Below, in pieces: positions 1 to 64,000 of a DNA stretch of 64,000 bases. The stretch covers positions 416,001-480,000 of the forward strand of contig OZ246001.1 in NCBI GenBank assembly GCA_965230295.1, written 5' to 3'. A model generated the notes under the pieces. It was not told the DNA's origin and did no database searches. It saw only the letters and a list, made by a program, of their open reading frames with translations. Made by a program: the position numbers and the translations under genes. The first letter of the stretch is position 1; the number at the start of each line of letters is the position of its first letter. Source of the DNA: Marinicella sp. (GTDB taxonomy: Bacteria; Pseudomonadota; Gammaproteobacteria; Xanthomonadales; Marinicellaceae).

Positions 1-2646
1 TTTGGATCAGGCCAAATCGTGGGTGTTGCAGATTCAGGACTGGATCACAATGAAGATTGGTTTGCCCACCACGACAATGGATCTGGTGTGGTAACAGCCA
101 TCACGGCTGCAGAAGCCACTTTGCCACCCTTGATTGGGACTCTAAGCCCAGACAATAAAGTGGTAGGTTATTGGGTGATGCCCGGCGCCGCAGCTTATGA
201 TCATGGAACCAATCATGGAACCCATGTGGTTGGCTCTGTAGCTGGCGACGAATCCACCAATGTTTCATCACCCACCAGTTCTGGTTATGACAATGACGAT
301 GGCATGGCACCGAACGCACAAATTTTATTCCAAGACATCGGCAGTGCATCGGGCTTAACCGGGGTTGGATCCACCCCCATGTGGCAACAAGCCTATGCTG
401 CAGGTGTCAGGATTCACAGCAACAGTTATGGTTCATCAACCTTCGGTGAGTATGTCAGTTCTGACCGAAATGTAGACATTGCTTTGCGAGAGTTGGATAA
501 CATGATCATTGCCATCGCTGCCGGAAATGATGATGGCTTTAATAACACCACAGGCTCACCGGCCAATTCCAAAAGTGCCTTATCTGTTGGCGCATTGGGT
601 CATGGCAACAGCACTTCAGTGGCCGGATTTTCGAACCGGGGGTTAACAGACGATGGCAGATTGAAGCCAGACATTGCAGCCACTGGTTCCAGCATCCAAT
701 CGGCAGCTGGTGACACCAACAACTCCAGTACCATCGATCCCAATCCAAGCCGAACCACCAAAAGTGGCACATCCATGTCTACACCAATCACAGCAGGCAC
801 CACCGCTTTGTTGCGCCAATATTTCACTGATGGATTTTACCCAACTGGCGTGGCCAATCCCAGTGATGCCCTGATCCCAAGTGGACCATTGATGAAGGCC
901 ATGTTGTTGAGTGGCACCAGCACAGATTCCGGTTTTTTCGACAAAAACACCGGTTGGGGAAGACCTTGGTTGGAAAACACCTTATATTTCCCTGGCAGTG
1001 ATCGATCTTTTAGATTTTGGGACGTCACCCATGAATCTGGCCTGAGCACAGGTGAAAGCATCAGCTTTGATGTAGATGTTTTGGCAGGCGAAGAGTTTCG
1101 GGCGGCTTTGGTTTGGTATGACGTACCGGGACCAACAGGTTCAGGTGTTACTTTAGTCAACAACCTCAACCTGACCGTTGCTGCCCCAGGAAACACCTAT
1201 TTAGGAAATCGATTCAGTGGTGATGTTTCGATAACCGGGGGCTCTGCAGACAACCTCAATACAGTAGAACAAGTCAGACTTGAAACCCCTGCTACTGGCA
1301 CCTACACCATCACTGTAGATGCACCCAATGTTCCAGGCGATGGTGATTTTGGCACTGATAAACAGGGCTTTGCATTGGTGGTATCAGGACGACTGGGGTC
1401 CAATTCACCAGTGGCCATTGGCGACCCCAGCAGCCTGACAGCCAATGACACTGGCGTCAGTGGCGTTGATTTAAATTGGTCTGCTGCCAGCGGTGCCGAT
1501 CATTATGACATTTATCGAGCTGATGGTAGCTGTGCCTCTATGAATCCGGGCGAATTCAGATACATCGGTCAATCAACAGTTAACAGCTATAATGACATCA
1601 ACACCTCTGGTGGCTATGAATATGCCTATCAAATCAGGGCTTTCAATGCGGACAACCAAAGTAATTATTCCAATTGTGCAGATGTGCTTTCTACTCAAGC
1701 TTGTTTGATCCCACCTACATACAACCGCAGTTCAGCCGGTGTCAGCAGTCAAACCAATGACACTTGTGAAATTACGTTGAGTTGGGATGCTGCCAGCAGT
1801 AATTGTCCCACCGATCCCGATTTGACTTACAATATTTACCGTTCTGATACCCATAATTTCATCCCGGGTCCGGGTAATTTGTTAACCACCACAGCCCCCA
1901 ATGTCACCAGTTTCAGTGACACGATGGTCAGTCAAGGTGAAAATTATTTTTATCGCATCAGTGCCGTTAACAACGGCAATGAAACACAACTGACTCCCGA
2001 ATTGGTCAACTCTCCAATCGGAACCCCATCAGCCCTCGAAGGCACCATGGGTGACAACCAAGGTGTTGATGACGCCAATTTGATGATGACCTTAGAATCT
2101 CCATGGTCTGTATCTAATGATGACAGCAGTGCTGGCTCTTTAAGTTATCGATCGGCACCAGAGGGAGCCAACAGTTACTCGTCTAACTTATGTGCCAGGG
2201 CCTATTCACCAGTCATTTCCATTCCTGTAGCTGGTTCTTCAGCTCCTGTGTTGTCTTACAAAGCCAACTATGAAATTGAAGCCGATTGGGATGGAATCGT
2301 GGTTGAAATTTCAACCGATGGTGGTGCCAATTGGGTTGACTTACCTCCTGTCGGCGGCTATCCAGGCGATTTCAGTCAAACCGGCAACCCGGCAATCAAT
2401 GGATGTGGTTATGCAGCAAGCCATGGTGCCATCAATGGTACCAGCAATGGAGCTTTTGAAGATTTCAGTCACGCACTTTCAGCCTATACAGGTCAGACGG
2501 TTCAATTCAGATGGAGTTTTTCAACGGATCCTGGCTTTGAACAAGAAGGCTTCTATTTGGATGAAATCAACTATGAAAACATCCACCTGCCAAACACTTG
2601 TAATATGGGCAGCTCTGATATAATTTTTATTGATGGTTTTGAATAA
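1..2646 (+). CDS. Secreted S8 subtilisin-like serine protease (KP-43-like) with FN3-like and jelly-roll accessory domains; 5' end lies outside the window
   Basis: Frame is open from base 1 (FGSGQIVGVADSGLD). Catalytic motifs DSG, HGTHVVG, AAGN and SGTSMS are present, followed by FN3-like repeats (LNWSAA..YDIYRA..YAYQIRAFN). Ends DIIFIDGFE. Confidence 0.92.
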   Translation, partial: FGSGQIVGVADSGLDHNEDWFAHHDNGSGVVTAITAAEATLPPLIGTLSPDNKVVGYWVMPGAAAYDHGTNHGTHVVGSVAGDESTNVSSPTSSGYDNDDGMAPNAQILFQDIGSASGLTGVGSTPMWQQAYAAGVRIHSNSYGSSTFGEYVSSDRNVDIALRELDNMIIAIAAGNDDGFNNTTGSPANSKSALSVGALGHGNSTSVAGFSNRGLTDDGRLKPDIAATGSSIQSAAGDTNNSSTIDPNPSRTTKSGTSMSTPITAGTTALLRQYFTDGFYPTGVANPSDALIPSGPLMKAMLLSGTSTDSGFFDKNTGWGRPWLENTLYFPGSDRSFRFWDVTHESGLSTGESISFDVDVLAGEEFRAALVWYDVPGPTGSGVTLVNNLNLTVAAPGNTYLGNRFSGDVSITGGSADNLNTVEQVRLETPATGTYTITVDAPNVPGDGDFGTDKQGFALVVSGRLGSNSPVAIGDPSSLTANDTGVSGVDLNWSAASGADHYDIYRADGSCASMNPGEFRYIGQSTVNSYNDINTSGGYEYAYQIRAFNADNQSNYSNCADVLSTQACLIPPTYNRSSAGVSSQTNDTCEITLSWDAASSNCPTDPDLTYNIYRSDTHNFIPGPGNLLTTTAPNVTSFSDTMVSQGENYFYRISAVNNGNETQLTPELVNSPIGTPSALEGTMGDNQGVDDANLMMTLESPWSVSNDDSSAGSLSYRSAPEGANSYSSNLCARAYSPVISIPVAGSSAPVLSYKANYEIEADWDGIVVEISTDGGANWVDLPPVGGYPGDFSQTGNPAINGCGYAASHGAINGTSNGAFEDFSHALSAYTGQTVQFRWSFSTDPGFEQEGFYLDEINYENIHLPNTCNMGSSDIIFIDGFE

Positions 2647-2669
2647 AACCTGAATTCAATACTTGTAGT

Positions 2670-2706
2670 AAGCCGCTGTTCAATTCCTTGAATGGCGGCT
2701 TTTTTA
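2670..2706 (+). terminator. Intrinsic terminator hairpin between convergent genes
   Basis: AAGCCGCTGTTCAA-TTCC-TTGAATGGCGGCTT followed by a T run; overlaps the stop codon of the convergent trpF-like gene. Confidence 0.75.
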
Positions 2707-3357
2707 TTTTGACCCTGACTGACTGGCCCGAATAAAGTTTGTGAGCTTTTCAGCATCCAAGCAGTCATCTGTTCTGACACTGCTACACAAGTCCAAACCA
2801 TAAGGATGTACTTGGCTGATGGCCTGTGCCACGTTCTCTGCACTTAATCCACCCGCCAAATAGACCGGTATTGACACCGATTCAACGATTTGTTGGCTCA
2901 ATCCCCAATCGTGTGTCCGACCGGTACCACCCAATTCTTTGATGGCTAAATTGGGGTTGCCGCTGTCCAGTAACAAAGCATCCACATGTTTCGCCACTGA
3001 TTCAGCTTGGGTCACTGAATCCTGATCGATGACATGAATCACTTGTACCAATTTAACTCCAGGCAAAGCTGATTTGATGTCAGCATAGGTGCCTGACTCA
3101 AGGGCGTCGACCAATTGTAAAGCACTGCTGTTCACTTTTCGATGATGAGCAATGATTCTGGCGGCGGAGGTTTCACTGGTTAACAAGAATGTTTCAATGT
3201 GTGCAGGCACTTCAGCTGCAATGGCGGCGGCCATCTCATCCGAGATGATCCCGGGACCGCTGGGCATGTCACCCACCAGTCCCAGTATGTCTGCCCCGGA
3301 AGCCACTGCTGTTTTCGCCTCCTGAATGGAAGAAATACAACAAATCTTAATCTTCAC
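2704..3357 (-). CDS. trpF: Second phosphoribosylanthranilate isomerase (TrpF-like)
   Basis: Motifs [34 protein letters not shown] and PYGLDLCSSV. Likely start is GTG at 3357, with GAGG upstream, overlapping the folC stop; the ORF-track start at 3408 lies deeper inside folC. Confidence 0.8.
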   Translation of the reverse strand: MKIKICCISSIQEAKTAVASGADILGLVGDMPSGPGIISDEMAAAIAAEVPAHIETFLLTSETSAARIIAHHRKVNSSALQLVDALESGTYADIKSALPGVKLVQVIHVIDQDSVTQAESVAKHVDALLLDSGNPNLAIKELGGTGRTHDWGLSQQIVESVSIPVYLAGGLSAENVAQAISQVHPYGLDLCSSVRTDDCLDAEKLTNFIRASQSGSK

Positions 3358-4621
3358 TAAACACCTCTTCCAGCACATGGAATGAACCGAATACAACGAT
3401 TCGGTCATCCGGATTAGCCAATGACAAAGCCATGTTGTAGGCCTGTTTCGCTGATGAAAATGTGGAAAACAAATTCACTTGATCTGCCATCATCAGTTTT
3501 AAGTCATCCAATTCCAATGCCCGGGCATTGTTCAACTCAAACACCAGCCAATGATCAAAGGTGCCTCTGAGTTCTGCGAGCCAATTTTCTGGTTCCTTGT
3601 CAGCCAACACTGAAAATATTGCAATGGTTTCACCCGCTATGGGATGAGCTGTTAACCACTGGTTTAAGCTTGATACCGCCTGCTTGTTGTGGGCCACATC
3701 AGCCAAAACCAGGGGCTGTTCATGCATGGTTTGTAAACGACCCGGTATCTGCCATTGGGCCAAAACTTGCTGCAATTCTTTGGTATGAAACTGATAACCC
3801 AATGCCAACATCGCTGTCAAAGCACTGGAAAAATTTTTGATTTGCCAATCCCCTTTGGCAACTGGCATATTCAATTGCTTGAATTGCTGCTCACCCGATT
3901 GATAGCTCCAGTCTGACGCATTGATTTGACAACCATAGGCCTCATCAATGGCCAATAAACGTGAATTCAGCTCACTGGCTTTGGTCAGTATGGCTTGTGG
4001 AACATTCAAGTCACCGTAAATAACTGGAGTATCTGCTCGCATGATGCCCGCTTTCTCTTGAGCAATGGTTTCAACATCGCTGCCCAACCATTCGGTGTGA
4101 TCGATATCAACCGTGGTGATGATCGCCACGTCTGCATCCAATGAATTGGTGGCATCAAGGCGCCCCCCTAACCCAACCTCCAACACGATGACGTCGACAC
4201 GATGACTGATAAACACCAGTAATGCCGCCAGAAATGCGTACTCAAAGTAAGACAAACTGATTTCACTTTTGGCTTCATCAATGGCAGTAAAAGCTGTCAG
4301 TATTTCATCATCACTCGCTGCTTCGCCGTTGATGTTGATCCGTTCATTGAAAGTGAAGATATGAGGCGAAGTGAAGGCACCAAATGAAAGGCCTTTGGAT
4401 CGCAGCAGGCCACACAAGGCAGCCACAGTCGACCCTTTGCCGTTGGTGCCGCCCACTGTAATGATTTGCTTGGCTGGCTGCGACAATTGCAGGCGATCAA
4501 GAACAAGGCGCAGCCGGTCTAGCCCTAAATCAATTTTGAATTGATTCAGGGCTTCCAGTCTTTGATTAAGCAACTGATGAGTTTCTGACTTTTGTTTTGA
4601 TTTATTCTTGTGGGTGGTCAT
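3347..4621 (-). CDS. folC: Bifunctional folylpolyglutamate/dihydrofolate synthase
   Basis: Motifs [41 protein letters not shown] and DVAHN; follows accD. Confidence 0.96.
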
Positions 4622-5513
4622 CGGCCACGATTACTTCATCGGGTTCAACCGCTTCGGAAGACAGTGGCTTCAGCAAATCCAGCAGTTGGTGAATTTTTTC
4701 ACTTAAATCATGACGCGCCACAATCATATCAATGGCACCATGCTCTAACAAAAACTCACTGCGTTGGAAGCCTTCAGGCAAGGTTTCCCGAACCGTTTGT
4801 TCTATCACACGAGGACCAGCAAAACAGATCAGCGCATTGGGTTCTGCGATGTTGACATCACCTAACATGGCCAAAGAAGCTGATACACCACCAGTGGTCG
4901 GATTGGTCAACACTGAAATGTATGGCAAACCGGCCAATTTCATGCGTTTCAAGGCAGCGGCTGTCTTTGACATTTGCATCAGGGAAAACAAGGATTCTTG
5001 CATTCTGGCACCGCCAGAAGCCGAAAAATTAATCAAAGGCAGCTGCTCCTTCAATGCCAGGTGCACAGCCCTCACAAATTTTTCACCGACCACCGAACCC
5101 ATGGAGCCTGCCATGAATTTAAAATCAAAAGCAGTCACCACCACATCACGACCTTTCAGTTGCCCTTTGACAGCCACCAAAGCATCGTTCTCACCCGTTG
5201 CCTTTTGGGTGGCCACTATGCGGTCTTTATAGCGTTTGCTGTCTTTGAATTTCAACGGATCTTCAGGTTTTACATCGGCCGCAATTTCAACCATTGGTGA
5301 ATCATCTAAAAAGAATTCTATGCGTTCCCGGCCCGACAAAGATTCATGGTGCCCACATTTAGGGCATACTTTGCCATGTTTGATGGTTTCAGGTTGGTAC
5401 AAGACGGCTTCGCACTGTTTGCACTTACCCCACAGGCCCTCAGGAATGTTTTTCTTTTTTTTGCCACCTTCGGTTCGAATTCTTGATGACATTATTTTTT
5501 GAAACCAGCTCAT
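4602..5513 (-). CDS. accD: Acetyl-CoA carboxylase carboxyltransferase beta subunit
   Basis: [13 protein letters not shown] zinc ribbon, [30 protein letters not shown] and [10 protein letters not shown]. Confidence 0.97.
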
Positions 5514-5546
5514 GTGAACTCCAATTAATTTCTACGGGACAGTCAA

Positions 5547-6344
5547 TTATAACGAATCGAGCGCCGTTCTGATAGGTTTGATGAAATCAGTCATGGCCTG
5601 TTTTGCTGACTCAATCGAGTCACAGGACCCCAAAACACTGACCAAAGCACTGCCTATGACCACTGCATCTGCTTCTTGAGCGACCGCCACAGCAGATTCA
5701 GCGTCTTTCACACCAAATCCTACCGCTATGGGCAAATCAGTGTGTTGTCTGATTTTCTTGACATCTGCATTGACCGAATCACTGTTTAAGTCTGCCGATC
5801 CAGTTACTCCTTTCAGGGCCACATAGTAAACAAAACCTGAAGCGTGACGACATATCATGGCTTTGCGCTCTTCTGTGGTGGTGGGCGCAACCAAAAATAT
5901 TTGATTCAATTCATGTTGGCGCATTTTCAGTAATAAATCATCTGATTCTTCCGGGGGACTGTCAACCAACAACAAAGCATCAACACCAGCTTGCTTAGCC
6001 TGCTCGACAAAAACATCGTTACCCATACACTCAACCGGATTTAAATAACCCATCAACACCACTGGTGTCTGTTGGTCTTTGCGGCGGAACGACTTGACCA
6101 TCTCAATGGTGTTGTCAATACCCACACCATGTTCAATGGCTTGTTCAGAAGCATGTTGGATCACTGGACCATCAGCCATGGGATCTGAAAATGGCATGCC
6201 CAATTCAATGATGTCAGCACCACAATCAACCAAATGGTGCATGATTTCAACAGTCATTTCAGGATCAGGATGTCCGGCTGTCACAAACGGAATCAGTGCT
6301 TTTTTACCAGCCAATGTTTCGAACCGTTGTTTGATTAAACTCAT
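5547..6344 (-). CDS. trpA: Tryptophan synthase alpha subunit
   Basis: Motifs [28 protein letters not shown] and AVGFGV; overlaps the trpB stop. Confidence 0.97.
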
Positions 6345-7540
6345 ACCAAGACCCCCTCAATGGCAGCAATGGTGTGTACATCCTTATCACCACGTCCAGA
6401 TAAATTAACAATGATGTTTTGCTCTGCTGATAAAGTGGCTGCCAATTGTTGTCCATAGGCCACTGCATGGGCCGATTCCAAAGCCGGTAATATCCCTTCT
6501 ATCCGGGTTAAATCGTGGAAAGCCTTCAAAGCCTGGTCATCATTCACAGTCACATATTGAGCGCGCCCGGATTCATTCAAAAAAGCATGCTCAGGGCCGA
6601 CACCTGGGTAATCAAGTCCAGCTGAAATTGAGTGAGTCTCAATGATTTGACCTTGTTTATCAGACATCACATAGGTCCTGTTGCCATGTAAAACACCAAT
6701 CTTTCCTGCCGTTATTGATGCCGCATGCTCACCAGTTTCAACCCCATGACCACCGGCTTCTACACCATATATGGCCACTGCTTCGTCATCCAAAAACGGG
6801 TGAAACAATCCCATGGCATTCGATCCACCACCCACACAAGCCACCAAAGCATCAGGCAAACCACCAACTTTTTCAGCAAATTGTTTTTTGGCTTCTTTGC
6901 CAATCACTGAATTAAAGTCTCTGACCATTTGTGGATAAGGGTCCGGACCTGCCACCGTTCCTATGATGTAAAAAGTATCATCAACATGGGTAACCCAATC
7001 ACGCATGGCTTCATTCAAAGCATCTTTCAACGTTTTAGAACCCGAGTCCACGCTGCGCACTTCAGCACCCATTAATTTCATGCGGTAAACATTGATGGCT
7101 TGTCGCGCAATGTCAACTTCTCCCATATAAACCACACATTCCAGCCCCAAACGCGCACAAACTGTTGCAGTGGCCACACCATGTTGCCCAGCACCTGTTT
7201 CTGCTATGATGCGTTTTTTTCCCATGGCCTTGGCCAACAAAATCTGCCCCACAGTGTTGTTGATCTTGTGAGCACCGGTATGATTTAAATCTTCGCGTTT
7301 TAACCAAATCTTGGCACCACCAGACACCTGTGTTAATCGTTCAGCGAAATAAAGTGGCGATGGTCGGCCAACATAATCTGCCAAATCGTGATTAAACAGC
7401 GCCAAAAATGCCTCATCATTTTTAAGGCGGGCATAGGCCTCTTGTAGTTCAGCGAGGCAATGCATCAGCGTTTCGCTGGCGAAAATGCCGCCAAACTGAC
7501 CAAAATGCCCCCTGTTATCGGGATAATCTGAATATTTCAT
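6341..7540 (-). CDS. trpB: Tryptophan synthase beta subunit
   Basis: Motifs [15 protein letters not shown] (PLP lysine), [18 protein letters not shown] and [13 protein letters not shown]. Start is uncertain: 7540 (MKYSDYPD) or 7591/7594. Confidence 0.97.
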
Positions 7541-7571
7541 AGTCTTTTTATTGTGGGTTTTATTTTGATTT

Positions 7572-8213
7572 TTAATTATTTTTTTCGTCATCAAAGGACT
7601 TTACTTCATCCATCAATGCCTTCATTTTAGATCTCGATTTTACGCCAGGAGATGCTTCAATACCACTGCTGGTATCAATATATTTTGCAGCTGTTATCTG
7701 TAATGCCAATCTGACATTTTCTGCATGAATGCCACCCGCTAAAATCATCGAATCTCGCAGCACTTCAGGTATCTTAAACCACTCAAATGACCTACCAGAA
7801 CCACCCGATTGTTTTCGTCCATAGGCATCTAGTAAATAAGCCGCTGCTGAAGGGTGTTGGTTGACATATGCCGAATAGTCATTCACGGTTAACATGGGCA
7901 CCGCTTTCCAGTATGGCCGATTAAACTGTTGACAAAATTCAGCCTCTTCATCACCGTGAAACTGAATCACATCTGGTTTGATCTTATTAACCACATCCGC
8001 AATAAAACTGGCTTCCTGATTTGCAAACAAAGCCACTGCTGTGACGCCCGCTTGCTGAGCTGATTGAACCAACGGAATGGCGTCTTGAATGGTGATATAT
8101 CGAGGGCTTTGGGGCACAAACACAAAGCCGACTGCATCAACGCCACACCCAATCGCCGCATCAACATCTGATGGCGTTCTTAAGCCACAAAATTTAACCC
8201 GTGTATTACTCAT
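7572..8213 (-). CDS. trpF: Phosphoribosylanthranilate isomerase (canonical operon copy)
   Basis: Motifs [33 protein letters not shown] and ILAGGI. ATG at 8213 overlaps the truA stop; canonical truA-trpF-trpB order. Confidence 0.95.
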
Positions 8214-8967
8214 AGTTGGGGATATCATATATTTCTGGGTAAGTGACATTGGTAAAAGTCAGGCCTTCCGGAGGAGCTGTCATGCCGGCTTGTTTGCGAT
8301 CTTTACTCATCAACACGTCATTCACCCAACTGATTGGTTTTTTACCATGACCAACTTTTATTAACGTGCCCACAATGTTTCTAATCATGTGATGCAAAAA
8401 GCCATTGGCAGTGAACTTGAATGTAATCACATCTCCATCCCTACTGACTGATGCCTGCAACATCCTCCTTTCAGGGTGGTGGGCCTGGCACTTGCTGGAT
8501 CTGAATGCACTGAAATCATGGACTCCCAATAAACTTTGAACGGCTTCATGCATCGCATTGTGGTCCAGGTCATGTAAAATCCACGTCAAATGATGTCGAT
8601 TAATGGCAGGTCTGACCTCTCGATTCAAAATTTGGTACACGTAACTTCTGCTGGTGGCAGAAAATCGAGCATGGAATTCATCATTCACAGGCAAGACCCA
8701 CAGAACAACGATGCCGTTGTGTAGTGCCGTGTTGATGCCCAACTTCCATTGCCTTTCAGTTCTCGTGGCTTCGGTTTCAAAGTGAATCACTTGATGCGTG
8801 GCACTCACACCAGTATCGGTCCTTCCTGCACAATGTATCTTCACTGGATGGTTGGCAACCTGGCTGATTGCTTTTTCTAAACATGACTGTACTGTAGGTT
8901 CTTGTTTTTGTATCTGAAACCCAAAAAATGGTTGTCCATCATATTCAATACCACAAGCAATACGCAT
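8206..8967 (-). CDS. truA: tRNA pseudouridine(38-40) synthase
   Basis: Motifs IEYDG, CAGRTDTGV, FHARFSA, HDFSAFR and FLHHMIRNIVG. Confidence 0.96.
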   Translation of the reverse strand: MRIACGIEYDGQPFFGFQIQKQEPTVQSCLEKAISQVANHPVKIHCAGRTDTGVSATHQVIHFETEATRTERQWKLGINTALHNGIVVLWVLPVNDEFHARFSATSRSYVYQILNREVRPAINRHHLTWILHDLDHNAMHEAVQSLLGVHDFSAFRSSKCQAHHPERRMLQASVSRDGDVITFKFTANGFLHHMIRNIVGTLIKVGHGKKPISWVNDVLMSKDRKQAGMTAPPEGLTFTNVTYPEIYDIPNYE

Positions 8968-9001
8968 AAAAAAAGCCGAATCAAAAATCCGGCTTATTAT
9001 A
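8968..9001 (-). terminator. Terminator-like hairpin after fimV, adjacent to a TATAAT -10 element and directly abutting the truA ATG
   Basis: Minus strand reads TATAAT-AAGCCGGAT-TTTTG-ATTCGGCTT-TTTTT-ATG. Confidence 0.55.
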
Positions 9002-9019
9002 GGTTAAGGATGACAAGAA

Positions 9020-11587
9020 TTACATATCATCAATCAGTTTCTTGGCTGCTTCAACCTGTTCAGCAGAACCTTCTGACACAATTTCATCCAGTAAGTTTTT
9101 AGCGCCTTCAGCATCGCCCATATCAATGTATGCTTTGGCCAAATCCAGCTTGGTATCAATGGCATCACCTTCTTCTAACAGGTCTTCCAAGCCTAAATCA
9201 ATTTCTTCATCCATACTGCCCTCATCGTCTTCATTTAATTCAAAAGTTTCAGCTTCATCTTCAGAAATATCTAACATGTCATTGAAGTCATCGTCACTTG
9301 ATTCTGATTCATCAGCAACTTCTTCATCGTCAGACACACTGATGTCTTCCGCTTGCTCTATTTCATCCAACTCTTCATCCAGGTCAAAGTCAAAATCTTC
9401 ATCAAAACTGAAATCATCATCAGCAACTTCTTCGGCAGCTTCTTCAACCACCTCTTCTGCAGCTTCTTCTAATTCGTCTATGGCATCCTCAGCATCTTCT
9501 GCTATGGTGTCAATCTCTTCATCCAGATCCAAATCATCAAATAAATCATCAGCCTCTTCGCTGCTATCTTCTGATGTATCATCTGCATCAATCTCTTCTA
9601 CAGCATCCTCTTCCTCATCGAACGACACATCTGCCAAGGTTTCACTGTGATCAGCTGTCACCGACATATTTGAATCATAATCATCGTCTGAATCTTCATC
9701 ATTCAGGAAACCATCAAGGTCAAAACCGTCGTCGCTTTTTTCTTCAAATGAAAACTCATCTGCCGTCTCAGAGTCTGACTCAGCTTCGTCACTGTCTTCA
9801 TCAAACATGATGCTCTTGTCTAATTCCGCCAGGACATCATCTTCATTTTCAGTTGTTTCTTCAAATTCATCTTCTTCCAATGGTTCATTCATCTTGGTGT
9901 CAGCCGAATCATCATCTTCTTCAACAAACTCTTGATCTTCTTCTTTATTGCGGTTTTTGATGTCATCTAAGAAACTGGTGTCTTCATCATCACCACCATC
10001 TCCTTTTCGCAGTGCCCTGGGTAAGAATATCAAAACAACCAGTGTAACCAATCCTATCAACACCCATTTGAGGTTATCCATGACCCAGTTAACCGCTGTA
10101 TCGACCATAGACTCACTTTCCGTGGCACCACTGAATTTTGGTGGGCTGGCAGGCTCAGTGCTTTCAGCTTCATCTGCGGCATCATCTGTGCTGTCCACTG
10201 TTGATGAATCAACACCTGTATCTGTTTCTGTCACATCAACTGCATCAACAGTTAAATTCAAAGCATCATCTATACCTTCATCAGTTGTTGTATCTGTTGT
10301 TGTATCGGTACTGACATCTTGTGAATCACCCCAAATGTCGTCAGTCGAATCATCCAACCCAGCCACAGTGTTGTCAGTGGTTTCTGTGATATCGTCTTCG
10401 GTTGTATTGGCCAATTGATTTTCCAGATTTGCCAAACTGTCATCTCCGATCTCAAGCACTTCCTGTTGTTGTTCTACGATGTCTTCCAACTCAGAAATAC
10501 GTTCTTTTAACTCCGTATTTTCACTGTCTTTGTTATACAGGTCTTCTTCCATAGCCTGAATGTCTGATGATGTGCCTTCATCTGAGTTGGATTGGCCGGT
10601 ATCAGAGCCATCACTGTCGCCTCCAGACAATTGCACACCATAGTCTAGGCTTGATGCAGGCTCTTCATAGGTAGGCACGCTGGTTTCTTGCGTTTGAAAA
10701 CTGGTGTAATCCTGTTGTGCTGGTGCCCAAGATTGGTGGTGCGATTCAACTTGCGCCAAGGCCTCAGAATAACCAATACTCGAAACTTCATCGATGGTGG
10801 GCATGGTCAAACGACTGCCCTTAACCAGTTGATTGATGTTGTTGTCTAAAAATGCAGATGGGTTGTTGTTATAAATTGCCATCATCATTTGATGGGTAGA
10901 CAAGTCACCCACTTTGTTGTTATTGGCAATCCTCCACAAAGTATCTCCCGCCTCAACATATACTTCAGAACTGGCATTGCTATATACCGGCGTACTGTCA
11001 ACAGATGATACCGGCTCCTCTTGTGTTGTGGTTTCTTCAGCCACATCAACCGTTGTGGTATCCTCACGAGGCTGTAATACAGGTGAGCTGTCTTCTGCTT
11101 CAACAGCAGGCTCTTCTGCAATGGGTTCTTCAATAACAGTATCCTGGATAGGTTCTACTACCACATTGTTGACCTGGACATTGGCACTGCTTTCGTAAAC
11201 AGGCGGATCCAACAGGATGGTGAACTCACGCAAAATTCGGCCATTGTTCCAGTTCACATCTAACAACAGGCTTACAATTGGCTCAGTCACCGGGCCATTC
11301 GAAGTGACATTGATTTGATATGGGTTTTCTTCGTCAAAACTAACCAGGATGTTAGATGGCACAAAAGATTTATCTAAACCAACTTTTTGATAATCATCGC
11401 TGCTGGCTAATTTAACTTCTAGATTTTGTAGCTCTTCTTCAGTGTTGGTGATCAATTCAATGCTAGAACGCAATGGTTCATTCAAAGCTGAATAGACTTG
11501 AATTTTGCCCATTCCCAAAGAAAGAGAAGATTGTGAGACGATGGTTAAGCCAATGACCAAGGCCAATAAAATCAATTTTTGCTTCAT
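9020..11587 (-). CDS. fimV: FimV/HubP polar landmark protein
   Basis: N-terminal LGMGKIQVYSALNEPL and GRILREFTILLDPP, LysM domain (VEAGDTLWRIA), coiled coil, one TM segment, long Asp/Glu-rich tail, C-terminal TKLDLAKAYIDMGD. Canonical asd-fimV-truA position. Confidence 0.93.
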   Translation of the reverse strand: MKQKLILLALVIGLTIVSQSSLSLGMGKIQVYSALNEPLRSSIELITNTEEELQNLEVKLASSDDYQKVGLDKSFVPSNILVSFDEENPYQINVTSNGPVTEPIVSLLLDVNWNNGRILREFTILLDPPVYESSANVQVNNVVVEPIQDTVIEEPIAEEPAVEAEDSSPVLQPREDTTTVDVAEETTTQEEPVSSVDSTPVYSNASSEVYVEAGDTLWRIANNNKVGDLSTHQMMMAIYNNNPSAFLDNNINQLVKGSRLTMPTIDEVSSIGYSEALAQVESHHQSWAPAQQDYTSFQTQETSVPTYEEPASSLDYGVQLSGGDSDGSDTGQSNSDEGTSSDIQAMEEDLYNKDSENTELKERISELEDIVEQQQEVLEIGDDSLANLENQLANTTEDDITETTDNTVAGLDDSTDDIWGDSQDVSTDTTTDTTTDEGIDDALNLTVDAVDVTETDTGVDSSTVDSTDDAADEAESTEPASPPKFSGATESESMVDTAVNWVMDNLKWVLIGLVTLVVLIFLPRALRKGDGGDDEDTSFLDDIKNRNKEEDQEFVEEDDDSADTKMNEPLEEDEFEETTENEDDVLAELDKSIMFDEDSDEAESDSETADEFSFEEKSDDGFDLDGFLNDEDSDDDYDSNMSVTADHSETLADVSFDEEEDAVEEIDADDTSEDSSEEADDLFDDLDLDEEIDTIAEDAEDAIDELEEAAEEVVEEAAEEVADDDFSFDEDFDFDLDEELDEIEQAEDISVSDDEEVADESESSDDDFNDMLDISEDEAETFELNEDDEGSMDEEIDLGLEDLLEEGDAIDTKLDLAKAYIDMGDAEGAKNLLDEIVSEGSAEQVEAAKKLIDDM

Positions 11588-11700
11588 AATTTACCCAATG
11601 CTTTTACGTTAGTATTTTTAGTGATATTAAGTTATCGTTATTGATGGTAACTAATTCTACAATAAAAATCCAAGAATTTATCTAAAAAAAGTCAGCTAAC

Positions 11701-12729
11701 TTACTCTTTATCCAGTATTTTTATTAATTTTTCTGCAATTTGCACGCTGTTTAATGCTGCGCCTTTGCGGATGTTATCAGACACAATCCATAGATTAAGC
11801 CCTTTTTCATAGGAGATGTCCTCACGAATTCTGCCTACATAAACAGGGTCATTTCCTGCTGAATTGACTGCAGGTGAAGGGTATTTAAGCTGCTTAGGCT
11901 CATCAAGCAATGTCACACCCTCGGCTTCTTGCATCAATTGTTTAACCTCTTGGGCAGTGATTTTTTCTTTGGTTTCAATATGAACCGCTTCCGCATGCCC
12001 ATAGAATACGGGCACCCGAACACATGTTGGGTTCACCAAAATACTTCGATCATCCAGAATTTTTTGGGTTTCCCATACCATTTTCATCTCTTCTCTGGTG
12101 TAATCATTGTCTTGAAATTGATCAATGTGAGGGATTACATTGAATGCAATTTGTTGAGAAAAGGCATTGATCTGTAATGGCTTGAAATTCAACAAAGATC
12201 TGGTCTGATCGGACAATTCAGTGATGCCTTTGTTACCTGCTCCCGAAACAGATTGGTAAGTGGCCACATTGATCCGCTCGATACCCACTTTTTCATGAAT
12301 CGGCGCCAAAGCCACCATCATTTGTATGGTAGAACAATTCGGATTGGCAATGATGTATGTGTTGGTATAATCCTTGATCGCTTCCGGGTTAACTTCAGGA
12401 ACCACCAAAGGCACATCTTCTTCGTTTCTGAAGTACGATGTGTTGTCAATCACAACACACTTGTTATCTGCGGCTTTGGGCGCAAATTCAGCCGATATAC
12501 TGCCACCTGCCGAAAACAAGGCTATATCGGCTTTGGCAAAATCAAAATTTGCCAAATCACCAATTTGAACCTGTTTTTTATTGAAATCTATCATTTCACC
12601 CGCACTGCGTTCACTGGCCAATGGGTACAGGTTCTCGATAGGGAAATCCCTTTCTTCAAGGATTTCTAACATGGTTTTGCCGACAGCACCTGTGGCGCCG
12701 ACTACTGCAACGTTGTATTTTTTACTCAT
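11701..12729 (-). CDS. asd: Aspartate-semialdehyde dehydrogenase
   Basis: Motifs VAVVGATGAVG, IANPNCSTIQ, TYQSVSGAG, CVRVPVFYGH and DNIRKGAALN. Confidence 0.97.
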   Translation of the reverse strand: MSKKYNVAVVGATGAVGKTMLEILEERDFPIENLYPLASERSAGEMIDFNKKQVQIGDLANFDFAKADIALFSAGGSISAEFAPKAADNKCVVIDNTSYFRNEEDVPLVVPEVNPEAIKDYTNTYIIANPNCSTIQMMVALAPIHEKVGIERINVATYQSVSGAGNKGITELSDQTRSLLNFKPLQINAFSQQIAFNVIPHIDQFQDNDYTREEMKMVWETQKILDDRSILVNPTCVRVPVFYGHAEAVHIETKEKITAQEVKQLMQEAEGVTLLDEPKQLKYPSPAVNSAGNDPVYVGRIREDISYEKGLNLWIVSDNIRKGAALNSVQIAEKLIKILDKE

Positions 12730-12750
12730 TTTCTTGGTTGTTATTTTTAA

Positions 12751-13815
12751 TTATTCTGATTGGGTTTGTGCCTGGTGCCGCATGATATGGTCCATGATCA
12801 CCAGTGCCATCATAGATTCAACTATAGGTGTGGCCCTGATACCTACACAAGGATCGTGCCTGCCTTTGGTCACCACCTCAATGGCATTGCCTTCAATGTC
12901 TATACTTTTGCCAGGAATTCGCAGTGATGAGGTGGGTTTGAATGCCACGCTTACTGTGATGTCCTGCCCGGTTGATACACCAGCCAAAATGCCTCCTGCA
13001 TGGTTACTGGTGAATTCACCATCAACGATTTCATCTCGATGGACGGTACCATTTTGTGCCACTGAAGCGAAGCCGGCACCGATTTCGACCCCTTTGGTGG
13101 CATTGATGCTCATCATGGCTAAGGCCAGTTCAGCATCTAACTTTCCATACACCGGCTCACCTAAACCGGCCGGCACATTAACTGCTTTGGCATTGATTCG
13201 AGCGCCAACTGAGTCCCCAAACTTACGCAGTGCATCCATGTAAGCATCCAATTCAGGTACCCGATCAATGGCACCGGTAAAAAACGGGCTGTCATCTACC
13301 CGACTTAAATCGCCAGCTGGTAAATCAATGTCGCCCAATTGAGCCAGCCAGGCGACAATTTCAATGTCATGATGAAGTTTTAACCATTTGCGTGCCAATG
13401 CGCCTGCAGCCACTCGCATGGTGGTTTCGCGAGCAGAAGAACGGCCACCACCACGGTAATCCCTGACTCCATACTTTTTCCAATATGAATAATCAGCATG
13501 ACCTGGCCTGATTTGTTTAGCGATTTCAGTGTAGTCTTTACTTCTGGCATCGGTGTTCTCAATGATCAAAGCAATCGGATGTCCTGTGGTAACCCCTTCA
13601 AACACACCAGATACAATTTGCACATCATCTTGTTCCTTGCGTTGAGAAGTGTGACGAGAACGCCCTGTGGCCCGACGAATAAGCTCAGCCTTAATTTCAT
13701 CTGCACAGATTGGCATCCCGGGTGGAAAACCATCCAAAACACATCCTATGGTCGAACCATGAGACTCACCGAATGAAGTAAAACGCAGTACTTTACCAAA
13801 TGTATTATGCGACAT
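12751..13815 (-). CDS. aroC: Chorismate synthase
   Basis: Motifs [32 protein letters not shown] and GRHDPCV. Confidence 0.97.
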
Positions 13816-14716
13816 GGGTTGCTAAAAACTCCTTGAATTCAGACCGGTACTTTAACAAATCACGACGACTAAAAACACATATTCCTTGTCCTCCCAGAGA
13901 GAAATCAATCCATTCGAAGTGCACTTCAGGCAAACAATGGCTCAAAACTTCATCGTTGTACCCCACCTCCAGAAATAAATAGCCATCTTCAGATAAATAT
14001 TCCGGGGCCTGTAGCAGGATGTTTACCGGCAACTCCATGCCCTGAATGTGACTGACCAAAGCCATTTTGGGTTCATGCATAAATTCAGTGGGTAATGACT
14101 GGTATTCCTCTTCGGCCACATAGGGTGGATTGGTTACGATCAAGTCAAAGCAGCCATCTACATCAGTCAATAAGTCAGAGTTCACACAGGTAACACTTTG
14201 TTCAAGTTGTAACATCGAGGTGTTTTCGGCTGCCAACGCCAATGCATCTTGACTCAAATCAACCAGGGTCAGTGTTGATTGGGGGAAATAGTGAGCAATG
14301 GCCAGGCCAATACAACCACAACCGGTGCACAGGTCCATGACCCTGATCTCTTCACTCATATCAACCCAGGGTGCAAAGCCGTCATCAATCAATTCGGCAA
14401 AGGGAGACCGGGGTATCAATGCCCGGGGGTCTATTTTGAATGTCAGGCCGGCAAATACTGAAAAACCAACCAAATAAGCCATAGGTATCTTTTCTGTGAC
14501 CCGTTGTTTTAACAGCTGCTCAATGAGCTTTGATTGTGAATCAGTCAACATCCGTTCTGATGATTGGTTCAAAGTGAGAAAGTCAACATCAAGAACGTAC
14601 ATTAACAGCAGCAAGACTTCATCTTCAGCCATGGCCACACCATGCCCAAAAAACACATCTTGTTCAGATAAAAGTGCGATCGACCGATTGAAAATCTCTT
14701 GTACTGAGGAGGCCAC
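13805..14716 (-). CDS. prmB: 50S ribosomal protein L3 N(5)-glutamine methyltransferase
   Basis: Motifs [31 protein letters not shown] and HEP; directly upstream of aroC. Confidence 0.93.
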
Positions 14717-14788
14717 TTATTTAACCCAAAGTAAAAAAGTTATACAATGCCTGTTTTTATGAACCAGGTCAACGCTTAAAACACCTTT

Positions 14789-15412
14789 ATGAAGAAACAT
14801 TATAAAAGCAATATCTTGATGGTCCTTACTTTATTATTGCTCCTGGCAGGGTGCGACCAGAAAGACAACACCAATCAAGTAAAACAAACTTATCAGGCCT
14901 TAAAAATGTTCCCTGAAGGAAAACCTTTTTCCGGCTTCACGTTGACCAGCCAACATGGTACACCTTGGGATGCCAATTCATTCAAAGGTAAATACTCAGT
15001 GGTTTTCTTTGGCTTTGCCAATTGCCCGGATATTTGCCCAACCACATTGTTGGACATGCAGAAGATAGACAAACAACTCAAAGCAGAGAACATCAACAGC
15101 CCAAACTTTGTCTTTATCTCAGTTGATCCTGACCGTGACACACCTGAATCCTTGAATGAGTACATCAATTTCTTCAACCCTGAATTCTATGCATTGACAG
15201 GTGATGCTGCCAATATCTTATCAATTGCCACACAAATTGGTGTGGCCTACAAAGTCGCAGACCACCAACCTGGTGATTTAATCTATGATGTGGACCATGC
15301 ATCTGCCTTGTATGTGCTCAACCCTGCAGGTGAACGGATTGGCATTTTTACGGCACCACACGACATCAATCACATCACCCAAGATCTGAAAAAATTACTG
15401 GAAAACTCATGA
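14789..15412 (+). CDS. SCO-family copper chaperone lipoprotein
   Basis: Lipobox LAGC, FFGFANCPDICP (CxxxC), ISVDPDRDT and the VDH copper ligand. Confidence 0.92.
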   Translation: MKKHYKSNILMVLTLLLLLAGCDQKDNTNQVKQTYQALKMFPEGKPFSGFTLTSQHGTPWDANSFKGKYSVVFFGFANCPDICPTTLLDMQKIDKQLKAENINSPNFVFISVDPDRDTPESLNEYINFFNPEFYALTGDAANILSIATQIGVAYKVADHQPGDLIYDVDHASALYVLNPAGERIGIFTAPHDINHITQDLKKLLENS

Positions 15413-16248
15413 AATCGATTGCCTTGTTCTTTCAATACATACTGCCTCACAGATTGTTATCTCGATTGATGTATCACTTGATGCGCATTCGCAACAAACC
15501 CATCAAGCACTTCACACTCAATCAAATGATTAAAAAATTCAACATCAACATGGATGAAGCAGTTTCGAAAGATTTCAATGACTATGAACACTTTAATGCC
15601 TTTTTCACCCGAGCATTGAAACCAGGAGTTAGGCCCATTGATGGCATGGCAGACAGCTTGGTGTCTCCTGTTGATGGCGTGATCTCCCAAATGGGAGACA
15701 TTGATCATGATTTGATCCTTCAAGCCAAAGGACACCATTACACCTTGAATGATTTATTGGCGTCTGAGATGACTGAAGACTTTAACGATGGTCATTTCAT
15801 GACCATTTACCTGTCACCCAAAGATTATCACCGCCTACATGCTCCACTGGATTGTGAAATCAAAACCATGAGGCACGTCCCTGGCCGGCTATTCAGTGTG
15901 GCTGACTGGACCACTCAAAAGATTCCCAGATTATTTGCCCGCAATGAACGGTTGATCAATCATTTGCATACACCGTTTGGCAAAGTAGCCTATGTTTATG
16001 TAGGAGCTATTTTGGTCTCCAGCATGGAAACGGTTTGTAATGGCGTTATCACCCCCCCTTATGCAAGCCAAGTCACAGATGTCCTGGTTGAAGGTAAAAG
16101 CAAATACCGCAAAGGTGAAGAAATGGGCCGATTCAATATGGGTTCAACAGTCATCCTGCTGCTTCCCAAAAACTCAGTTTCTTTCAACCCTGAACTGAAA
16201 GCAGGTTCTGAGCTTAAATTAGGACAAAAAATTGGCACTTTAATGTGA
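15409..16248 (+). CDS. psd: Phosphatidylserine decarboxylase proenzyme
   Basis: Motifs FNAFFTRALK, SPVDG, YLSPKDYHR, RNER and the autocleavage site FNMGSTVILL. Confidence 0.95.
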   Translation: MKSIALFFQYILPHRLLSRLMYHLMRIRNKPIKHFTLNQMIKKFNINMDEAVSKDFNDYEHFNAFFTRALKPGVRPIDGMADSLVSPVDGVISQMGDIDHDLILQAKGHHYTLNDLLASEMTEDFNDGHFMTIYLSPKDYHRLHAPLDCEIKTMRHVPGRLFSVADWTTQKIPRLFARNERLINHLHTPFGKVAYVYVGAILVSSMETVCNGVITPPYASQVTDVLVEGKSKYRKGEEMGRFNMGSTVILLLPKNSVSFNPELKAGSELKLGQKIGTLM

Positions 16249-16279
16249 ATTATTAAGTCCAACTGCGGTCAATCATGAT

Positions 16280-17029
16280 ATGAAAAAAATAATCTTGTAC
16301 ATCCATACTTGCTTACTGTTATTAGTAACGATTTCACCTGCTTTGGCACAAACCCAGTCAGATGTCCTGTTACCAGAAGCCAATCGTGATTTCGATTTTG
16401 ATTACGAAACCCTAGACCCCATAAAGTTCAATTCTTTTGCTGAGGCCGCTGCATGGGCAGATGTGGTTGCCATTGCACAGGTATTGAATGTTGATTATGA
16501 GCAAACCCGTGAGATCAATGCCAAAGGTCAGGCCTTTTTGACAGTTCGTGTTCCCTATAAAGGCGTACAAAAAGATGAATTCTTGATCGTCAGCAGCAAA
16601 GGTTTTGATGAACATGTTTGTTATTATCCCAATCGCGAAGGTGAAGGAGAACGCTTTTTGGTGTTTCTCAAAAAATCCAAAAATTCAGGTGAATACCATG
16701 GATTCAAACCGATGTGTCAGTTGCAAGTCTTGCTCACCGATACCGGCGAGTATGCTTTGCGCTACCCTTACAACACCCACATTGACTTGGATGAAGGGTT
16801 GGTCAGAGACATTCAATTCAATGACCCACATGCCAGAATTGACGCCACTGAATGGACCGGGTTGCGTCGTGAAGAACACCAAAAAACCTATGCCAGCACG
16901 TTGACTGAAGAAAGTGATTTGTTTCAAAAATACTTTTATCTGACCTACACAAAAGGGGTGATGATTTATGAAATCAGAAAGTTGTTGAACATAAAGACCA
17001 AACAACGCATCAGCTCCAAGCAAATGTAA
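16280..17029 (+). CDS. Hypothetical secreted protein
   Basis: Signal peptide ending ALA; 249 aa; ADVVAIAQV...RFLVFLK weakly resembles NTR/TIMP-like OB folds. Confidence 0.7.
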   Translation: MKKIILYIHTCLLLLVTISPALAQTQSDVLLPEANRDFDFDYETLDPIKFNSFAEAAAWADVVAIAQVLNVDYEQTREINAKGQAFLTVRVPYKGVQKDEFLIVSSKGFDEHVCYYPNREGEGERFLVFLKKSKNSGEYHGFKPMCQLQVLLTDTGEYALRYPYNTHIDLDEGLVRDIQFNDPHARIDATEWTGLRREEHQKTYASTLTEESDLFQKYFYLTYTKGVMIYEIRKLLNIKTKQRISSKQM

Positions 17030-17172
17030 AGACTTCGCTTATTTCAAGGCTGATTCAATTCATCCATACCCAAAACACCGCCAGATGGCCGCGGTTTAAA
17101 CCGATGATTATCTGTAACCATTGATTCCAGCGGTACAAAAAACAATCAACCTTCCAAAACAGTGGCGATGAA

Positions 17173-18822
17173 TCATTCTGCCATATCAGATAAGGTCTCA
17201 CATAAGGCAACGTTTTCAGCTGTTGGCCTGGTCAAAGGCACCTCACCTGCAAGGTTCAGCGCAGGGATTTCATATTTCATTTGGGCATTCAAACAGTCGC
17301 TGAAGGTCAAAATCATGGTGCCGTACGCAGAAGATACAACTGGTGTAGGGTCATCAAAAATACCGCCTGTGGTTAAAATCAATGTTAATTCAACCTCGTT
17401 ACCATCAATGGGCCCGATACCAGTTAGCCACCGGTGATTGGCATCACCCAATGTGGCACTGTTACCACCTGAACTGGCCGTCACATCGAAAGTGAAAAAG
17501 CCAATAAATACGTTACCTTGTGATGGAAAAACATTGACAAAAATACCTTGGCCTGATGTGGCCGGATTAAACCAAGCGCCGTTCATACCTGAATTAATTT
17601 TTACTGGGTCGGGCTGTTTCTCCACCTCGCCTGACACCACATAAACAAGGTTTCCATTGGCTGCTGTTATCAAATAGTCATCCTTGTTATCACCATCAAC
17701 GTCACCAATTCCCACAGCATCAAATCCCAATTGGCTTGAAACAATTGTATGTTGCATCGTCTGTAACACAGCACCATCTTTTCCGGAAATAACCTCAACC
17801 TTACCTGCTTGGTTTGGACTTGCGGTATAAAAACCCACTATGACATCGGCAAACCCGTCATTATTAACATCTCCCGCATAACGACCTGGTCCTGCCCCTT
17901 CACCTGCAGATCCACTGATTCTGTGTATGACCTGTTGATCTGTACCAGAAAAAACATACACCCTACCGGAACCACCAGCATGGTTATAGTCTCCAACGTA
18001 TATATCTTCAGTACCATCTGCATTGACATCACCTGCATTGGCCACAAAAAACTGTCCAAATACATTGGCACCACTGTCAGGGTTTAAAGCAAAAAGAAAG
18101 TTGCCATCAATCCCTGAATACACATAGGCTTTACCACCTTGACCGGCATTATAGGCACCAACAATATGTTCTTTAACCGTGTCATTGTTCAAATCTCCCA
18201 GCAAGGCCACACCACCACCAAAGCGATCTTGTGCCGATTCAGCTTCTAAAGTACGAATCAGTTGTCCACTGGCTCCTGAATATATATAAACACGCCCTGA
18301 CAGCGTACCTTGAGAGCCATTGCTTTCAGCACCAACCATGAAATCGCTGTTGCCATCATTGTTAACATCTCCTGCTGATGACACGGCAGCACCAAATCTA
18401 TCGCCTGTATTTTCTCCATTGAGGCGCCAAATTTCGTTGCCAGTTGCACCAGAATAGACAATGGCTATTCCAGTTGAATTACTGAACAAAGTACCACCTG
18501 CGATGATGTCATTGACACCATCGGCATCAACATCACCTGCATCAGCAACGGCATAGCCTAAACTGCTGTTAGCCAAGCTGAATGTATGTAACAACGACCC
18601 ATCGGCTCCTGAATATACGGTGACGGTACTGGTCCCAGTTGAACTGACCACATAATCTGTAATTCCATCACCGGTGATGTCTGTCAGATCGGCCACAGCC
18701 CAACCAAATAAACCACTGCCAGTTTTTTGTTGTAAAACCTGTGTATTGCCTTGAAATTGGGCGCTCACGCCAGTACCCAATAAAAAAGTAAGAATGAAGG
18801 CAAACTGAATCAATTTTTTCAC
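17173..18822 (-). CDS. Secreted FG-GAP (integrin-alpha-like) beta-propeller protein with a C-terminal WFxP-G-G beta module
   Basis: About seven FG-GAP blades with Ca-binding loops (DITGDG, DVDADG, DVNNDG, DVDGDN). GTG at 18822 with AGGAG upstream gives a clean signal peptide (MKKLIQFAFILTFLLGTGVSA). Confidence 0.88.
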   Translation of the reverse strand: MKKLIQFAFILTFLLGTGVSAQFQGNTQVLQQKTGSGLFGWAVADLTDITGDGITDYVVSSTGTSTVTVYSGADGSLLHTFSLANSSLGYAVADAGDVDADGVNDIIAGGTLFSNSTGIAIVYSGATGNEIWRLNGENTGDRFGAAVSSAGDVNNDGNSDFMVGAESNGSQGTLSGRVYIYSGASGQLIRTLEAESAQDRFGGGVALLGDLNNDTVKEHIVGAYNAGQGGKAYVYSGIDGNFLFALNPDSGANVFGQFFVANAGDVNADGTEDIYVGDYNHAGGSGRVYVFSGTDQQVIHRISGSAGEGAGPGRYAGDVNNDGFADVIVGFYTASPNQAGKVEVISGKDGAVLQTMQHTIVSSQLGFDAVGIGDVDGDNKDDYLITAANGNLVYVVSGEVEKQPDPVKINSGMNGAWFNPATSGQGIFVNVFPSQGNVFIGFFTFDVTASSGGNSATLGDANHRWLTGIGPIDGNEVELTLILTTGGIFDDPTPVVSSAYGTMILTFSDCLNAQMKYEIPALNLAGEVPLTRPTAENVALCETLSDMAE

Positions 18823-18999
18823 TGCGTATTTCTCCTGGTAACTTATGTTTAAGACATGAGGCATCAACTTTATGAAGCCATGTGTGACCTCAAAACCCAA
18901 TCTACTAAAGATACTATAGTTCAGACCCTAAACACAGTCAATTCATTTCATAAACTTGCTTCCTTGGCTTTTTGATACTTCAGCGCCACCCCTAAGCCA

Positions 19000-19028
19000 T
19001 TGACTTAAACCGCATTTTCAGGTATGTT
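19000..19028 (+). promoter_or_regulatory. Sigma70-type promoter
   Basis: TTGACT-17 bp-TATGTT, about 70 bp upstream of the 19101 ATG. Confidence 0.55.
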
Positions 19029-19100
19029 AATTAAACGTCAACCCTACAACAGCTCGCTGAGTAAGCAATTCTCAGGGGGCGATTTAATAGGGGAAAATCA

Positions 19101-19868
19101 ATGAATAAAATCTATTCAATTCTACTTACTTTGTTGTTGATTCCTGCCTTGTGTGTGGCAGATGATCACGAAAAAAAACCTCAACTGATTGCTGATTCGT
19201 GGACAGTGGTTCCAAAAGCTGATCAAGGCGCTGAATTTGAGGAAGCACTGAAAGCCCACATGGCCAAACGTGTTGAAAATGGCGACCCGAGAGAGTGGCA
19301 TGTATATGTTCCTGTAACAGGCGGTGACTTAAACAGGTACGTTATCAGGTCTTGTTGTTTCCAATGGGCAGATCAAGACAGCTATGGTAAGTGGAGCCAG
19401 GAAAACATGGGCCAACACTGGAATGAGACGGTACACCCCCATGTGAAAAAATACATGCATAACTATTCTGAGCTGGATTCAGAGAACAGTCATTGGGGAG
19501 AGAACACCATAGCCAATTTTGTGGGTGTCACCATGTTTCATATCAAACCTGGTAAAAGCGGCAAAATGGGTGAGTCAATCGCTGCAATGAGCACTTTGGC
19601 TAAAGACAATGACTGGCCCAGAAACTGGTCATGGTTTTATCCCGTTGGTGGGCCTGCAGCAGTCGGTTTAGCGACTCCTTTTGAAAACTATGCTCAAATG
19701 GCACCTATGGAAGAAAATTTCTATCAATTTGCTAAAAAGCATTTGAAGTCAGAGAAAAAAGCCGACAAGATGTTTGATAAGTTTGGCTCAGCTCACAGCG
19801 GTGGTGAATACACCATTTGGCGACATCGAAAAGACTTCAATATGAAAAAAGAGGCCGCAGAAGAATAA
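19101..19868 (+). CDS. Secreted protein with two tandem NIPSNAP/dimeric alpha-beta-barrel-like domains
   Basis: Signal peptide; duplicated pattern VPKADQGAEFEEALKAH..WADQD / IKPGKSGKMGESIAAM..YAQM; GGGG-type SD; terminator downstream. Confidence 0.7.
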   Translation: MNKIYSILLTLLLIPALCVADDHEKKPQLIADSWTVVPKADQGAEFEEALKAHMAKRVENGDPREWHVYVPVTGGDLNRYVIRSCCFQWADQDSYGKWSQENMGQHWNETVHPHVKKYMHNYSELDSENSHWGENTIANFVGVTMFHIKPGKSGKMGESIAAMSTLAKDNDWPRNWSWFYPVGGPAAVGLATPFENYAQMAPMEENFYQFAKKHLKSEKKADKMFDKFGSAHSGGEYTIWRHRKDFNMKKEAAEE

Positions 19869-19886
19869 ATATGAACCAAAGACCAT

Positions 19887-19911
19887 AAAGGGGGCAATGC
19901 CCCCTTTTTTT
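19887..19911 (+). terminator. Intrinsic terminator
   Basis: AAAGGGGGC-AAT-GCCCCCTTTTTTT. Confidence 0.85.
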
Positions 19912-20021
19912 ATGCCCATTACAAAATTTCCAAGTATCACAATAAATCAAGACTTTGTTCACACTTTGTTAAGCTCTTTTTGTCTAACATGAAAATCCCA
20001 TAAACTTGAAAACGTAAAATT

Positions 20022-20663
20022 ATGAATAGAATGATATGGTCTCTATTAGGGGTGTTATTACTGACAGCATGTACGACAACAGACCCCTACACAGGTGAAC
20101 AAAAAGTGAGAAAAAGTGTGAAATATGGTGCTGCAGGTGCAGTGATTTGTGGTTTGATTGGAGCCACGAAAAATTCAAAAAATGCACGGAATGCAGCAGC
20201 TGGCTGTGCTGCGATTGGTGCTGGAGTAGGTGCCTATATGGACCACCAGGAAGCTGAACTTAGGCGAGAATTACAAGGCACTGGGGTGCAGGTGGTGCGA
20301 AACGGAGATCAAATTCAATTGATTATGCCCAGTAACATTACCTTTAATACCGACGAATATGCCATCAAAAGTAGTTTTTATCCCAGTCTAAATTCAGTAT
20401 CCAAAGTGTTATACAAATACAAAGACACTGAATTGGATGTGATTGGTCATACAGATTCAGTTGGTGAAGATGCCTACAATCGAGAACTTTCTTATAAACG
20501 CGCTTACAGTGTAGCGGACTACTTGCAAGCTCAGGGGGTTCAGGGCCGCAGGTTGTCGCCAATTGGACTGGGTGAGTCACAACCCATTGCTGACAACAAC
20601 ACCGAACAAGGCAGACGAATAAACAGGCGGGTTGAGCTGTATATTGCAGCACGCACCAACTGA
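20022..20663 (+). CDS. OmpA-family lipoprotein (YiaD-like)
   Basis: Lipobox LTAC, glycine zipper, GHTDSVG..YNRELSYKRA and GRRINRRVE. Confidence 0.93.
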   Translation: MNRMIWSLLGVLLLTACTTTDPYTGEQKVRKSVKYGAAGAVICGLIGATKNSKNARNAAAGCAAIGAGVGAYMDHQEAELRRELQGTGVQVVRNGDQIQLIMPSNITFNTDEYAIKSSFYPSLNSVSKVLYKYKDTELDVIGHTDSVGEDAYNRELSYKRAYSVADYLQAQGVQGRRLSPIGLGESQPIADNNTEQGRRINRRVELYIAARTN

Positions 20664-20676
20664 ACCTTGATTGCCA

Positions 20677-20882
20677 GGGCCTGTTAACAATTTTTTAAAT
20701 GGACTTGAATCACTTAGGAAAGCTGCTGAGCAGCTTAACCCGCCGAGCCGGTTGGTGAGCTTTGCGAATCAGAGACGAAGAGCGCGAGGTAGCAAGTCAT
20801 GTTCGCTGTGGTCGTTTTCACTTTTGTCAGGAACAAAAGTGAATGAAGCCCCAAGAACATTCCTTAATAATTAACCAGGCAC
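20677..20882. mobile_element. Degenerate MITE-like repeat, same family as 41870-42135
   Basis: Left end GGGCCTGTTAACA is identical to the intact copy; internal CGAAGAGCGC is shared; right end TTAACCAGGC is degenerate; perfect 11-bp hairpin at 20817-20843. Confidence 0.55.
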
Positions 20883-20922
20883 AAAAAAAGCTGGCATACT
20901 TGGGTCATGCCAGCTTTTTTTT
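20883..20922. terminator. Bidirectional intrinsic terminator
   Basis: AAAAAAAGCTGGCAT-ACTTGGGTC-ATGCCAGCTTTTTTTT between convergent genes. Confidence 0.85.
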
Positions 20923-20939
20923 ATGCCAACTTAAATGTG

Positions 20940-23819
20940 TTATTTAAACACTTGATCTATGGGAACCACCTTAACTTGATCAGCCTCCAGTTTTAAGGGG
21001 TAATCTTTGATGACTTCATCTTCGGCCAACAGGCTTTCAGGTTTTTCCGAATTGTAAGTCATGGCAGATGTGGTCTCATTCACCAAACGGTCTTTCATGT
21101 CAGTTCCATCGCTGGTGATAAAAACAAATTGAATGTCTTCAGTTTGTAAATGCTTTTTAATCACGGCATTGACTTTCTCAACAGTCAAACCATTCAAGCC
21201 GTCTGTCACCAAATCAACAAAATCCTTGGTGCCATAAAAGTTGCTATCCATGTGATAACCCAACACTCGGTCTTGCCCTTTCAACAACAGCCCAGCGTAT
21301 TTACTCAAAAAGGCTTTGGTGGCAGTGAATTGTTCTTCAGTCATGCCATTTTCTATCAATTTTTCCAGCTCATACATGGCCGTTCTGGTGGCAAAGTGGG
21401 CATCGGTGTTGCTGCGCAATGGACGCAACCAAACTTGGAAAATTTGTTCAGATCGACCCAAATTGGCATTGGGTTGGGTTCTGAACATACCACGAGGGAA
21501 GTATTCGATATAAGCATAGTCCCCGTAGTTCATACCTCGTGCTTCACGAATGCGTTGGTACAAGAATGAGTTTGAGTTCCTGTGCTCTCCTAAAAACGAC
21601 CGCACCAACCACAGAGCCACCCAATCAGGATGCGATCGATTGACTTCAATTGGAAACCCGAAAGATACAGCAGTTGGCATGGTTTGTTTTTCAACAATGG
21701 TGACATGCCGTCCATCAAATTCTGGCGCAGCACCGATCTGAACACGCTCAGCACCTTGTGCCTTCAGCTCATTGGTAACCCTTGCCAACATCATTTCTTT
21801 CAATTCATCGGACAAGTTACCCGTGATTCCAATGTTCAATCGATCTTGGGTCAGTTGTTCTTGGTAAAATTGTTTGACGTCATCCAAAGTAAGGCTCTCC
21901 AGGTCATCAACGTGTCCATAATTAAGAGACTCATATGGGTGGCCCGGGTAAAGCTTTTGGTACAACACCTCTTTACCTAATTCTTCGTCATTGTTTTGTT
22001 TGAGGTCTGTTTGAACGGCATTGATTAATTGAGTCTTGAGTCGTTTGAAATCATCTTCACGAAAACCCGGGTTCAATAGACTGTCCAACACCAAATCCAA
22101 CCACTCACTGGCTTTTTCTCGGTGCACTCGACCAGACATTGAAATCATTTCTTTATCCAATTGAGAAGAAAAATACGCCGCCATGGGCAACATGGCTTTT
22201 TGGATTTCTTTGATCGATTTGGTTGCTGAACCACCATCTGTGATCATGGATGCTGTTAAAGCTGCCAACCCTTTCTTTCCTGCTGGGTCTTCAGCAGCTC
22301 CTGTGTTGAATAAAAAGTTCACATCGACGATATCACTTGAATTGGTCATGTCTGTGACTTGATAAGAGGCTTGCTTGGGTTGTTCAGCGACTTCCACCAG
22401 GTCAGTTAGGCTGAATTCGCGGTTGATGTTATCAACGGCTTCAGTTTGAGCCAAGGTAACCATGATACGACCATCATCTACCAGGTATTGGTTGGCAGCG
22501 GCTTTTACATCTGCTGCAGTGACTTGATCTAACTGGGCATATTGCTGATTGATGAACTCGGGATCCCGGTTGTATTGAACCACTGAGGCCAGCATGTCAC
22601 CAATGGCTTCGGAATTGTCTAAAGCATTGGCAAATCCATACCTGGCCGCCGATTTGATGTCATTCAATTTATTCACATCAGCCACTTCAGTTCTGGCTTT
22701 AACCAAGGTATCCAACATGGCCTTTTGCACTTCAGAATAATGAGCCTGATCGGTCATGCGTGCCAAAATATAGATCAGACCCGGGTCTTTTCTGTCAGGC
22801 GAATAAAAGAACAGGGCATCTGCCAATTGACGACTCACCACCAAATCCTGATAAATGTCAGAATTTTGACCAAAATAAACCTGACCCAGCATGTCGATGG
22901 CCGTTTTATCAATCACAGCAGGATCTGCTGATGGCCCCCTGAAAACCAAACCAAACATGGGCAATGTTTCAGACTCCCATTCAATGTGGTGGTATTGTGT
23001 ACCTGTTGCTGGCGGTTCAACGGGTATCTCAACTTGGTAATTGCCTCGTTTCCACGGACCAAAATATTTTTCAACCAAAGCGTGCGTTGCTTCCACATCC
23101 ACATCCCCTACCACAATCACTGCAGCCTTTTCAGGACGGTACCAGCGATCGAAAAACACATGAGAGTATTCCAATTGGTTAGGCATGTCTTCGATGTCTT
23201 CCAGGAACCCCATAGTGGTGTGCCGGTAAGTGTGCTCAGTAAAAGCATTTTTTCTGACTGTCTCAAATAATTGACTGAATGGGCTGGCACTGTTTTTAAG
23301 ATACTCACCTTTAACAGCCAAAGCTTCGGTTCTGAATTGTGCTTCCGAATATTTTAAGTTTTGAAATCGATCAGCTTCGAGCATCAACATACGCTCTAAG
23401 TCTTCATTGATGAATGTCACGTGGTAATTGGTGTAGTCATCAGTGGTGTAAGCATTTTGATCAGCCCCCACCTCTTTTAATAAAGCACCATATTCCTCCT
23501 GACTGTAATTTTCAGTACCGCGAAACATCATGTGCTCAAAAAAATGTGCGAAACCAGATTTACCGGGTTCAACTTCATTCCTCGAACCTGTTTGAACCGG
23601 AATCTGTAATGAAACCACACCCGGGTAGTCAGTTTTGACCACAATGACTTTCAAGCCATTGGCCAATTCTCGCATGTCATAGGGTTGGGTAAACACCCGT
23701 ACATCTGTCGTTTGCTTCTTGTTTTGTGTATTGGCTTCATTGACTTCTTTGAGGTGCTTGGTAGGCGCACATGCCGTAACCAAGGCAAAAGTGAACAAAG
23801 TGATCAGTGTTCTTTTCAT
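20940..23819 (-). CDS. M16 (pitrilysin-family) zinc metalloprotease lipoprotein, single chain
   Basis: Lipobox VTAC; inverted zinc motif HFFEH and NAYTT in the N-terminal half; REARGMNYG in the inactive C-terminal half. Confidence 0.93.
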   Translation of the reverse strand: MKRTLITLFTFALVTACAPTKHLKEVNEANTQNKKQTTDVRVFTQPYDMRELANGLKVIVVKTDYPGVVSLQIPVQTGSRNEVEPGKSGFAHFFEHMMFRGTENYSQEEYGALLKEVGADQNAYTTDDYTNYHVTFINEDLERMLMLEADRFQNLKYSEAQFRTEALAVKGEYLKNSASPFSQLFETVRKNAFTEHTYRHTTMGFLEDIEDMPNQLEYSHVFFDRWYRPEKAAVIVVGDVDVEATHALVEKYFGPWKRGNYQVEIPVEPPATGTQYHHIEWESETLPMFGLVFRGPSADPAVIDKTAIDMLGQVYFGQNSDIYQDLVVSRQLADALFFYSPDRKDPGLIYILARMTDQAHYSEVQKAMLDTLVKARTEVADVNKLNDIKSAARYGFANALDNSEAIGDMLASVVQYNRDPEFINQQYAQLDQVTAADVKAAANQYLVDDGRIMVTLAQTEAVDNINREFSLTDLVEVAEQPKQASYQVTDMTNSSDIVDVNFLFNTGAAEDPAGKKGLAALTASMITDGGSATKSIKEIQKAMLPMAAYFSSQLDKEMISMSGRVHREKASEWLDLVLDSLLNPGFREDDFKRLKTQLINAVQTDLKQNNDEELGKEVLYQKLYPGHPYESLNYGHVDDLESLTLDDVKQFYQEQLTQDRLNIGITGNLSDELKEMMLARVTNELKAQGAERVQIGAAPEFDGRHVTIVEKQTMPTAVSFGFPIEVNRSHPDWVALWLVRSFLGEHRNSNSFLYQRIREARGMNYGDYAYIEYFPRGMFRTQPNANLGRSEQIFQVWLRPLRSNTDAHFATRTAMYELEKLIENGMTEEQFTATKAFLSKYAGLLLKGQDRVLGYHMDSNFYGTKDFVDLVTDGLNGLTVEKVNAVIKKHLQTEDIQFVFITSDGTDMKDRLVNETTSAMTYNSEKPESLLAEDEVIKDYPLKLEADQVKVVPIDQVFK

Positions 23820-24100
23820 AAATTCATACCTGCCGTAATCATAATTTAATATTGGCTGCTGTGTTCACAGCCTTGTCCCGTGTCTAGCTGATTTATTCAG
23901 TCTTTGTTATTCAGATTGATCAATAACAGTCAAAATAAATGGGTCGTCTTTACCAATATTCAAGGTCCAAAGCAGTAAACGATTAAAACAGCATTAACCC
24001 AATTGAAACGCATTAAAGCCATTAAAGTTACAGACTGTGATTTGGACTGCACAACTATCGGGTATAATGACGCCTTTGTGTAACTTCTTTACATCTTCCA

Positions 24101-25021
24101 ATGAGTGAAATGAAACTTGCAAAAGTGATTGTCTATGGCTTGGGTGCCATGGGTCGACCGATGGCCAGAAATTTACATGACCAAGGGCTGCTGTTGGGTG
24201 TCAAAAATCGCACAGAAGGTAAAACCACAGCCATTATGAACGAATTGAATTTGCCCGAATTCGAAGACGATGAGGACATGTTTGGTCAAGCCGATTGTGT
24301 GCTCACCTGTGTTTCCGCCGATGATGACTTAAAAACGGTGGTTCATGATTTCATCGGTTGGTTACAACCTGGCTCTGTGGTTATTGATTGTTCTACAGTC
24401 AGTCCAAACACAGCCAGGACCCTGGCTGATGACTTGGCATCAAAAGGTGTTAGCTTCATTGATGCGCCCGTTTCAGGTGGTGTTGAAGGTGCCAAGAAAG
24501 GCTCCTTATCAATCATGGTTGGTGCCGAACGGGAACAATACAAAAGGGCTTCCAATGTATTTGCTGCCATTGGCAGTCAAATCACCCACATGGGTCGAGT
24601 TGGACAAGGTCAAGCCACCAAGGCCGTCAATCAGGTGATGGTTGCCGGGGTGGCACAGGCCGTCTGTTCAGCCTTGGCCATGGCCGAGCAATGCAACTTA
24701 GATTTGAAAAAAACCATTGAGGTACTCAGCGCTGGTGCGGCGGGGAATTGGTTTTTAGATAACCGTGGTAACACCATGGTGAACAATGAATTCAATGTCG
24801 GATTTAAACTGAACTTGCTCCACAAAGATTTAAAAATTTGCCAATCCACTTTGGCTGAATTGGGTGCCAGTATGCCTTTGGTTGAAAGCAGTATTGAAGA
24901 ATATGCGGCCTTGATGGCCATGGATTATGGTGAGGAAGACATTTCTGCCTTAATCAGGTTAAAAAGAACTTTGTTTTTAAACAACAAAAGCCCATCCAAA
25001 GGAGGCAAATCAGATGAATGA
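24101..25021 (+). CDS. NAD(P)-dependent oxidoreductase, 3-hydroxyisobutyrate dehydrogenase family
   Basis: Motifs GLGAMGRPMA, IDCSTVSP, FIDAPVSGG, KAVNQ and KDL. Confidence 0.92.
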   Translation: MSEMKLAKVIVYGLGAMGRPMARNLHDQGLLLGVKNRTEGKTTAIMNELNLPEFEDDEDMFGQADCVLTCVSADDDLKTVVHDFIGWLQPGSVVIDCSTVSPNTARTLADDLASKGVSFIDAPVSGGVEGAKKGSLSIMVGAEREQYKRASNVFAAIGSQITHMGRVGQGQATKAVNQVMVAGVAQAVCSALAMAEQCNLDLKKTIEVLSAGAAGNWFLDNRGNTMVNNEFNVGFKLNLLHKDLKICQSTLAELGASMPLVESSIEEYAALMAMDYGEEDISALIRLKRTLFLNNKSPSKGGKSDE

Positions 25022-25760
25022 CAAGACCACTCATTTCGGCTTTAAGGAAGTCGCCACCGATGAAAAAGAGAAAATGGTCGGCAAAGTTTTCACTTCAGTG
25101 GCTGCCAAATATGACTTGATGAATGACATGATGTCTGGGGGTGTACACAGGTTGTGGAAACGCCACTTTGTCGCAACCAGTGGTATACACGAGGGTGATT
25201 TGGTATTGGATTTAGCCGGAGGAACAGGTGACATTGCCAAACTGCTGATGCCACAAATTGGACACAAGGGTAAGGTCATCATCGGAGACATCAATCAGGC
25301 CATGTTAGATGTCGGTCAAGATCGCATGATAGATGCAGGATTTTTTGGGCGTTTTGAATGCCAGCAAATGAATGCCGAAAAGCTGCCTTTTGAAGACAAC
25401 TCAATTGATGCCATCACCATGGCTTTTGGTCTGAGAAATGTCACCAACAAGCAACAAGCGCTGAATGAAATGCACCGAGTTCTCAAACCAAGTGGCAAAG
25501 CACTGGTTTTGGAATTTTCCAAGGTAAACAACAGCCTGTTAAAACAACTGTACAACTTCTATTCATTCAAAATCCTGCCGGAAATCGGACATTTTGTGGC
25601 CAATGACAGAGACTCTTACCAGTATCTGGTTGAGTCCATAGAAAAACACCCTGATCAAGACACTTTACAAAGCATGTTTGAACAAGCCGGTTTAGAAATG
25701 TGTGGTTATGAAAATCTGTCAGGAGGTATTGTTGCCATCCACAAAGGATACAAATTATGA
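25014..25760 (+). CDS. ubiE: Ubiquinone/menaquinone biosynthesis C-methyltransferase
   Basis: Motifs THFGFK, YDLMNDMMSGGVHRLWK, LDLAGGTGD, FGLRNVT and YQYLVESI. Confidence 0.97.
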   Translation: MNDKTTHFGFKEVATDEKEKMVGKVFTSVAAKYDLMNDMMSGGVHRLWKRHFVATSGIHEGDLVLDLAGGTGDIAKLLMPQIGHKGKVIIGDINQAMLDVGQDRMIDAGFFGRFECQQMNAEKLPFEDNSIDAITMAFGLRNVTNKQQALNEMHRVLKPSGKALVLEFSKVNNSLLKQLYNFYSFKILPEIGHFVANDRDSYQYLVESIEKHPDQDTLQSMFEQAGLEMCGYENLSGGIVAIHKGYKL

Positions 25761-26353
25761 CTGCTGCTGTTTCTCCACTTTCAAGGATCATGACATCTGC
25801 CATTCAGAAGATGATTAAATATGACCCTCAAGCCATACAAAAACTCAAACCATTGGCCGGGAAAAAAGTTAAGGTCAACATCCAACCCATCGACCAAGCA
25901 TTGATTTTAGTGATTCATGAAGACACCATTTCAATCAGTACCGACGCTGAGATGGATGTCGACACCACCATCAGTGGTAAACCCTCTGCCCTGTTTGCCA
26001 TGAGCACCAATCAACACATCCCCGGCTTAGATGGGGTCACCATCAATGGCGATGCCACAACAGGGCAATTCATCGCTGATTTTTTGAAACAGCTCAGCCC
26101 CGATTGGGAAGACGCCTGGTGCGATTTATTAGGTGAAGGGCCAGGATATCAAGTCTCAGAATTCCTAAAAACCATTAAAAATGCAGGACAAAGCCTGTTT
26201 TCATCCTTGCAACAAAGCGGGAAGGAATATTTGTTAGAAGAAAATCGTGAACTGGTATCACCACATGAAATGGAAGCTTTCTTAGACGAAGTCGATGACC
26301 TGCGTTCTGATGTGACCCGCATTGAGCGCAAGATTCAACAATTACACAGCTGA
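25757..26353 (+). CDS. ubiJ: Ubiquinone biosynthesis accessory factor (SCP2 domain)
   Basis: Lies between ubiE and ubiB; motifs PDWED, EYLLEE and FLDEVDDLRSDV. Confidence 0.85.
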   Translation: MTAAVSPLSRIMTSAIQKMIKYDPQAIQKLKPLAGKKVKVNIQPIDQALILVIHEDTISISTDAEMDVDTTISGKPSALFAMSTNQHIPGLDGVTINGDATTGQFIADFLKQLSPDWEDAWCDLLGEGPGYQVSEFLKTIKNAGQSLFSSLQQSGKEYLLEENRELVSPHEMEAFLDEVDDLRSDVTRIERKIQQLHS

Positions 26354-26369
26354 TTCCCAACTTGAAACC

Positions 26370-28004
26370 ATGAAAACATTCCGGTTAATAAAAATAGCAC
26401 ATACCCTGGCTGCTTATCGTTTGACCAATTTGGTTGGTGGTAAAGGCATCAATTTTTTCAGCATGATCAACGTCCTTTCTCCTTGGGGTCGTCGTGGCTT
26501 GAAAAACATGACTGATGGTCAACGTGTTCGTGGTGCTCTGGAATCATTGGGTCCCATTTTTATTAAGCTGGGACAGACTTTATCCACCAGGCCTGATTTA
26601 ATCCCGGTTGAAATTGCCCAGGCCTTGGAAAAACTCCAAGACGATGTGGAACCCATCAGTTGGGAAGAAGCCAAAGGGGTGGTTAAGAACCAATTGCCAG
26701 AAAAATTATTGGCAGAATTCGCCCATGTTGACGAACAAGCACTGGCATCCGCATCGATAGCCCAGGTCCATGCCGCCACCTTAAAAAATGGTGATGAGGT
26801 GGTGATCAAAGTGTTGCGCCCTGGTATTGGTAAAAAAATCAAAAGGGACGTTCAACTGATGCATGCCTTGGCGTCTTTGGCCAAAAAACACCTCAATCCC
26901 GGTGTACAGGTCGATCCGACTGAAATAGTCAGTGAGTTTGAAAAAACCATCTATGATGAGTTGGACTTACAACGCGAAGCCGCCAATGCCTCGGTTCTGA
27001 AGAAAAACTTTAAAAATTCTAAAGACCTTTACATCCCTAAAATTTACTGGGACTTTTGTAAAGAAAAAGTCATGGTACAAGAACGCATCCATGGCATTTC
27101 CATCAAGGATTTTGAAGGACTCAAAGCTGCAGGTATCAACCTGCCTAAACTGGCTGAAAAAGGCATCAAAATCTTTTACACCCAGGTCTTCAGGGATAAC
27201 TTTTTTCATGCGGATATGCACCCTGGCAATATATTCATCAGCAACGAAAATCCAGAGGACCCTAAGATTTTGCTGTTGGACTTTGGAATTTGTGGCTCAT
27301 TGCCCAAAGGTCATCGGGTTGATTTGGCCAATAATTTCATGGCCTTTTTCAAGCAAGACTACCGACGCGTGGCTGAATTACACATCGAAGCAGGTTGGGT
27401 GCCTGCTGACACCAACCTGGAGGACTTGGAAGCCGCCACCAGAACCATTTGTGAACCTTATATGGCCAGACCCATTGAAGAAATTTCATTTGGTGAGGTG
27501 ATGCTGAAAACCTTCCAAATGGCCAAACGCTTTAAGCTCATCATTCAACCTGAATTGATCTTGTTACAAAAAACCCTGCTCAATATTGAAGGGCTGGGAC
27601 GCCAACTGTACCCACAACTAGATATCTGGCAATTGTCAGAACCCATATTGCGTGACATCATGCGCGATCATTACGGCCCACAACAATCCATGGAAAAATT
27701 CAAAGAATCCTTACCCAAATGGATCGAACAAGCCGCCGAAGCACCGATGTTGATGCACCAACTGCTCTCACAAAGGGTTAAGCCACTACCCAGACACTTG
27801 AAAATCGCCCAAGAACAACAAAAACAAGCCGCTTTGAATGAAAGCAAAAAGAACCGCTATGCCATTCTGACCATGGGTGGCCTCGTTGCTACTGCCGTGC
27901 TCTATGCCCTGGATGAAACAAGTTCTTGGTTGACCGGCATCCCAAATTCAGCCTTGATAAGCAGTGGTTTAACAACTTTGTTGCTCTGGAAAACATTGAA
28001 ATAA
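26370..28004 (+). CDS. ubiB: Ubiquinone biosynthesis atypical kinase UbiB
   Basis: Motifs LGPIFIKLGQ, ASASIAQVH, FFHADMHPGN and LDFGI; ATG at 26370 preferred. Confidence 0.95.
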   Translation: MKTFRLIKIAHTLAAYRLTNLVGGKGINFFSMINVLSPWGRRGLKNMTDGQRVRGALESLGPIFIKLGQTLSTRPDLIPVEIAQALEKLQDDVEPISWEEAKGVVKNQLPEKLLAEFAHVDEQALASASIAQVHAATLKNGDEVVIKVLRPGIGKKIKRDVQLMHALASLAKKHLNPGVQVDPTEIVSEFEKTIYDELDLQREAANASVLKKNFKNSKDLYIPKIYWDFCKEKVMVQERIHGISIKDFEGLKAAGINLPKLAEKGIKIFYTQVFRDNFFHADMHPGNIFISNENPEDPKILLLDFGICGSLPKGHRVDLANNFMAFFKQDYRRVAELHIEAGWVPADTNLEDLEAATRTICEPYMARPIEEISFGEVMLKTFQMAKRFKLIIQPELILLQKTLLNIEGLGRQLYPQLDIWQLSEPILRDIMRDHYGPQQSMEKFKESLPKWIEQAAEAPMLMHQLLSQRVKPLPRHLKIAQEQQKQAALNESKKNRYAILTMGGLVATAVLYALDETSSWLTGIPNSALISSGLTTLLLWKTLK

Positions 28005-28044
28005 GCCCTCAAGCATGTGGATTAACAACCACAAGCACAATCTC

Positions 28045-28086
28045 TTGACCTTTATCAATGCATCAGGCCATTGCAAGTGATATGCT
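28045..28086 (+). promoter_or_regulatory. FNR/ANR-type class II promoter of the usp gene
   Basis: TTGAC-CTTT-ATCAA (9/10 to TTGAT-N4-ATCAA) at 28045-28058 and an extended -10 TG-A-TATGCT ending at 28086. The box centre falls at about -41.5 from the implied start. Confidence 0.7.
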
Positions 28087-28116
28087 TATATTAAGTCAAT
28101 TGTTTTGGAGTATCAC

Positions 28117-28557
28117 ATGTCTCTATATAACAACACCATTGTCGCCATTGACCCTTGTGTGGATTCAGATGATTTGATTAAAAAAGCCATCGCCATCACC
28201 CATGAACGAAGCAACATCACTTTGGTTCATGTGATGGAAATCATGTGTGCCTTGCCAACAGCACCTTATGCGCCAGTGGTGATTGATACCAGCCAAATAG
28301 AATCTCAAGTCAAAACATCTGCCAACAACCACCTCAAAGGCTTGATCGAAAAACACCAACTAGACGACGATGCATACCGCATCCTGTCAGGCAGCACAGC
28401 AGCAGAAATTAAGAATTATGCTGAAGAACAAGACTGTGACGCCATCGTCATTGGTTCACATGGCCGCCATGGCTTGGGTTTGTTGTTGGGGTCTACATCA
28501 AGCGGTGTTATACATGGTTGTGGCTGTGATGTTTTGGTGGTCCGGTTGAAAGAATAA
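28117..28557 (+). CDS. Universal stress protein (UspA family)
   Basis: Motifs IVAID, LVHV, IVIGSHGRHG, LLGSTS and CDVLVVR; GGAG SD before ATG 28117. Confidence 0.93.
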   Translation: MSLYNNTIVAIDPCVDSDDLIKKAIAITHERSNITLVHVMEIMCALPTAPYAPVVIDTSQIESQVKTSANNHLKGLIEKHQLDDDAYRILSGSTAAEIKNYAEEQDCDAIVIGSHGRHGLGLLLGSTSSGVIHGCGCDVLVVRLKE

Positions 28558-28643
28558 CCAACCTCTATCGCTGGCATGCTTTCCAGTGGGTATTTGATCA
28601 CGGATGCGCTAAAATATATTTTCAATCAGACACAGTTAATGCG

Positions 28644-29414
28644 TTGAAAATTACCAAAGTACTCAGTTATAACATTCACCGTGCCATAGGTATGGACCGC
28701 AAATTTGCACCTGAAAGAATCATCAAAATCCTCAACACTTTAGATGCTGATGTGGTGCTGTTACAAGAAGTGGATGAAGGCGTGCCGCGTTCAAATGAAC
28801 TCAATCTGGCCAAAGAGCTGGCTGAAAGCTGTGGGTATCCACACTACGCACTCAGTCACAATGTGACACTTAAAAAAGGCCAGTATGGCAATGCCACATT
28901 AAGCCGCCTGCCTATTGTCAGACAAAGCAACATTGATCTGACTGTCGAAGACAAGAAACGGCGTGGTTGTCAGCACACCACCATTCAAATCAGTGAATCA
29001 AAGACCGACTTTCAGTACATGGAAGTTTTTAATTTACACTTGGGATTGTCTGCCAAAGAACGTCAGAAACAGGCAGGCATCTTGTTCAAGTCACCTGAAT
29101 TTACCCAAATAAACATCAAGCAACCATGCATCATTGGTGGCGACTTCAACGATTGGCGATCCATGCTCAGGGCTTTGTTTATCATAGGTAAAGATTTTCA
29201 GTGTGCCACGGATCGCACATCTTTCAGAGGCAACGAGGTGGCCCTGAAAACATTCCCTTCTTTTGCGCCCAGAGGTGGATTGGATCGCATTTACTACCGC
29301 GGCAACATGCACTGTACCCATGTCTCCAGCACCAAAATGAAATTGGCCAGGGTGGCCAGCGATCATTTACCAGTGATAGCCAGTTTTGAGTTAAATGGCG
29401 AAGAGTTCAGTTAA
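28644..29414 (+). CDS. Endonuclease/exonuclease/phosphatase family protein
   Basis: Motifs SYNIH, LQEVD, YGNATLS, NLHL, GDFND, LDRIY and SDHLP. Confidence 0.92.
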   Translation: MKITKVLSYNIHRAIGMDRKFAPERIIKILNTLDADVVLLQEVDEGVPRSNELNLAKELAESCGYPHYALSHNVTLKKGQYGNATLSRLPIVRQSNIDLTVEDKKRRGCQHTTIQISESKTDFQYMEVFNLHLGLSAKERQKQAGILFKSPEFTQINIKQPCIIGGDFNDWRSMLRALFIIGKDFQCATDRTSFRGNEVALKTFPSFAPRGGLDRIYYRGNMHCTHVSSTKMKLARVASDHLPVIASFELNGEEFS

Positions 29415-29426
29415 CAGAAAAAAGGA

Positions 29427-30938
29427 TTAATCAAACCCATCCATGTAGATGACATCAGGCTGCCATTCATAGGCCCCTAAATCGGGCAACAGGTACCGCA
29501 TCACACCCCGCTGATCATGATCGGTAGATTGATTGCCATTGGCCTGCGCTATGCCTGGAGAAATGAATGTAGTGGCCATGGTGGGTGTGTGACCACCATT
29601 GTAGGCAGGGTTGCTTAAAACCGGATCAGCCCACAGGGTAACTGGCGTGGCTTGCACTTCGGTTTGACCATTGGGCCTGGTTTGCGGAAATTGCAGGTTA
29701 TCAATACCACCTATTGGATTCAAGACATTCCATGGGTTGAACACATTGCCACCAGTGTTGTTGGCCAATATGCTGTTGTACATGGCAGCTTGGTTACTGG
29801 CTCCAATAGAAATGCCTCCAGCAAAACACACATCACAAGGGGCATGGTTATCAACTATGGTGACATGTCTGAGCACCACCGCTGCCGAACCATCAATTGA
29901 CATCCCGCCACCTAATGTGTTGGTGGCCACATTGCCGAAAACTGTGCTGTTACGCATTTCGCCATTGGCACCTGGCCCAAAAAACAAACCACCGGCGCCG
30001 CGAGCTGAATTCTCAATAAAACTGCTGCGATCAATGATGAATGGGCCACCTTGAATATAAGCCCCGCCAGCGAGACCAAAATCCTGTGGGTTGGTGTTGT
30101 TTTCAAAAAGCACATCGGTAAAGGCAGACAGGCTGTTTTGGTCATACATGACTGAGAAAAAGCCAACGCCAAAAGCATTGGCTGTGTTGTTGATGATTTG
30201 GGTCCGACAAATGTTGATGGTTCTCTCTGCCCCGTCAACCCCAATGGCACCGGCATTGCCTCCATTGCCAGGGTTGCCACTGTTGCCAGTTGCTGCGTTG
30301 CCATCAAACACAGAATCGGTGATGCGAATTTCATCACTACCCAATGAATAGAAAGCACCACCATTGGAGCCAGAATTGTTGACGAAGGTAGAACCACTGA
30401 TCAACACCTGATCCATGCCTATGGCATAAATGGCACCGCCCCCGCCATCTTGCTCGACCTGGATGGCATGGTTGTTTTCAAAATGGACATTGATCACTTC
30501 TAAATTGACTGCTTGCCAAGGTCCACCGGAAGGTTTAAAAATAGCAGCTCCGCTTTCTGTTGCAGAGAAGCCATTAATCAATCTCATGTTTTGTACGGTG
30601 AAGGTGTAGAACAGATTTTGCGGGTTTTCAATCTGAAACAGGCGCAAAACATTGCTGCCATTCAGGGTGACCAGGCCGCCACCATCAATCACCACATCTT
30701 TGGTCACTGTTAAGGTGGCTATCAGGTTGATGTTAACTGGATTATTGCCCACATTGAAGCGAATCACACCGCCTTGATCGAGTGCATTTTGAATACCAGC
30801 CGTGGTCACAGATCCTGGGTTGCCATTGCCCAACACAATGGCCCCAGCCAAAGAACGTTCAGGGGTTGCTGTACAGTCTACCTGAGCCCAGGTATCAAGG
30901 CTTGCCACCAGTGTCAAAACAATCAATAAAATTCTCAT
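29427..30938 (-). CDS. Secreted right-handed beta-helix (Pmp-like GGAI/FxxN repeat) protein with a choice-of-anchor-Q-like domain
   Basis: Signal peptide; repeated FENN..GGGAI and FVNN..GGAF; NGGHTPTMA..DQRG..DLGAYE; ends DVIYMDGFD. Confidence 0.82.
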   Translation of the reverse strand: MRILLIVLTLVASLDTWAQVDCTATPERSLAGAIVLGNGNPGSVTTAGIQNALDQGGVIRFNVGNNPVNINLIATLTVTKDVVIDGGGLVTLNGSNVLRLFQIENPQNLFYTFTVQNMRLINGFSATESGAAIFKPSGGPWQAVNLEVINVHFENNHAIQVEQDGGGGAIYAIGMDQVLISGSTFVNNSGSNGGAFYSLGSDEIRITDSVFDGNAATGNSGNPGNGGNAGAIGVDGAERTINICRTQIINNTANAFGVGFFSVMYDQNSLSAFTDVLFENNTNPQDFGLAGGAYIQGGPFIIDRSSFIENSARGAGGLFFGPGANGEMRNSTVFGNVATNTLGGGMSIDGSAAVVLRHVTIVDNHAPCDVCFAGGISIGASNQAAMYNSILANNTGGNVFNPWNVLNPIGGIDNLQFPQTRPNGQTEVQATPVTLWADPVLSNPAYNGGHTPTMATTFISPGIAQANGNQSTDHDQRGVMRYLLPDLGAYEWQPDVIYMDGFD

Positions 30939-31197
30939 CTGCTTAGTCTAACTGCAATCGGTGAATTAAATCATGAAGAACCTCACAATATAACCTGTCT
31001 GGTAAAGAATCGTGATCTATTCAACATTATTTACTAACAGGTCGAGCCCTGATTCTATATTTTTGTATATGATTTTGTGAGCCCCGTCTCTTTATATAGG
31101 TGCTACCTGTGCTATGTTAAATGAATCATCATAATTAGACTGAGTGTGTTTAGGCAATGGCTTGAGTGTGTTGGTTGACAACTGCGCGAGGCAAATA

Positions 31198-32214
31198 ATG
31201 AACAAGCTCATCACTACAGCCCTTTTAATCATCACTGTGACTGCTTCTGTCCGAGCAGTCGAAACACTGATCAAAAATGACTCTTTGGTCGATTTCAGCA
31301 GTGGCAACATCCAACTGGGCTTCGTAGCCAATGAATCTGCAGCAGCTTGGTTAGAAGCTCCTTGTGATGGTGATTTGATTGCTGTCCAGGTTTTTTGGCG
31401 CTCGGCGAATGTCAACACAGCACCTTCTATTGAACAAGGCATCACCATATCTACTGCAGGTGTTTTTCCTGAGCCAGGTGAATCTCTAGAAAACATTGTC
31501 GGCACAGTTCTCAATGATGGTGTATTCAATGAATACCGATTTCTGGATGAAAACAATGTGGTTCCATTGATCGTACCTGTCACTGCTGGCGAGACCTATG
31601 TGGTGTCGTTTCAGTTTGAGAACACACCCACCGCCTCAGGCGCCAGTTTGGTGACTGATACCGACGGCTGTCAAACAGGTAAAAATGCCATCTTTGCCAT
31701 ACCACCTAATGTCTGGTTTGACAGCTGCCTGCTGGGAGTGACAGGAGATTTTGTGATCAGGGCTGTGGTTGATTGTCCAGTGGTGACTAACGAAGTGGAT
31801 CTGTCGGTTATTCAAACCGCCAATCCGGTCAGTTATACGGCTGGCCAAGATTTATCCTTCCAAATTACAGTCAGTAACTCAGGTCCAGCATCAGCCAACG
31901 CCACCAGTGTGATTGATTTCTTTCCTGCCCAATTATCAGGCGTTGATTGGATCTGTACACCCAACAATGGCGCCACCTGTAACAACGCCATTGGCAGTGG
32001 CAACCTCACCGAATCGGTTAATCTACCAGCCAACAGCGGTGTGGTGATTGATGCTGTTGGGACGGTAGCGATCGGTACCACTGGACTGATCAGCAACACC
32101 GCTCAAGTGATTGTTCCTCTGGGGGTGACTGACACCAATCCCGGTAACAATTCTATGGTTTTGGATATTCTTGAATCCACCGGTGATTTAATCTTTGCGG
32201 ATGATTTTGAGTGA
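31198..32214 (+). CDS. Secreted DUF11-like domain protein
   Basis: ATG 31198 with GAGG SD; signal peptide; DLSVIQT..FQITVSNSGP..D..ISNTAQV..DTNPGNN; ends DLIFADDFE. Confidence 0.82.
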   Translation: MNKLITTALLIITVTASVRAVETLIKNDSLVDFSSGNIQLGFVANESAAAWLEAPCDGDLIAVQVFWRSANVNTAPSIEQGITISTAGVFPEPGESLENIVGTVLNDGVFNEYRFLDENNVVPLIVPVTAGETYVVSFQFENTPTASGASLVTDTDGCQTGKNAIFAIPPNVWFDSCLLGVTGDFVIRAVVDCPVVTNEVDLSVIQTANPVSYTAGQDLSFQITVSNSGPASANATSVIDFFPAQLSGVDWICTPNNGATCNNAIGSGNLTESVNLPANSGVVIDAVGTVAIGTTGLISNTAQVIVPLGVTDTNPGNNSMVLDILESTGDLIFADDFE

Positions 32215-32223
32215 CTGGAATAA

Positions 32224-32243
32224 CTAGGCCCTGTTAACACTAT
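32224..32243. repeat. Solo MITE terminal-repeat remnant overlapping the ybeY 3' end
   Basis: Reverse complement ATAGTGTTAACAGGGCCTAG matches the MITE right end ATAGTGTTAACAGGCCCTGA (42119-42138) at 17/20 positions. Confidence 0.55.
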
Positions 32244-32679
32244 AGGGATTTTTAATGTTGAGCTCAGACAGAAATTTGATCTCAAGGGCTTCCATCACAA
32301 GCGCATCCTCATCTTCCACATGATCATACCCCAATAAATGCAACATACCATGGATGCTGATATGAGCCCAATGGTCATTGACCGCCTTGCCTTGCTCTTG
32401 AGCTTCTTGTTCAACAACCGATGCGCAGATGGCCAAATCACCCAGATGATCTGATTCAACAAAATCAGGCACTTCACTGGGGAATGAAAGTACGTTGGTT
32501 GGCTTGTCTTTACTGCGGTAGGTGTGGTTCAAATATCGGCTTTCTGTTTCATCAATGATCTTGATACACACTTGGCCAGAGGTTTTTAAGTGGTCAGCCA
32601 CCTGATTCAACCAACTTTGGAATTGCTTTGAATCAGGTGCTGCTAAATGGTCTTCATTGATCAGTTCAAGACCAATCAT
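32224..32679 (-). CDS. ybeY: rRNA maturation endoribonuclease YbeY
   Basis: Motifs LNHTYRSKDKPTNVLSFP, LGDLAIC and HGMLHLLGYDH. Confidence 0.96.
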   Translation of the reverse strand: MIGLELINEDHLAAPDSKQFQSWLNQVADHLKTSGQVCIKIIDETESRYLNHTYRSKDKPTNVLSFPSEVPDFVESDHLGDLAICASVVEQEAQEQGKAVNDHWAHISIHGMLHLLGYDHVEDEDALVMEALEIKFLSELNIKNPYSVNRA

Positions 32680-33653
32680 GCGTCCTTGTTGTGGTGTTTC
32701 TTGTTGTCGTAAGCATCCACAATTTTTTGTACCAGAGAATGTCTGACGACATCTTTGGATTTAAACCAGCTGAAACTGATGCCTTTGATGTCTTGCAGTA
32801 TTTCCATGGCGTGTTTTAGACCCGATTTCTCACCAGGCCGTAAGTCAATCTGGGTGATGTCGCCAGTGACCACCACTGTGGTGTTAAACCCGGTTCGGGT
32901 CAGAAACATCTTCATTTGTTCTACGGTGGTGTTTTGCGCTTCGTCTAAGATCACAAAAGCATCATTCAATGTTCGGCCTCGCATAAAAGCCAATGGAGCC
33001 ACTTCAATTTGATTCTTCTCCAACATTTTTTCGACTTTGTTGTTGCCCAACATGTCATACAAGGCATCGTACAAAGGTCGCAGATAAGGATCCACTTTGT
33101 CACTCAAATCACCGGGTAAAAAGCCCAGTCTTTCACCGGCTTCAACCGCAGGTCTGACCAACACCAATCGGCGCACCCGATCCATTAAAAAAGCTTCAAC
33201 AGCACAGGCCACAGCCAAAAAAGTCTTGCCTGTACCAGCCGGCCCTATACCAAAGTTAATGTCATGGGTCACGATGTTGTGCAGGTATTCTTTTTGATTG
33301 TCCGAGCGTCCAGTAATCACACCGGCTTTGGTCTGGATGGCCACTTCCTGGGGCTCATAATCAGGTTTGGAAGCATTACCAGCCAGTATCACATGTACAA
33401 TTTCAGGGTTCAGCGCTTCTTTTCTGGCTTCTTTAACCAACAAATTCAGCATCTTGGCAGCCTGATTGACTTGTGCTTCTTCGCCTTTGATTTGGAAATT
33501 TTGCCCGCGGGCATGGATGTCTGTTCCTGTGTGTTCAGCCAATAACTTTAAATGTACATCTTGCTGTCCATACAAATTGACCAAACTTCCGTTGTTGACG
33601 TCCAAAAATTCCATGTTTCGAACGGTAGATTTCATTTCTTTTACATTATTCAT
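32676..33653 (-). CDS. ybeZ: PhoH-family ATPase (YbeZ)
   Basis: Motifs [32 protein letters not shown] and DEAQN; miaB-ybeZ-ybeY operon. Confidence 0.93.
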
Positions 33654-34977
33654 CAATCAATACACGACCTCTTAAAGAGTTTCTTAATGCTTCGGTGATG
33701 ACCACATTGACCATCTGCCCAATCAACCGTTGTGGCCCAGCAAAATTGACCACCCGGTTGTTCTCTGTTTTACCAGAAAGTTCATCATCTGACCACTTAG
33801 ATGTGCCTTCAACCAGAATTTTCTGTGTGCTACCCACCATATTTTGACTGATTTCAGCAGCCATGTCATTGATGGTGGCTTGTAATTGCTGTAATCGGGC
33901 TTTTTTCTCATCTAAGGAGACCAAATCCGGCATTGAAGAGGCCGGTGTTCCAGGTCTGGCGGAGTAAATGAAACTGAATGACTGATCAAACCCAATGTCA
34001 GTGATTAATTTCATGGTGTCGTTAAAGTCTTTATCTGTTTCTCCCGGAAAACCCACAATAAAGTCAGAAGATAAACTGATGTCAGGACGGACTTCGCGCA
34101 GTTTTCTGATTTTTTGTTTGTACTCCAAAGCAGTGTGCCCACGTTTCATCATTGACAAGATGCGATCAGACCCTGATTGCACCGGCAAATGCAGATAATT
34201 GGCCAGCTCAGGGACATCTCGATAGGCTTCGATCAAACCGTCGGTAAACTCCACTGGATGAGAGGTGGTGAATCGAATGCGCTCAATGCCATCTATGGCA
34301 GCCACATAATGAATCAACAAGGCCAAATCAACGATGTCGCCTTCATGAGACAAGCCGCGGTATGCATTCACATTTTGACCCAAGAGATTGACTTCCTTAA
34401 CACCTTGTTCAGCCAATTGCATGATTTCAGACAACACCCCATCCAATGGACGAGACACTTCTTCACCCCGGGTGTAAGGTACGACACAAAATGAACAGTA
34501 TTTGCTACAACCTTCCATGATGGAGACAAAGGCAGCAGGCCCTTCTTTACGCGGTTTGGGTAAGTTGTCAAATTTCTCAATCTCAGGAAATGAAATATCA
34601 ATTTGTGGTTGTTGCTGCTTGTTCCGCTCTTCTAACAACTCAGGTAATCGATGAATGGTTTGGGGACCAAACACCAAATCCACATAAGGTGCCCGTTTGA
34701 TGATGGCTTCACCTTCTTGGGAGGCCACGCATCCACCCACACCAATGATCACATCCGGGTTGTTTTCTTTGATCTTTCTCCAACGGCCCAATTGAGAAAA
34801 CACTTTTTCTTGGGCTTTTTCACGAATTGAACAGGTGTTGATCAAAATCACATCTGCCTCTTCTTCGACATCAGTGACACTCAATCCATGAGATTTGAGT
34901 AGCACATCTTGCATTTTGTCAGAGTCATATTCATTCATCTGACAACCATGGGTTCTTATAAATACTTTACCGCTCAT
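33646..34977 (-). CDS. miaB: tRNA-2-methylthio-N6-dimethylallyladenosine synthase
   Basis: Motifs [21 protein letters not shown], radical-SAM CSKYCSFC and a C-terminal TRAM domain. Confidence 0.97.
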
Positions 34978-35561
34978 AGTGTTTCTTGGTTCATTCTATC
35001 GACTAATTGTACAATGATTTGTGCTGTTAAGCCCCAAATCACATCACCATTGTAGTCAAAAACGTAATAGTGCCTGACCCCAATTGGTGTTTTGATTTTG
35101 TGTTTCACTCGGTTGTTTTTGTCTTGAAAAAAAGCAAAGGGCACACCAAATGCACGGGCCACCTCGTTGTGATCAATTTTCAAATGATTCACATCTTTGA
35201 TTTCACCCACAAACGGGGTGACATGAAAGCCACTGATGGATGGCAGTCCATCTAAAAAGCCCCACAGCTGAATCAAATCTCGAGGCACGCCTATTTCTTC
35301 AAAAGTTTCACGGTATGCGGTGTGCTTGATGTTTTTGTCTTGTGCTTCATAGCCACCACCGGGAAAACTCACTTGGCCTGAATGGTGTTTCAAATCGGCA
35401 TTGCGTTGGGTTAACAACACCCACGGTTCATCATCCTTCCAATAAAAAGGAAACAACACCGCTGCTGCCCGCTCCATATCACCACCTGAGCCTTTCCACA
35501 GATGTTCATCAATCAAATCACGATTGAGGTGAGGTTTAATTATTTGACTGAATTGTTGCAT
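34974..35561 (-). CDS. Nudix hydrolase, CoA pyrophosphatase (NudL-like)
   Basis: NuCoA motif [18 protein letters not shown], Nudix box RETFEEIG, and IWGLTA. Confidence 0.92.
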
Positions 35562-35571
35562 TCTCTAAAGC

Positions 35572-35600
35572 AAAAAAAGGCAAGTTCTGAAAACTTGCCT
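35572..35600 (-). terminator. Intrinsic terminator of the FKBP gene
   Basis: Minus strand AGGCAAGTT-TTCAG-AACTTGCCT-TTTTTT. Confidence 0.75.
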
Positions 35601-35640
35601 CTGCGATATCACCGTTTTGTTTGGCGATGCGAGCCGATGG

Positions 35641-36369
35641 TTATTTGATCGCCAATAAATGAACGTCAAATACCAATACTTCATTAGGACCAATTGGACC
35701 TTGGCCATTCACACCATATGCCATTTCAGGTGGTAAAAACACCTGCCATTTATCACCAGATTTCATCATTGGAATGATTTCTCTCCAACCAGGCATACCA
35801 ATCTTGCTCATGTCCATTTCCAAAGGCTGGCCATTTTTGTACGTGCTGTCAAATTCCTGGTAGTTGTCAAAAACTTCAGTACCAATCAATTTACCACTGT
35901 AATGTATTTCTACAGTATCATCCAGACTGGCGTTTTTACCAGAACCCGCTTCGATCACACGGTATTGAATGCCTGATGCCAACTCTTTGATGCCAGTCTT
36001 ACCACGGTTTTGTGCCAAAAACTGATCACTGCGTTGTTGGTTTTTATCAGCCAATGCCAAATACTCTTCACGTTGGAACAACTGCAATTTTTGTTGATAC
36101 TTGCCGTACTCCTGTGTCATCAACTCTTTGTCAAATGTCGGTTCTTGTTTAGTGGCTGCTTCACGCAGTCCTTTAACGGCCTGTTCAATGTCTAATTCGA
36201 ATTCACTGCCTTCACGACCAGCCGCTTGTAAACCCATGCGGTAGCCAATGGCATACGAAGCTGCAGCTTTATCAAATGTGATGTCTGAGCTCTTAGGAAC
36301 TTGTTGTTCATTTTGTGCCATGGCAGTTACAGTCAGTGCCAAAGACATCAAAGTCATAATTTTTCTCAT
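35641..36369 (-). CDS. FKBP-type peptidyl-prolyl isomerase (Mip/FkpA-like)
   Basis: Signal peptide, ASYAIG, SGIQYRVI, VEIHYSG, FDST, PGW, AYG and LVFDVHLL; ATG 36369 with GAGG SD. Confidence 0.93.
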   Translation of the reverse strand: MRKIMTLMSLALTVTAMAQNEQQVPKSSDITFDKAAASYAIGYRMGLQAAGREGSEFELDIEQAVKGLREAATKQEPTFDKELMTQEYGKYQQKLQLFQREEYLALADKNQQRSDQFLAQNRGKTGIKELASGIQYRVIEAGSGKNASLDDTVEIHYSGKLIGTEVFDNYQEFDSTYKNGQPLEMDMSKIGMPGWREIIPMMKSGDKWQVFLPPEMAYGVNGQGPIGPNEVLVFDVHLLAIK

Positions 36370-36564
36370 TCGTAACCTCTTAACAAAATCAGCCGCGTAT
36401 TGTACGCCAGCCATCTGAGTTAAACAAGACAAGCAAGCAACTAATAAGTTCAAATTTGGCTCTTCTTGAGCCAGTTGCAGGCACTTTTAACGCAAATATA
36501 ATGATTTGAGGCCTGGGTTCATTTATTGCTATAATTTCGAGCTCTTTTAACCTTACATTGAATC

Positions 36565-37341
36565 ATGCCAAACGTCTTATCCAATCTTGAGAACAAAGTC
36601 CTCACCATCACCATCAATCGACCCGATAAACTCAATGCCTTAAATCAAGCCACATTGAAAGAACTTGATGCCATCATCAACCAGGCCAAAGACGATGACA
36701 ACACCGCTGCCATCATCATCACCGGCTCAGGTGAGAAGGCATTTGTAGCTGGTGCTGACATCTCAGAATTGGCCACCACCGATGCCATGACCGGCATGCA
36801 ATTTGCTCGTTATGGCCAATCGGTATTCAACAACATTGAAAACTGTGGCAAACCGGTCATCGCAGCGGTTAATGGTTTTGCCTTAGGCGGTGGTTGTGAA
36901 TTGGCCATGGCTTGCCACCTCAGAATCGCTTCTGACAATGCCAAATTCGGTCAACCAGAGATCAAATTGGGTGTGATTCCCGGCTTTGGCGGTACCCAGC
37001 GATTGACACGACTGGTCGGTAAAGGCAAATCCATGGAAATGAATTTATTGGGTGACATGCTTTCTGCCAATAAAGCCGAACAAATCGGCCTGGCCAATTG
37101 GGTGGTACCACAAGGAGAGTTGATGCCCACCGTTGAAAAAGTGGCCCAACAACTGGCCAACTCTGCGCCCATTGCTTTGAGCATGACCATCGATGCCATC
37201 AACAAAGGCCTTGAATGCGCCTTGCCAGACGCACTGGATTACGAGGTCAAAGCCTTCGGTATCTGCTGCGCTTCAGAAGATAAAAATGAAGGCACCAGTG
37301 CGTTCCTGGAAAAACGCGCGGCCAAATTCAGCGGCAAGTAA
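36565..37341 (+). CDS. Enoyl-CoA hydratase/crotonase family protein
   Basis: Motifs INRPDKLNAL, AFVAGADI, NGFALGGGCELA and FGQPEIKLGVIPGFGGTQRL. Confidence 0.95.
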   Translation: MPNVLSNLENKVLTITINRPDKLNALNQATLKELDAIINQAKDDDNTAAIIITGSGEKAFVAGADISELATTDAMTGMQFARYGQSVFNNIENCGKPVIAAVNGFALGGGCELAMACHLRIASDNAKFGQPEIKLGVIPGFGGTQRLTRLVGKGKSMEMNLLGDMLSANKAEQIGLANWVVPQGELMPTVEKVAQQLANSAPIALSMTIDAINKGLECALPDALDYEVKAFGICCASEDKNEGTSAFLEKRAAKFSGK

Positions 37342-37362
37342 GGGCCACCACAACGTCGAAAT

Positions 37363-37387
37363 CAAAAGGCGCTGCAGGCGCCTTTTG
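37363..37387. terminator. Bidirectional intrinsic terminator
   Basis: CAAAAGGCGC-TGCAG-GCGCCTTTTG between convergent genes. Confidence 0.75.
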
Positions 37388-37391
37388 GCTC

Positions 37392-37565
37392 TTATTTATC
37401 AGGCGGTTCATTTTGCTGGTCACCCATGGCCAGATTTAACCAGAACCAAAGCTCAACCACCGCTGCAATGATGATGACGACAACTGTGCCGGTCTTGAAA
37501 CCAATAAAATACAACAACAAGGCCAGGGCAGCCAGGGTCAATAAAGTCAGTCCTCGTGAGTTCAT
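37392..37565 (-). CDS. Small 57-aa two-TM membrane protein, not in the ORF track
   Basis: MNSRGLTLLTLAALALLLYFIGFKTGTVVVIIIAAVVELWFWLNLAMGDQQNEPPDK; GAGGTG upstream of the ATG; terminator 5 bp after the stop. Confidence 0.75.
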   Translation of the reverse strand: MNSRGLTLLTLAALALLLYFIGFKTGTVVVIIIAAVVELWFWLNLAMGDQQNEPPDK

Positions 37566-37721
37566 ATCACCTCAATCAAATAAAGATCATATTAACAAAA
37601 TCACCGACCAGAATCATCAGTCGTAAGTCATGATCTACTTGCGACAAAAATAATTAAATTTACCCACATGATCTTGACGCTTTTTGGTTAAAATGATGGG
37701 TTTGATTCACCTTTGACCAAC

Positions 37722-40547
37722 ATGAAAAGTATTTCCCTTCGAGGCGTCAGAACCCACAATTTAAAAAACATAGATATCGACTTGCCCCGTGATCAATTCA
37801 TCGTCATCACGGGCTTGTCAGGCTCTGGCAAATCTTCCTTGGCATTCGACACCATTTATGCTGAAGGACAACGTCGTTATGTGGAGTCTTTATCTGCTTA
37901 CGCCCGACAATTTTTATCGATGATGGACAAGCCGGATTTGGACCACATCGAAGGGTTGTCACCCGCCATTTCAATTGAACAAAAGTCGACCTCTCACAAC
38001 CCACGCTCTACGGTAGGCACCATCACCGAAATCTATGATTATTTGCGGTTATTGTATGCCCGCATCGGCACACCCAAATGCCCTGATCATGCGATATCAT
38101 TGGAAGCTCAGGAAGTCTCAGAAATGGTCGATAAAGTTTTGGCCTTGGAAAGTGGTCGAAAACTGATGTTACTGGCACCGGTGGTCAGAAACCGCAAAGG
38201 CGAACACCTGTTGTTATTGGAGCAATTACGCGGCAGTGGTTTTGTGCGGGTCAGGATCGATGGGACTTTGTACAACATTGACGACCTCCCCAAGTTAAAC
38301 CCCAAACAAAAACATGACATTGAGGCGGTGGTGGACCGCTTTAAAGTCAAAGAAGGCATCGCCCAGAGGTTGGCGGAATCTTTTGAAACCGCCCTGTCGT
38401 TGTCAGAAGGTTTGGCCATGGTGGTTTCCTTTGATGATGGAGGTGACACGAACTTGATGTTCAGTTCTTTGTTTTCCTGCCCTGTGTGCAATTACTCACT
38501 GAGTGAATTGGAACCCAGGCTGTTCTCTTTCAATTCTCCCAATGGGGCCTGCAGTGAATGCGATGGCTTAGGCGTCAGTCAGTTTTTTGATCCCGAACGG
38601 ATCATCGTCAATAAAAACTTATCCATGGCAGAAGGCGCTGTTCGCGGTTGGGACAAACGCAATGGCTGGTACTTTCAATTGCTACAAGCGGTGGCTAAAA
38701 AATATAAATTCGATGTCAACACACCACTCAAAGATTTACCACAAAAAGTCCAGGATGTGTTGTTTTATGGCAGTGGTGAGGACAACATCAAATTCACCTA
38801 CTACAGCGACAAAGGTCAGTATGAGCGCAACCACCCGTTTGAAGGCATCGCCAACAACATGAAGCGCCGTTATCAGGAAACCGAGTCATCCATGGTTCGT
38901 GAAGAACTGAATAAGTACATCAGCAAAAAACCCTGCCCACAATGTGAAGGCCAGCGATTGAATCGCAGTGCCCGCAATGTGTTCATCAATGATGTGCCCT
39001 TACCGCACATCAATGCCATGTCTATTGCTGGCGCTTTGCGGCATTTTGAAGAACTGAACTTAACAGGGCAAAAGGCGCAAATAGCAGAAAAAATCATCAA
39101 GGAAATCCGCGAACGCTTGAGCTTTTTGGTGAATGTCGGCCTGAACTATTTAACGGTTGATCGCAAAGCCGATTCACTCTCTGGGGGTGAAGCACAACGG
39201 ATTCGGTTGGCCTCTCAGATCGGTGCTGGATTGGTGGGTGTGATGTATGTCTTGGATGAACCGTCCATTGGCTTGCACCAGCGTGACAATGAAAAATTGT
39301 TGAAAACCTTGGTTAATTTGAAAAACTTGGGAAACACGGTGATTGTGGTTGAACACGATGAAGATGCGGTCAGGATGGCTGATCATGTGGTGGACATCGG
39401 ACCGGGTGCTGGTGTTCATGGTGGGCACATCGTGGCTGAAGGCACGCCGAAACAGATTTGTGCCAACAAAAATTCAATCACTGGTCAATACCTCACTGGC
39501 GCACTTAAGATTGACATTCCCCAAAAAAGACACCCCGTGGACAAGAAAAAGGTGTTCAAGCTTAATGGCGCAACCGGCAACAACCTGAAAAATGTCAATG
39601 TTGAAATCCCAGCGGGCCTGTTTACTTGTATCACAGGCGTTTCTGGCTCAGGCAAATCAACTTTAATCAATGAAACCGTCTACAAGGTGCTGGCCAATCA
39701 CTTGAATCGGGCCTCACATCAGTCACAACCCTATAAAGATTTCAAAAACATCGAATTGTTCGACAAAGTGGTGGACATCGACCAGAAACCCATCGGTCGG
39801 ACCCCAAGATCCAATCCGGCCACATATACACAATTATTTGGCCCCATCAGGGATTTGTTCTCTAACACACCCGAAGCCAGAACCCGAGGCTATAAACCTG
39901 GTCGATTCAGTTTCAATGTCAAGGGTGGACGTTGCGAAGCTTGTCAGGGTGACGGTGTAATCAAAGTCGAAATGCACTTTTTACCAGATGTTTATGTGAC
40001 CTGTGACACCTGCAAGGGTAAACGCTACAACCGTGAAACACTGGATGTGCAATACAAAGGCAAAAACATCTATGAAGTTCTTAATATGACCGTAGAGGAT
40101 GCCCTACCCTTTTTCTCTGCCATACCCAACATCGCCACCAAGCTGCAAACGCTGTTGGATGTGGGTTTGAGCTACATCACCCTTGGACAAAATGCCACCA
40201 CCTTGTCCGGAGGCGAGGCCCAGCGTGTCAAACTGGCCAAAGAACTGTCCAAGAGAGACACTGGCAAGACCGTCTATATTTTGGATGAGCCAACCACCGG
40301 GCTACATTTTGCAGACATCAAACAATTGCTTAAAGTCTTGCATCATTTGCGAGATAATGGCAACACCATTATGGTCATTGAACACAATCTAGATGTGATC
40401 AAAACAGCCGATTGGATCATAGACCTGGGACCCGAAGGCGGACATGGTGGCGGTGAAATCATCGCCAAAGGTACACCCGAAACATTGGTTAAAGTAAAGA
40501 AAAGCCACACGGGTGCTTTTTTAAAGCCGATCCTTGAGAAAGGCTAA
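37722..40547 (+). CDS. uvrA: Excinuclease ABC subunit A
   Basis: THNLKNI, two Walker A motifs ([16 protein letters not shown]), two LSGGEAQR signatures and zinc fingers. Confidence 0.98.
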
Positions 40548-40620
40548 TTCAGGACTTTTGTTACATGCAATGTTCAACATAACCTGACATAATAATTTAA
40601 AGTTAACAAGCAAACTCATT

Positions 40621-41853
40621 ATGAAAAAAATCGTATTTACTGCGTTATTAACCACTTCTTGCTTGGGTATGGCAGCCAATCCAGAGCCCATCATCTATGG
40701 CACAGTCACTGAAACCAATGGTCAGACTTATACCGGCAGCATTCGTTGGGGAGACCAGGAGACATTCCTCAGTGATATTTTTAATGGCAGAAAATTAACC
40801 ACAGTGGGATTTGAACACCTCAGTGAAGACGAACAAGATGATTTGCTGGACCACCAACCAGGGCCCCAAGCCACCATTGGTGATTTACAAATCACTTTTA
40901 AATCATTTTTTGGTAAAGAAATCGATCAACCTTATTTCAACGTCCCTTTTGGTTCAGTCAAGCAACTTGAAATTGATAACAAGAAAAATTTGTTCACCGC
41001 CACATTACACGATGGCACCACCATCGTCAGCGATGGCAGCAGTTCAAATGATTTGAACAGTGATGTTTTTGTGAAAAACTTACAGGGTGAAACCAAAGAG
41101 TTTGAGTTGGATGATTTATCACTCATCACTTTTTCCAAAGCGCCGCAAGCAGCTTTGACTTATGGCGATGGTATTTATGGCACTGTGACTTCATCCATTG
41201 GCACCTTCAAAGGTCGTGTTATGTGGGACAAAGATGAACGACTGACTTACGAAGAACTGGATGGCAATGACGAATCTCAAGACTATGAAATCAAATTTTC
41301 TGAAATCAAAAGCATCGAAAGAAGTGGCAATTCATCTATTGTTGAATTAACCAACGAAACCACTTTAAACTTAACAGGCACCAATGATGTCAACAATGGC
41401 AACCGAGGCATCTGGGTAGACCACCCAGATTTAGGCCGTGTTGAAATTGAATGGTTACAATTTAAAAAACTGGTCATAGAAGATGTGGATGTTGACTGGA
41501 TGGACTTTGATGACTATGCCAACAAAACCAAGCCACTGAAAGGACAAGTCGAACTCAAAGATGGCTCTAGAGTGGATGCTGACAGCATCATCTATGACAT
41601 GAACCAGCAAAGCTCATCCGAATTGCTGTATGTGGATGTCAATGAAGCCAATCGTGAAATCCCTTTAAGAACCATTCAAGAAATTACTGTAAAGCACGAT
41701 CAGGCAGTCGAGTTAAAACTACATGACCAATCAACCATACTGGCCTATGGCAACCGCAGCGTGACCCGCGAAAACAATGGGGTCTTATTAAAAACCCAAG
41801 GCAACCACCGCTGGATTCCGTGGGAACAAGTACAAACTGTTATATTTAAATAG
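40621..41853 (+). CDS. Secreted hypothetical protein with three internal beta-rich repeats
   Basis: Signal peptide; repeat units begin IYGTVTE, IYGTVTS and LKGQVEL. Confidence 0.78.
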   Translation: MKKIVFTALLTTSCLGMAANPEPIIYGTVTETNGQTYTGSIRWGDQETFLSDIFNGRKLTTVGFEHLSEDEQDDLLDHQPGPQATIGDLQITFKSFFGKEIDQPYFNVPFGSVKQLEIDNKKNLFTATLHDGTTIVSDGSSSNDLNSDVFVKNLQGETKEFELDDLSLITFSKAPQAALTYGDGIYGTVTSSIGTFKGRVMWDKDERLTYEELDGNDESQDYEIKFSEIKSIERSGNSSIVELTNETTLNLTGTNDVNNGNRGIWVDHPDLGRVEIEWLQFKKLVIEDVDVDWMDFDDYANKTKPLKGQVELKDGSRVDADSIIYDMNQQSSSELLYVDVNEANREIPLRTIQEITVKHDQAVELKLHDQSTILAYGNRSVTRENNGVLLKTQGNHRWIPWEQVQTVIFK

Positions 41854-41869
41854 CCTTCTGCTGATACCT

Positions 41870-42135
41870 GGGCCTGTTAACACCATGCAAATGGTTACTG
41901 TTATGACTGAAATTAATCCAATCAAGGCGCGAAGAGCGCAGTTGGGTGATTCCCATCAAGTGATGAGCAACACCGAGTGGGTTAATTTCAGCCCTAACCC
42001 CTAGGGCTGGGTTGCTTTTTCCACCCAACATCGTTATCAGTCGTTCATGTGGAATAACCACACATCACGACTTTTGCCTTGTCGGATTGAAAAAACAACT
42101 CCAGCAGTCACTATTCACATAGTGTTAACAGGCCC
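41870..42135. mobile_element. MITE-like non-autonomous element (266 bp)
   Basis: Perfect 14-bp terminal inverted repeat GGGCCTGTTAACAC (41870-41883 / 42122-42135), extending imperfectly to about 31 bp; internal hairpins; no transposase; related sequences at 20677 and 32224. Confidence 0.75.
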
Positions 42136-42140
42136 TGATT

Positions 42141-42827
42141 TCACTGGCTGGCCAGTTTATAACCTACGCCGCGAATGGTTTGGATCCACTTGTCTTTGTT
42201 GTGTTTCTTGAGGGCTTTGCGCAAACGCAGAACGTGGACGTCAACCGTGCGATCTTCGACAAAGGTATTGCGCCCCCAAATGTGATTCAGAATGTGCTCC
42301 CTGGTTAACAGCTTATTTGAGTTTTGTAAAAACAGTTTCAATAACTTAAATTCTGTTAAACTCAGGCTGAGTGATTCACCATCAATATTGATTTCATGTG
42401 ATTCTCCGTCTAGCACAATGTCCTGATATTTAATGCGGTGACTGGTTTCAAATCCACTCGAGCGGCGCAAATGAGCCCGGATTCGAGCCATCAGCTCCAA
42501 CATGGAGGCCGGTTTTGTCAGATAGTCATCAGCTCCACGTTCCAGGCCTTTGACTTTGTCACTCTCCTCTGCCCTGGCTGTGAGCATGATGATAGGCACT
42601 TCCTTAATCACTTCATCCCGACGAATCATGTCGATGAGATCTATGCCACTCATGTCAGGCAGTCCCCAATCAATCACAATCAAATCCGGATGTACCTGAT
42701 TCAGTTGTTCTAATGCTTCATTACCTGAAGCGGCTTTGAAAGTTTCAAAGCCTTCACGGCGCAGTGAAAATGCCATCATTTCACGAATTGCCATGTCATC
42801 TTCAACAATCAAAATGTTGCTGTGCAT
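42141..42827 (-). CDS. phoB: Phosphate regulon response regulator PhoB
   Basis: Motifs ILIVEDDMAIREM, DWGLPDMSG, PIIMLTARAEESDKVKGLE and VEDRTVDVHVLRLRKAL; 228 aa from ATG 42827; Pho box upstream. Confidence 0.88.
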   Translation of the reverse strand: MHSNILIVEDDMAIREMMAFSLRREGFETFKAASGNEALEQLNQVHPDLIVIDWGLPDMSGIDLIDMIRRDEVIKEVPIIMLTARAEESDKVKGLERGADDYLTKPASMLELMARIRAHLRRSSGFETSHRIKYQDIVLDGESHEINIDGESLSLSLTEFKLLKLFLQNSNKLLTREHILNHIWGRNTFVEDRTVDVHVLRLRKALKKHNKDKWIQTIRGVGYKLASQ

Positions 42828-42855
42828 GTCTTCTGAGTTTTCGTTTAAAGTGGTC

Positions 42856-42889
42856 ATGATAAGTAACAATTATGACATCTCAATGACAA
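42856..42889 (-). promoter_or_regulatory. Pho box and -10 element of phoB
   Basis: Minus strand TTGTCAT-TGAG-ATGTCAT (11-bp-period direct repeat), then exactly 10 nt, then TATCAT. Confidence 0.75.
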
Positions 42890-42931
42890 AATTGTCATAA
42901 ATATCGATGATCTCACTTTCGATTCAACAGA

Positions 42932-43387
42932 TTACTCACAACTGTAAACACGTTTTAAGGTTTCATAAAGTGTTTGTTTGAATGCTTGTTTACTGATGAT
43001 GTTGGCATCCAGTTCATGTATGAGTTGTTCAATCACAACTTTTCTCGAGGTCTCTTCTGGCAAGCAAAACTTGGCATAGTAGGTGACTGGCAAAGTACCT
43101 CTGTTACCACCCACTCGGGTCTTGTATGCGCGTTGAAAAAATGAAGAAAACTCTTGTTTCTCTTTGGTAATATTTTCAATGATGGCTCTGTCAGTGATCA
43201 CTGCACCATCGATAAAACCATTGATGTATTCATAGCAGATACTGTCTTCCGGAATCACTTCACTGTCAATCAGATGAGAGCAGGATTTAACCAGCGCTTC
43301 TTCGGCACTTTCAGCATGCACCGATGACAGATTGGTGGTGAATAAAAATATAATTACCAAGCGCATAAACGGATCATTGAGTTTCAT
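42932..43387 (-). CDS. Rap1a/Tai-like secreted immunity-type protein
   Basis: Signal peptide; four-Cys pattern L..SC...CYEYINGFIDG...FCLP...LKRVYSC resembling the Rap1a family. Confidence 0.6.
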   Translation of the reverse strand: MKLNDPFMRLVIIFLFTTNLSSVHAESAEEALVKSCSHLIDSEVIPEDSICYEYINGFIDGAVITDRAIIENITKEKQEFSSFFQRAYKTRVGGNRGTLPVTYYAKFCLPEETSRKVVIEQLIHELDANIISKQAFKQTLYETLKRVYSCE

Positions 43388-43412
43388 GTTGTGTCTTCCA
43401 CAATGTTAAAAC

Positions 43413-43431
43413 AATAATGATAATCATACGC
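43413..43431. promoter_or_regulatory. Fur-box-like site
   Basis: AATAATGATAATCATACGC, 15/19 to GATAATGATAATCATTATC; 26-44 bp upstream of the 43387 ATG. Confidence 0.45.
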
Positions 43432-43575
43432 ATGTAGACAAAATGTCAATTTTTTGAAAATATTTAGTTTTTTTCATCATAATTGGTTGCTCTGGTGATA
43501 ACTCTGGATTTATGCTCCTGCACAACCCGATAAGAATCAAAAAAAGACTCCATTTTCAGTGAAATATAATTATCG

Positions 43576-44646
43576 ATGATGACTACATTTGATCAATGGT
43601 TCCCAACCGTTAACCCAACCACCTGCTTTGGCTGTATTCGTACTCAGCCTGAAGACTTTCAAGTCTCAGAAATCAATGACCTCGCTTTCACCGAACAAGG
43701 GGAACATTGGTGGTTGTTCGTAGAAAAAGTCAACAGCAACACAGCCTGGGCAGCCAGCCAAATTGCCAGCGCTTGTAAAGTCCCTGCAAAACAAGTGGGT
43801 TATGCAGGACTGAAAGACCGCCATGCGGTGACTCGGCAATGGTTCAGTGTCCAGTTACCCAAAATCAGGGATTTGGCCGTTGTTAAAGGCAAGCTACCCA
43901 AAGAGCTTTCAGTGATTGACTCGCATTGGCATCAAAGCAAAATCAAACGTGGTCAATTAAAGGCCAACCAATTCACGCTGCGCATCAGAAACTTCACGGG
44001 TGATCAATCGCAAATTGAAGAAAACATCAAAGCAATCAGAAAACGCGGAGTTCCCAACTACTTTGGCCCTCAACGATTTGGACACGACATGGGTAACATT
44101 GACAAAGCACGCTCCTGGTTTGCAGGCGATATCAAAGTCAACAACAAGAACCAACGAAGTCTCTACATCTCAACTGCCCGCAGTCATATCTTCAACCAAA
44201 TCATAGCGCACAGGTTAGAGAATCAAATATGGGACCAAGTGCTTGAAGGTGACATCATCCAGCTTTCTGGCAGCCATTCTTGGTTTCATGAACGGGATGC
44301 CGAACAGGTTGAGTTGGTGACCAGACTGGCAAAATTTGATGTGCATATCACAGCGGCTTTATGGGGTGAGGATGCTGTGCAAAGCAATTTAATGTGTGCT
44401 GATATGGAAGGCAAAATTGCCAATGAACACCCTATTTACATAAAAGGACTCAAACAACACCGAGTCAAACAAGACCGACGGGCTGTGCGGCTGGTACCCA
44501 TGAACCTGGAACACCAATGGGTTGATGGCGACTTGTTGATCACCATGAAACTCGGCCCTGGTTCTTATGCCACCAGTGTCTTACGTGAAGTGCTGAATGT
44601 AACAGACGCGTCAGCCAATAAAAATGGAAACTCTGCGATCAATTGA
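43576..44646 (+). CDS. truD: tRNA pseudouridine(13) synthase
   Basis: Motifs PEDFQVSE, GEH, YAGLKDRHAVTRQWFS, GVPNYFGPQRFG and GSYATSVLRE. Confidence 0.96.
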   Translation: MMTTFDQWFPTVNPTTCFGCIRTQPEDFQVSEINDLAFTEQGEHWWLFVEKVNSNTAWAASQIASACKVPAKQVGYAGLKDRHAVTRQWFSVQLPKIRDLAVVKGKLPKELSVIDSHWHQSKIKRGQLKANQFTLRIRNFTGDQSQIEENIKAIRKRGVPNYFGPQRFGHDMGNIDKARSWFAGDIKVNNKNQRSLYISTARSHIFNQIIAHRLENQIWDQVLEGDIIQLSGSHSWFHERDAEQVELVTRLAKFDVHITAALWGEDAVQSNLMCADMEGKIANEHPIYIKGLKQHRVKQDRRAVRLVPMNLEHQWVDGDLLITMKLGPGSYATSVLREVLNVTDASANKNGNSAIN

Positions 44647-44697
44647 CAGTCGTCGGCTTTTTTGGAATGATGACTGAAACAAATTTGAGATAACATC

Positions 44698-45372
44698 ATG
44701 ACAGACACCATCGACCTGTATTCAGGACCACTCAGTATGTTCGGCATGAAAGCCCACATTGCCATCCTTGAAAAAGGAATACCGCATAAATTGATCATGG
44801 TGCCTTATTCTGATGCCCAAGGCTATTATCCAAAGCATCCAGAAGTTATCAGAATTAATCCCAAGCAACAAGTGCCCGTGTTGATTCATGCTGACATTGA
44901 ATTATTTGACTCAACACAAATATTCGAATACCTGGAAGACCTCAAACCAAAGCCTGCACTCTGGCCTGAACCACTGAATCTGAAAGCCAAGGCCAGACAA
45001 GTCGAACTGATGGCAGATGAGGTCTATTTTCCTCACGTTGTTAAATTAATGGGCTTACAAAATGATTTACAAGGTGAAGCTGCCTTAACAGCCATTGACG
45101 CTTGTCAGTCTTACTATGTACAAATGGAGTCTCAACTGGGAAATGGTGCTTTTTTAGTTGACCAATTGTCTTACGCCGACATCGCCTTTTTTATGGCACA
45201 GTTGTTTGGTGAACGAATGGGTGCACCGATTACAGAAAACACACCCAATTTATTGGCTTGGCGACTTAACATGATTGCGCGGCCTTCTGTTCGAAAAGCC
45301 TTGAAACCTTTGATTGGTTTTTTACATGGAGAAAACCGCCCTGTTCCCCCGGACATAGACCTACCCGGCTAA
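44698..45372 (+). CDS. Glutathione S-transferase family protein
   Basis: Motifs INPKQQVPVL, LFDSTQIFEYLED and LSYADIA. Confidence 0.9.
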   Translation: MTDTIDLYSGPLSMFGMKAHIAILEKGIPHKLIMVPYSDAQGYYPKHPEVIRINPKQQVPVLIHADIELFDSTQIFEYLEDLKPKPALWPEPLNLKAKARQVELMADEVYFPHVVKLMGLQNDLQGEAALTAIDACQSYYVQMESQLGNGAFLVDQLSYADIAFFMAQLFGERMGAPITENTPNLLAWRLNMIARPSVRKALKPLIGFLHGENRPVPPDIDLPG

Positions 45373-45394
45373 GAATGGAAATAATTGGTTTATA

Positions 45395-46213
45395 TCAATT
45401 CAGGTTGGTTGAAGTACAAATTGAGTTCCAGGCTTTTTCAGGCAAATCATTCAACAAAACATGCCCCCCGGAGAATTCATCGAGCATATAATCTTGATCA
45501 ATCACCCACCCACCGGCAATAAAATCTGGACGATCATTCAACACAGCTGCATAAAGGAAATCGACATTGCCCACTGAAACAAAAATGGGTATGACCCGAC
45601 TGGCATTACTTGGCGTATAACCATTGGGCGCTGCATATTGATCTAAATCACCGGCACTGACCGCATAAGCAGCAAAATAATCGGCATTGTTTAATGCAAT
45701 GGCATGCATCACATGCCCACCTCCTGAAAAGCCCCAAACATACCGGCGGGAGGTTTCGATGTTGTATGCCGACTCCATGTCGGTAAAAATGCTGGCAAGA
45801 ATCTGGGAGTCCACCCCATAGACCCAACCTCCATCATCACCTGTTGACACCTGAGACACCACAATAAAGCGATTTTCTTCCGCTTCTGCTTGCCACAAGT
45901 TGCGCATATCCAGTGCCGCAGCTGTTGCGTTGCCAGCTCCTGCTGTTCCATGCCAGACCACCATGATCGGCATGGCTTCAGCAGCAGCATAACTACTTGG
46001 CACATAGATATAGTAAGTATAATTTCCCAACACAGTCCTTTGCTGTAGGCCGGGGAATGTACCACCTGATCCATTGGACGGCACTGAGTCATTCTCATTG
46101 CTGTCAGCGAAAATCATGTCGGGACATTGATTGATACTGGGCACTGTGGCCACTGATTGGGTGAACCAAGCCAAACTACAAATCAATACCAAAAAACATT
46201 CAGTCTTTTTCAA
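45395..46213 (-). CDS. Secreted alpha/beta hydrolase (PHB-depolymerase/esterase-like)
   Basis: Signal peptide; [14 protein letters not shown]; nucleophile elbow GFSGGG; GNVD and GGH as the putative acid and His. TTG start overlaps the parC stop. Confidence 0.8.
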
Positions 46214-48440
46214 TTTCTACGCGATCCACATTTCTAAAACCTTGTGGTAACACTAAACCACGTTTAGCCCGGTGTCCAACGTAATTGACCAAATCCTTCC
46301 ATTTAAACCTGATGTAACGAGCTCCAGCATGAACCAAAAACGAATCTTCAGGGGTAATGACCAAAGTGGCCGCTAATTTTTCCTCTCCCGATTTCAAACG
46401 TTTGGCTGGAATGTTGATCAGTTTATTGCCCTTGCCTTTGGCCAGTTCTGGCAACTCTTCTAACGGAAATACCAACATGTATCCTGCAGACGTGATGCAG
46501 ACCACATGGGCATCTGGTAATTTCTCTATCCAGGTGGGCTTCATCGCACTGAATCCTTTGGGCACGCTCAATACATGCTTGCCCGCTTTCATTTTACTGT
46601 AGAGGTTTTCCATCACCCCATGGTAACCATAGCCGGCATCCGAACACATCAGAAGGCGGGCATTGGGTAATTGACAAGTGACAGCAATGGGCAATAGATT
46701 ATTTTTGAAATTGAATTTCGTGGTCAGTGGTTCACCTTGTCCACGTGCCGATGGCATGGTGTGCGTGGGCAAACTGAAAGCACGTCCATCAGATGACAAA
46801 AACACTGAAGTTAAATTACTGCGCCCATGGGCATGATCCAGATATTCGTCACCGGCTTTGTAGTTGAGTGCGGTCGGGTCAATTTCATGACCTTTGGCGG
46901 CCCTGACCCAACCAGCCAATGACAGGATAATGGTACTGGGCTCACTGGGAACCAGTTTGGTTTCATCAAAGACCTGGGCGGCCTCGCGTTCGGCTATTTG
47001 GGTTTTGCGTTCATCGCCATACTTTTCCATGTCCGCCTTGAGTTCATTGCGAATCAGGGTTTTCATGCGCGCTCTGGACAACAAAATCCCTTCAATTTCT
47101 TCTTTTTCCGCTTGTAATTCAATTTGCTCTGTGCGGATTTTCATTTCTTCCAGACGGGCCAAATTCCTCAATCGGGTATCCAAAATGGCATCAGCCTGGA
47201 TTTCTGACAGTTTGAATGTTTTGATTAACTCTTGTTTCGGGTGGTCTTCTTCCCTGATGATGCGGATCACTTCATCCAAGTCTAAATAAGCAATCAACAA
47301 CCCTGCCAATATATGTAACCGGGCATCCACCTTATCCAACCTGAATTGCAAGCGTCGGCGCACAGTTTCGGTACGAAAACGCAACCACTCCTGGAGGATC
47401 ATTTTCAGGTTTTTGACCTGAGGCCTGCGATCCAAACCGATGACATTTAAGTTGGCTTTGTAGGTTTTCTCTAAGTCTGTTGTGGAAAACAGGTGCAACA
47501 TCAACGCATCAAAATCAACGCGGTTGGAACGTGCTGTGATCACCAATCGGACGGGGTTTTCATGATCTGACTCATCACGCAAGTCACTGACCATCGGCAG
47601 TTTCTTGGCCCGCATTTGGCTGGCGATTTGTTCCAGCACTTTACTGCCTGAAGCCTGGTGAGGCAAAGCTGAAATGATGATGTCGTTGCCATCCCTTTCA
47701 TACACTGCACGCATGCGAATACCACCGTGCCCGGTTTCATACATTTTCAGTATATCCGCTTTCGGCGTGATGATTTCAGCCTGGGTGGGGTAATCAGGTG
47801 CCTGGATGAATTCGCACAAGTCAGCCACTTCGGCTTTGGGGTTATCCAACAAATGCAAAGTGGCTTGTGCCACTTCGGTTAAATTGTGCGGTGGTACATC
47901 CGTGGCCATCCCAACAGCGATGCCTGATGCGCCATTGAGCAAAACATTAGGTAAACGTGCTGGTAACCACAAGGGTTCTTCCATGGTGCCATCAAAATTG
48001 GGACCCCACTCAACCGTACCATGCGGTAACTCAGACAACAACGTTTTGGCATAGGGTGTCAGTCTCGACTCTGTGTAACGCATGGCAGCAAACGATTTGG
48101 GGTCATCAGGCGAGCCAAAATTACCTTGTCCATCAACCAAAGGATAACGGTATGAAAAACCTTGCGCCATCAACACCATGGCTTCATAACAAGCCGAATC
48201 ACCGTGTGGGTGAAACTTACCAATCACATCACCAATGGTACGTGCCGATTTTTTGTGTTTTGATTGGGCTGAAAGCCCTAATTCACTCATCGCATACACT
48301 ATCCTCCGTTGAACCGGCTTCAGACCATCACCCACAAAAGGTAAGGCCCGATCCAACACCACATACATGGAATAATCCAAGTAGGAACGTTCGGCGTATT
48401 CGCCCATCGAGATGGTTTCGAAATCCATGGATTGCGTCAT
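46200..48440 (-). CDS. parC: DNA topoisomerase IV subunit A
   Basis: Motifs [33 protein letters not shown] and FAAMRYTE; 746 aa with no GyrA box seen. Confidence 0.96.
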
Positions 48441-48740
48441 AAAAAATGCGTCATTTTTAAAGCTTGAGATTTTAACATTGCCACAACTAAATGTGACAAA
48501 GATTGACCAGAAAGGTCAATTAAAAAAAGGCCAGAGCTTGTTAAAAGACCCCAGATGAATTGATCGATGGAAATCACTGAGGTTTGAACGGTATGACTCG
48601 GGTTTAAATTGGGTTAAATAAGATCAATTCACTGGTTTAGCTGCATGAACAGTTCAATTGACTGCACAATTAAATCATCCATTTGAAAATACGAAACACA
48701 TCGTTTAATATATTTAGTCCATTCGATTTGAGAGGCACAG

Positions 48741-49841
48741 ATGACAAAGATATCTTTTTGGGTGCTGATTTTATTGGCCGTCAACGGTCAAGCAGCGCTG
48801 TACGATGCATATGAAATCAACACAGTGACCCAATCTCCACAGACACAAGAACTCAGTCAAAACTACATTCACAATTATTTCACCACAGCAAAACCGGAAT
48901 CAGTCATTGATCAATTGATGAAGGCCAACATTTCACCATTGGAACGTGAATACATTCTGTATCAACTGCTAACCGAAATTTCGCAACACCCGCCACAACA
49001 CTTTCACCAACCATTTGTTGACTTGATGAAGTCTTACTCCACTGAAGCCTACATCATGGCTGATGAAGGACCACATCCAAACGCCATATTCAATCTCGTT
49101 GGTAAAGCCCATGGCATAGAAAACATCTGGTTGGCATACCGTACCGAACAAAATTTTAATCAGTTGTTCAATGAAAATCTACCGCAAGCCATGACAGCCA
49201 TTGGCAACATCATTGCAGCAAACACTGCACAAAGAAGACCTCAGTGGCTGGGCGTAAAGAACAGCATAGCAGCCATGTCCCCGGAGCAATTGACTGACTT
49301 GAGTGAACACCTTCGCACCCGAATAAAAATCAATGCCGGCCTCGATCAACTGATCAGCCATGTGGGCTTGCAAACCGCCAATTTAGATTTGATTGATAAA
49401 GCGCTGAATTCCAACCAACAAGCCGTGCGAGAATTCACATTGCGTCATTTAAATGACTTTATTCAGCCAGCAACAGCCAAACAAATATTATTGGAGAATG
49501 CCGCCGCTTCTGCTGATGCCAAATTCAGCACATCTTTACTGGCTCAATACACCAATGACAATGATGTACAGGACTTTTTATTGGGTGAATTAAAAAATAA
49601 ACAAACCGCCAACCAGGCTGCTTTTGCCTTGAGTCAGTCTACTGATAACTCTTTACCGGAGAGGCTTAAGCGACAGTTTTTTAAATCACCCACTTCATCT
49701 GAAAAGAACCATATTTTATTGGCCTTAAAACTGAACAAATCAGATGTGGCACAATTGGCTTTGGAGGACATACAAAGGCAACTTCCAACTGAATCAGCCG
49801 CCAATCAATGGCTTAAATCCTTTACCGGAGGTGAACAATGA
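48741..49841 (+). CDS. Secreted alpha-helical (HEAT-like) hypothetical protein
   Basis: Signal peptide; helical repeats (VQDFLLGELKN..AAFALSQ); ATGA overlap with the M14 gene. Confidence 0.72.
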   Translation: MTKISFWVLILLAVNGQAALYDAYEINTVTQSPQTQELSQNYIHNYFTTAKPESVIDQLMKANISPLEREYILYQLLTEISQHPPQHFHQPFVDLMKSYSTEAYIMADEGPHPNAIFNLVGKAHGIENIWLAYRTEQNFNQLFNENLPQAMTAIGNIIAANTAQRRPQWLGVKNSIAAMSPEQLTDLSEHLRTRIKINAGLDQLISHVGLQTANLDLIDKALNSNQQAVREFTLRHLNDFIQPATAKQILLENAAASADAKFSTSLLAQYTNDNDVQDFLLGELKNKQTANQAAFALSQSTDNSLPERLKRQFFKSPTSSEKNHILLALKLNKSDVAQLALEDIQRQLPTESAANQWLKSFTGGEQ

Positions 49842-52465
49842 ACAAGTTGAAGTTATTGACCCTCATCATCCTGACAGTGCTTTTTGCCAACTTCAGTGCG
49901 GCCCAAAGCATCACCCCTTGGACCGAGCAAAACAGTACATTGGGATTGGGCTACCCAGTACCCATTCCAGTGAACACCCCGGAACCATTTGATGGTTTCA
50001 GAACTTATGAAGGCTTGTTCGCGAAACACCAGGAACTGGCCTTGAACAATCCATACATCACCGGGCAAATCGTAGGCCAAACCGTTTATGATCGAGACAT
50101 ATGGGCCTATGTCCTCAGCGATGAAGACAACAACACCAAGTTCGGCGTTAAAGAAGGCGCCATGCTCATCAATGGAGGAATTCATGCCCGAGAGTGGCAA
50201 TCACCAGAAACACTGACACAAATCATCACCACATTCAATGACAACAGCGAAGACAACTCGTTCTATCAGTATTTGTTAGAGAATGCCACCATCATCACCA
50301 TTCCCAGTAATAACATTGATGGCTTTTTACAAACCCAAAGGTTTCCCAGAGAGAATTGGTATTCAAATAATATCGGCCCCAGAGATGGTCGCATGCGGCG
50401 CAAAAACTTGCTTAACACAGATGAAGTGTTGACCACTCAAAACGATTTTTTGAATGGCGTTGATCTGAATCGTAACAACAACCCGTATTGGGCCACGACT
50501 GCCAACCTGCCCAACCCCAGATCATCAAATGATCCAACATCAATCGTATATCACGGCCCATTTGTTCATTCTGAACCTGAAACATTGGCCAGATTGGCAG
50601 CTGCCGACTTGGTCGATGCCGATCAATTAAGGGTTTATACCGATGTCCACTCCTTCTCACTGGTTCACTTTTCCGGACTCACTTTCAACCAAAACCGCAA
50701 CGCCATCCAAACCAGAATGCTCGGCAACTTCAGCCGCTTTCACCGTCAATTACCTGGCGCCAGAAACTATGTCGACTTGCCAAGTCAGGCAGGTTTTGGA
50801 ATCGGTTCAACGGATGAATACTTTGCCACAACCTATGAAATACCTTCATGGACCCTTGAAATAGAGCCGTCTAATATTTTCCAAAACGACGTACATCCTG
50901 AATTGCCAGGCTACGGTGCCGACTATGGTGGTTTTGCCAACAACGGTCATGATGGTTTTATCCTGCCCGACTCTGAAATTAAACGGGTCAGGGAAAATTT
51001 AGCTGAAGCCTTCATGGTGGCTTGGTATGGCCAGGCGGGTCCACCATCAATCACTCAAATGAGAATCATTGATAAAAGCAACAACAGCATCGTTTTTGAT
51101 GCTGAATGGGACGTCAATAATTCAGGGTCACGCGATTTATTCACCCATGCCTATGACGAATTGTTGTCAGGCCATGATTATTCATTGTTGGTCAGGTTTG
51201 ATAAACCCATGCGTTACCGCGACAATAATGGCACCGTCACTTCGTTACCTGGTCAGACTACAATTTTGAATCCCGTGATTCAAGCCACTCACGATGGAGA
51301 AACCGTTGATTTGAATTTAACCAACCATCGTTGGATCAATGAAAAAAGCAGCAACTGGGAAAGTTATGGTTTTTATCAAGATGACACCGTGGTGGTCGAC
51401 TTCAATATCGACCCCAGTATCAACGCCGCAGATGATGCCGAGCTGACCTGGAGAATCATCACCACCGATATGGTCGGCCAGAACACAGACGCCAACCCTG
51501 CATCCATCATCACTTGGTCTGGTGGAACCTGGATCAACTATGAAGACACCAATGGCAACCCGTCCATCAACGGCGGCTTTGACACCACCATCGTTGTCAC
51601 CGTCAGTAACCAAGATGCGGGGCCTGAAATGACCTACCCATTGACAGCGTTGTATTTTGATCCCGGCCGTTCAGGAGAAGGGTTCAACATTGAAATTCTT
51701 GACAACAACAATTCGCTGATGCAGTGGTATACATACGATGAAAATGGTGGGCCACAGTGGTTACTTGCCACCAACCCCATTGCTGCCACCAACGCCTTGT
51801 TCTTCCCGACAGTACTCAGTGCTTCTGGTGGTGTCTTTGGTCCCGACTTTGATCCGGCTGCGATTGAACTGTCAGCCAGTGGTTCTGTAGAAATGATATT
51901 TTCAACTGTTGACTTGGGTGGTGGTAACATCAGCCATGTAGGAAACATGAAATACACCTACCCTGACGGGCGGAAATTCCGCACCACATTGCAACCCGTA
52001 GCAGCTGCAACGGGTATCTATTCGCTCAGTGAATTAGGTAATGTAGATCCGCCTGAGCCCGCTTTAAGTGCCGCCAGCTTGATTGGTTCCTGGTTTGACC
52101 CCACTCGCAACGGTGAAGGCTTCCATATCCAGGAAACGGTCAATGGCAATGCCGTCATGCTATGGTACAGCTATGGCCTGAATGGCGGGCAAGACTGGTT
52201 TATTGGCAGTGGTGGTGTGGTCACAGAATTGTTTGATGAGGTCAACATCAGTTTCAACGAAGTTTATCAAGTAAGAGGTGGTGTGTTCGGTGCAGATTTC
52301 AATGCCAACAACATCGTACCTGAATTGTGGGGATCGGTTGAATTGAACTTGCAATGTACATCAGGACGTTTCGACTTCAATGCATTGGATTCAGAATATG
52401 GCAGTGGTAGTTATTCAGTGGTACCGATCACCAGGCCGGTAGCCAACAATGCCATATGTGAATAA
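49838..52465 (+). CDS. Secreted M14 zinc carboxypeptidase with two C-terminal WFxP-G-G beta modules
   Basis: Motifs GGIHAREW, NIDG, RKN, GVDLNRN, SEPET, DVHS and TLEI; signal peptide. Confidence 0.9.
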   Translation: MNKLKLLTLIILTVLFANFSAAQSITPWTEQNSTLGLGYPVPIPVNTPEPFDGFRTYEGLFAKHQELALNNPYITGQIVGQTVYDRDIWAYVLSDEDNNTKFGVKEGAMLINGGIHAREWQSPETLTQIITTFNDNSEDNSFYQYLLENATIITIPSNNIDGFLQTQRFPRENWYSNNIGPRDGRMRRKNLLNTDEVLTTQNDFLNGVDLNRNNNPYWATTANLPNPRSSNDPTSIVYHGPFVHSEPETLARLAAADLVDADQLRVYTDVHSFSLVHFSGLTFNQNRNAIQTRMLGNFSRFHRQLPGARNYVDLPSQAGFGIGSTDEYFATTYEIPSWTLEIEPSNIFQNDVHPELPGYGADYGGFANNGHDGFILPDSEIKRVRENLAEAFMVAWYGQAGPPSITQMRIIDKSNNSIVFDAEWDVNNSGSRDLFTHAYDELLSGHDYSLLVRFDKPMRYRDNNGTVTSLPGQTTILNPVIQATHDGETVDLNLTNHRWINEKSSNWESYGFYQDDTVVVDFNIDPSINAADDAELTWRIITTDMVGQNTDANPASIITWSGGTWINYEDTNGNPSINGGFDTTIVVTVSNQDAGPEMTYPLTALYFDPGRSGEGFNIEILDNNNSLMQWYTYDENGGPQWLLATNPIAATNALFFPTVLSASGGVFGPDFDPAAIELSASGSVEMIFSTVDLGGGNISHVGNMKYTYPDGRKFRTTLQPVAAATGIYSLSELGNVDPPEPALSAASLIGSWFDPTRNGEGFHIQETVNGNAVMLWYSYGLNGGQDWFIGSGGVVTELFDEVNISFNEVYQVRGGVFGADFNANNIVPELWGSVELNLQCTSGRFDFNALDSEYGSGSYSVVPITRPVANNAICE

Positions 52466-52472
52466 CCGGATA

Positions 52473-52502
52473 AAAAGCCCTTGAAGAAAAACAAGGGCTT
52501 TG
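52473..52502. terminator. Terminator hairpin between convergent genes
   Basis: AAAGCCCTTG-AAGAAAAA-CAAGGGCTTT. Confidence 0.7.
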
Positions 52503-52504
52503 CT

Positions 52505-53419
52505 TTATGAGGCTTGTGCTGCGATTAAGGCCATCAACTGCTCTTCTGGCTGGATCTTTGAAGCACCAATCAACTCATCTAAATGTGTCACTGAAGTGGT
52601 TCCAACTAAGGCAGAGCAGAAATCAGCCGAATGTAATACAAATGCCAAGGCCAATTGCACGGCACTACCGGTTTCTTGATCGTTTAAAAAATAATAACGT
52701 TTGGCTTGTTGCAATAATGAACGGTTGTTTTTATAAGCCCTTAACCAATACCAAACAGACTTCAAACCACGAAACTTTTTAAAGCGGCGGTCATACAAGC
52801 CACCGGCAATGGCCCCTGCCACCAAAACATCTATTTTTTGTTGCTTTAAATCATGCATGGTGTCTTTGCGGTGTTGAAGCAAAATGCTGTAATCGAGCAT
52901 GATGCACTGGAATTGTTGGCTGTCTGCAGCTGTTTTGATGATGTCATCGTTGAAAGAATTAACACCCACCATCCCCACTTTACCCGTTTGCTGTAAATCT
53001 GTAAGGACTCGGTATGTCTCATCATTAAAGTCTTCAGGATTGGGGCCGTGTAAAAACAGCATGGGTAGGTGGTCAATTTGTAACCTTTGCAGCGATTGCT
53101 CACAAGATTGTTTGATCCACTGTGGAGAAAAATCCTTGTGTAAGCGACCCATAGTACCCACCCGTGTACCCACTTTACTGCTGACCACCAAATTGTCTTT
53201 ATCTGCTACTTGTTGTAACGCCTTTCCCAAACGTTTTTCAGCATGGCCACCAGAATAACTGTGGCCAGTATCCAGATAAGTAATACCTTGTTCAATGGCA
53301 TGATGAACCACCTTTATGGCCTGGCGTTCTGAAAAATACTTTTGTCCCCAGTAGCTGGCACAACCTAAACCAATCTCGGACAATTTGAGATCACTGTTTT
53401 GCAGCTGGCGGTACTTCAT
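52505..53419 (-). CDS. Aldo/keto reductase
   Basis: Motifs [32 protein letters not shown] and GVNS; ATGA overlap with hemF. Confidence 0.92.
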
Positions 53420-54324
53420 TTTATCCAGTCAATCGGTTTTAGGTACTCACTGAGTCGGGCTTCCTGAGTGCCTGATTTTGGTTGGTAATTGTAACGAAAA
53501 GACACTTCAGGAGGCAAAGACATGAGAATCGATTCAGTCCGGCCACCAGATTGCAGGCCAAACAAGGTTCCACGATCATAAACCAAATTGAACTCAACAT
53601 AACGACCACGGCGGTACTTTTGGAATTGTTTGTGTTCATCATCAAACACACTGTGCATGTGTTTTTTCACTATCGGTATGTAAGCCTCACAATAGGCATT
53701 CCCAATGGCTTTTAAGAAAGCGAAACAGGTATCAAACCCCCACTCATTCAAGTCATCAAAAAACAAGCCGCCCACACCCCTGGTTTCTTTTCTATGCTTT
53801 AAATAAAAATACTCATCACACCATTTCTTATATTGAGGGTAGACCTCATCACCAAAAGGCTTACAAGCATCATGAGCCACCTGGTGCCAGTGTTCAACAT
53901 CTTCATCGAAAGGATAAAATGGTGTCAGATCAAAACCGCCACCAAACCACCAATGCACGGTCCCATCACCTTTAGGCTTGGTACGAAACACCCTGACATT
54001 GGCATGTGAGGTGGGAATGAAAGGGTTGTCTGGATGCACCACCAGCGACACACCTGAGGCTTCAAAACCCTGACCGGACATCTCAGGTCTCTTGGCAGTT
54101 GCGGCAACTGGTAACTGGTCACCTTTAACGTGTGAGAAGTTAACCCCAGCTTGTTCAAAGACATCACCTGAGAGAACCCTGGTTCTGCCGCCACCTCCGC
54201 TGTCATGTTGCCAGGCATCTTGCTTGAATTGATGATGTCCTTCAATCGCTTCCAACTGCTGACAAATGCTGTCTTGCAACGATTTCAAATAGTCAATCAC
54301 TGCTTCAAATTGCTCATCATTCAT
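53416..54324 (-). CDS. hemF: Oxygen-dependent coproporphyrinogen III oxidase
   Basis: Motifs [46 protein letters not shown] and [10 protein letters not shown]. Confidence 0.97.
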
Positions 54325-54387
54325 AGGTTGTAACAGATTTGTTTTTGAATTGGATCATTATCAATCGGAAAGCAGAACAAGTCCAGC

Positions 54388-57300
54388 TTAAGATTTTTTA
54401 TTGATGGCCATCTGGTATTTCTTCGGTGTCATGCCATATTTCTTTTTAAAACAAGCCGCAAAATAAGACACTGAGCTGAAGCCACATTCATCAACCACCA
54501 AAGAAACCTGGAAACCATCAGACAGTTTCTTGGCAGCCATTTCTATGCGGTAATCACGCAACAGATTCATGGGGCTGTCATCAATCAAAGCTTTGACCTT
54601 GCGCTGCAATTGCCTTTCACTGACATTCATTTCACGGGCCAATTGCGGACGCATGAACAAGATGTCATGGTAATTGTCAGCAATCACCGATTTCAACTTA
54701 TTGACAAATTTCAGGTCTTGTTTGGGTAGATCCAATGATTCTGTGGTACCAGATACAGTTAAACTGGCATGGGTTTTTTGTTGTAAAATTTTCCTGACGT
54801 TCAAAATCGCATTCAAAGTGGCATGCAACTCTTTACCATCAAACGGTTTGGTCAGATAAACATCAATGTTTTCACGCCAACCTTTGATTCGGCTTTCTTT
54901 GGTATTCAATGCTGTTAACAAAATGATAGGTATGTGAGAGGTTTTGGCATCATTACGCAGAATTCTTGTCACTTGAAAACCATCCATCTCAGGCATCATC
55001 ACATCACAAAGGACGATGTCAGGCATTTCCTTCAATGCAATGGCGATACCTGCCCTGCCTCGATCTGCAAACAGACACTGGTATTTATCTTGCAGGACTT
55101 CCCCCACATGGTTCCTCATATCCAGGTTGTCTTCAATGATCAAAAGTTTAACGGCTGCATTCCTTTTTCGGGTACTCGTCGGTAAGTTGTCCTCAATCAA
55201 TTCATTGCTGGTATTCTCAACCATGTCTTGTACCACTGTTGATTCATGGCTTTCGCTTTCCTGCCACGCTGCAATGGGCATGGTTATGGTGAATGTACTG
55301 CCCTTACCCAACTCACTGTCAAGATGAACTTGTCCGCCGTTGGCCATGGTAATTTCTTTGACCACTGCCAAACCGATACCTGTCCCTTGTATGTTGCGGT
55401 GCGTATCCAATCGTGTGAAGCGATCAAATACAGCTGCCTGATCTTTATCAGCAATGCCACCACCAGAATCTTTAACAGTGATGATCACCTGCTTGTCATG
55501 ATCATGACTGGACAGTAAAACTCGACCACCCAATGAAGTAAATTTGATGGCATTAGACAGTAAGTTACCTATCACCATTTCCAAAAATTCAGCTGTGGCA
55601 TAGATGTGTGCTGATGATTGATTATCGACTTGAAGGTCAATGTTCTTAGCCTCTGCCAACATATGGTATGACTCATACAACATATTCAACACTGGCCTGA
55701 CATCTTGACTTTCTCTGACCACGGCCTTTTCCTGTTCCACTTCAGAAAGCTTCAAAATTTGTCCCACCATCACCAGCAAGCGGTTGGCATTGCGTTTGAT
55801 CATGTTCAATTTTGACTTATGTGGATACAAGTCGTTATCGTTCAACAATTGTTCTGCTGGCCCTTTGATCAAAGCCAACGGCGTTTTGAACTCATGGGTG
55901 ACGTTGGCAAACAATTCATTTTTGTGATTCAACAGAGACTCAACCATCTGTTTTTGGGTTTTTAGTTCCTGGGTACGTTCATTAACCACCGCTTCCAATT
56001 CCACCGCACGTTTCCTGATCGCAGTGGTGCGATACCGGATAAAACTGAAGATGCCAATCACAGTTGCCAATGCATACAATGCATAAGCCCAAAGAGAAAA
56101 CCAGGGCGCAGGCCTTACTGAAATAACCAAGGATTTGGGGGGGTCTGACCATACCCCATCCTTGTTGGCAGCTTTAACCTCGAAGGTGTATTTGCCAGGC
56201 TTGAGGTTGGTATAGGTGGCTTTTCGATCTGAACCTGAAACGATCGTCCAATCATTGTTAAAATTAACCAATCGATAGGCCATTTTTAAACCTTCTGATT
56301 CCACATAAGCTGTGGATGAAAATTCAATGGACGTAGACAGGTCTAAGTGATTCAATTGTAAGCCACCTAATTCATTGATGGATTGATTGAGTTTGTAGCC
56401 TCCGGCCGTGCTCTCTCCAATTGAAAGCCTATCGTTCATTTGAGCAAGTCCAACCAACAATACATCAGGTGATTGATTGACCAAATCTATTGTTTCCGGG
56501 ATAAAGCTGTTAAAGCCCCTGCTTCCTCCAAAATACAATTGACCTTCTTGATCTTTATGGCTTGATCCAATTTTAAATGACTGGCTTTGCAATCCATCGT
56601 ATTCATGGAATTGAGTTGCTGTTGATGTATTCGGATTCAGGTACCAAATCCCATGAGAACCAGAGAACCATAAATTTCCGAACGAGTCCTCTAAAATTGC
56701 TGACATGGTGAATTGTGTATGGTCTGATGAAAACAATGCTGTCTCATCATTGATTTCCCGATTGTCTTTGATCCGATACACTTTCTGATCATCAACTGAT
56801 AACCAAATGTCAGTATCCAATACTTTCAATGCCGTCACCAAGCCAAAATCGACTTCATCAAAGAAACTCATATCATAAGCCCTTAATTGATAGGCATCAT
56901 CCATAACTGTCAAGCCATTGTTGCCATACAACAACCATTCGGAAGCCGTGAATTTTTCAACGCCATAATACAATGCACTTGAATACTGTTTTTTTTCAGA
57001 GGCAATTTCCGAGAGTTGTTTGTTTGTGATGTTGTATATAAACAAACCACTGTTGGTGCCAATTAATAACTCAAACTGACCAACAAAACTGATGAATGTA
57101 ATCCCATCAATCATGGTTTGATTGAGGTGATTTTCAAATGTGTTTTCCGATACGTCGAGGCGATCTAAACCCTGGGTTGAAGCCACCCACAAAAAACCAC
57201 CTGTGTCTTGTTTGATTGATTTAATGAAGTTGCCAGTAAGTCCATTGTTTTCATCATATAACTGACATGCTTTGGTGGCTTGATTGACCTGAACTAAACC

Positions 57301-58371
57301 TTTCTCGGTACCCACCCACAAATTTTCCGCTTGGCTGAAAAACGCATTGACAACATCGCTTTGAGTACAGTGAAACCCTTTTGAGAACTTATTTTTCCAG
57401 TTAAAGTTTAAAACATTCTCATAAAAATAAACCAATCCATTCTCGAACGTGCCAACCCAAATGACATTCATAGCGTCTTTAAACAAAGCAAAAACATGAT
57501 TGATTGGTGCCGAATTCATATCGTCTGTATTTTGATTGATCCTGGTGATGGTTTGGTCATTCAAATCAAAACGAATGAGTCCATTTTCAATAGTACCAAG
57601 CCACAGTTTGTCATCGTCTGCTAATAAACGCTTGATATTGAAGCCTAACAAATCATCACTGAAAACCTCGAAACACATACAATTGTGATCCAATTGAAAA
57701 AGACCGCCTGTCGTTGCCAACAATAACTGACCATTCAATTCCAATAATTGGTTATTTTTGAGTTTGTTCTGAGTAAGACTGTTAGGGATTTTAACTTTCG
57801 CGTGGCCCTTTGGGTCAACCTTAAAAACCTCTTGCCTGGCCATATAAGTTAAAGTTTTATCGTATATGATCAGATCTTCAACCGGGCCTGAGTTGTTATG
57901 ATTTTGAACTGACAGATCAGTTAAGTTGATCTGCCATACGCCACTCTCTGCAGCCACCCAAAGTGAATCATTTTCAACCAATAAATCATGGACTGTACGG
58001 AGGTCTATACCAGCATTCTTTATGGGAATTGCAGTCAATTTACCAGCAAAATGGGCAAACAAACCATCACCACCTGTTCCCACCCAAACCCTATCAGAGT
58101 TGTCTTGGACGACCACCCGAACATCCTTCAGAGACATCCTTTGTTCATCCTTGATTGTACTTATCTTTATGCCATCATAAATTTGCAAACCACCATAGGA
58201 TCCGATCCAAATTAAACCCGCAGTGTCCTGGTAAATGGTTCTGATAAAATGACTACTCAAGTGATCTTGAGTAGACAATTGATTGAAGTGTTTGGCCTCG
58301 AGATCTGATATCGCTATACTAAAAAATAATGCTATTATCACAACTCCGTATGATGGCGGCGTGCTATTCAA
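54388..58371 (-). CDS. Hybrid two-component sensor-regulator (Reg_prop propellers, Y_Y_Y, HisKA, HATPase, REC, AraC HTH)
   Basis: Repeated QD..G.IWIG blades; ATYTNLKPGKYTFEVKAAN; TM segment; THEFKTPL; NLLSNAIKF; GTGIGL; DVMMPEMDG; CGFSSVSYF..FKKKYGMTP. Confidence 0.93.
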   Translation of the reverse strand: MNSTPPSYGVVIIALFFSIAISDLEAKHFNQLSTQDHLSSHFIRTIYQDTAGLIWIGSYGGLQIYDGIKISTIKDEQRMSLKDVRVVVQDNSDRVWVGTGGDGLFAHFAGKLTAIPIKNAGIDLRTVHDLLVENDSLWVAAESGVWQINLTDLSVQNHNNSGPVEDLIIYDKTLTYMARQEVFKVDPKGHAKVKIPNSLTQNKLKNNQLLELNGQLLLATTGGLFQLDHNCMCFEVFSDDLLGFNIKRLLADDDKLWLGTIENGLIRFDLNDQTITRINQNTDDMNSAPINHVFALFKDAMNVIWVGTFENGLVYFYENVLNFNWKNKFSKGFHCTQSDVVNAFFSQAENLWVGTEKGLVQVNQATKACQLYDENNGLTGNFIKSIKQDTGGFLWVASTQGLDRLDVSENTFENHLNQTMIDGITFISFVGQFELLIGTNSGLFIYNITNKQLSEIASEKKQYSSALYYGVEKFTASEWLLYGNNGLTVMDDAYQLRAYDMSFFDEVDFGLVTALKVLDTDIWLSVDDQKVYRIKDNREINDETALFSSDHTQFTMSAILEDSFGNLWFSGSHGIWYLNPNTSTATQFHEYDGLQSQSFKIGSSHKDQEGQLYFGGSRGFNSFIPETIDLVNQSPDVLLVGLAQMNDRLSIGESTAGGYKLNQSINELGGLQLNHLDLSTSIEFSSTAYVESEGLKMAYRLVNFNNDWTIVSGSDRKATYTNLKPGKYTFEVKAANKDGVWSDPPKSLVISVRPAPWFSLWAYALYALATVIGIFSFIRYRTTAIRKRAVELEAVVNERTQELKTQKQMVESLLNHKNELFANVTHEFKTPLALIKGPAEQLLNDNDLYPHKSKLNMIKRNANRLLVMVGQILKLSEVEQEKAVVRESQDVRPVLNMLYESYHMLAEAKNIDLQVDNQSSAHIYATAEFLEMVIGNLLSNAIKFTSLGGRVLLSSHDHDKQVIITVKDSGGGIADKDQAAVFDRFTRLDTHRNIQGTGIGLAVVKEITMANGGQVHLDSELGKGSTFTITMPIAAWQESESHESTVVQDMVENTSNELIEDNLPTSTRKRNAAVKLLIIEDNLDMRNHVGEVLQDKYQCLFADRGRAGIAIALKEMPDIVLCDVMMPEMDGFQVTRILRNDAKTSHIPIILLTALNTKESRIKGWRENIDVYLTKPFDGKELHATLNAILNVRKILQQKTHASLTVSGTTESLDLPKQDLKFVNKLKSVIADNYHDILFMRPQLAREMNVSERQLQRKVKALIDDSPMNLLRDYRIEMAAKKLSDGFQVSLVVDECGFSSVSYFAACFKKKYGMTPKKYQMAINKKS

Positions 58372-58433
58372 AAACTAATTCAATTGATGTTTAAATGTGC
58401 ATTATATTACCTTTTTGATATCAAGTATCAACA

Positions 58434-58817
58434 TCAATGATTGGGTTCATCAATATTCAAAGAAGTAATGATACAGTCGGTAGGTGACCCTGATCCATGA
58501 TGATTCGGTACGGATACTATAGTAGGCGGGTACAATTGATCATGCAAATTTTGACATGAAGCGGTTTCCACTAACATCTCAAGTTTTTCTTCTTCGGGCA
58601 AGACAAAATTGGCTATTTTCCTTTCTTGATTGATATCAAACATCGTTTTATATACACCACCATCTTTAATTGATGAAGAATATACAGAGCCCCTGATTGT
58701 TATAACAGCATATGTATAGCCGTTGTGTTTACAACTTTTATCATAAAATCCTGCAGAATAAGCCTTTGAAAAACTCAATATGCCAAGAACAACAAACGTT
58801 AATACTATTTTTTTCAT
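58434..58817 (-). CDS. Small secreted hypothetical protein (127 aa)
   Basis: ATG 58817 with GGGAG SD; signal peptide MKKIVLTFVVLGILSFSKAYSA; AT-rich. Confidence 0.7.
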   Translation of the reverse strand: MKKIVLTFVVLGILSFSKAYSAGFYDKSCKHNGYTYAVITIRGSVYSSSIKDGGVYKTMFDINQERKIANFVLPEEEKLEMLVETASCQNLHDQLYPPTIVSVPNHHGSGSPTDCIITSLNIDEPNH

Positions 58818-58949
58818 TTTACACACGCTCCCTAAAATTTCATTTTCGAGTAAAATCCAATTTCTGAATGTAGTTAACTGCAGATTAAGGCATGGCCACA
58901 TACAATGTCCTTAATTATGCAACTGGTTAAGTAGTTTACTAGTAGCTGG

Positions 58950-58989
58950 CACAAAATTATTGGTTTCTGTCACAAAATTATGGTTTTCT
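58950..58989. promoter_or_regulatory. Tandem direct repeat with 21-bp period (putative AraC-type operator)
   Basis: CACAAAATTATTGGTTTCT and CACAAAATTATGGTTTTCT, 17/19 identical, starting at 58950 and 58971. Confidence 0.55.
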
Positions 58990-59105
58990 TTTGAACAAGG
59001 CCAGTTTTCAGGTAATAAAGGAATGTCCTTGGAACTTCATTCACTTTGAAAGCGGCCACGGCTTGATACCTCGGACGAGCTGATCATCAGCTCTCCCATG
59101 AACTC

Positions 59106-59546
59106 TTAAGTGTTTTGGTGATACCCGGGTATCTGCTCTAAGGCATTCTTACTTCGTACAAACACACCATTTCCACGACCAATTTCTTTGCCATCAGCGT
59201 TATAGACCACTGATTCTGCGATGATTTGGCTGCGGTTTTGATTAACGATTTTACCCACCGCCCGCATTTGTCCTTCACTGACCGGTCGGGTGAGGTAAGT
59301 GGTGAAGCTGGTGGTGAGCATGAAATGTTTTTCTTCTACGGAATTCGCTGCAAAATAAGCCGCATCATCCAGCATTTTGAAATAGACCGAGCCATGAACG
59401 GCCCCTGCTGCATGGTGATAATCGGGTTTCAAATCGATGACAATTTCTGCTGTTTTGTGGCTGACTGAAATGGCAGGTTTGAATAAGTGGTTGAATGGTG
59501 CAGATGAATACATCCGTTCCAACCGTTCATAGTGGTTTTTATTCAT
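59106..59546 (-). CDS. PaaI-family (hotdog fold) thioesterase
   Basis: Motifs HAAGAVHGSVYFKMLDDAA and YLTRPV. Confidence 0.9.
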   Translation of the reverse strand: MNKNHYERLERMYSSAPFNHLFKPAISVSHKTAEIVIDLKPDYHHAAGAVHGSVYFKMLDDAAYFAANSVEEKHFMLTTSFTTYLTRPVSEGQMRAVGKIVNQNRSQIIAESVVYNADGKEIGRGNGVFVRSKNALEQIPGYHQNT

Positions 59547-59622
59547 TTAATTTAATCCTTGGCTATTTATTTTTAATCACCTGACTTATTATAATGGCGT
59601 ATTGTTCAATTCAACGAATCCC

Positions 59623-60387
59623 ATGAAATTTTTGGTCAGTAATGATGATGGCGTCAATGCCAAAGGAATAAAAATTTTGGCTGAAATGCTAAAAGACCTT
59701 GGTGAGGTGGTGGTGTTTGCACCCAACCGTGATCGTTCAGGTGCCAGTAACTCTTTGACTCTAGATCGCCCCATTCGGGTCGAAAAAGTTTCCGGTGATG
59801 TCTTCAGTGTATATGGCACCCCGACTGACTGTGTCCATCTGGCCCTCACCGGCGTGTTGGACAATGAACCTGACATGGTCATTTCCGGCATCAACAATGC
59901 GGCCAACCTGGGTGATGATGTGCTCTACTCTGGGACAGTGGCAGCTGCCATTGAAGGTCGGTATCTGGGCTTGCCAGCCATTGCGGTTTCCATTGTATTG
60001 GACTCTGTCAAAGAAAACCGTCGACCACGAGATTTTCATACCGTCACCCACTTTCTGAAAAAGATCATTCAGCATGTGATCATGCATCCCTTGCCTAAAG
60101 ACACCATATTGAATGTTAATGTGCCTAATTTACCGATCAATGAAATTAAGGGCATGAAAATCACCCGCTTGGGGTACCGCCACAAAGCGGAAAACGCCAT
60201 TCCTATCAGAGACCCGCGCGGATTCAAGATGTACTGGATAGGACCTGCTGGACCCGAAGCGGATGCCGGTGAAGGCACTGATTTCCACGCAGTAAAAAAT
60301 GGCTATGTCTCGATATCTCCCATGCAAACTGATATGACCAAGCATGACTTTATTGACGATTTAGCCACCTGGGCCAAAACCATATGA
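59623..60387 (+). CDS. surE: 5'/3'-nucleotidase SurE
   Basis: Motifs FLVSNDDG, SGASNSLT, GTPTDCV, SGIN, YSGTVAAA and LNVNVP. Confidence 0.97.
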   Translation: MKFLVSNDDGVNAKGIKILAEMLKDLGEVVVFAPNRDRSGASNSLTLDRPIRVEKVSGDVFSVYGTPTDCVHLALTGVLDNEPDMVISGINNAANLGDDVLYSGTVAAAIEGRYLGLPAIAVSIVLDSVKENRRPRDFHTVTHFLKKIIQHVIMHPLPKDTILNVNVPNLPINEIKGMKITRLGYRHKAENAIPIRDPRGFKMYWIGPAGPEADAGEGTDFHAVKNGYVSISPMQTDMTKHDFIDDLATWAKTI

Positions 60388-61040
60388 ATTCAGCGGGTAT
60401 TGGCATGACTTCAAACCGCACGCGACAACGCATGATTGATCGTTTGCGGATGCGCGGCATTGGTGACGAACGCGTATTGATGGCCATGGCACAGGTACCC
60501 AGGCATTTATTCATTGATGAAGCTTTGGCACACCGCGCTTATGAAGACAACGCGCTGCCGATCAAATTCGGCCAAACCATTTCTCAACCTTATGTGGTCG
60601 CTCGGATGACTGAAGAAGTGATCAAACACCAGCACCCTGTTAAAGTACTGGAACTGGGCACAGGATCAGGGTATCAGGCGGCAGTATTAAGCCACTTGGT
60701 TGACCAAGTCTTCAGCATCGAGCGCATTGACAAACTCACCCGCAGTGCCAGACGCCTGTTCATTAAATTGGGCTATCGCAACATCCGCTGTAAAACGGGC
60801 GATGGCTATCAAGGGTGGCCAAATGAAGCCCTTTTCGACATCATCATTTGTACGGCTGCCCCTGAACAAATCCCGTTTGATCTACTGGACCAACTCGAAG
60901 TGGGTGGTAAAATGATTCTGCCTGTGGGTGATCACAGGAAACAAAAACTGGTTGCGATTGTCAAACAAGAACATGGTTATCAGGAAGAGATGTTGGGTGA
61001 TGTTATTTTTGTTCCGTTGTTAGAAGGGGTGGTGCGCTGA
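60384..61040 (+). CDS. pcm: Protein-L-isoaspartate O-methyltransferase
   Basis: Motifs VPRHLF, GQTISQPYVVARM, VLELGTGSGYQAA and GDGYQGW. Confidence 0.97.
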   Translation: MNSAGIGMTSNRTRQRMIDRLRMRGIGDERVLMAMAQVPRHLFIDEALAHRAYEDNALPIKFGQTISQPYVVARMTEEVIKHQHPVKVLELGTGSGYQAAVLSHLVDQVFSIERIDKLTRSARRLFIKLGYRNIRCKTGDGYQGWPNEALFDIIICTAAPEQIPFDLLDQLEVGGKMILPVGDHRKQKLVAIVKQEHGYQEEMLGDVIFVPLLEGVVR

Positions 61041-61970
61041 ATGCACAAGTTATTGATCATTCTTATAGTCTGCTCATTGGTTGCTTGCTCACCCAGACGA
61101 CCTGCCAAAGTCGATGAAGTGGGTAACAAACCGCACCGCAGCCAAACCAAATCCAACTCCAGACACCCGGTCAGAAAAACCCGAAAAACCACTCACAAAG
61201 TGGTCAAAGGCGATTCCTTGTATTCCATCGGGTTTCGTTATCAGAAAGATTATAAAACCCTGGCAGCCATCAACAACATCAAACCGCCTTACCGGATTTA
61301 CCCTGATCAAATCATTAAATTAACCGGTACAGCACCCAACAAAGTGGTGTTTAAACCCAACCAATCGAACAATAAACAAACCGTTTCCAAAGGGGTTCAG
61401 ACCAAGCCCATGGTCAGCACCCAACCCGTGGTCGCGAAAAAAGAACCACCCCAACCCAACAAGACCAAGAACACCCCCAACACCAACACACAGGCCACAG
61501 TTGCTAAACCGAATAACAAACCAACAACCAATTCAACAGCAAATAAACCGGTCAAAAAGCCTGCCAGAAAACCTGTTACAGTCGCCACTCCAAACAACAA
61601 TAACCTGAAATGGTTGTGGCCAACAAAAGGTAAAATCAGAACCACCTTCTTGGCCAGTAACCCGGCGCGCAAAGGCATTTCTATTGGCGGCAACGAAGGA
61701 CAACCCGTCAAAGCAGCTGAAGCGGGTGTGGTGGTCTACAGTGGCAGTGGCCTACTCGGTTATGGTGAGTTGGTGATCATCAAACACAACGAACAATACC
61801 TCAGTGCCTATGGTCACAACAAAAGTCTAAAAGTCAAAGAAGGCCAGGCAGTCAACCGCGGCCAGGTGATTGCGGAATTGGGTTCATCTGGCACCAACGT
61901 CAACAATTTACATTTTGAGATACGCAAAAACGGCAAGCCTGTTAATCCCTTAAATTACGTTAAACCCTAA
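61041..61970 (+). CDS. nlpD: LysM/M23 lipoprotein NlpD
   Basis: Lipobox LVAC, LysM (VVKGDSLYSI), Pro/Thr/Lys linker, degenerate M23 domain (WPTKG..YGHN..LHFEIR); surE-pcm-nlpD order. Confidence 0.92.
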   Translation: MHKLLIILIVCSLVACSPRRPAKVDEVGNKPHRSQTKSNSRHPVRKTRKTTHKVVKGDSLYSIGFRYQKDYKTLAAINNIKPPYRIYPDQIIKLTGTAPNKVVFKPNQSNNKQTVSKGVQTKPMVSTQPVVAKKEPPQPNKTKNTPNTNTQATVAKPNNKPTTNSTANKPVKKPARKPVTVATPNNNNLKWLWPTKGKIRTTFLASNPARKGISIGGNEGQPVKAAEAGVVVYSGSGLLGYGELVIIKHNEQYLSAYGHNKSLKVKEGQAVNRGQVIAELGSSGTNVNNLHFEIRKNGKPVNPLNYVKP

Positions 61971-62089
61971 TCCCGCTATCACTGTATTCCGCCAAAGCAG
62001 CTTAGGATAATCCAACAAATCATTTACTTACGAATGCGGTCGTATTAAACTGTTTCGTTGAGGTCATTTAAAACCTGATCAGTATATTG

Positions 62090-64000
62090 ATGTTTAACAT
62101 TCAGCAAACCAAACCCCAAAAGTGGAGCAGACACTGTTTCTTGTGGCTTACTGTGTTATTAACCGCCACATCATCTTGGGCTGGTATCAAGCCCAGCGGC
62201 CACCCAAATTTCCTCAGCCCGCACTCAAATCCCATAGTCTTGCATAATAACAAACTGTTTGTTGCCAACACCGCCAATGACACCGTAGATGTCATTGACA
62301 CAAATAACCGGCAACTGGTCAAACAAATCAATGTAGGCATCGATCCTGTGGGACTGGCAATCAGACCAGATGGATCACAAGTATGGGTGTCAAACCATGT
62401 TTCAGACTCCATCAGCATCATTGACAACAACCCCGAAAGTCCGAGCTATTTAGTCGTTGTTGCAACCCTGCAGGACTTTGACCCCAACACCAAAGCCACT
62501 CGATTTGATGAACCGGTTGGATTGGCTTTTGCTTCCAATGACAAGGCTTATGTGGCGTTGTCATCTGAAAATCAAGTGGCAGTGGTTGATACACACACTT
62601 ATCAAATCACCAAGAGATTGAACATCACGGCGCAAGACCCCAGAGCCCTTTATGTCAAAAACAATCGCTTGTATGTCATCCCATTTGAATCCAATAATCA
62701 AACTCAGATTTCTGGTTGTGTGGGTGCAATCAGCGGTGGGTTGTGCACCTTTGATGCCACCGAACATGTGGTGACTAATAACAATGTCTTGTCACAAAAC
62801 ATTGTGGTGGATGTGATCAAACACCCAGCTGTTCCGGATCGGGATTTATTTATTTATGACACCAACAATGACCAGCTGATTACCACTGTTAGCGCAGTTG
62901 GCACCTTACTATATGGCATTGCAGTTAATTCTCAGGGGCAGGTCTATGTGACCCAAACCGATGCAAGAAATGACGCCAATGGGGCCACCGGCACATTGGG
63001 AGATGGCTTGCAACAAATGGGCAATCGGGCTTTTTTGAACCAAGTAACAACCATCAATTGTGCTGAAACAAGTTGTCAAGCACCTCAATTCATTGACCTT
63101 GAGCCATTGCCACCTGAAAACCCTGCAAGCGGACAAGCATTGGCAACACCCTTTGCCATTCAAATCAGCAACGATGAAAAGATTTTGGTCATCACCGCAG
63201 CCAGCTCGAACCAGTTGGTAATGCTGGATGCCAGTAACCAACAGATCATCAGCCGGATCGAAGTCGGCAAAGTACCCAGAGGGATTGCTCTGGAACACAA
63301 CAGTGACAACCAATTAACCACTGCCTGGGTTTTGAATGCCGTCGCCAATTCTGTCTCACAGGTAGATATCAGCTCACCACAAAACCCCTTGTTAATCAAC
63401 ACCATCCTATTGGAAGACCCCACCCATCCAGATGTCAAAAAAGGGCGCATGGCATTCAATGATGCCAAGGCATCGACCACAGAAACTTTTGCTTGTGAAA
63501 GCTGTCACCCTGATGGGGGCACAGACCAACTTTTGTGGGTATTGGATACCCCTGTTTGTAATTTACCCGGCTGTGATCAAATTCCGCCTCGCATCACCAT
63601 GCCAATCAGGGGGTTGCGTGACACTGCACCTTACCATTGGGATGGCATACCTGGGGATCCATATGGAGGCATCAACACGGCCAGCATCAATGCCATTACA
63701 CCAGCAAATTGTTCATTGGACGACCCGCAAAGCTGTACGCGTAACCTGGTAGATGGTGGTCTGGCATCAACCATGTGTACAGTCGGCGATTGTCCAACCA
63801 ATGACGAGCATAAAGCCGGCGCATTGGACGCTGAAGACCGTGATGCCATGGCCAAGTTTTTACTCAGCGTACCCTATCCTCCTGCACTTCGACGTGCTTA
63901 TGACAATGTACTCAGCACCACAGCAAAAACCGGTTTCAATTTATTTCATATTCAAGGCGATAACCAAGGCAATCCGACACCGAATGTTTGTGGAGATTGT
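62090..64000 (+). CDS. Secreted YVTN-type beta-propeller fused to a (di-heme) cytochrome c peroxidase-like domain; runs off the window end and is absent from the ORF track
   Basis: Open frame from ATG 62090 to the window end (637 codons): signal peptide, blades LFVANTANDTVDVID and VWVSNHVSDSISIID, FACESCHPDG (CESCH at 63494-63508), RITMPIRGL..APYHWDG, and VCGDC as the last codons. Confidence 0.88.
   Translation, partial: MFNIQQTKPQKWSRHCFLWLTVLLTATSSWAGIKPSGHPNFLSPHSNPIVLHNNKLFVANTANDTVDVIDTNNRQLVKQINVGIDPVGLAIRPDGSQVWVSNHVSDSISIIDNNPESPSYLVVVATLQDFDPNTKATRFDEPVGLAFASNDKAYVALSSENQVAVVDTHTYQITKRLNITAQDPRALYVKNNRLYVIPFESNNQTQISGCVGAISGGLCTFDATEHVVTNNNVLSQNIVVDVIKHPAVPDRDLFIYDTNNDQLITTVSAVGTLLYGIAVNSQGQVYVTQTDARNDANGATGTLGDGLQQMGNRAFLNQVTTINCAETSCQAPQFIDLEPLPPENPASGQALATPFAIQISNDEKILVITAASSNQLVMLDASNQQIISRIEVGKVPRGIALEHNSDNQLTTAWVLNAVANSVSQVDISSPQNPLLINTILLEDPTHPDVKKGRMAFNDAKASTTETFACESCHPDGGTDQLLWVLDTPVCNLPGCDQIPPRITMPIRGLRDTAPYHWDGIPGDPYGGINTASINAITPANCSLDDPQSCTRNLVDGGLASTMCTVGDCPTNDEHKAGALDAEDRDAMAKFLLSVPYPPALRRAYDNVLSTTAKTGFNLFHIQGDNQGNPTPNVCGDC

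Follow-up and report, generated by a model that had tools for sequence, protein, structure and literature searches.

A nine-residue C-terminal tail on unrelated exported proteins of a Marinicella-like bacterium appears to be a new kind of sorting signal

In the 4.0-Mb genome of a marine, Marinicella-like bacterium (G000), about one protein in thirty (115/3507, ~3%) carries, at or near its C terminus, the sequence D-[LV]-I-F-x-[DNS]-[GD]-F-[ED], which appears to be a C-terminal sorting signal of a new kind. The tail is a portable, unstructured and positionally fixed motif that is tied to signal peptides and taxonomically restricted. A plausible reading of it, if one short of probable, is that it is a sorting tag read in trans on the type II secretion route, with the A1 family of secreted proteins as candidate adaptor or scaffold. 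We infer the reading in trans, the route and the involvement of A1 from the genomic evidence that follows.

The stretch analysed here (the window) is 64,000 nucleotides long. In it, an earlier note had reported three open reading frames (ORFs) that share a near-identical 9-mer immediately before the stop codon, and all three are confirmed (Table 1). They are the only tagged ORFs in the window, and each has a signal-peptide-like N terminus. The first 755 nt of the S8 protease gene lie ahead of the window, and its product begins MKQKFTLKPLAGALMLGSIYAAQAQ, which is signal-peptide-like; the peptidase S8 assignment (positions 1-2646) comes from Pfam PF00082, above the cut-off with 121 bits and an E value of 7.7e-35. 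The choice-of-anchor Q domain of P0002 scores 40.1 bits with NCBIfam NF041518, for which the cut-off is 25. For the DUF11-repeat protein, the sequence MNKLITTALLIITVTASVRA points to the ATG at 31198 as the probable start. The earlier note had the feature end at position 46120, where nothing can be linked to the motif.

Table 1. Positions of the tagged genes and their tags in the window, and of the second type II secretion system in the genome.
Feature	Location	Positions	Strand	Stop codon	Description
S8 protease, 3' part	Window	1..2646	+		1133-1137 aa, secreted; S8, fn3 and InhA-like MAM domains
Tag DIIFIDGFE	Window	2617..2643	+	2644-2646	Tag of S8 protease
P0002	Window	29427..30938	-		503 aa, signal peptide; right-handed beta-helix and choice-of-anchor Q domain (residues 438-493) abutting the tail
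Tag DVIYMDGFD	Window	29430..29456	-	29427-29429	Tag of P0002
DUF11-repeat protein	Window	31144..32214	+		Signal peptide
Tag DLIFADDFE	Window	32185..32211	+	32212-32214	Tag of DUF11-repeat protein
gspC-D-E-F	G000	654,370-659,829			Second type II system
gspG-K	G000	about 2,608,000			Second type II system

Across the whole genome, the strict 9-mer pattern ends 39 of the 5812 stop-to-stop ORFs of at least 100 aa. With 3507 non-overlapping ORFs as the protein set, the 7-mer search pattern [ILVMP][FY].[DNST][GDSNAT]F[EDQ] occurs 136 times; 115 of these copies lie no more than 16 aa from the C terminus, 68 of them exactly at the end, while the other 47 (about 40%) are followed by 1-16 residues and do not end at the carboxylate. 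When the last 40 residues were shuffled 200 times, the mean number of matches was 0.88 (maximum 4) within 16 aa and 0.035 (maximum 1) at the exact end, and reversed proteins gave none of either kind. By a crude rule, a signal-peptide-like N terminus is present in 89 of the 115 tagged proteins (77%) vs 793 of 2737 others (29%). A proteome scan of this kind, which the earlier note had proposed, reveals extreme enrichment of the motif.

Conservation is limited to the nine residues. Among the 68 exact-end tails, position -9 is D in 56 and position -8 is L or V in 44, although both lay outside the search pattern, and the last residue is always E, D or Q; upstream of -9, no position exceeds 0.7 bit. 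Within the motif, D, N, S and T all occur at position 6, and position 7 is a conserved G/D. No conservation was seen in the DNA 3' of the stop codon of tagged genes. Since the codons for the tag differ between low- and high-GC genomes, it is the peptide, not the DNA, that is selected. Orthologues also retain the tag even where they differ in the linker that precedes it. In the AlphaFold2 model of P0002 (mean pLDDT 89.6), residues 496-503 fall below 50 and have no secondary structure, and the tail is not packed against the rest of the protein. The tail is thus not the last strand of a larger shared domain, the outcome that would have spoken against a tag. A few copies sit just behind a signal peptide or between domains, which makes a strictly C-terminal reader unlikely, and in one protein the motif is duplicated in tandem. 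Four G000 proteins continue past the motif, g1099 and g1632 into domains, g1268 and g2856 for 85-90 residues.

Such continuations would suit a tail that is a structural leftover without function in trans, such as the remaining first strand of a beta-sandwich domain since lost, or else an intramolecular cap, as would the likeness of a longer form of the motif, FxDGFESGxxSxW, to what we take to be the beginnings of many beta-sandwich domains. We consider this reading very improbable, given a tail that is kept on at least a dozen different folds and across orthologues with varying linkers, that is left unpacked in the model, and that has been appended to members of A1, a family normally without it.

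The carriers include S8+fn3+MAM, beta-helix/choice-of-anchor Q, DUF11, FG-GAP, DUF285, CotH+LTD, LRR, trypsin+MAM, CarboxypepD_reg+fn3, HpiC1-like and PKD proteins. This range of folds, together with the signal-peptide statistics, bears out the description of the tail as a portable tag carried by unrelated proteins of the Sec-exported type. Of 120 proteins related to P0002, 72 bear the short tail and 23 the long one; the remaining 25 have no tail. In about 200 related genomes, presence and absence are clear: the tag is spread over most families of the order and, as the earlier note had suggested, is common in Xanthomonadales-like relatives. It was not found in 300 sampled other Gammaproteobacteria. 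In five Acidobacteriota genomes, the long form ends dozens of proteins (53-95 motif matches each). Two DNA patterns were used for the genome comparisons. The first, stop-anchored one (positive at 4 or more matches) demanded I-F and an immediate stop and undercounts families f7 and f8, so its counts per genome are lower bounds; under the sensitive pattern, genomes with 8 or more matches are called tag-rich.

No Pfam or NCBIfam model covers the tail in nine proteins searched, in six of them even at E values up to 10. Comparison of a long tail with PDB sequences by phmmer returned only chance matches to HasA (E 0.13 or more), and a literature search, with subscription journals outside its coverage, found nothing on this tail. 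PEP-CTERM/exosortase, LPXTG/sortase, MYXO-CTERM and IPTL-CTERM likewise place one tail, preceded by choice-of-anchor domains, on dozens of unrelated surface proteins per genome, but those signals are tripartite and include a membrane-spanning segment. The tags lack the tripartite signature of motif, hydrophobic helix and basic cluster, and a scan for a C-terminal helix with basic residues picks other proteins, not the tagged ones. About six G000 proteins have an IPTL-CTERM-like tail as well, so the two kinds of tail coexist. The GlyGly-CTERM/rhombosortase system (VesB of Vibrio cholerae) also puts a modular signal at the C terminus of proteases and adhesins that are exported by Sec and exit by type II secretion, and the MAM domain of the window S8 protease recurs in rhombosortase- and myxosortase-dependent M36 peptidases; GlyGly-CTERM, however, combines its motif with a transmembrane helix and a basic cluster and is cleaved by a membrane protease, whereas the tail is nine residues without a hydrophobic helix. 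The C-terminal domain (CTD) of type IX secretion (T9SS) likewise tags about 100 large proteins, secreted or on the surface, for outer-membrane passage and has no membrane helix, but it is a folded beta-sandwich of about 70-100 residues from Bacteroidota, unlike nine conserved, unstructured residues from Gammaproteobacteria and Acidobacteriota with no NCBIfam match. An outer-membrane beta-signal, with its terminal aromatic and alternating hydrophobic residues, does not fit the E, D or Q that ends 68/68 tails. The eukaryotic signals PTS1 (-SKL) and KDEL are a few residues at the extreme C terminus read by a soluble or membrane receptor; they belong to other kingdoms, compartments and sequences, and the likeness is an analogy only. 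The earlier note had set the tail apart from LPXTG, PEP-CTERM and GlyGly-CTERM signals, as having no transmembrane helix and no basic cluster, and from the T9SS CTD, as much shorter, and this distinction stands: the tails are nine residues that stop at, or no more than 16 residues past, the motif.

The cargo classes (choice-of-anchor Q, MAM, FG-GAP, DUF11) are also typical of sortase-, exosortase- and T9SS-type systems, which is what would be expected were the tail a site for a sortase- or PorU-like processing or attaching enzyme, working without a membrane anchor and common to Acidobacteriota. Such an enzyme would cleave the tag internally, at [DN]-G for instance, and join the protein to a surface molecule. 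It would account for the tolerance of residues past the motif, as for a leaving group, and for the same motif in another phylum without detectable A1 or GspC. We nevertheless judge it unlikely: no candidate enzyme was found, position 6 varies among D, N, S and T and so is not a strict cleavage residue, and cutting at N-terminal or inter-domain copies would destroy or split the protein. Alternatively, the tail might be a sticky strand with no dedicated reader, holding cargo on the surface by binding the outer membrane, lipopolysaccharide or other tagged proteins. Its shortness, amphipathic character and acidic ends would agree with this, as would its occurrence at either end of proteins and its tandem duplication in one. 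The strong residue-level conservation, including G/D at position 7, speaks against it, and the sharp taxonomic limits and the loss in whole clades with similar envelopes favor a specific partner; we regard a strand of this kind as decidedly improbable.

If the tag is read in trans and sorts cargo to the type II route, it would work as follows. Cargo would be exported by Sec and fold in the periplasm with its C-terminal tail exposed; some envelope component, which most likely belongs to the type II route encoded by the gspE-M/gspD/A1 operon, would recognize the tail in trans, with A1 as candidate adaptor or surface scaffold; and the outcome would be outer-membrane crossing, retention at the cell surface, or both. 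Docking by a strand, in the manner of dockerin and cohesin, is only an analogy here. A study of VesB (PMC12369372) provides a precedent for a graftable C-terminal signal that selects type II cargo; there the signal is a folded domain with an Ig fold, and type II secretion is described, as the current view, as having no linear universal signal.

Type II substrates are expected to have Sec or Tat signal peptides, as most tagged proteins do by the crude rule and all three window proteins do, and G000 encodes two type II systems. One operon reads gspE-F-G-H-I-J-K-L-M-(240-aa gene)-gspD-(small lipoprotein)-A1; its last gene is a copy of A1, an uncharacterised family of secreted beta-sandwich proteins, both in G000 and in 10/10 other genomes from six families. 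Under the sensitive pattern, A1 is held by 120 of 123 tag-rich genomes, the three exceptions being about 95% complete; the lone tag-rich genome among 28 of family f2 is A1-positive, as are all 7 tag-rich genomes among 27 of family f12. Tag-rich genomes are nested within A1-bearing genomes. Five of the ten untagged A1 paralogues in G000 directly adjoin non-homologous tagged genes, and in 5/120 A1 relatives the tail is appended after the normal end; in tag-rich G033, among the loci listed, A1 lies away from the tags save for one tagged A1 copy. A1 is not sufficient, because 31 A1-positive genomes, among them 16 from family f8 and the whole of genus g7 (13 genomes), carry few tags. The correlation depends on a few clades and hence on a small number of independent events, perhaps five to eight, and any cargo family would give the same pattern of co-occurrence. 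Since A1 is itself secreted, expanding and sometimes tagged, it may be cargo and not the reader. In the five tag-rich Acidobacteriota genomes, A1-like matches are marginal (E about 1e-6, in 2/5 genomes, over 60-80 residues). Structure comparison gave no functional clue: Foldseek had no match at E 0.001 or better, VIA-align ranked TM1070 (1nc7) best (Z 7.9, rmsd 2.5 over 105 residues) and galectin-like sandwiches next (Z about 4.5), and ESM Atlas matches were 'hypothetical protein' clusters only.

Two other candidate partners were rejected. RND efflux genes adjoin lone tagged genes in two low-count genomes, but not in G000, and were dropped as chance. Sortilin/Vps10-BNR genes lie near tagged genes and in 24/27 f8 genomes, but were not found in tag-rich G001, G014, G195, G020, G067 and G178, with three candidates per genome scored and misses possible; the family is no obligate partner.

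A different reader on the type II route would be the PDZ domain of GspC from the second system, which has a T2SSC domain followed by a C-terminal PDZ domain. PDZ domains bind C-terminal peptides by strand addition; the ligand typically has a free carboxylate and a hydrophobic last residue, and internal beta-finger ligands exist too. Under the first pattern, 93 of 94 tag-positive genomes have an orthologue of the second-system GspD, among them the same lone f2 genome and the same seven f12 genomes. There are two PDZ subtypes. Genomes of the deletion subtype carry differing tags, which read [LF]F at motif positions 3-4; in 26/28 sampled tails, GFE is followed by 1-12 further residues. In Vibrio, VesB is selected by the PDZ domain of EpsC, according to the same study (PMC12369372).

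As a necessary reader, this PDZ-bearing system was the best candidate under the first pattern and was rejected under the broader one. Under the sensitive pattern, nine f8 genomes have 9-27 matches yet lack this GspD orthologue, as does the f4 genome G151, and in two of those f8 genomes 24/30 sampled matches are true C-terminal tags; because these nine tag-bearing genomes do without it, the second system is not required. G135 and G147 have secretins at paralogue level only, and in genus g7 the system is present in each of the 13 genomes, which have few tags. The tag is absent from the 300 other Gammaproteobacteria sampled, though many of that class have a PDZ-bearing GspC. The five long-tail-rich Acidobacteriota genomes gave no match to the GspC profile or to Pfam T2SSC. 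BLAST of their secretin neighbourhoods against the G000 secretion proteins, with almost no callable ORFs at L195, likewise gave no GspC match; secretins aside, it returned only a weak GspL-like match in L194 and, in L197, genes resembling GspF and GspE. The tags themselves end in an acidic residue, 47/115 with residues to follow, which lowers the case for PDZ binding without excluding it, given internal ligands. A complex prediction for GspC residues 170-288 with P0002 residues 436-503 scored 0.00 and was counted neither way. That the tail is a ligand of this PDZ domain is, on balance, quite unlikely.

Cargo selection by type II secretion is an old question, and a tail with the statistics of a sorting signal on about 3% of a proteome bears on it. 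It is possible, though we hold it with some doubt, that this is the first linear, transferable type II secretion or sorting signal, with a dedicated accessory reader (the operon-closing A1, or the GspC PDZ domain in some lineages), by which ~100 proteins per cell would be addressed to the outside, and with a longer form shared with Acidobacteriota. Localisation would be better predicted for surface proteins now called 'hypothetical', thousands of them in Acidobacteriota and bacteria of the Xanthomonadales type, and so short a tag for export or display could serve biotechnology. Should the route be other than type II, the tail would represent a new class of C-terminal sorting motif whose machinery is awaited.

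Three proteins of the window end in nearly the same nine residues, with the sequences and at the places first described in the earlier note, and all three have signal-peptide-like N-termini, in keeping with its claim of Sec signal peptides on the two whose N-terminus lies in the window (table). In the beta-helix protein, the choice-of-anchor Q domain (NF041518) ends directly ahead of the tail, and in the AlphaFold2 model (pLDDT 89.6) residues 496-503 score below 50 and are unpacked. The source genome, G000, is a single contig of 4,008,074 bp with 44% GC (the window is G000:C1:416001-480000), and the names that close homologues carry indicate Marinicella as its genus. Among its 3507 non-overlapping ORFs, the set used for motif counts, the 7-residue tail pattern occurs 136 times, 115 of them no more than 16 residues from the C-terminus and 68 exactly terminal. 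Shuffling the last 40 residues (200 rounds) gave means of 0.88 within 16 residues and 0.035 at the exact end, so the proteome scan that had been proposed places the C-terminal motif far above chance (115 observed). Reversed proteins of this set gave no pattern match at either C-terminal position. Conserved information in the 68 exact-end tails is restricted to the final nine positions, including D at -9 (56/68) and L or V at -8, both conserved though outside the search pattern; positions upstream of -9 carry at most 0.7 bit each, and the DNA 3' of the stop codon shows no conservation. This defines the tag as D-[LV]-I-F-x-[DNS]-[GD]-F-[ED].

The tail is found behind at least 12 unrelated domain types, and tagged proteins have a median length of 486 aa versus 279. 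By a crude rule, 77% (89/115) of tagged proteins have a signal-peptide-like start versus 29% (793/2737) of the others, which bears out the suspected enrichment among signal-peptide proteins. In 120 relatives of the beta-helix protein, 72 tails are short, 23 are of a long form, [IV]FxDGFESGDTSAWSxxxP, and 25 members have none or another C-terminal domain; in a family usually ending ...YGGLFxHK, the tail is added on in 5/120 members. Rare copies of the motif are tandem, stand between domains or lie just past a signal peptide. The tail is not covered by any Pfam or NCBIfam model, including matches up to E 10, and nothing on the motif was found in the literature searched; the tag is undescribed in both. 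These results show that the C-terminal tag of exported proteins is real and abundant, and that it is both portable and unstructured. That such a tag has no function in trans is very improbable, and that it binds to the surface without a reader seems quite improbable.

In a 180-aa G000 protein, the motif stands immediately behind the signal peptide; in a 2340-aa protein, Rhs/SpvB-like by eye, it lies 39 residues in, after a CC-containing N-terminal stretch. A second, far rarer C-terminal signal, xPVPVxSxWxLLxL plus basic residues, ends about six G000 proteins, and we take it to be IPTL-CTERM-like.

Features by position
Feature	Sequence	Position	Strand	Remarks
S8 protease, fn3 and InhA-like MAM domains	window	2617-2643		coordinates of the tail only, DIIFIDGFE
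Beta-helix protein	window	29427-30938	-	ORF ends in DVIYMDGFD
DUF11 protein	window	31144-32214	+	ORF ends in DLIFADDFE
Isomerase match	window	2704-3408	-	~60 nt overlap with adjacent Mur-ligase ORF
Isomerase match	window	7572-8249	-	
Large hybrid sensor kinase	window	54388-58371	-	AraC-type output, Reg_prop and Y_Y_Y domains
Large hybrid sensor kinase	L001	5658-9524		AraC-type output, within largest tagged-gene cluster
A1	G000	855496-856917		outside window
Kinase-TPR and ECF genes (examples)	G000	1136103-1138685, 1159942-1160583		
Motif near N-terminus	G000	1551084-1558106, 2454379-2454921		
85-90 extra residues past tag	G000	1421560-1424421, 3172793-3178705		DxDGDG calcium-binding-like motif at end
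Tails of second kind	G000	3056-3868, 820214-821107, 982792-983415, 2285626-2286402, 2778439-2783760, 3946541-3948502		
Broken operon-linked A1 gene	L049	G080:C1:1391469-1411468 (locus)		three pieces, frame breaks; tag-poor f8 genome

A stop-anchored search at the DNA level (I-F-x-[DN]-x-F-[DE]-stop) found 46 matches in G000 versus 0 for the reversed control, and 11-51 in each of the 18 sampled genomes of the genus. None of 300 other Gammaproteobacteria exceeded two matches in a tail pattern search, which is the control level. The stop-anchored pattern undercounts families f7 and f8, where the sampled tags are variant: positions 3-4 of the motif are [LVF]F, and 1-12 additional residues are frequent. 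With a broader pattern (F-x-[DN]-G-F-E at any position), 123 of 201 genomes sampled from the order were tag-rich, with 8 or more matches (f1, 27/28; f2, 1/28; f3, 7/7; f4, 27/27; f5, 2/2; f6, 2/2; f7, 14/27; f8, 10/27; f9, 10/10; f11, 16/16; f12, 7/27). Sampled matches were true C-terminal tags in 28/30 cases for two f7 genomes and 24/30 for two f8 genomes. Five Acidobacteriota genomes, chosen via relatives of the beta-helix protein, hold 53-95 motif matches each versus 0-2 in controls, and in one of them 16/20 sampled matches are long C-terminal tails.

Neighbor analysis of tagged genes in G000 led to A1, an uncharacterized family of ~470-aa proteins that carry a signal peptide and match no Pfam model. 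G000 has 11 A1 paralogues, one itself tagged, and 5 of the 10 untagged ones directly adjoin non-homologous tagged genes. An A1 copy is also the last gene of a complete type II secretion operon, a synteny kept in 10/10 other genomes from six families. A1 is present in 151/201 genomes of the order and in 120/123 tag-rich ones (the three without it are ~95% complete); it occurs in the sole tag-rich f2 genome and, in f12, in the 7 tag-rich genomes and one further. The secretin of this operon was found in 196/201 genomes (E 1e-40 or better), some of which have neither tags nor A1; within the operon, therefore, A1 rather than the secretin tracks the tag. A1 alone is insufficient for tag abundance, and 31 A1-positive genomes are tag-poor. 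Its predicted structure (pLDDT 91.8) is sandwich-like in a generic sense only, with no clear known fold. That a putative processing or attaching enzyme acts on the tag is unlikely. A1 and its paralogues were aligned (alignments A1 and A2), and other genomes carry tandem arrays. Both type II systems and A1 are present in genus g7 (13 genomes), yet motif matches number 0-6, and in family f6, where they number only 12-14.

The second type II system of G000 has a GspC with a PDZ domain, which comes in two subtypes. By the stop-anchored pattern, its secretin orthologue was present in 93/94 genomes with 4 or more matches. However, this system as the tag's match was overturned: nine f8 genomes have 9-27 tags (broader pattern) and no orthologue of its secretin, the 13 g7 genomes have the orthologue and few tags, and no GspC match was found in the five Acidobacteriota genomes. 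Reading of the tag by the GspC PDZ domain is improbable, and this domain may serve as reader only in certain lineages.

Phosphoribosylanthranilate isomerase matches stand on either side of trpBA-accD-folC in the window; the one overlapping the Mur-ligase ORF may be a weaker or degenerate copy.

Pairs of an ECF sigma factor and a Ser/Thr kinase are among the neighbors of tagged genes in G000, and, counted up to two genes away, there are nine genes for Ser/Thr kinase-TPR proteins and four for ECF sigma factors. These nearby genes suggest that the cargo genes are under dedicated regulation. As to function, we favor, at somewhat less than even confidence, a sorting tag read in trans: tagged proteins would leave by type II secretion, and A1 is the candidate adaptor or scaffold, a mode of action that we infer.
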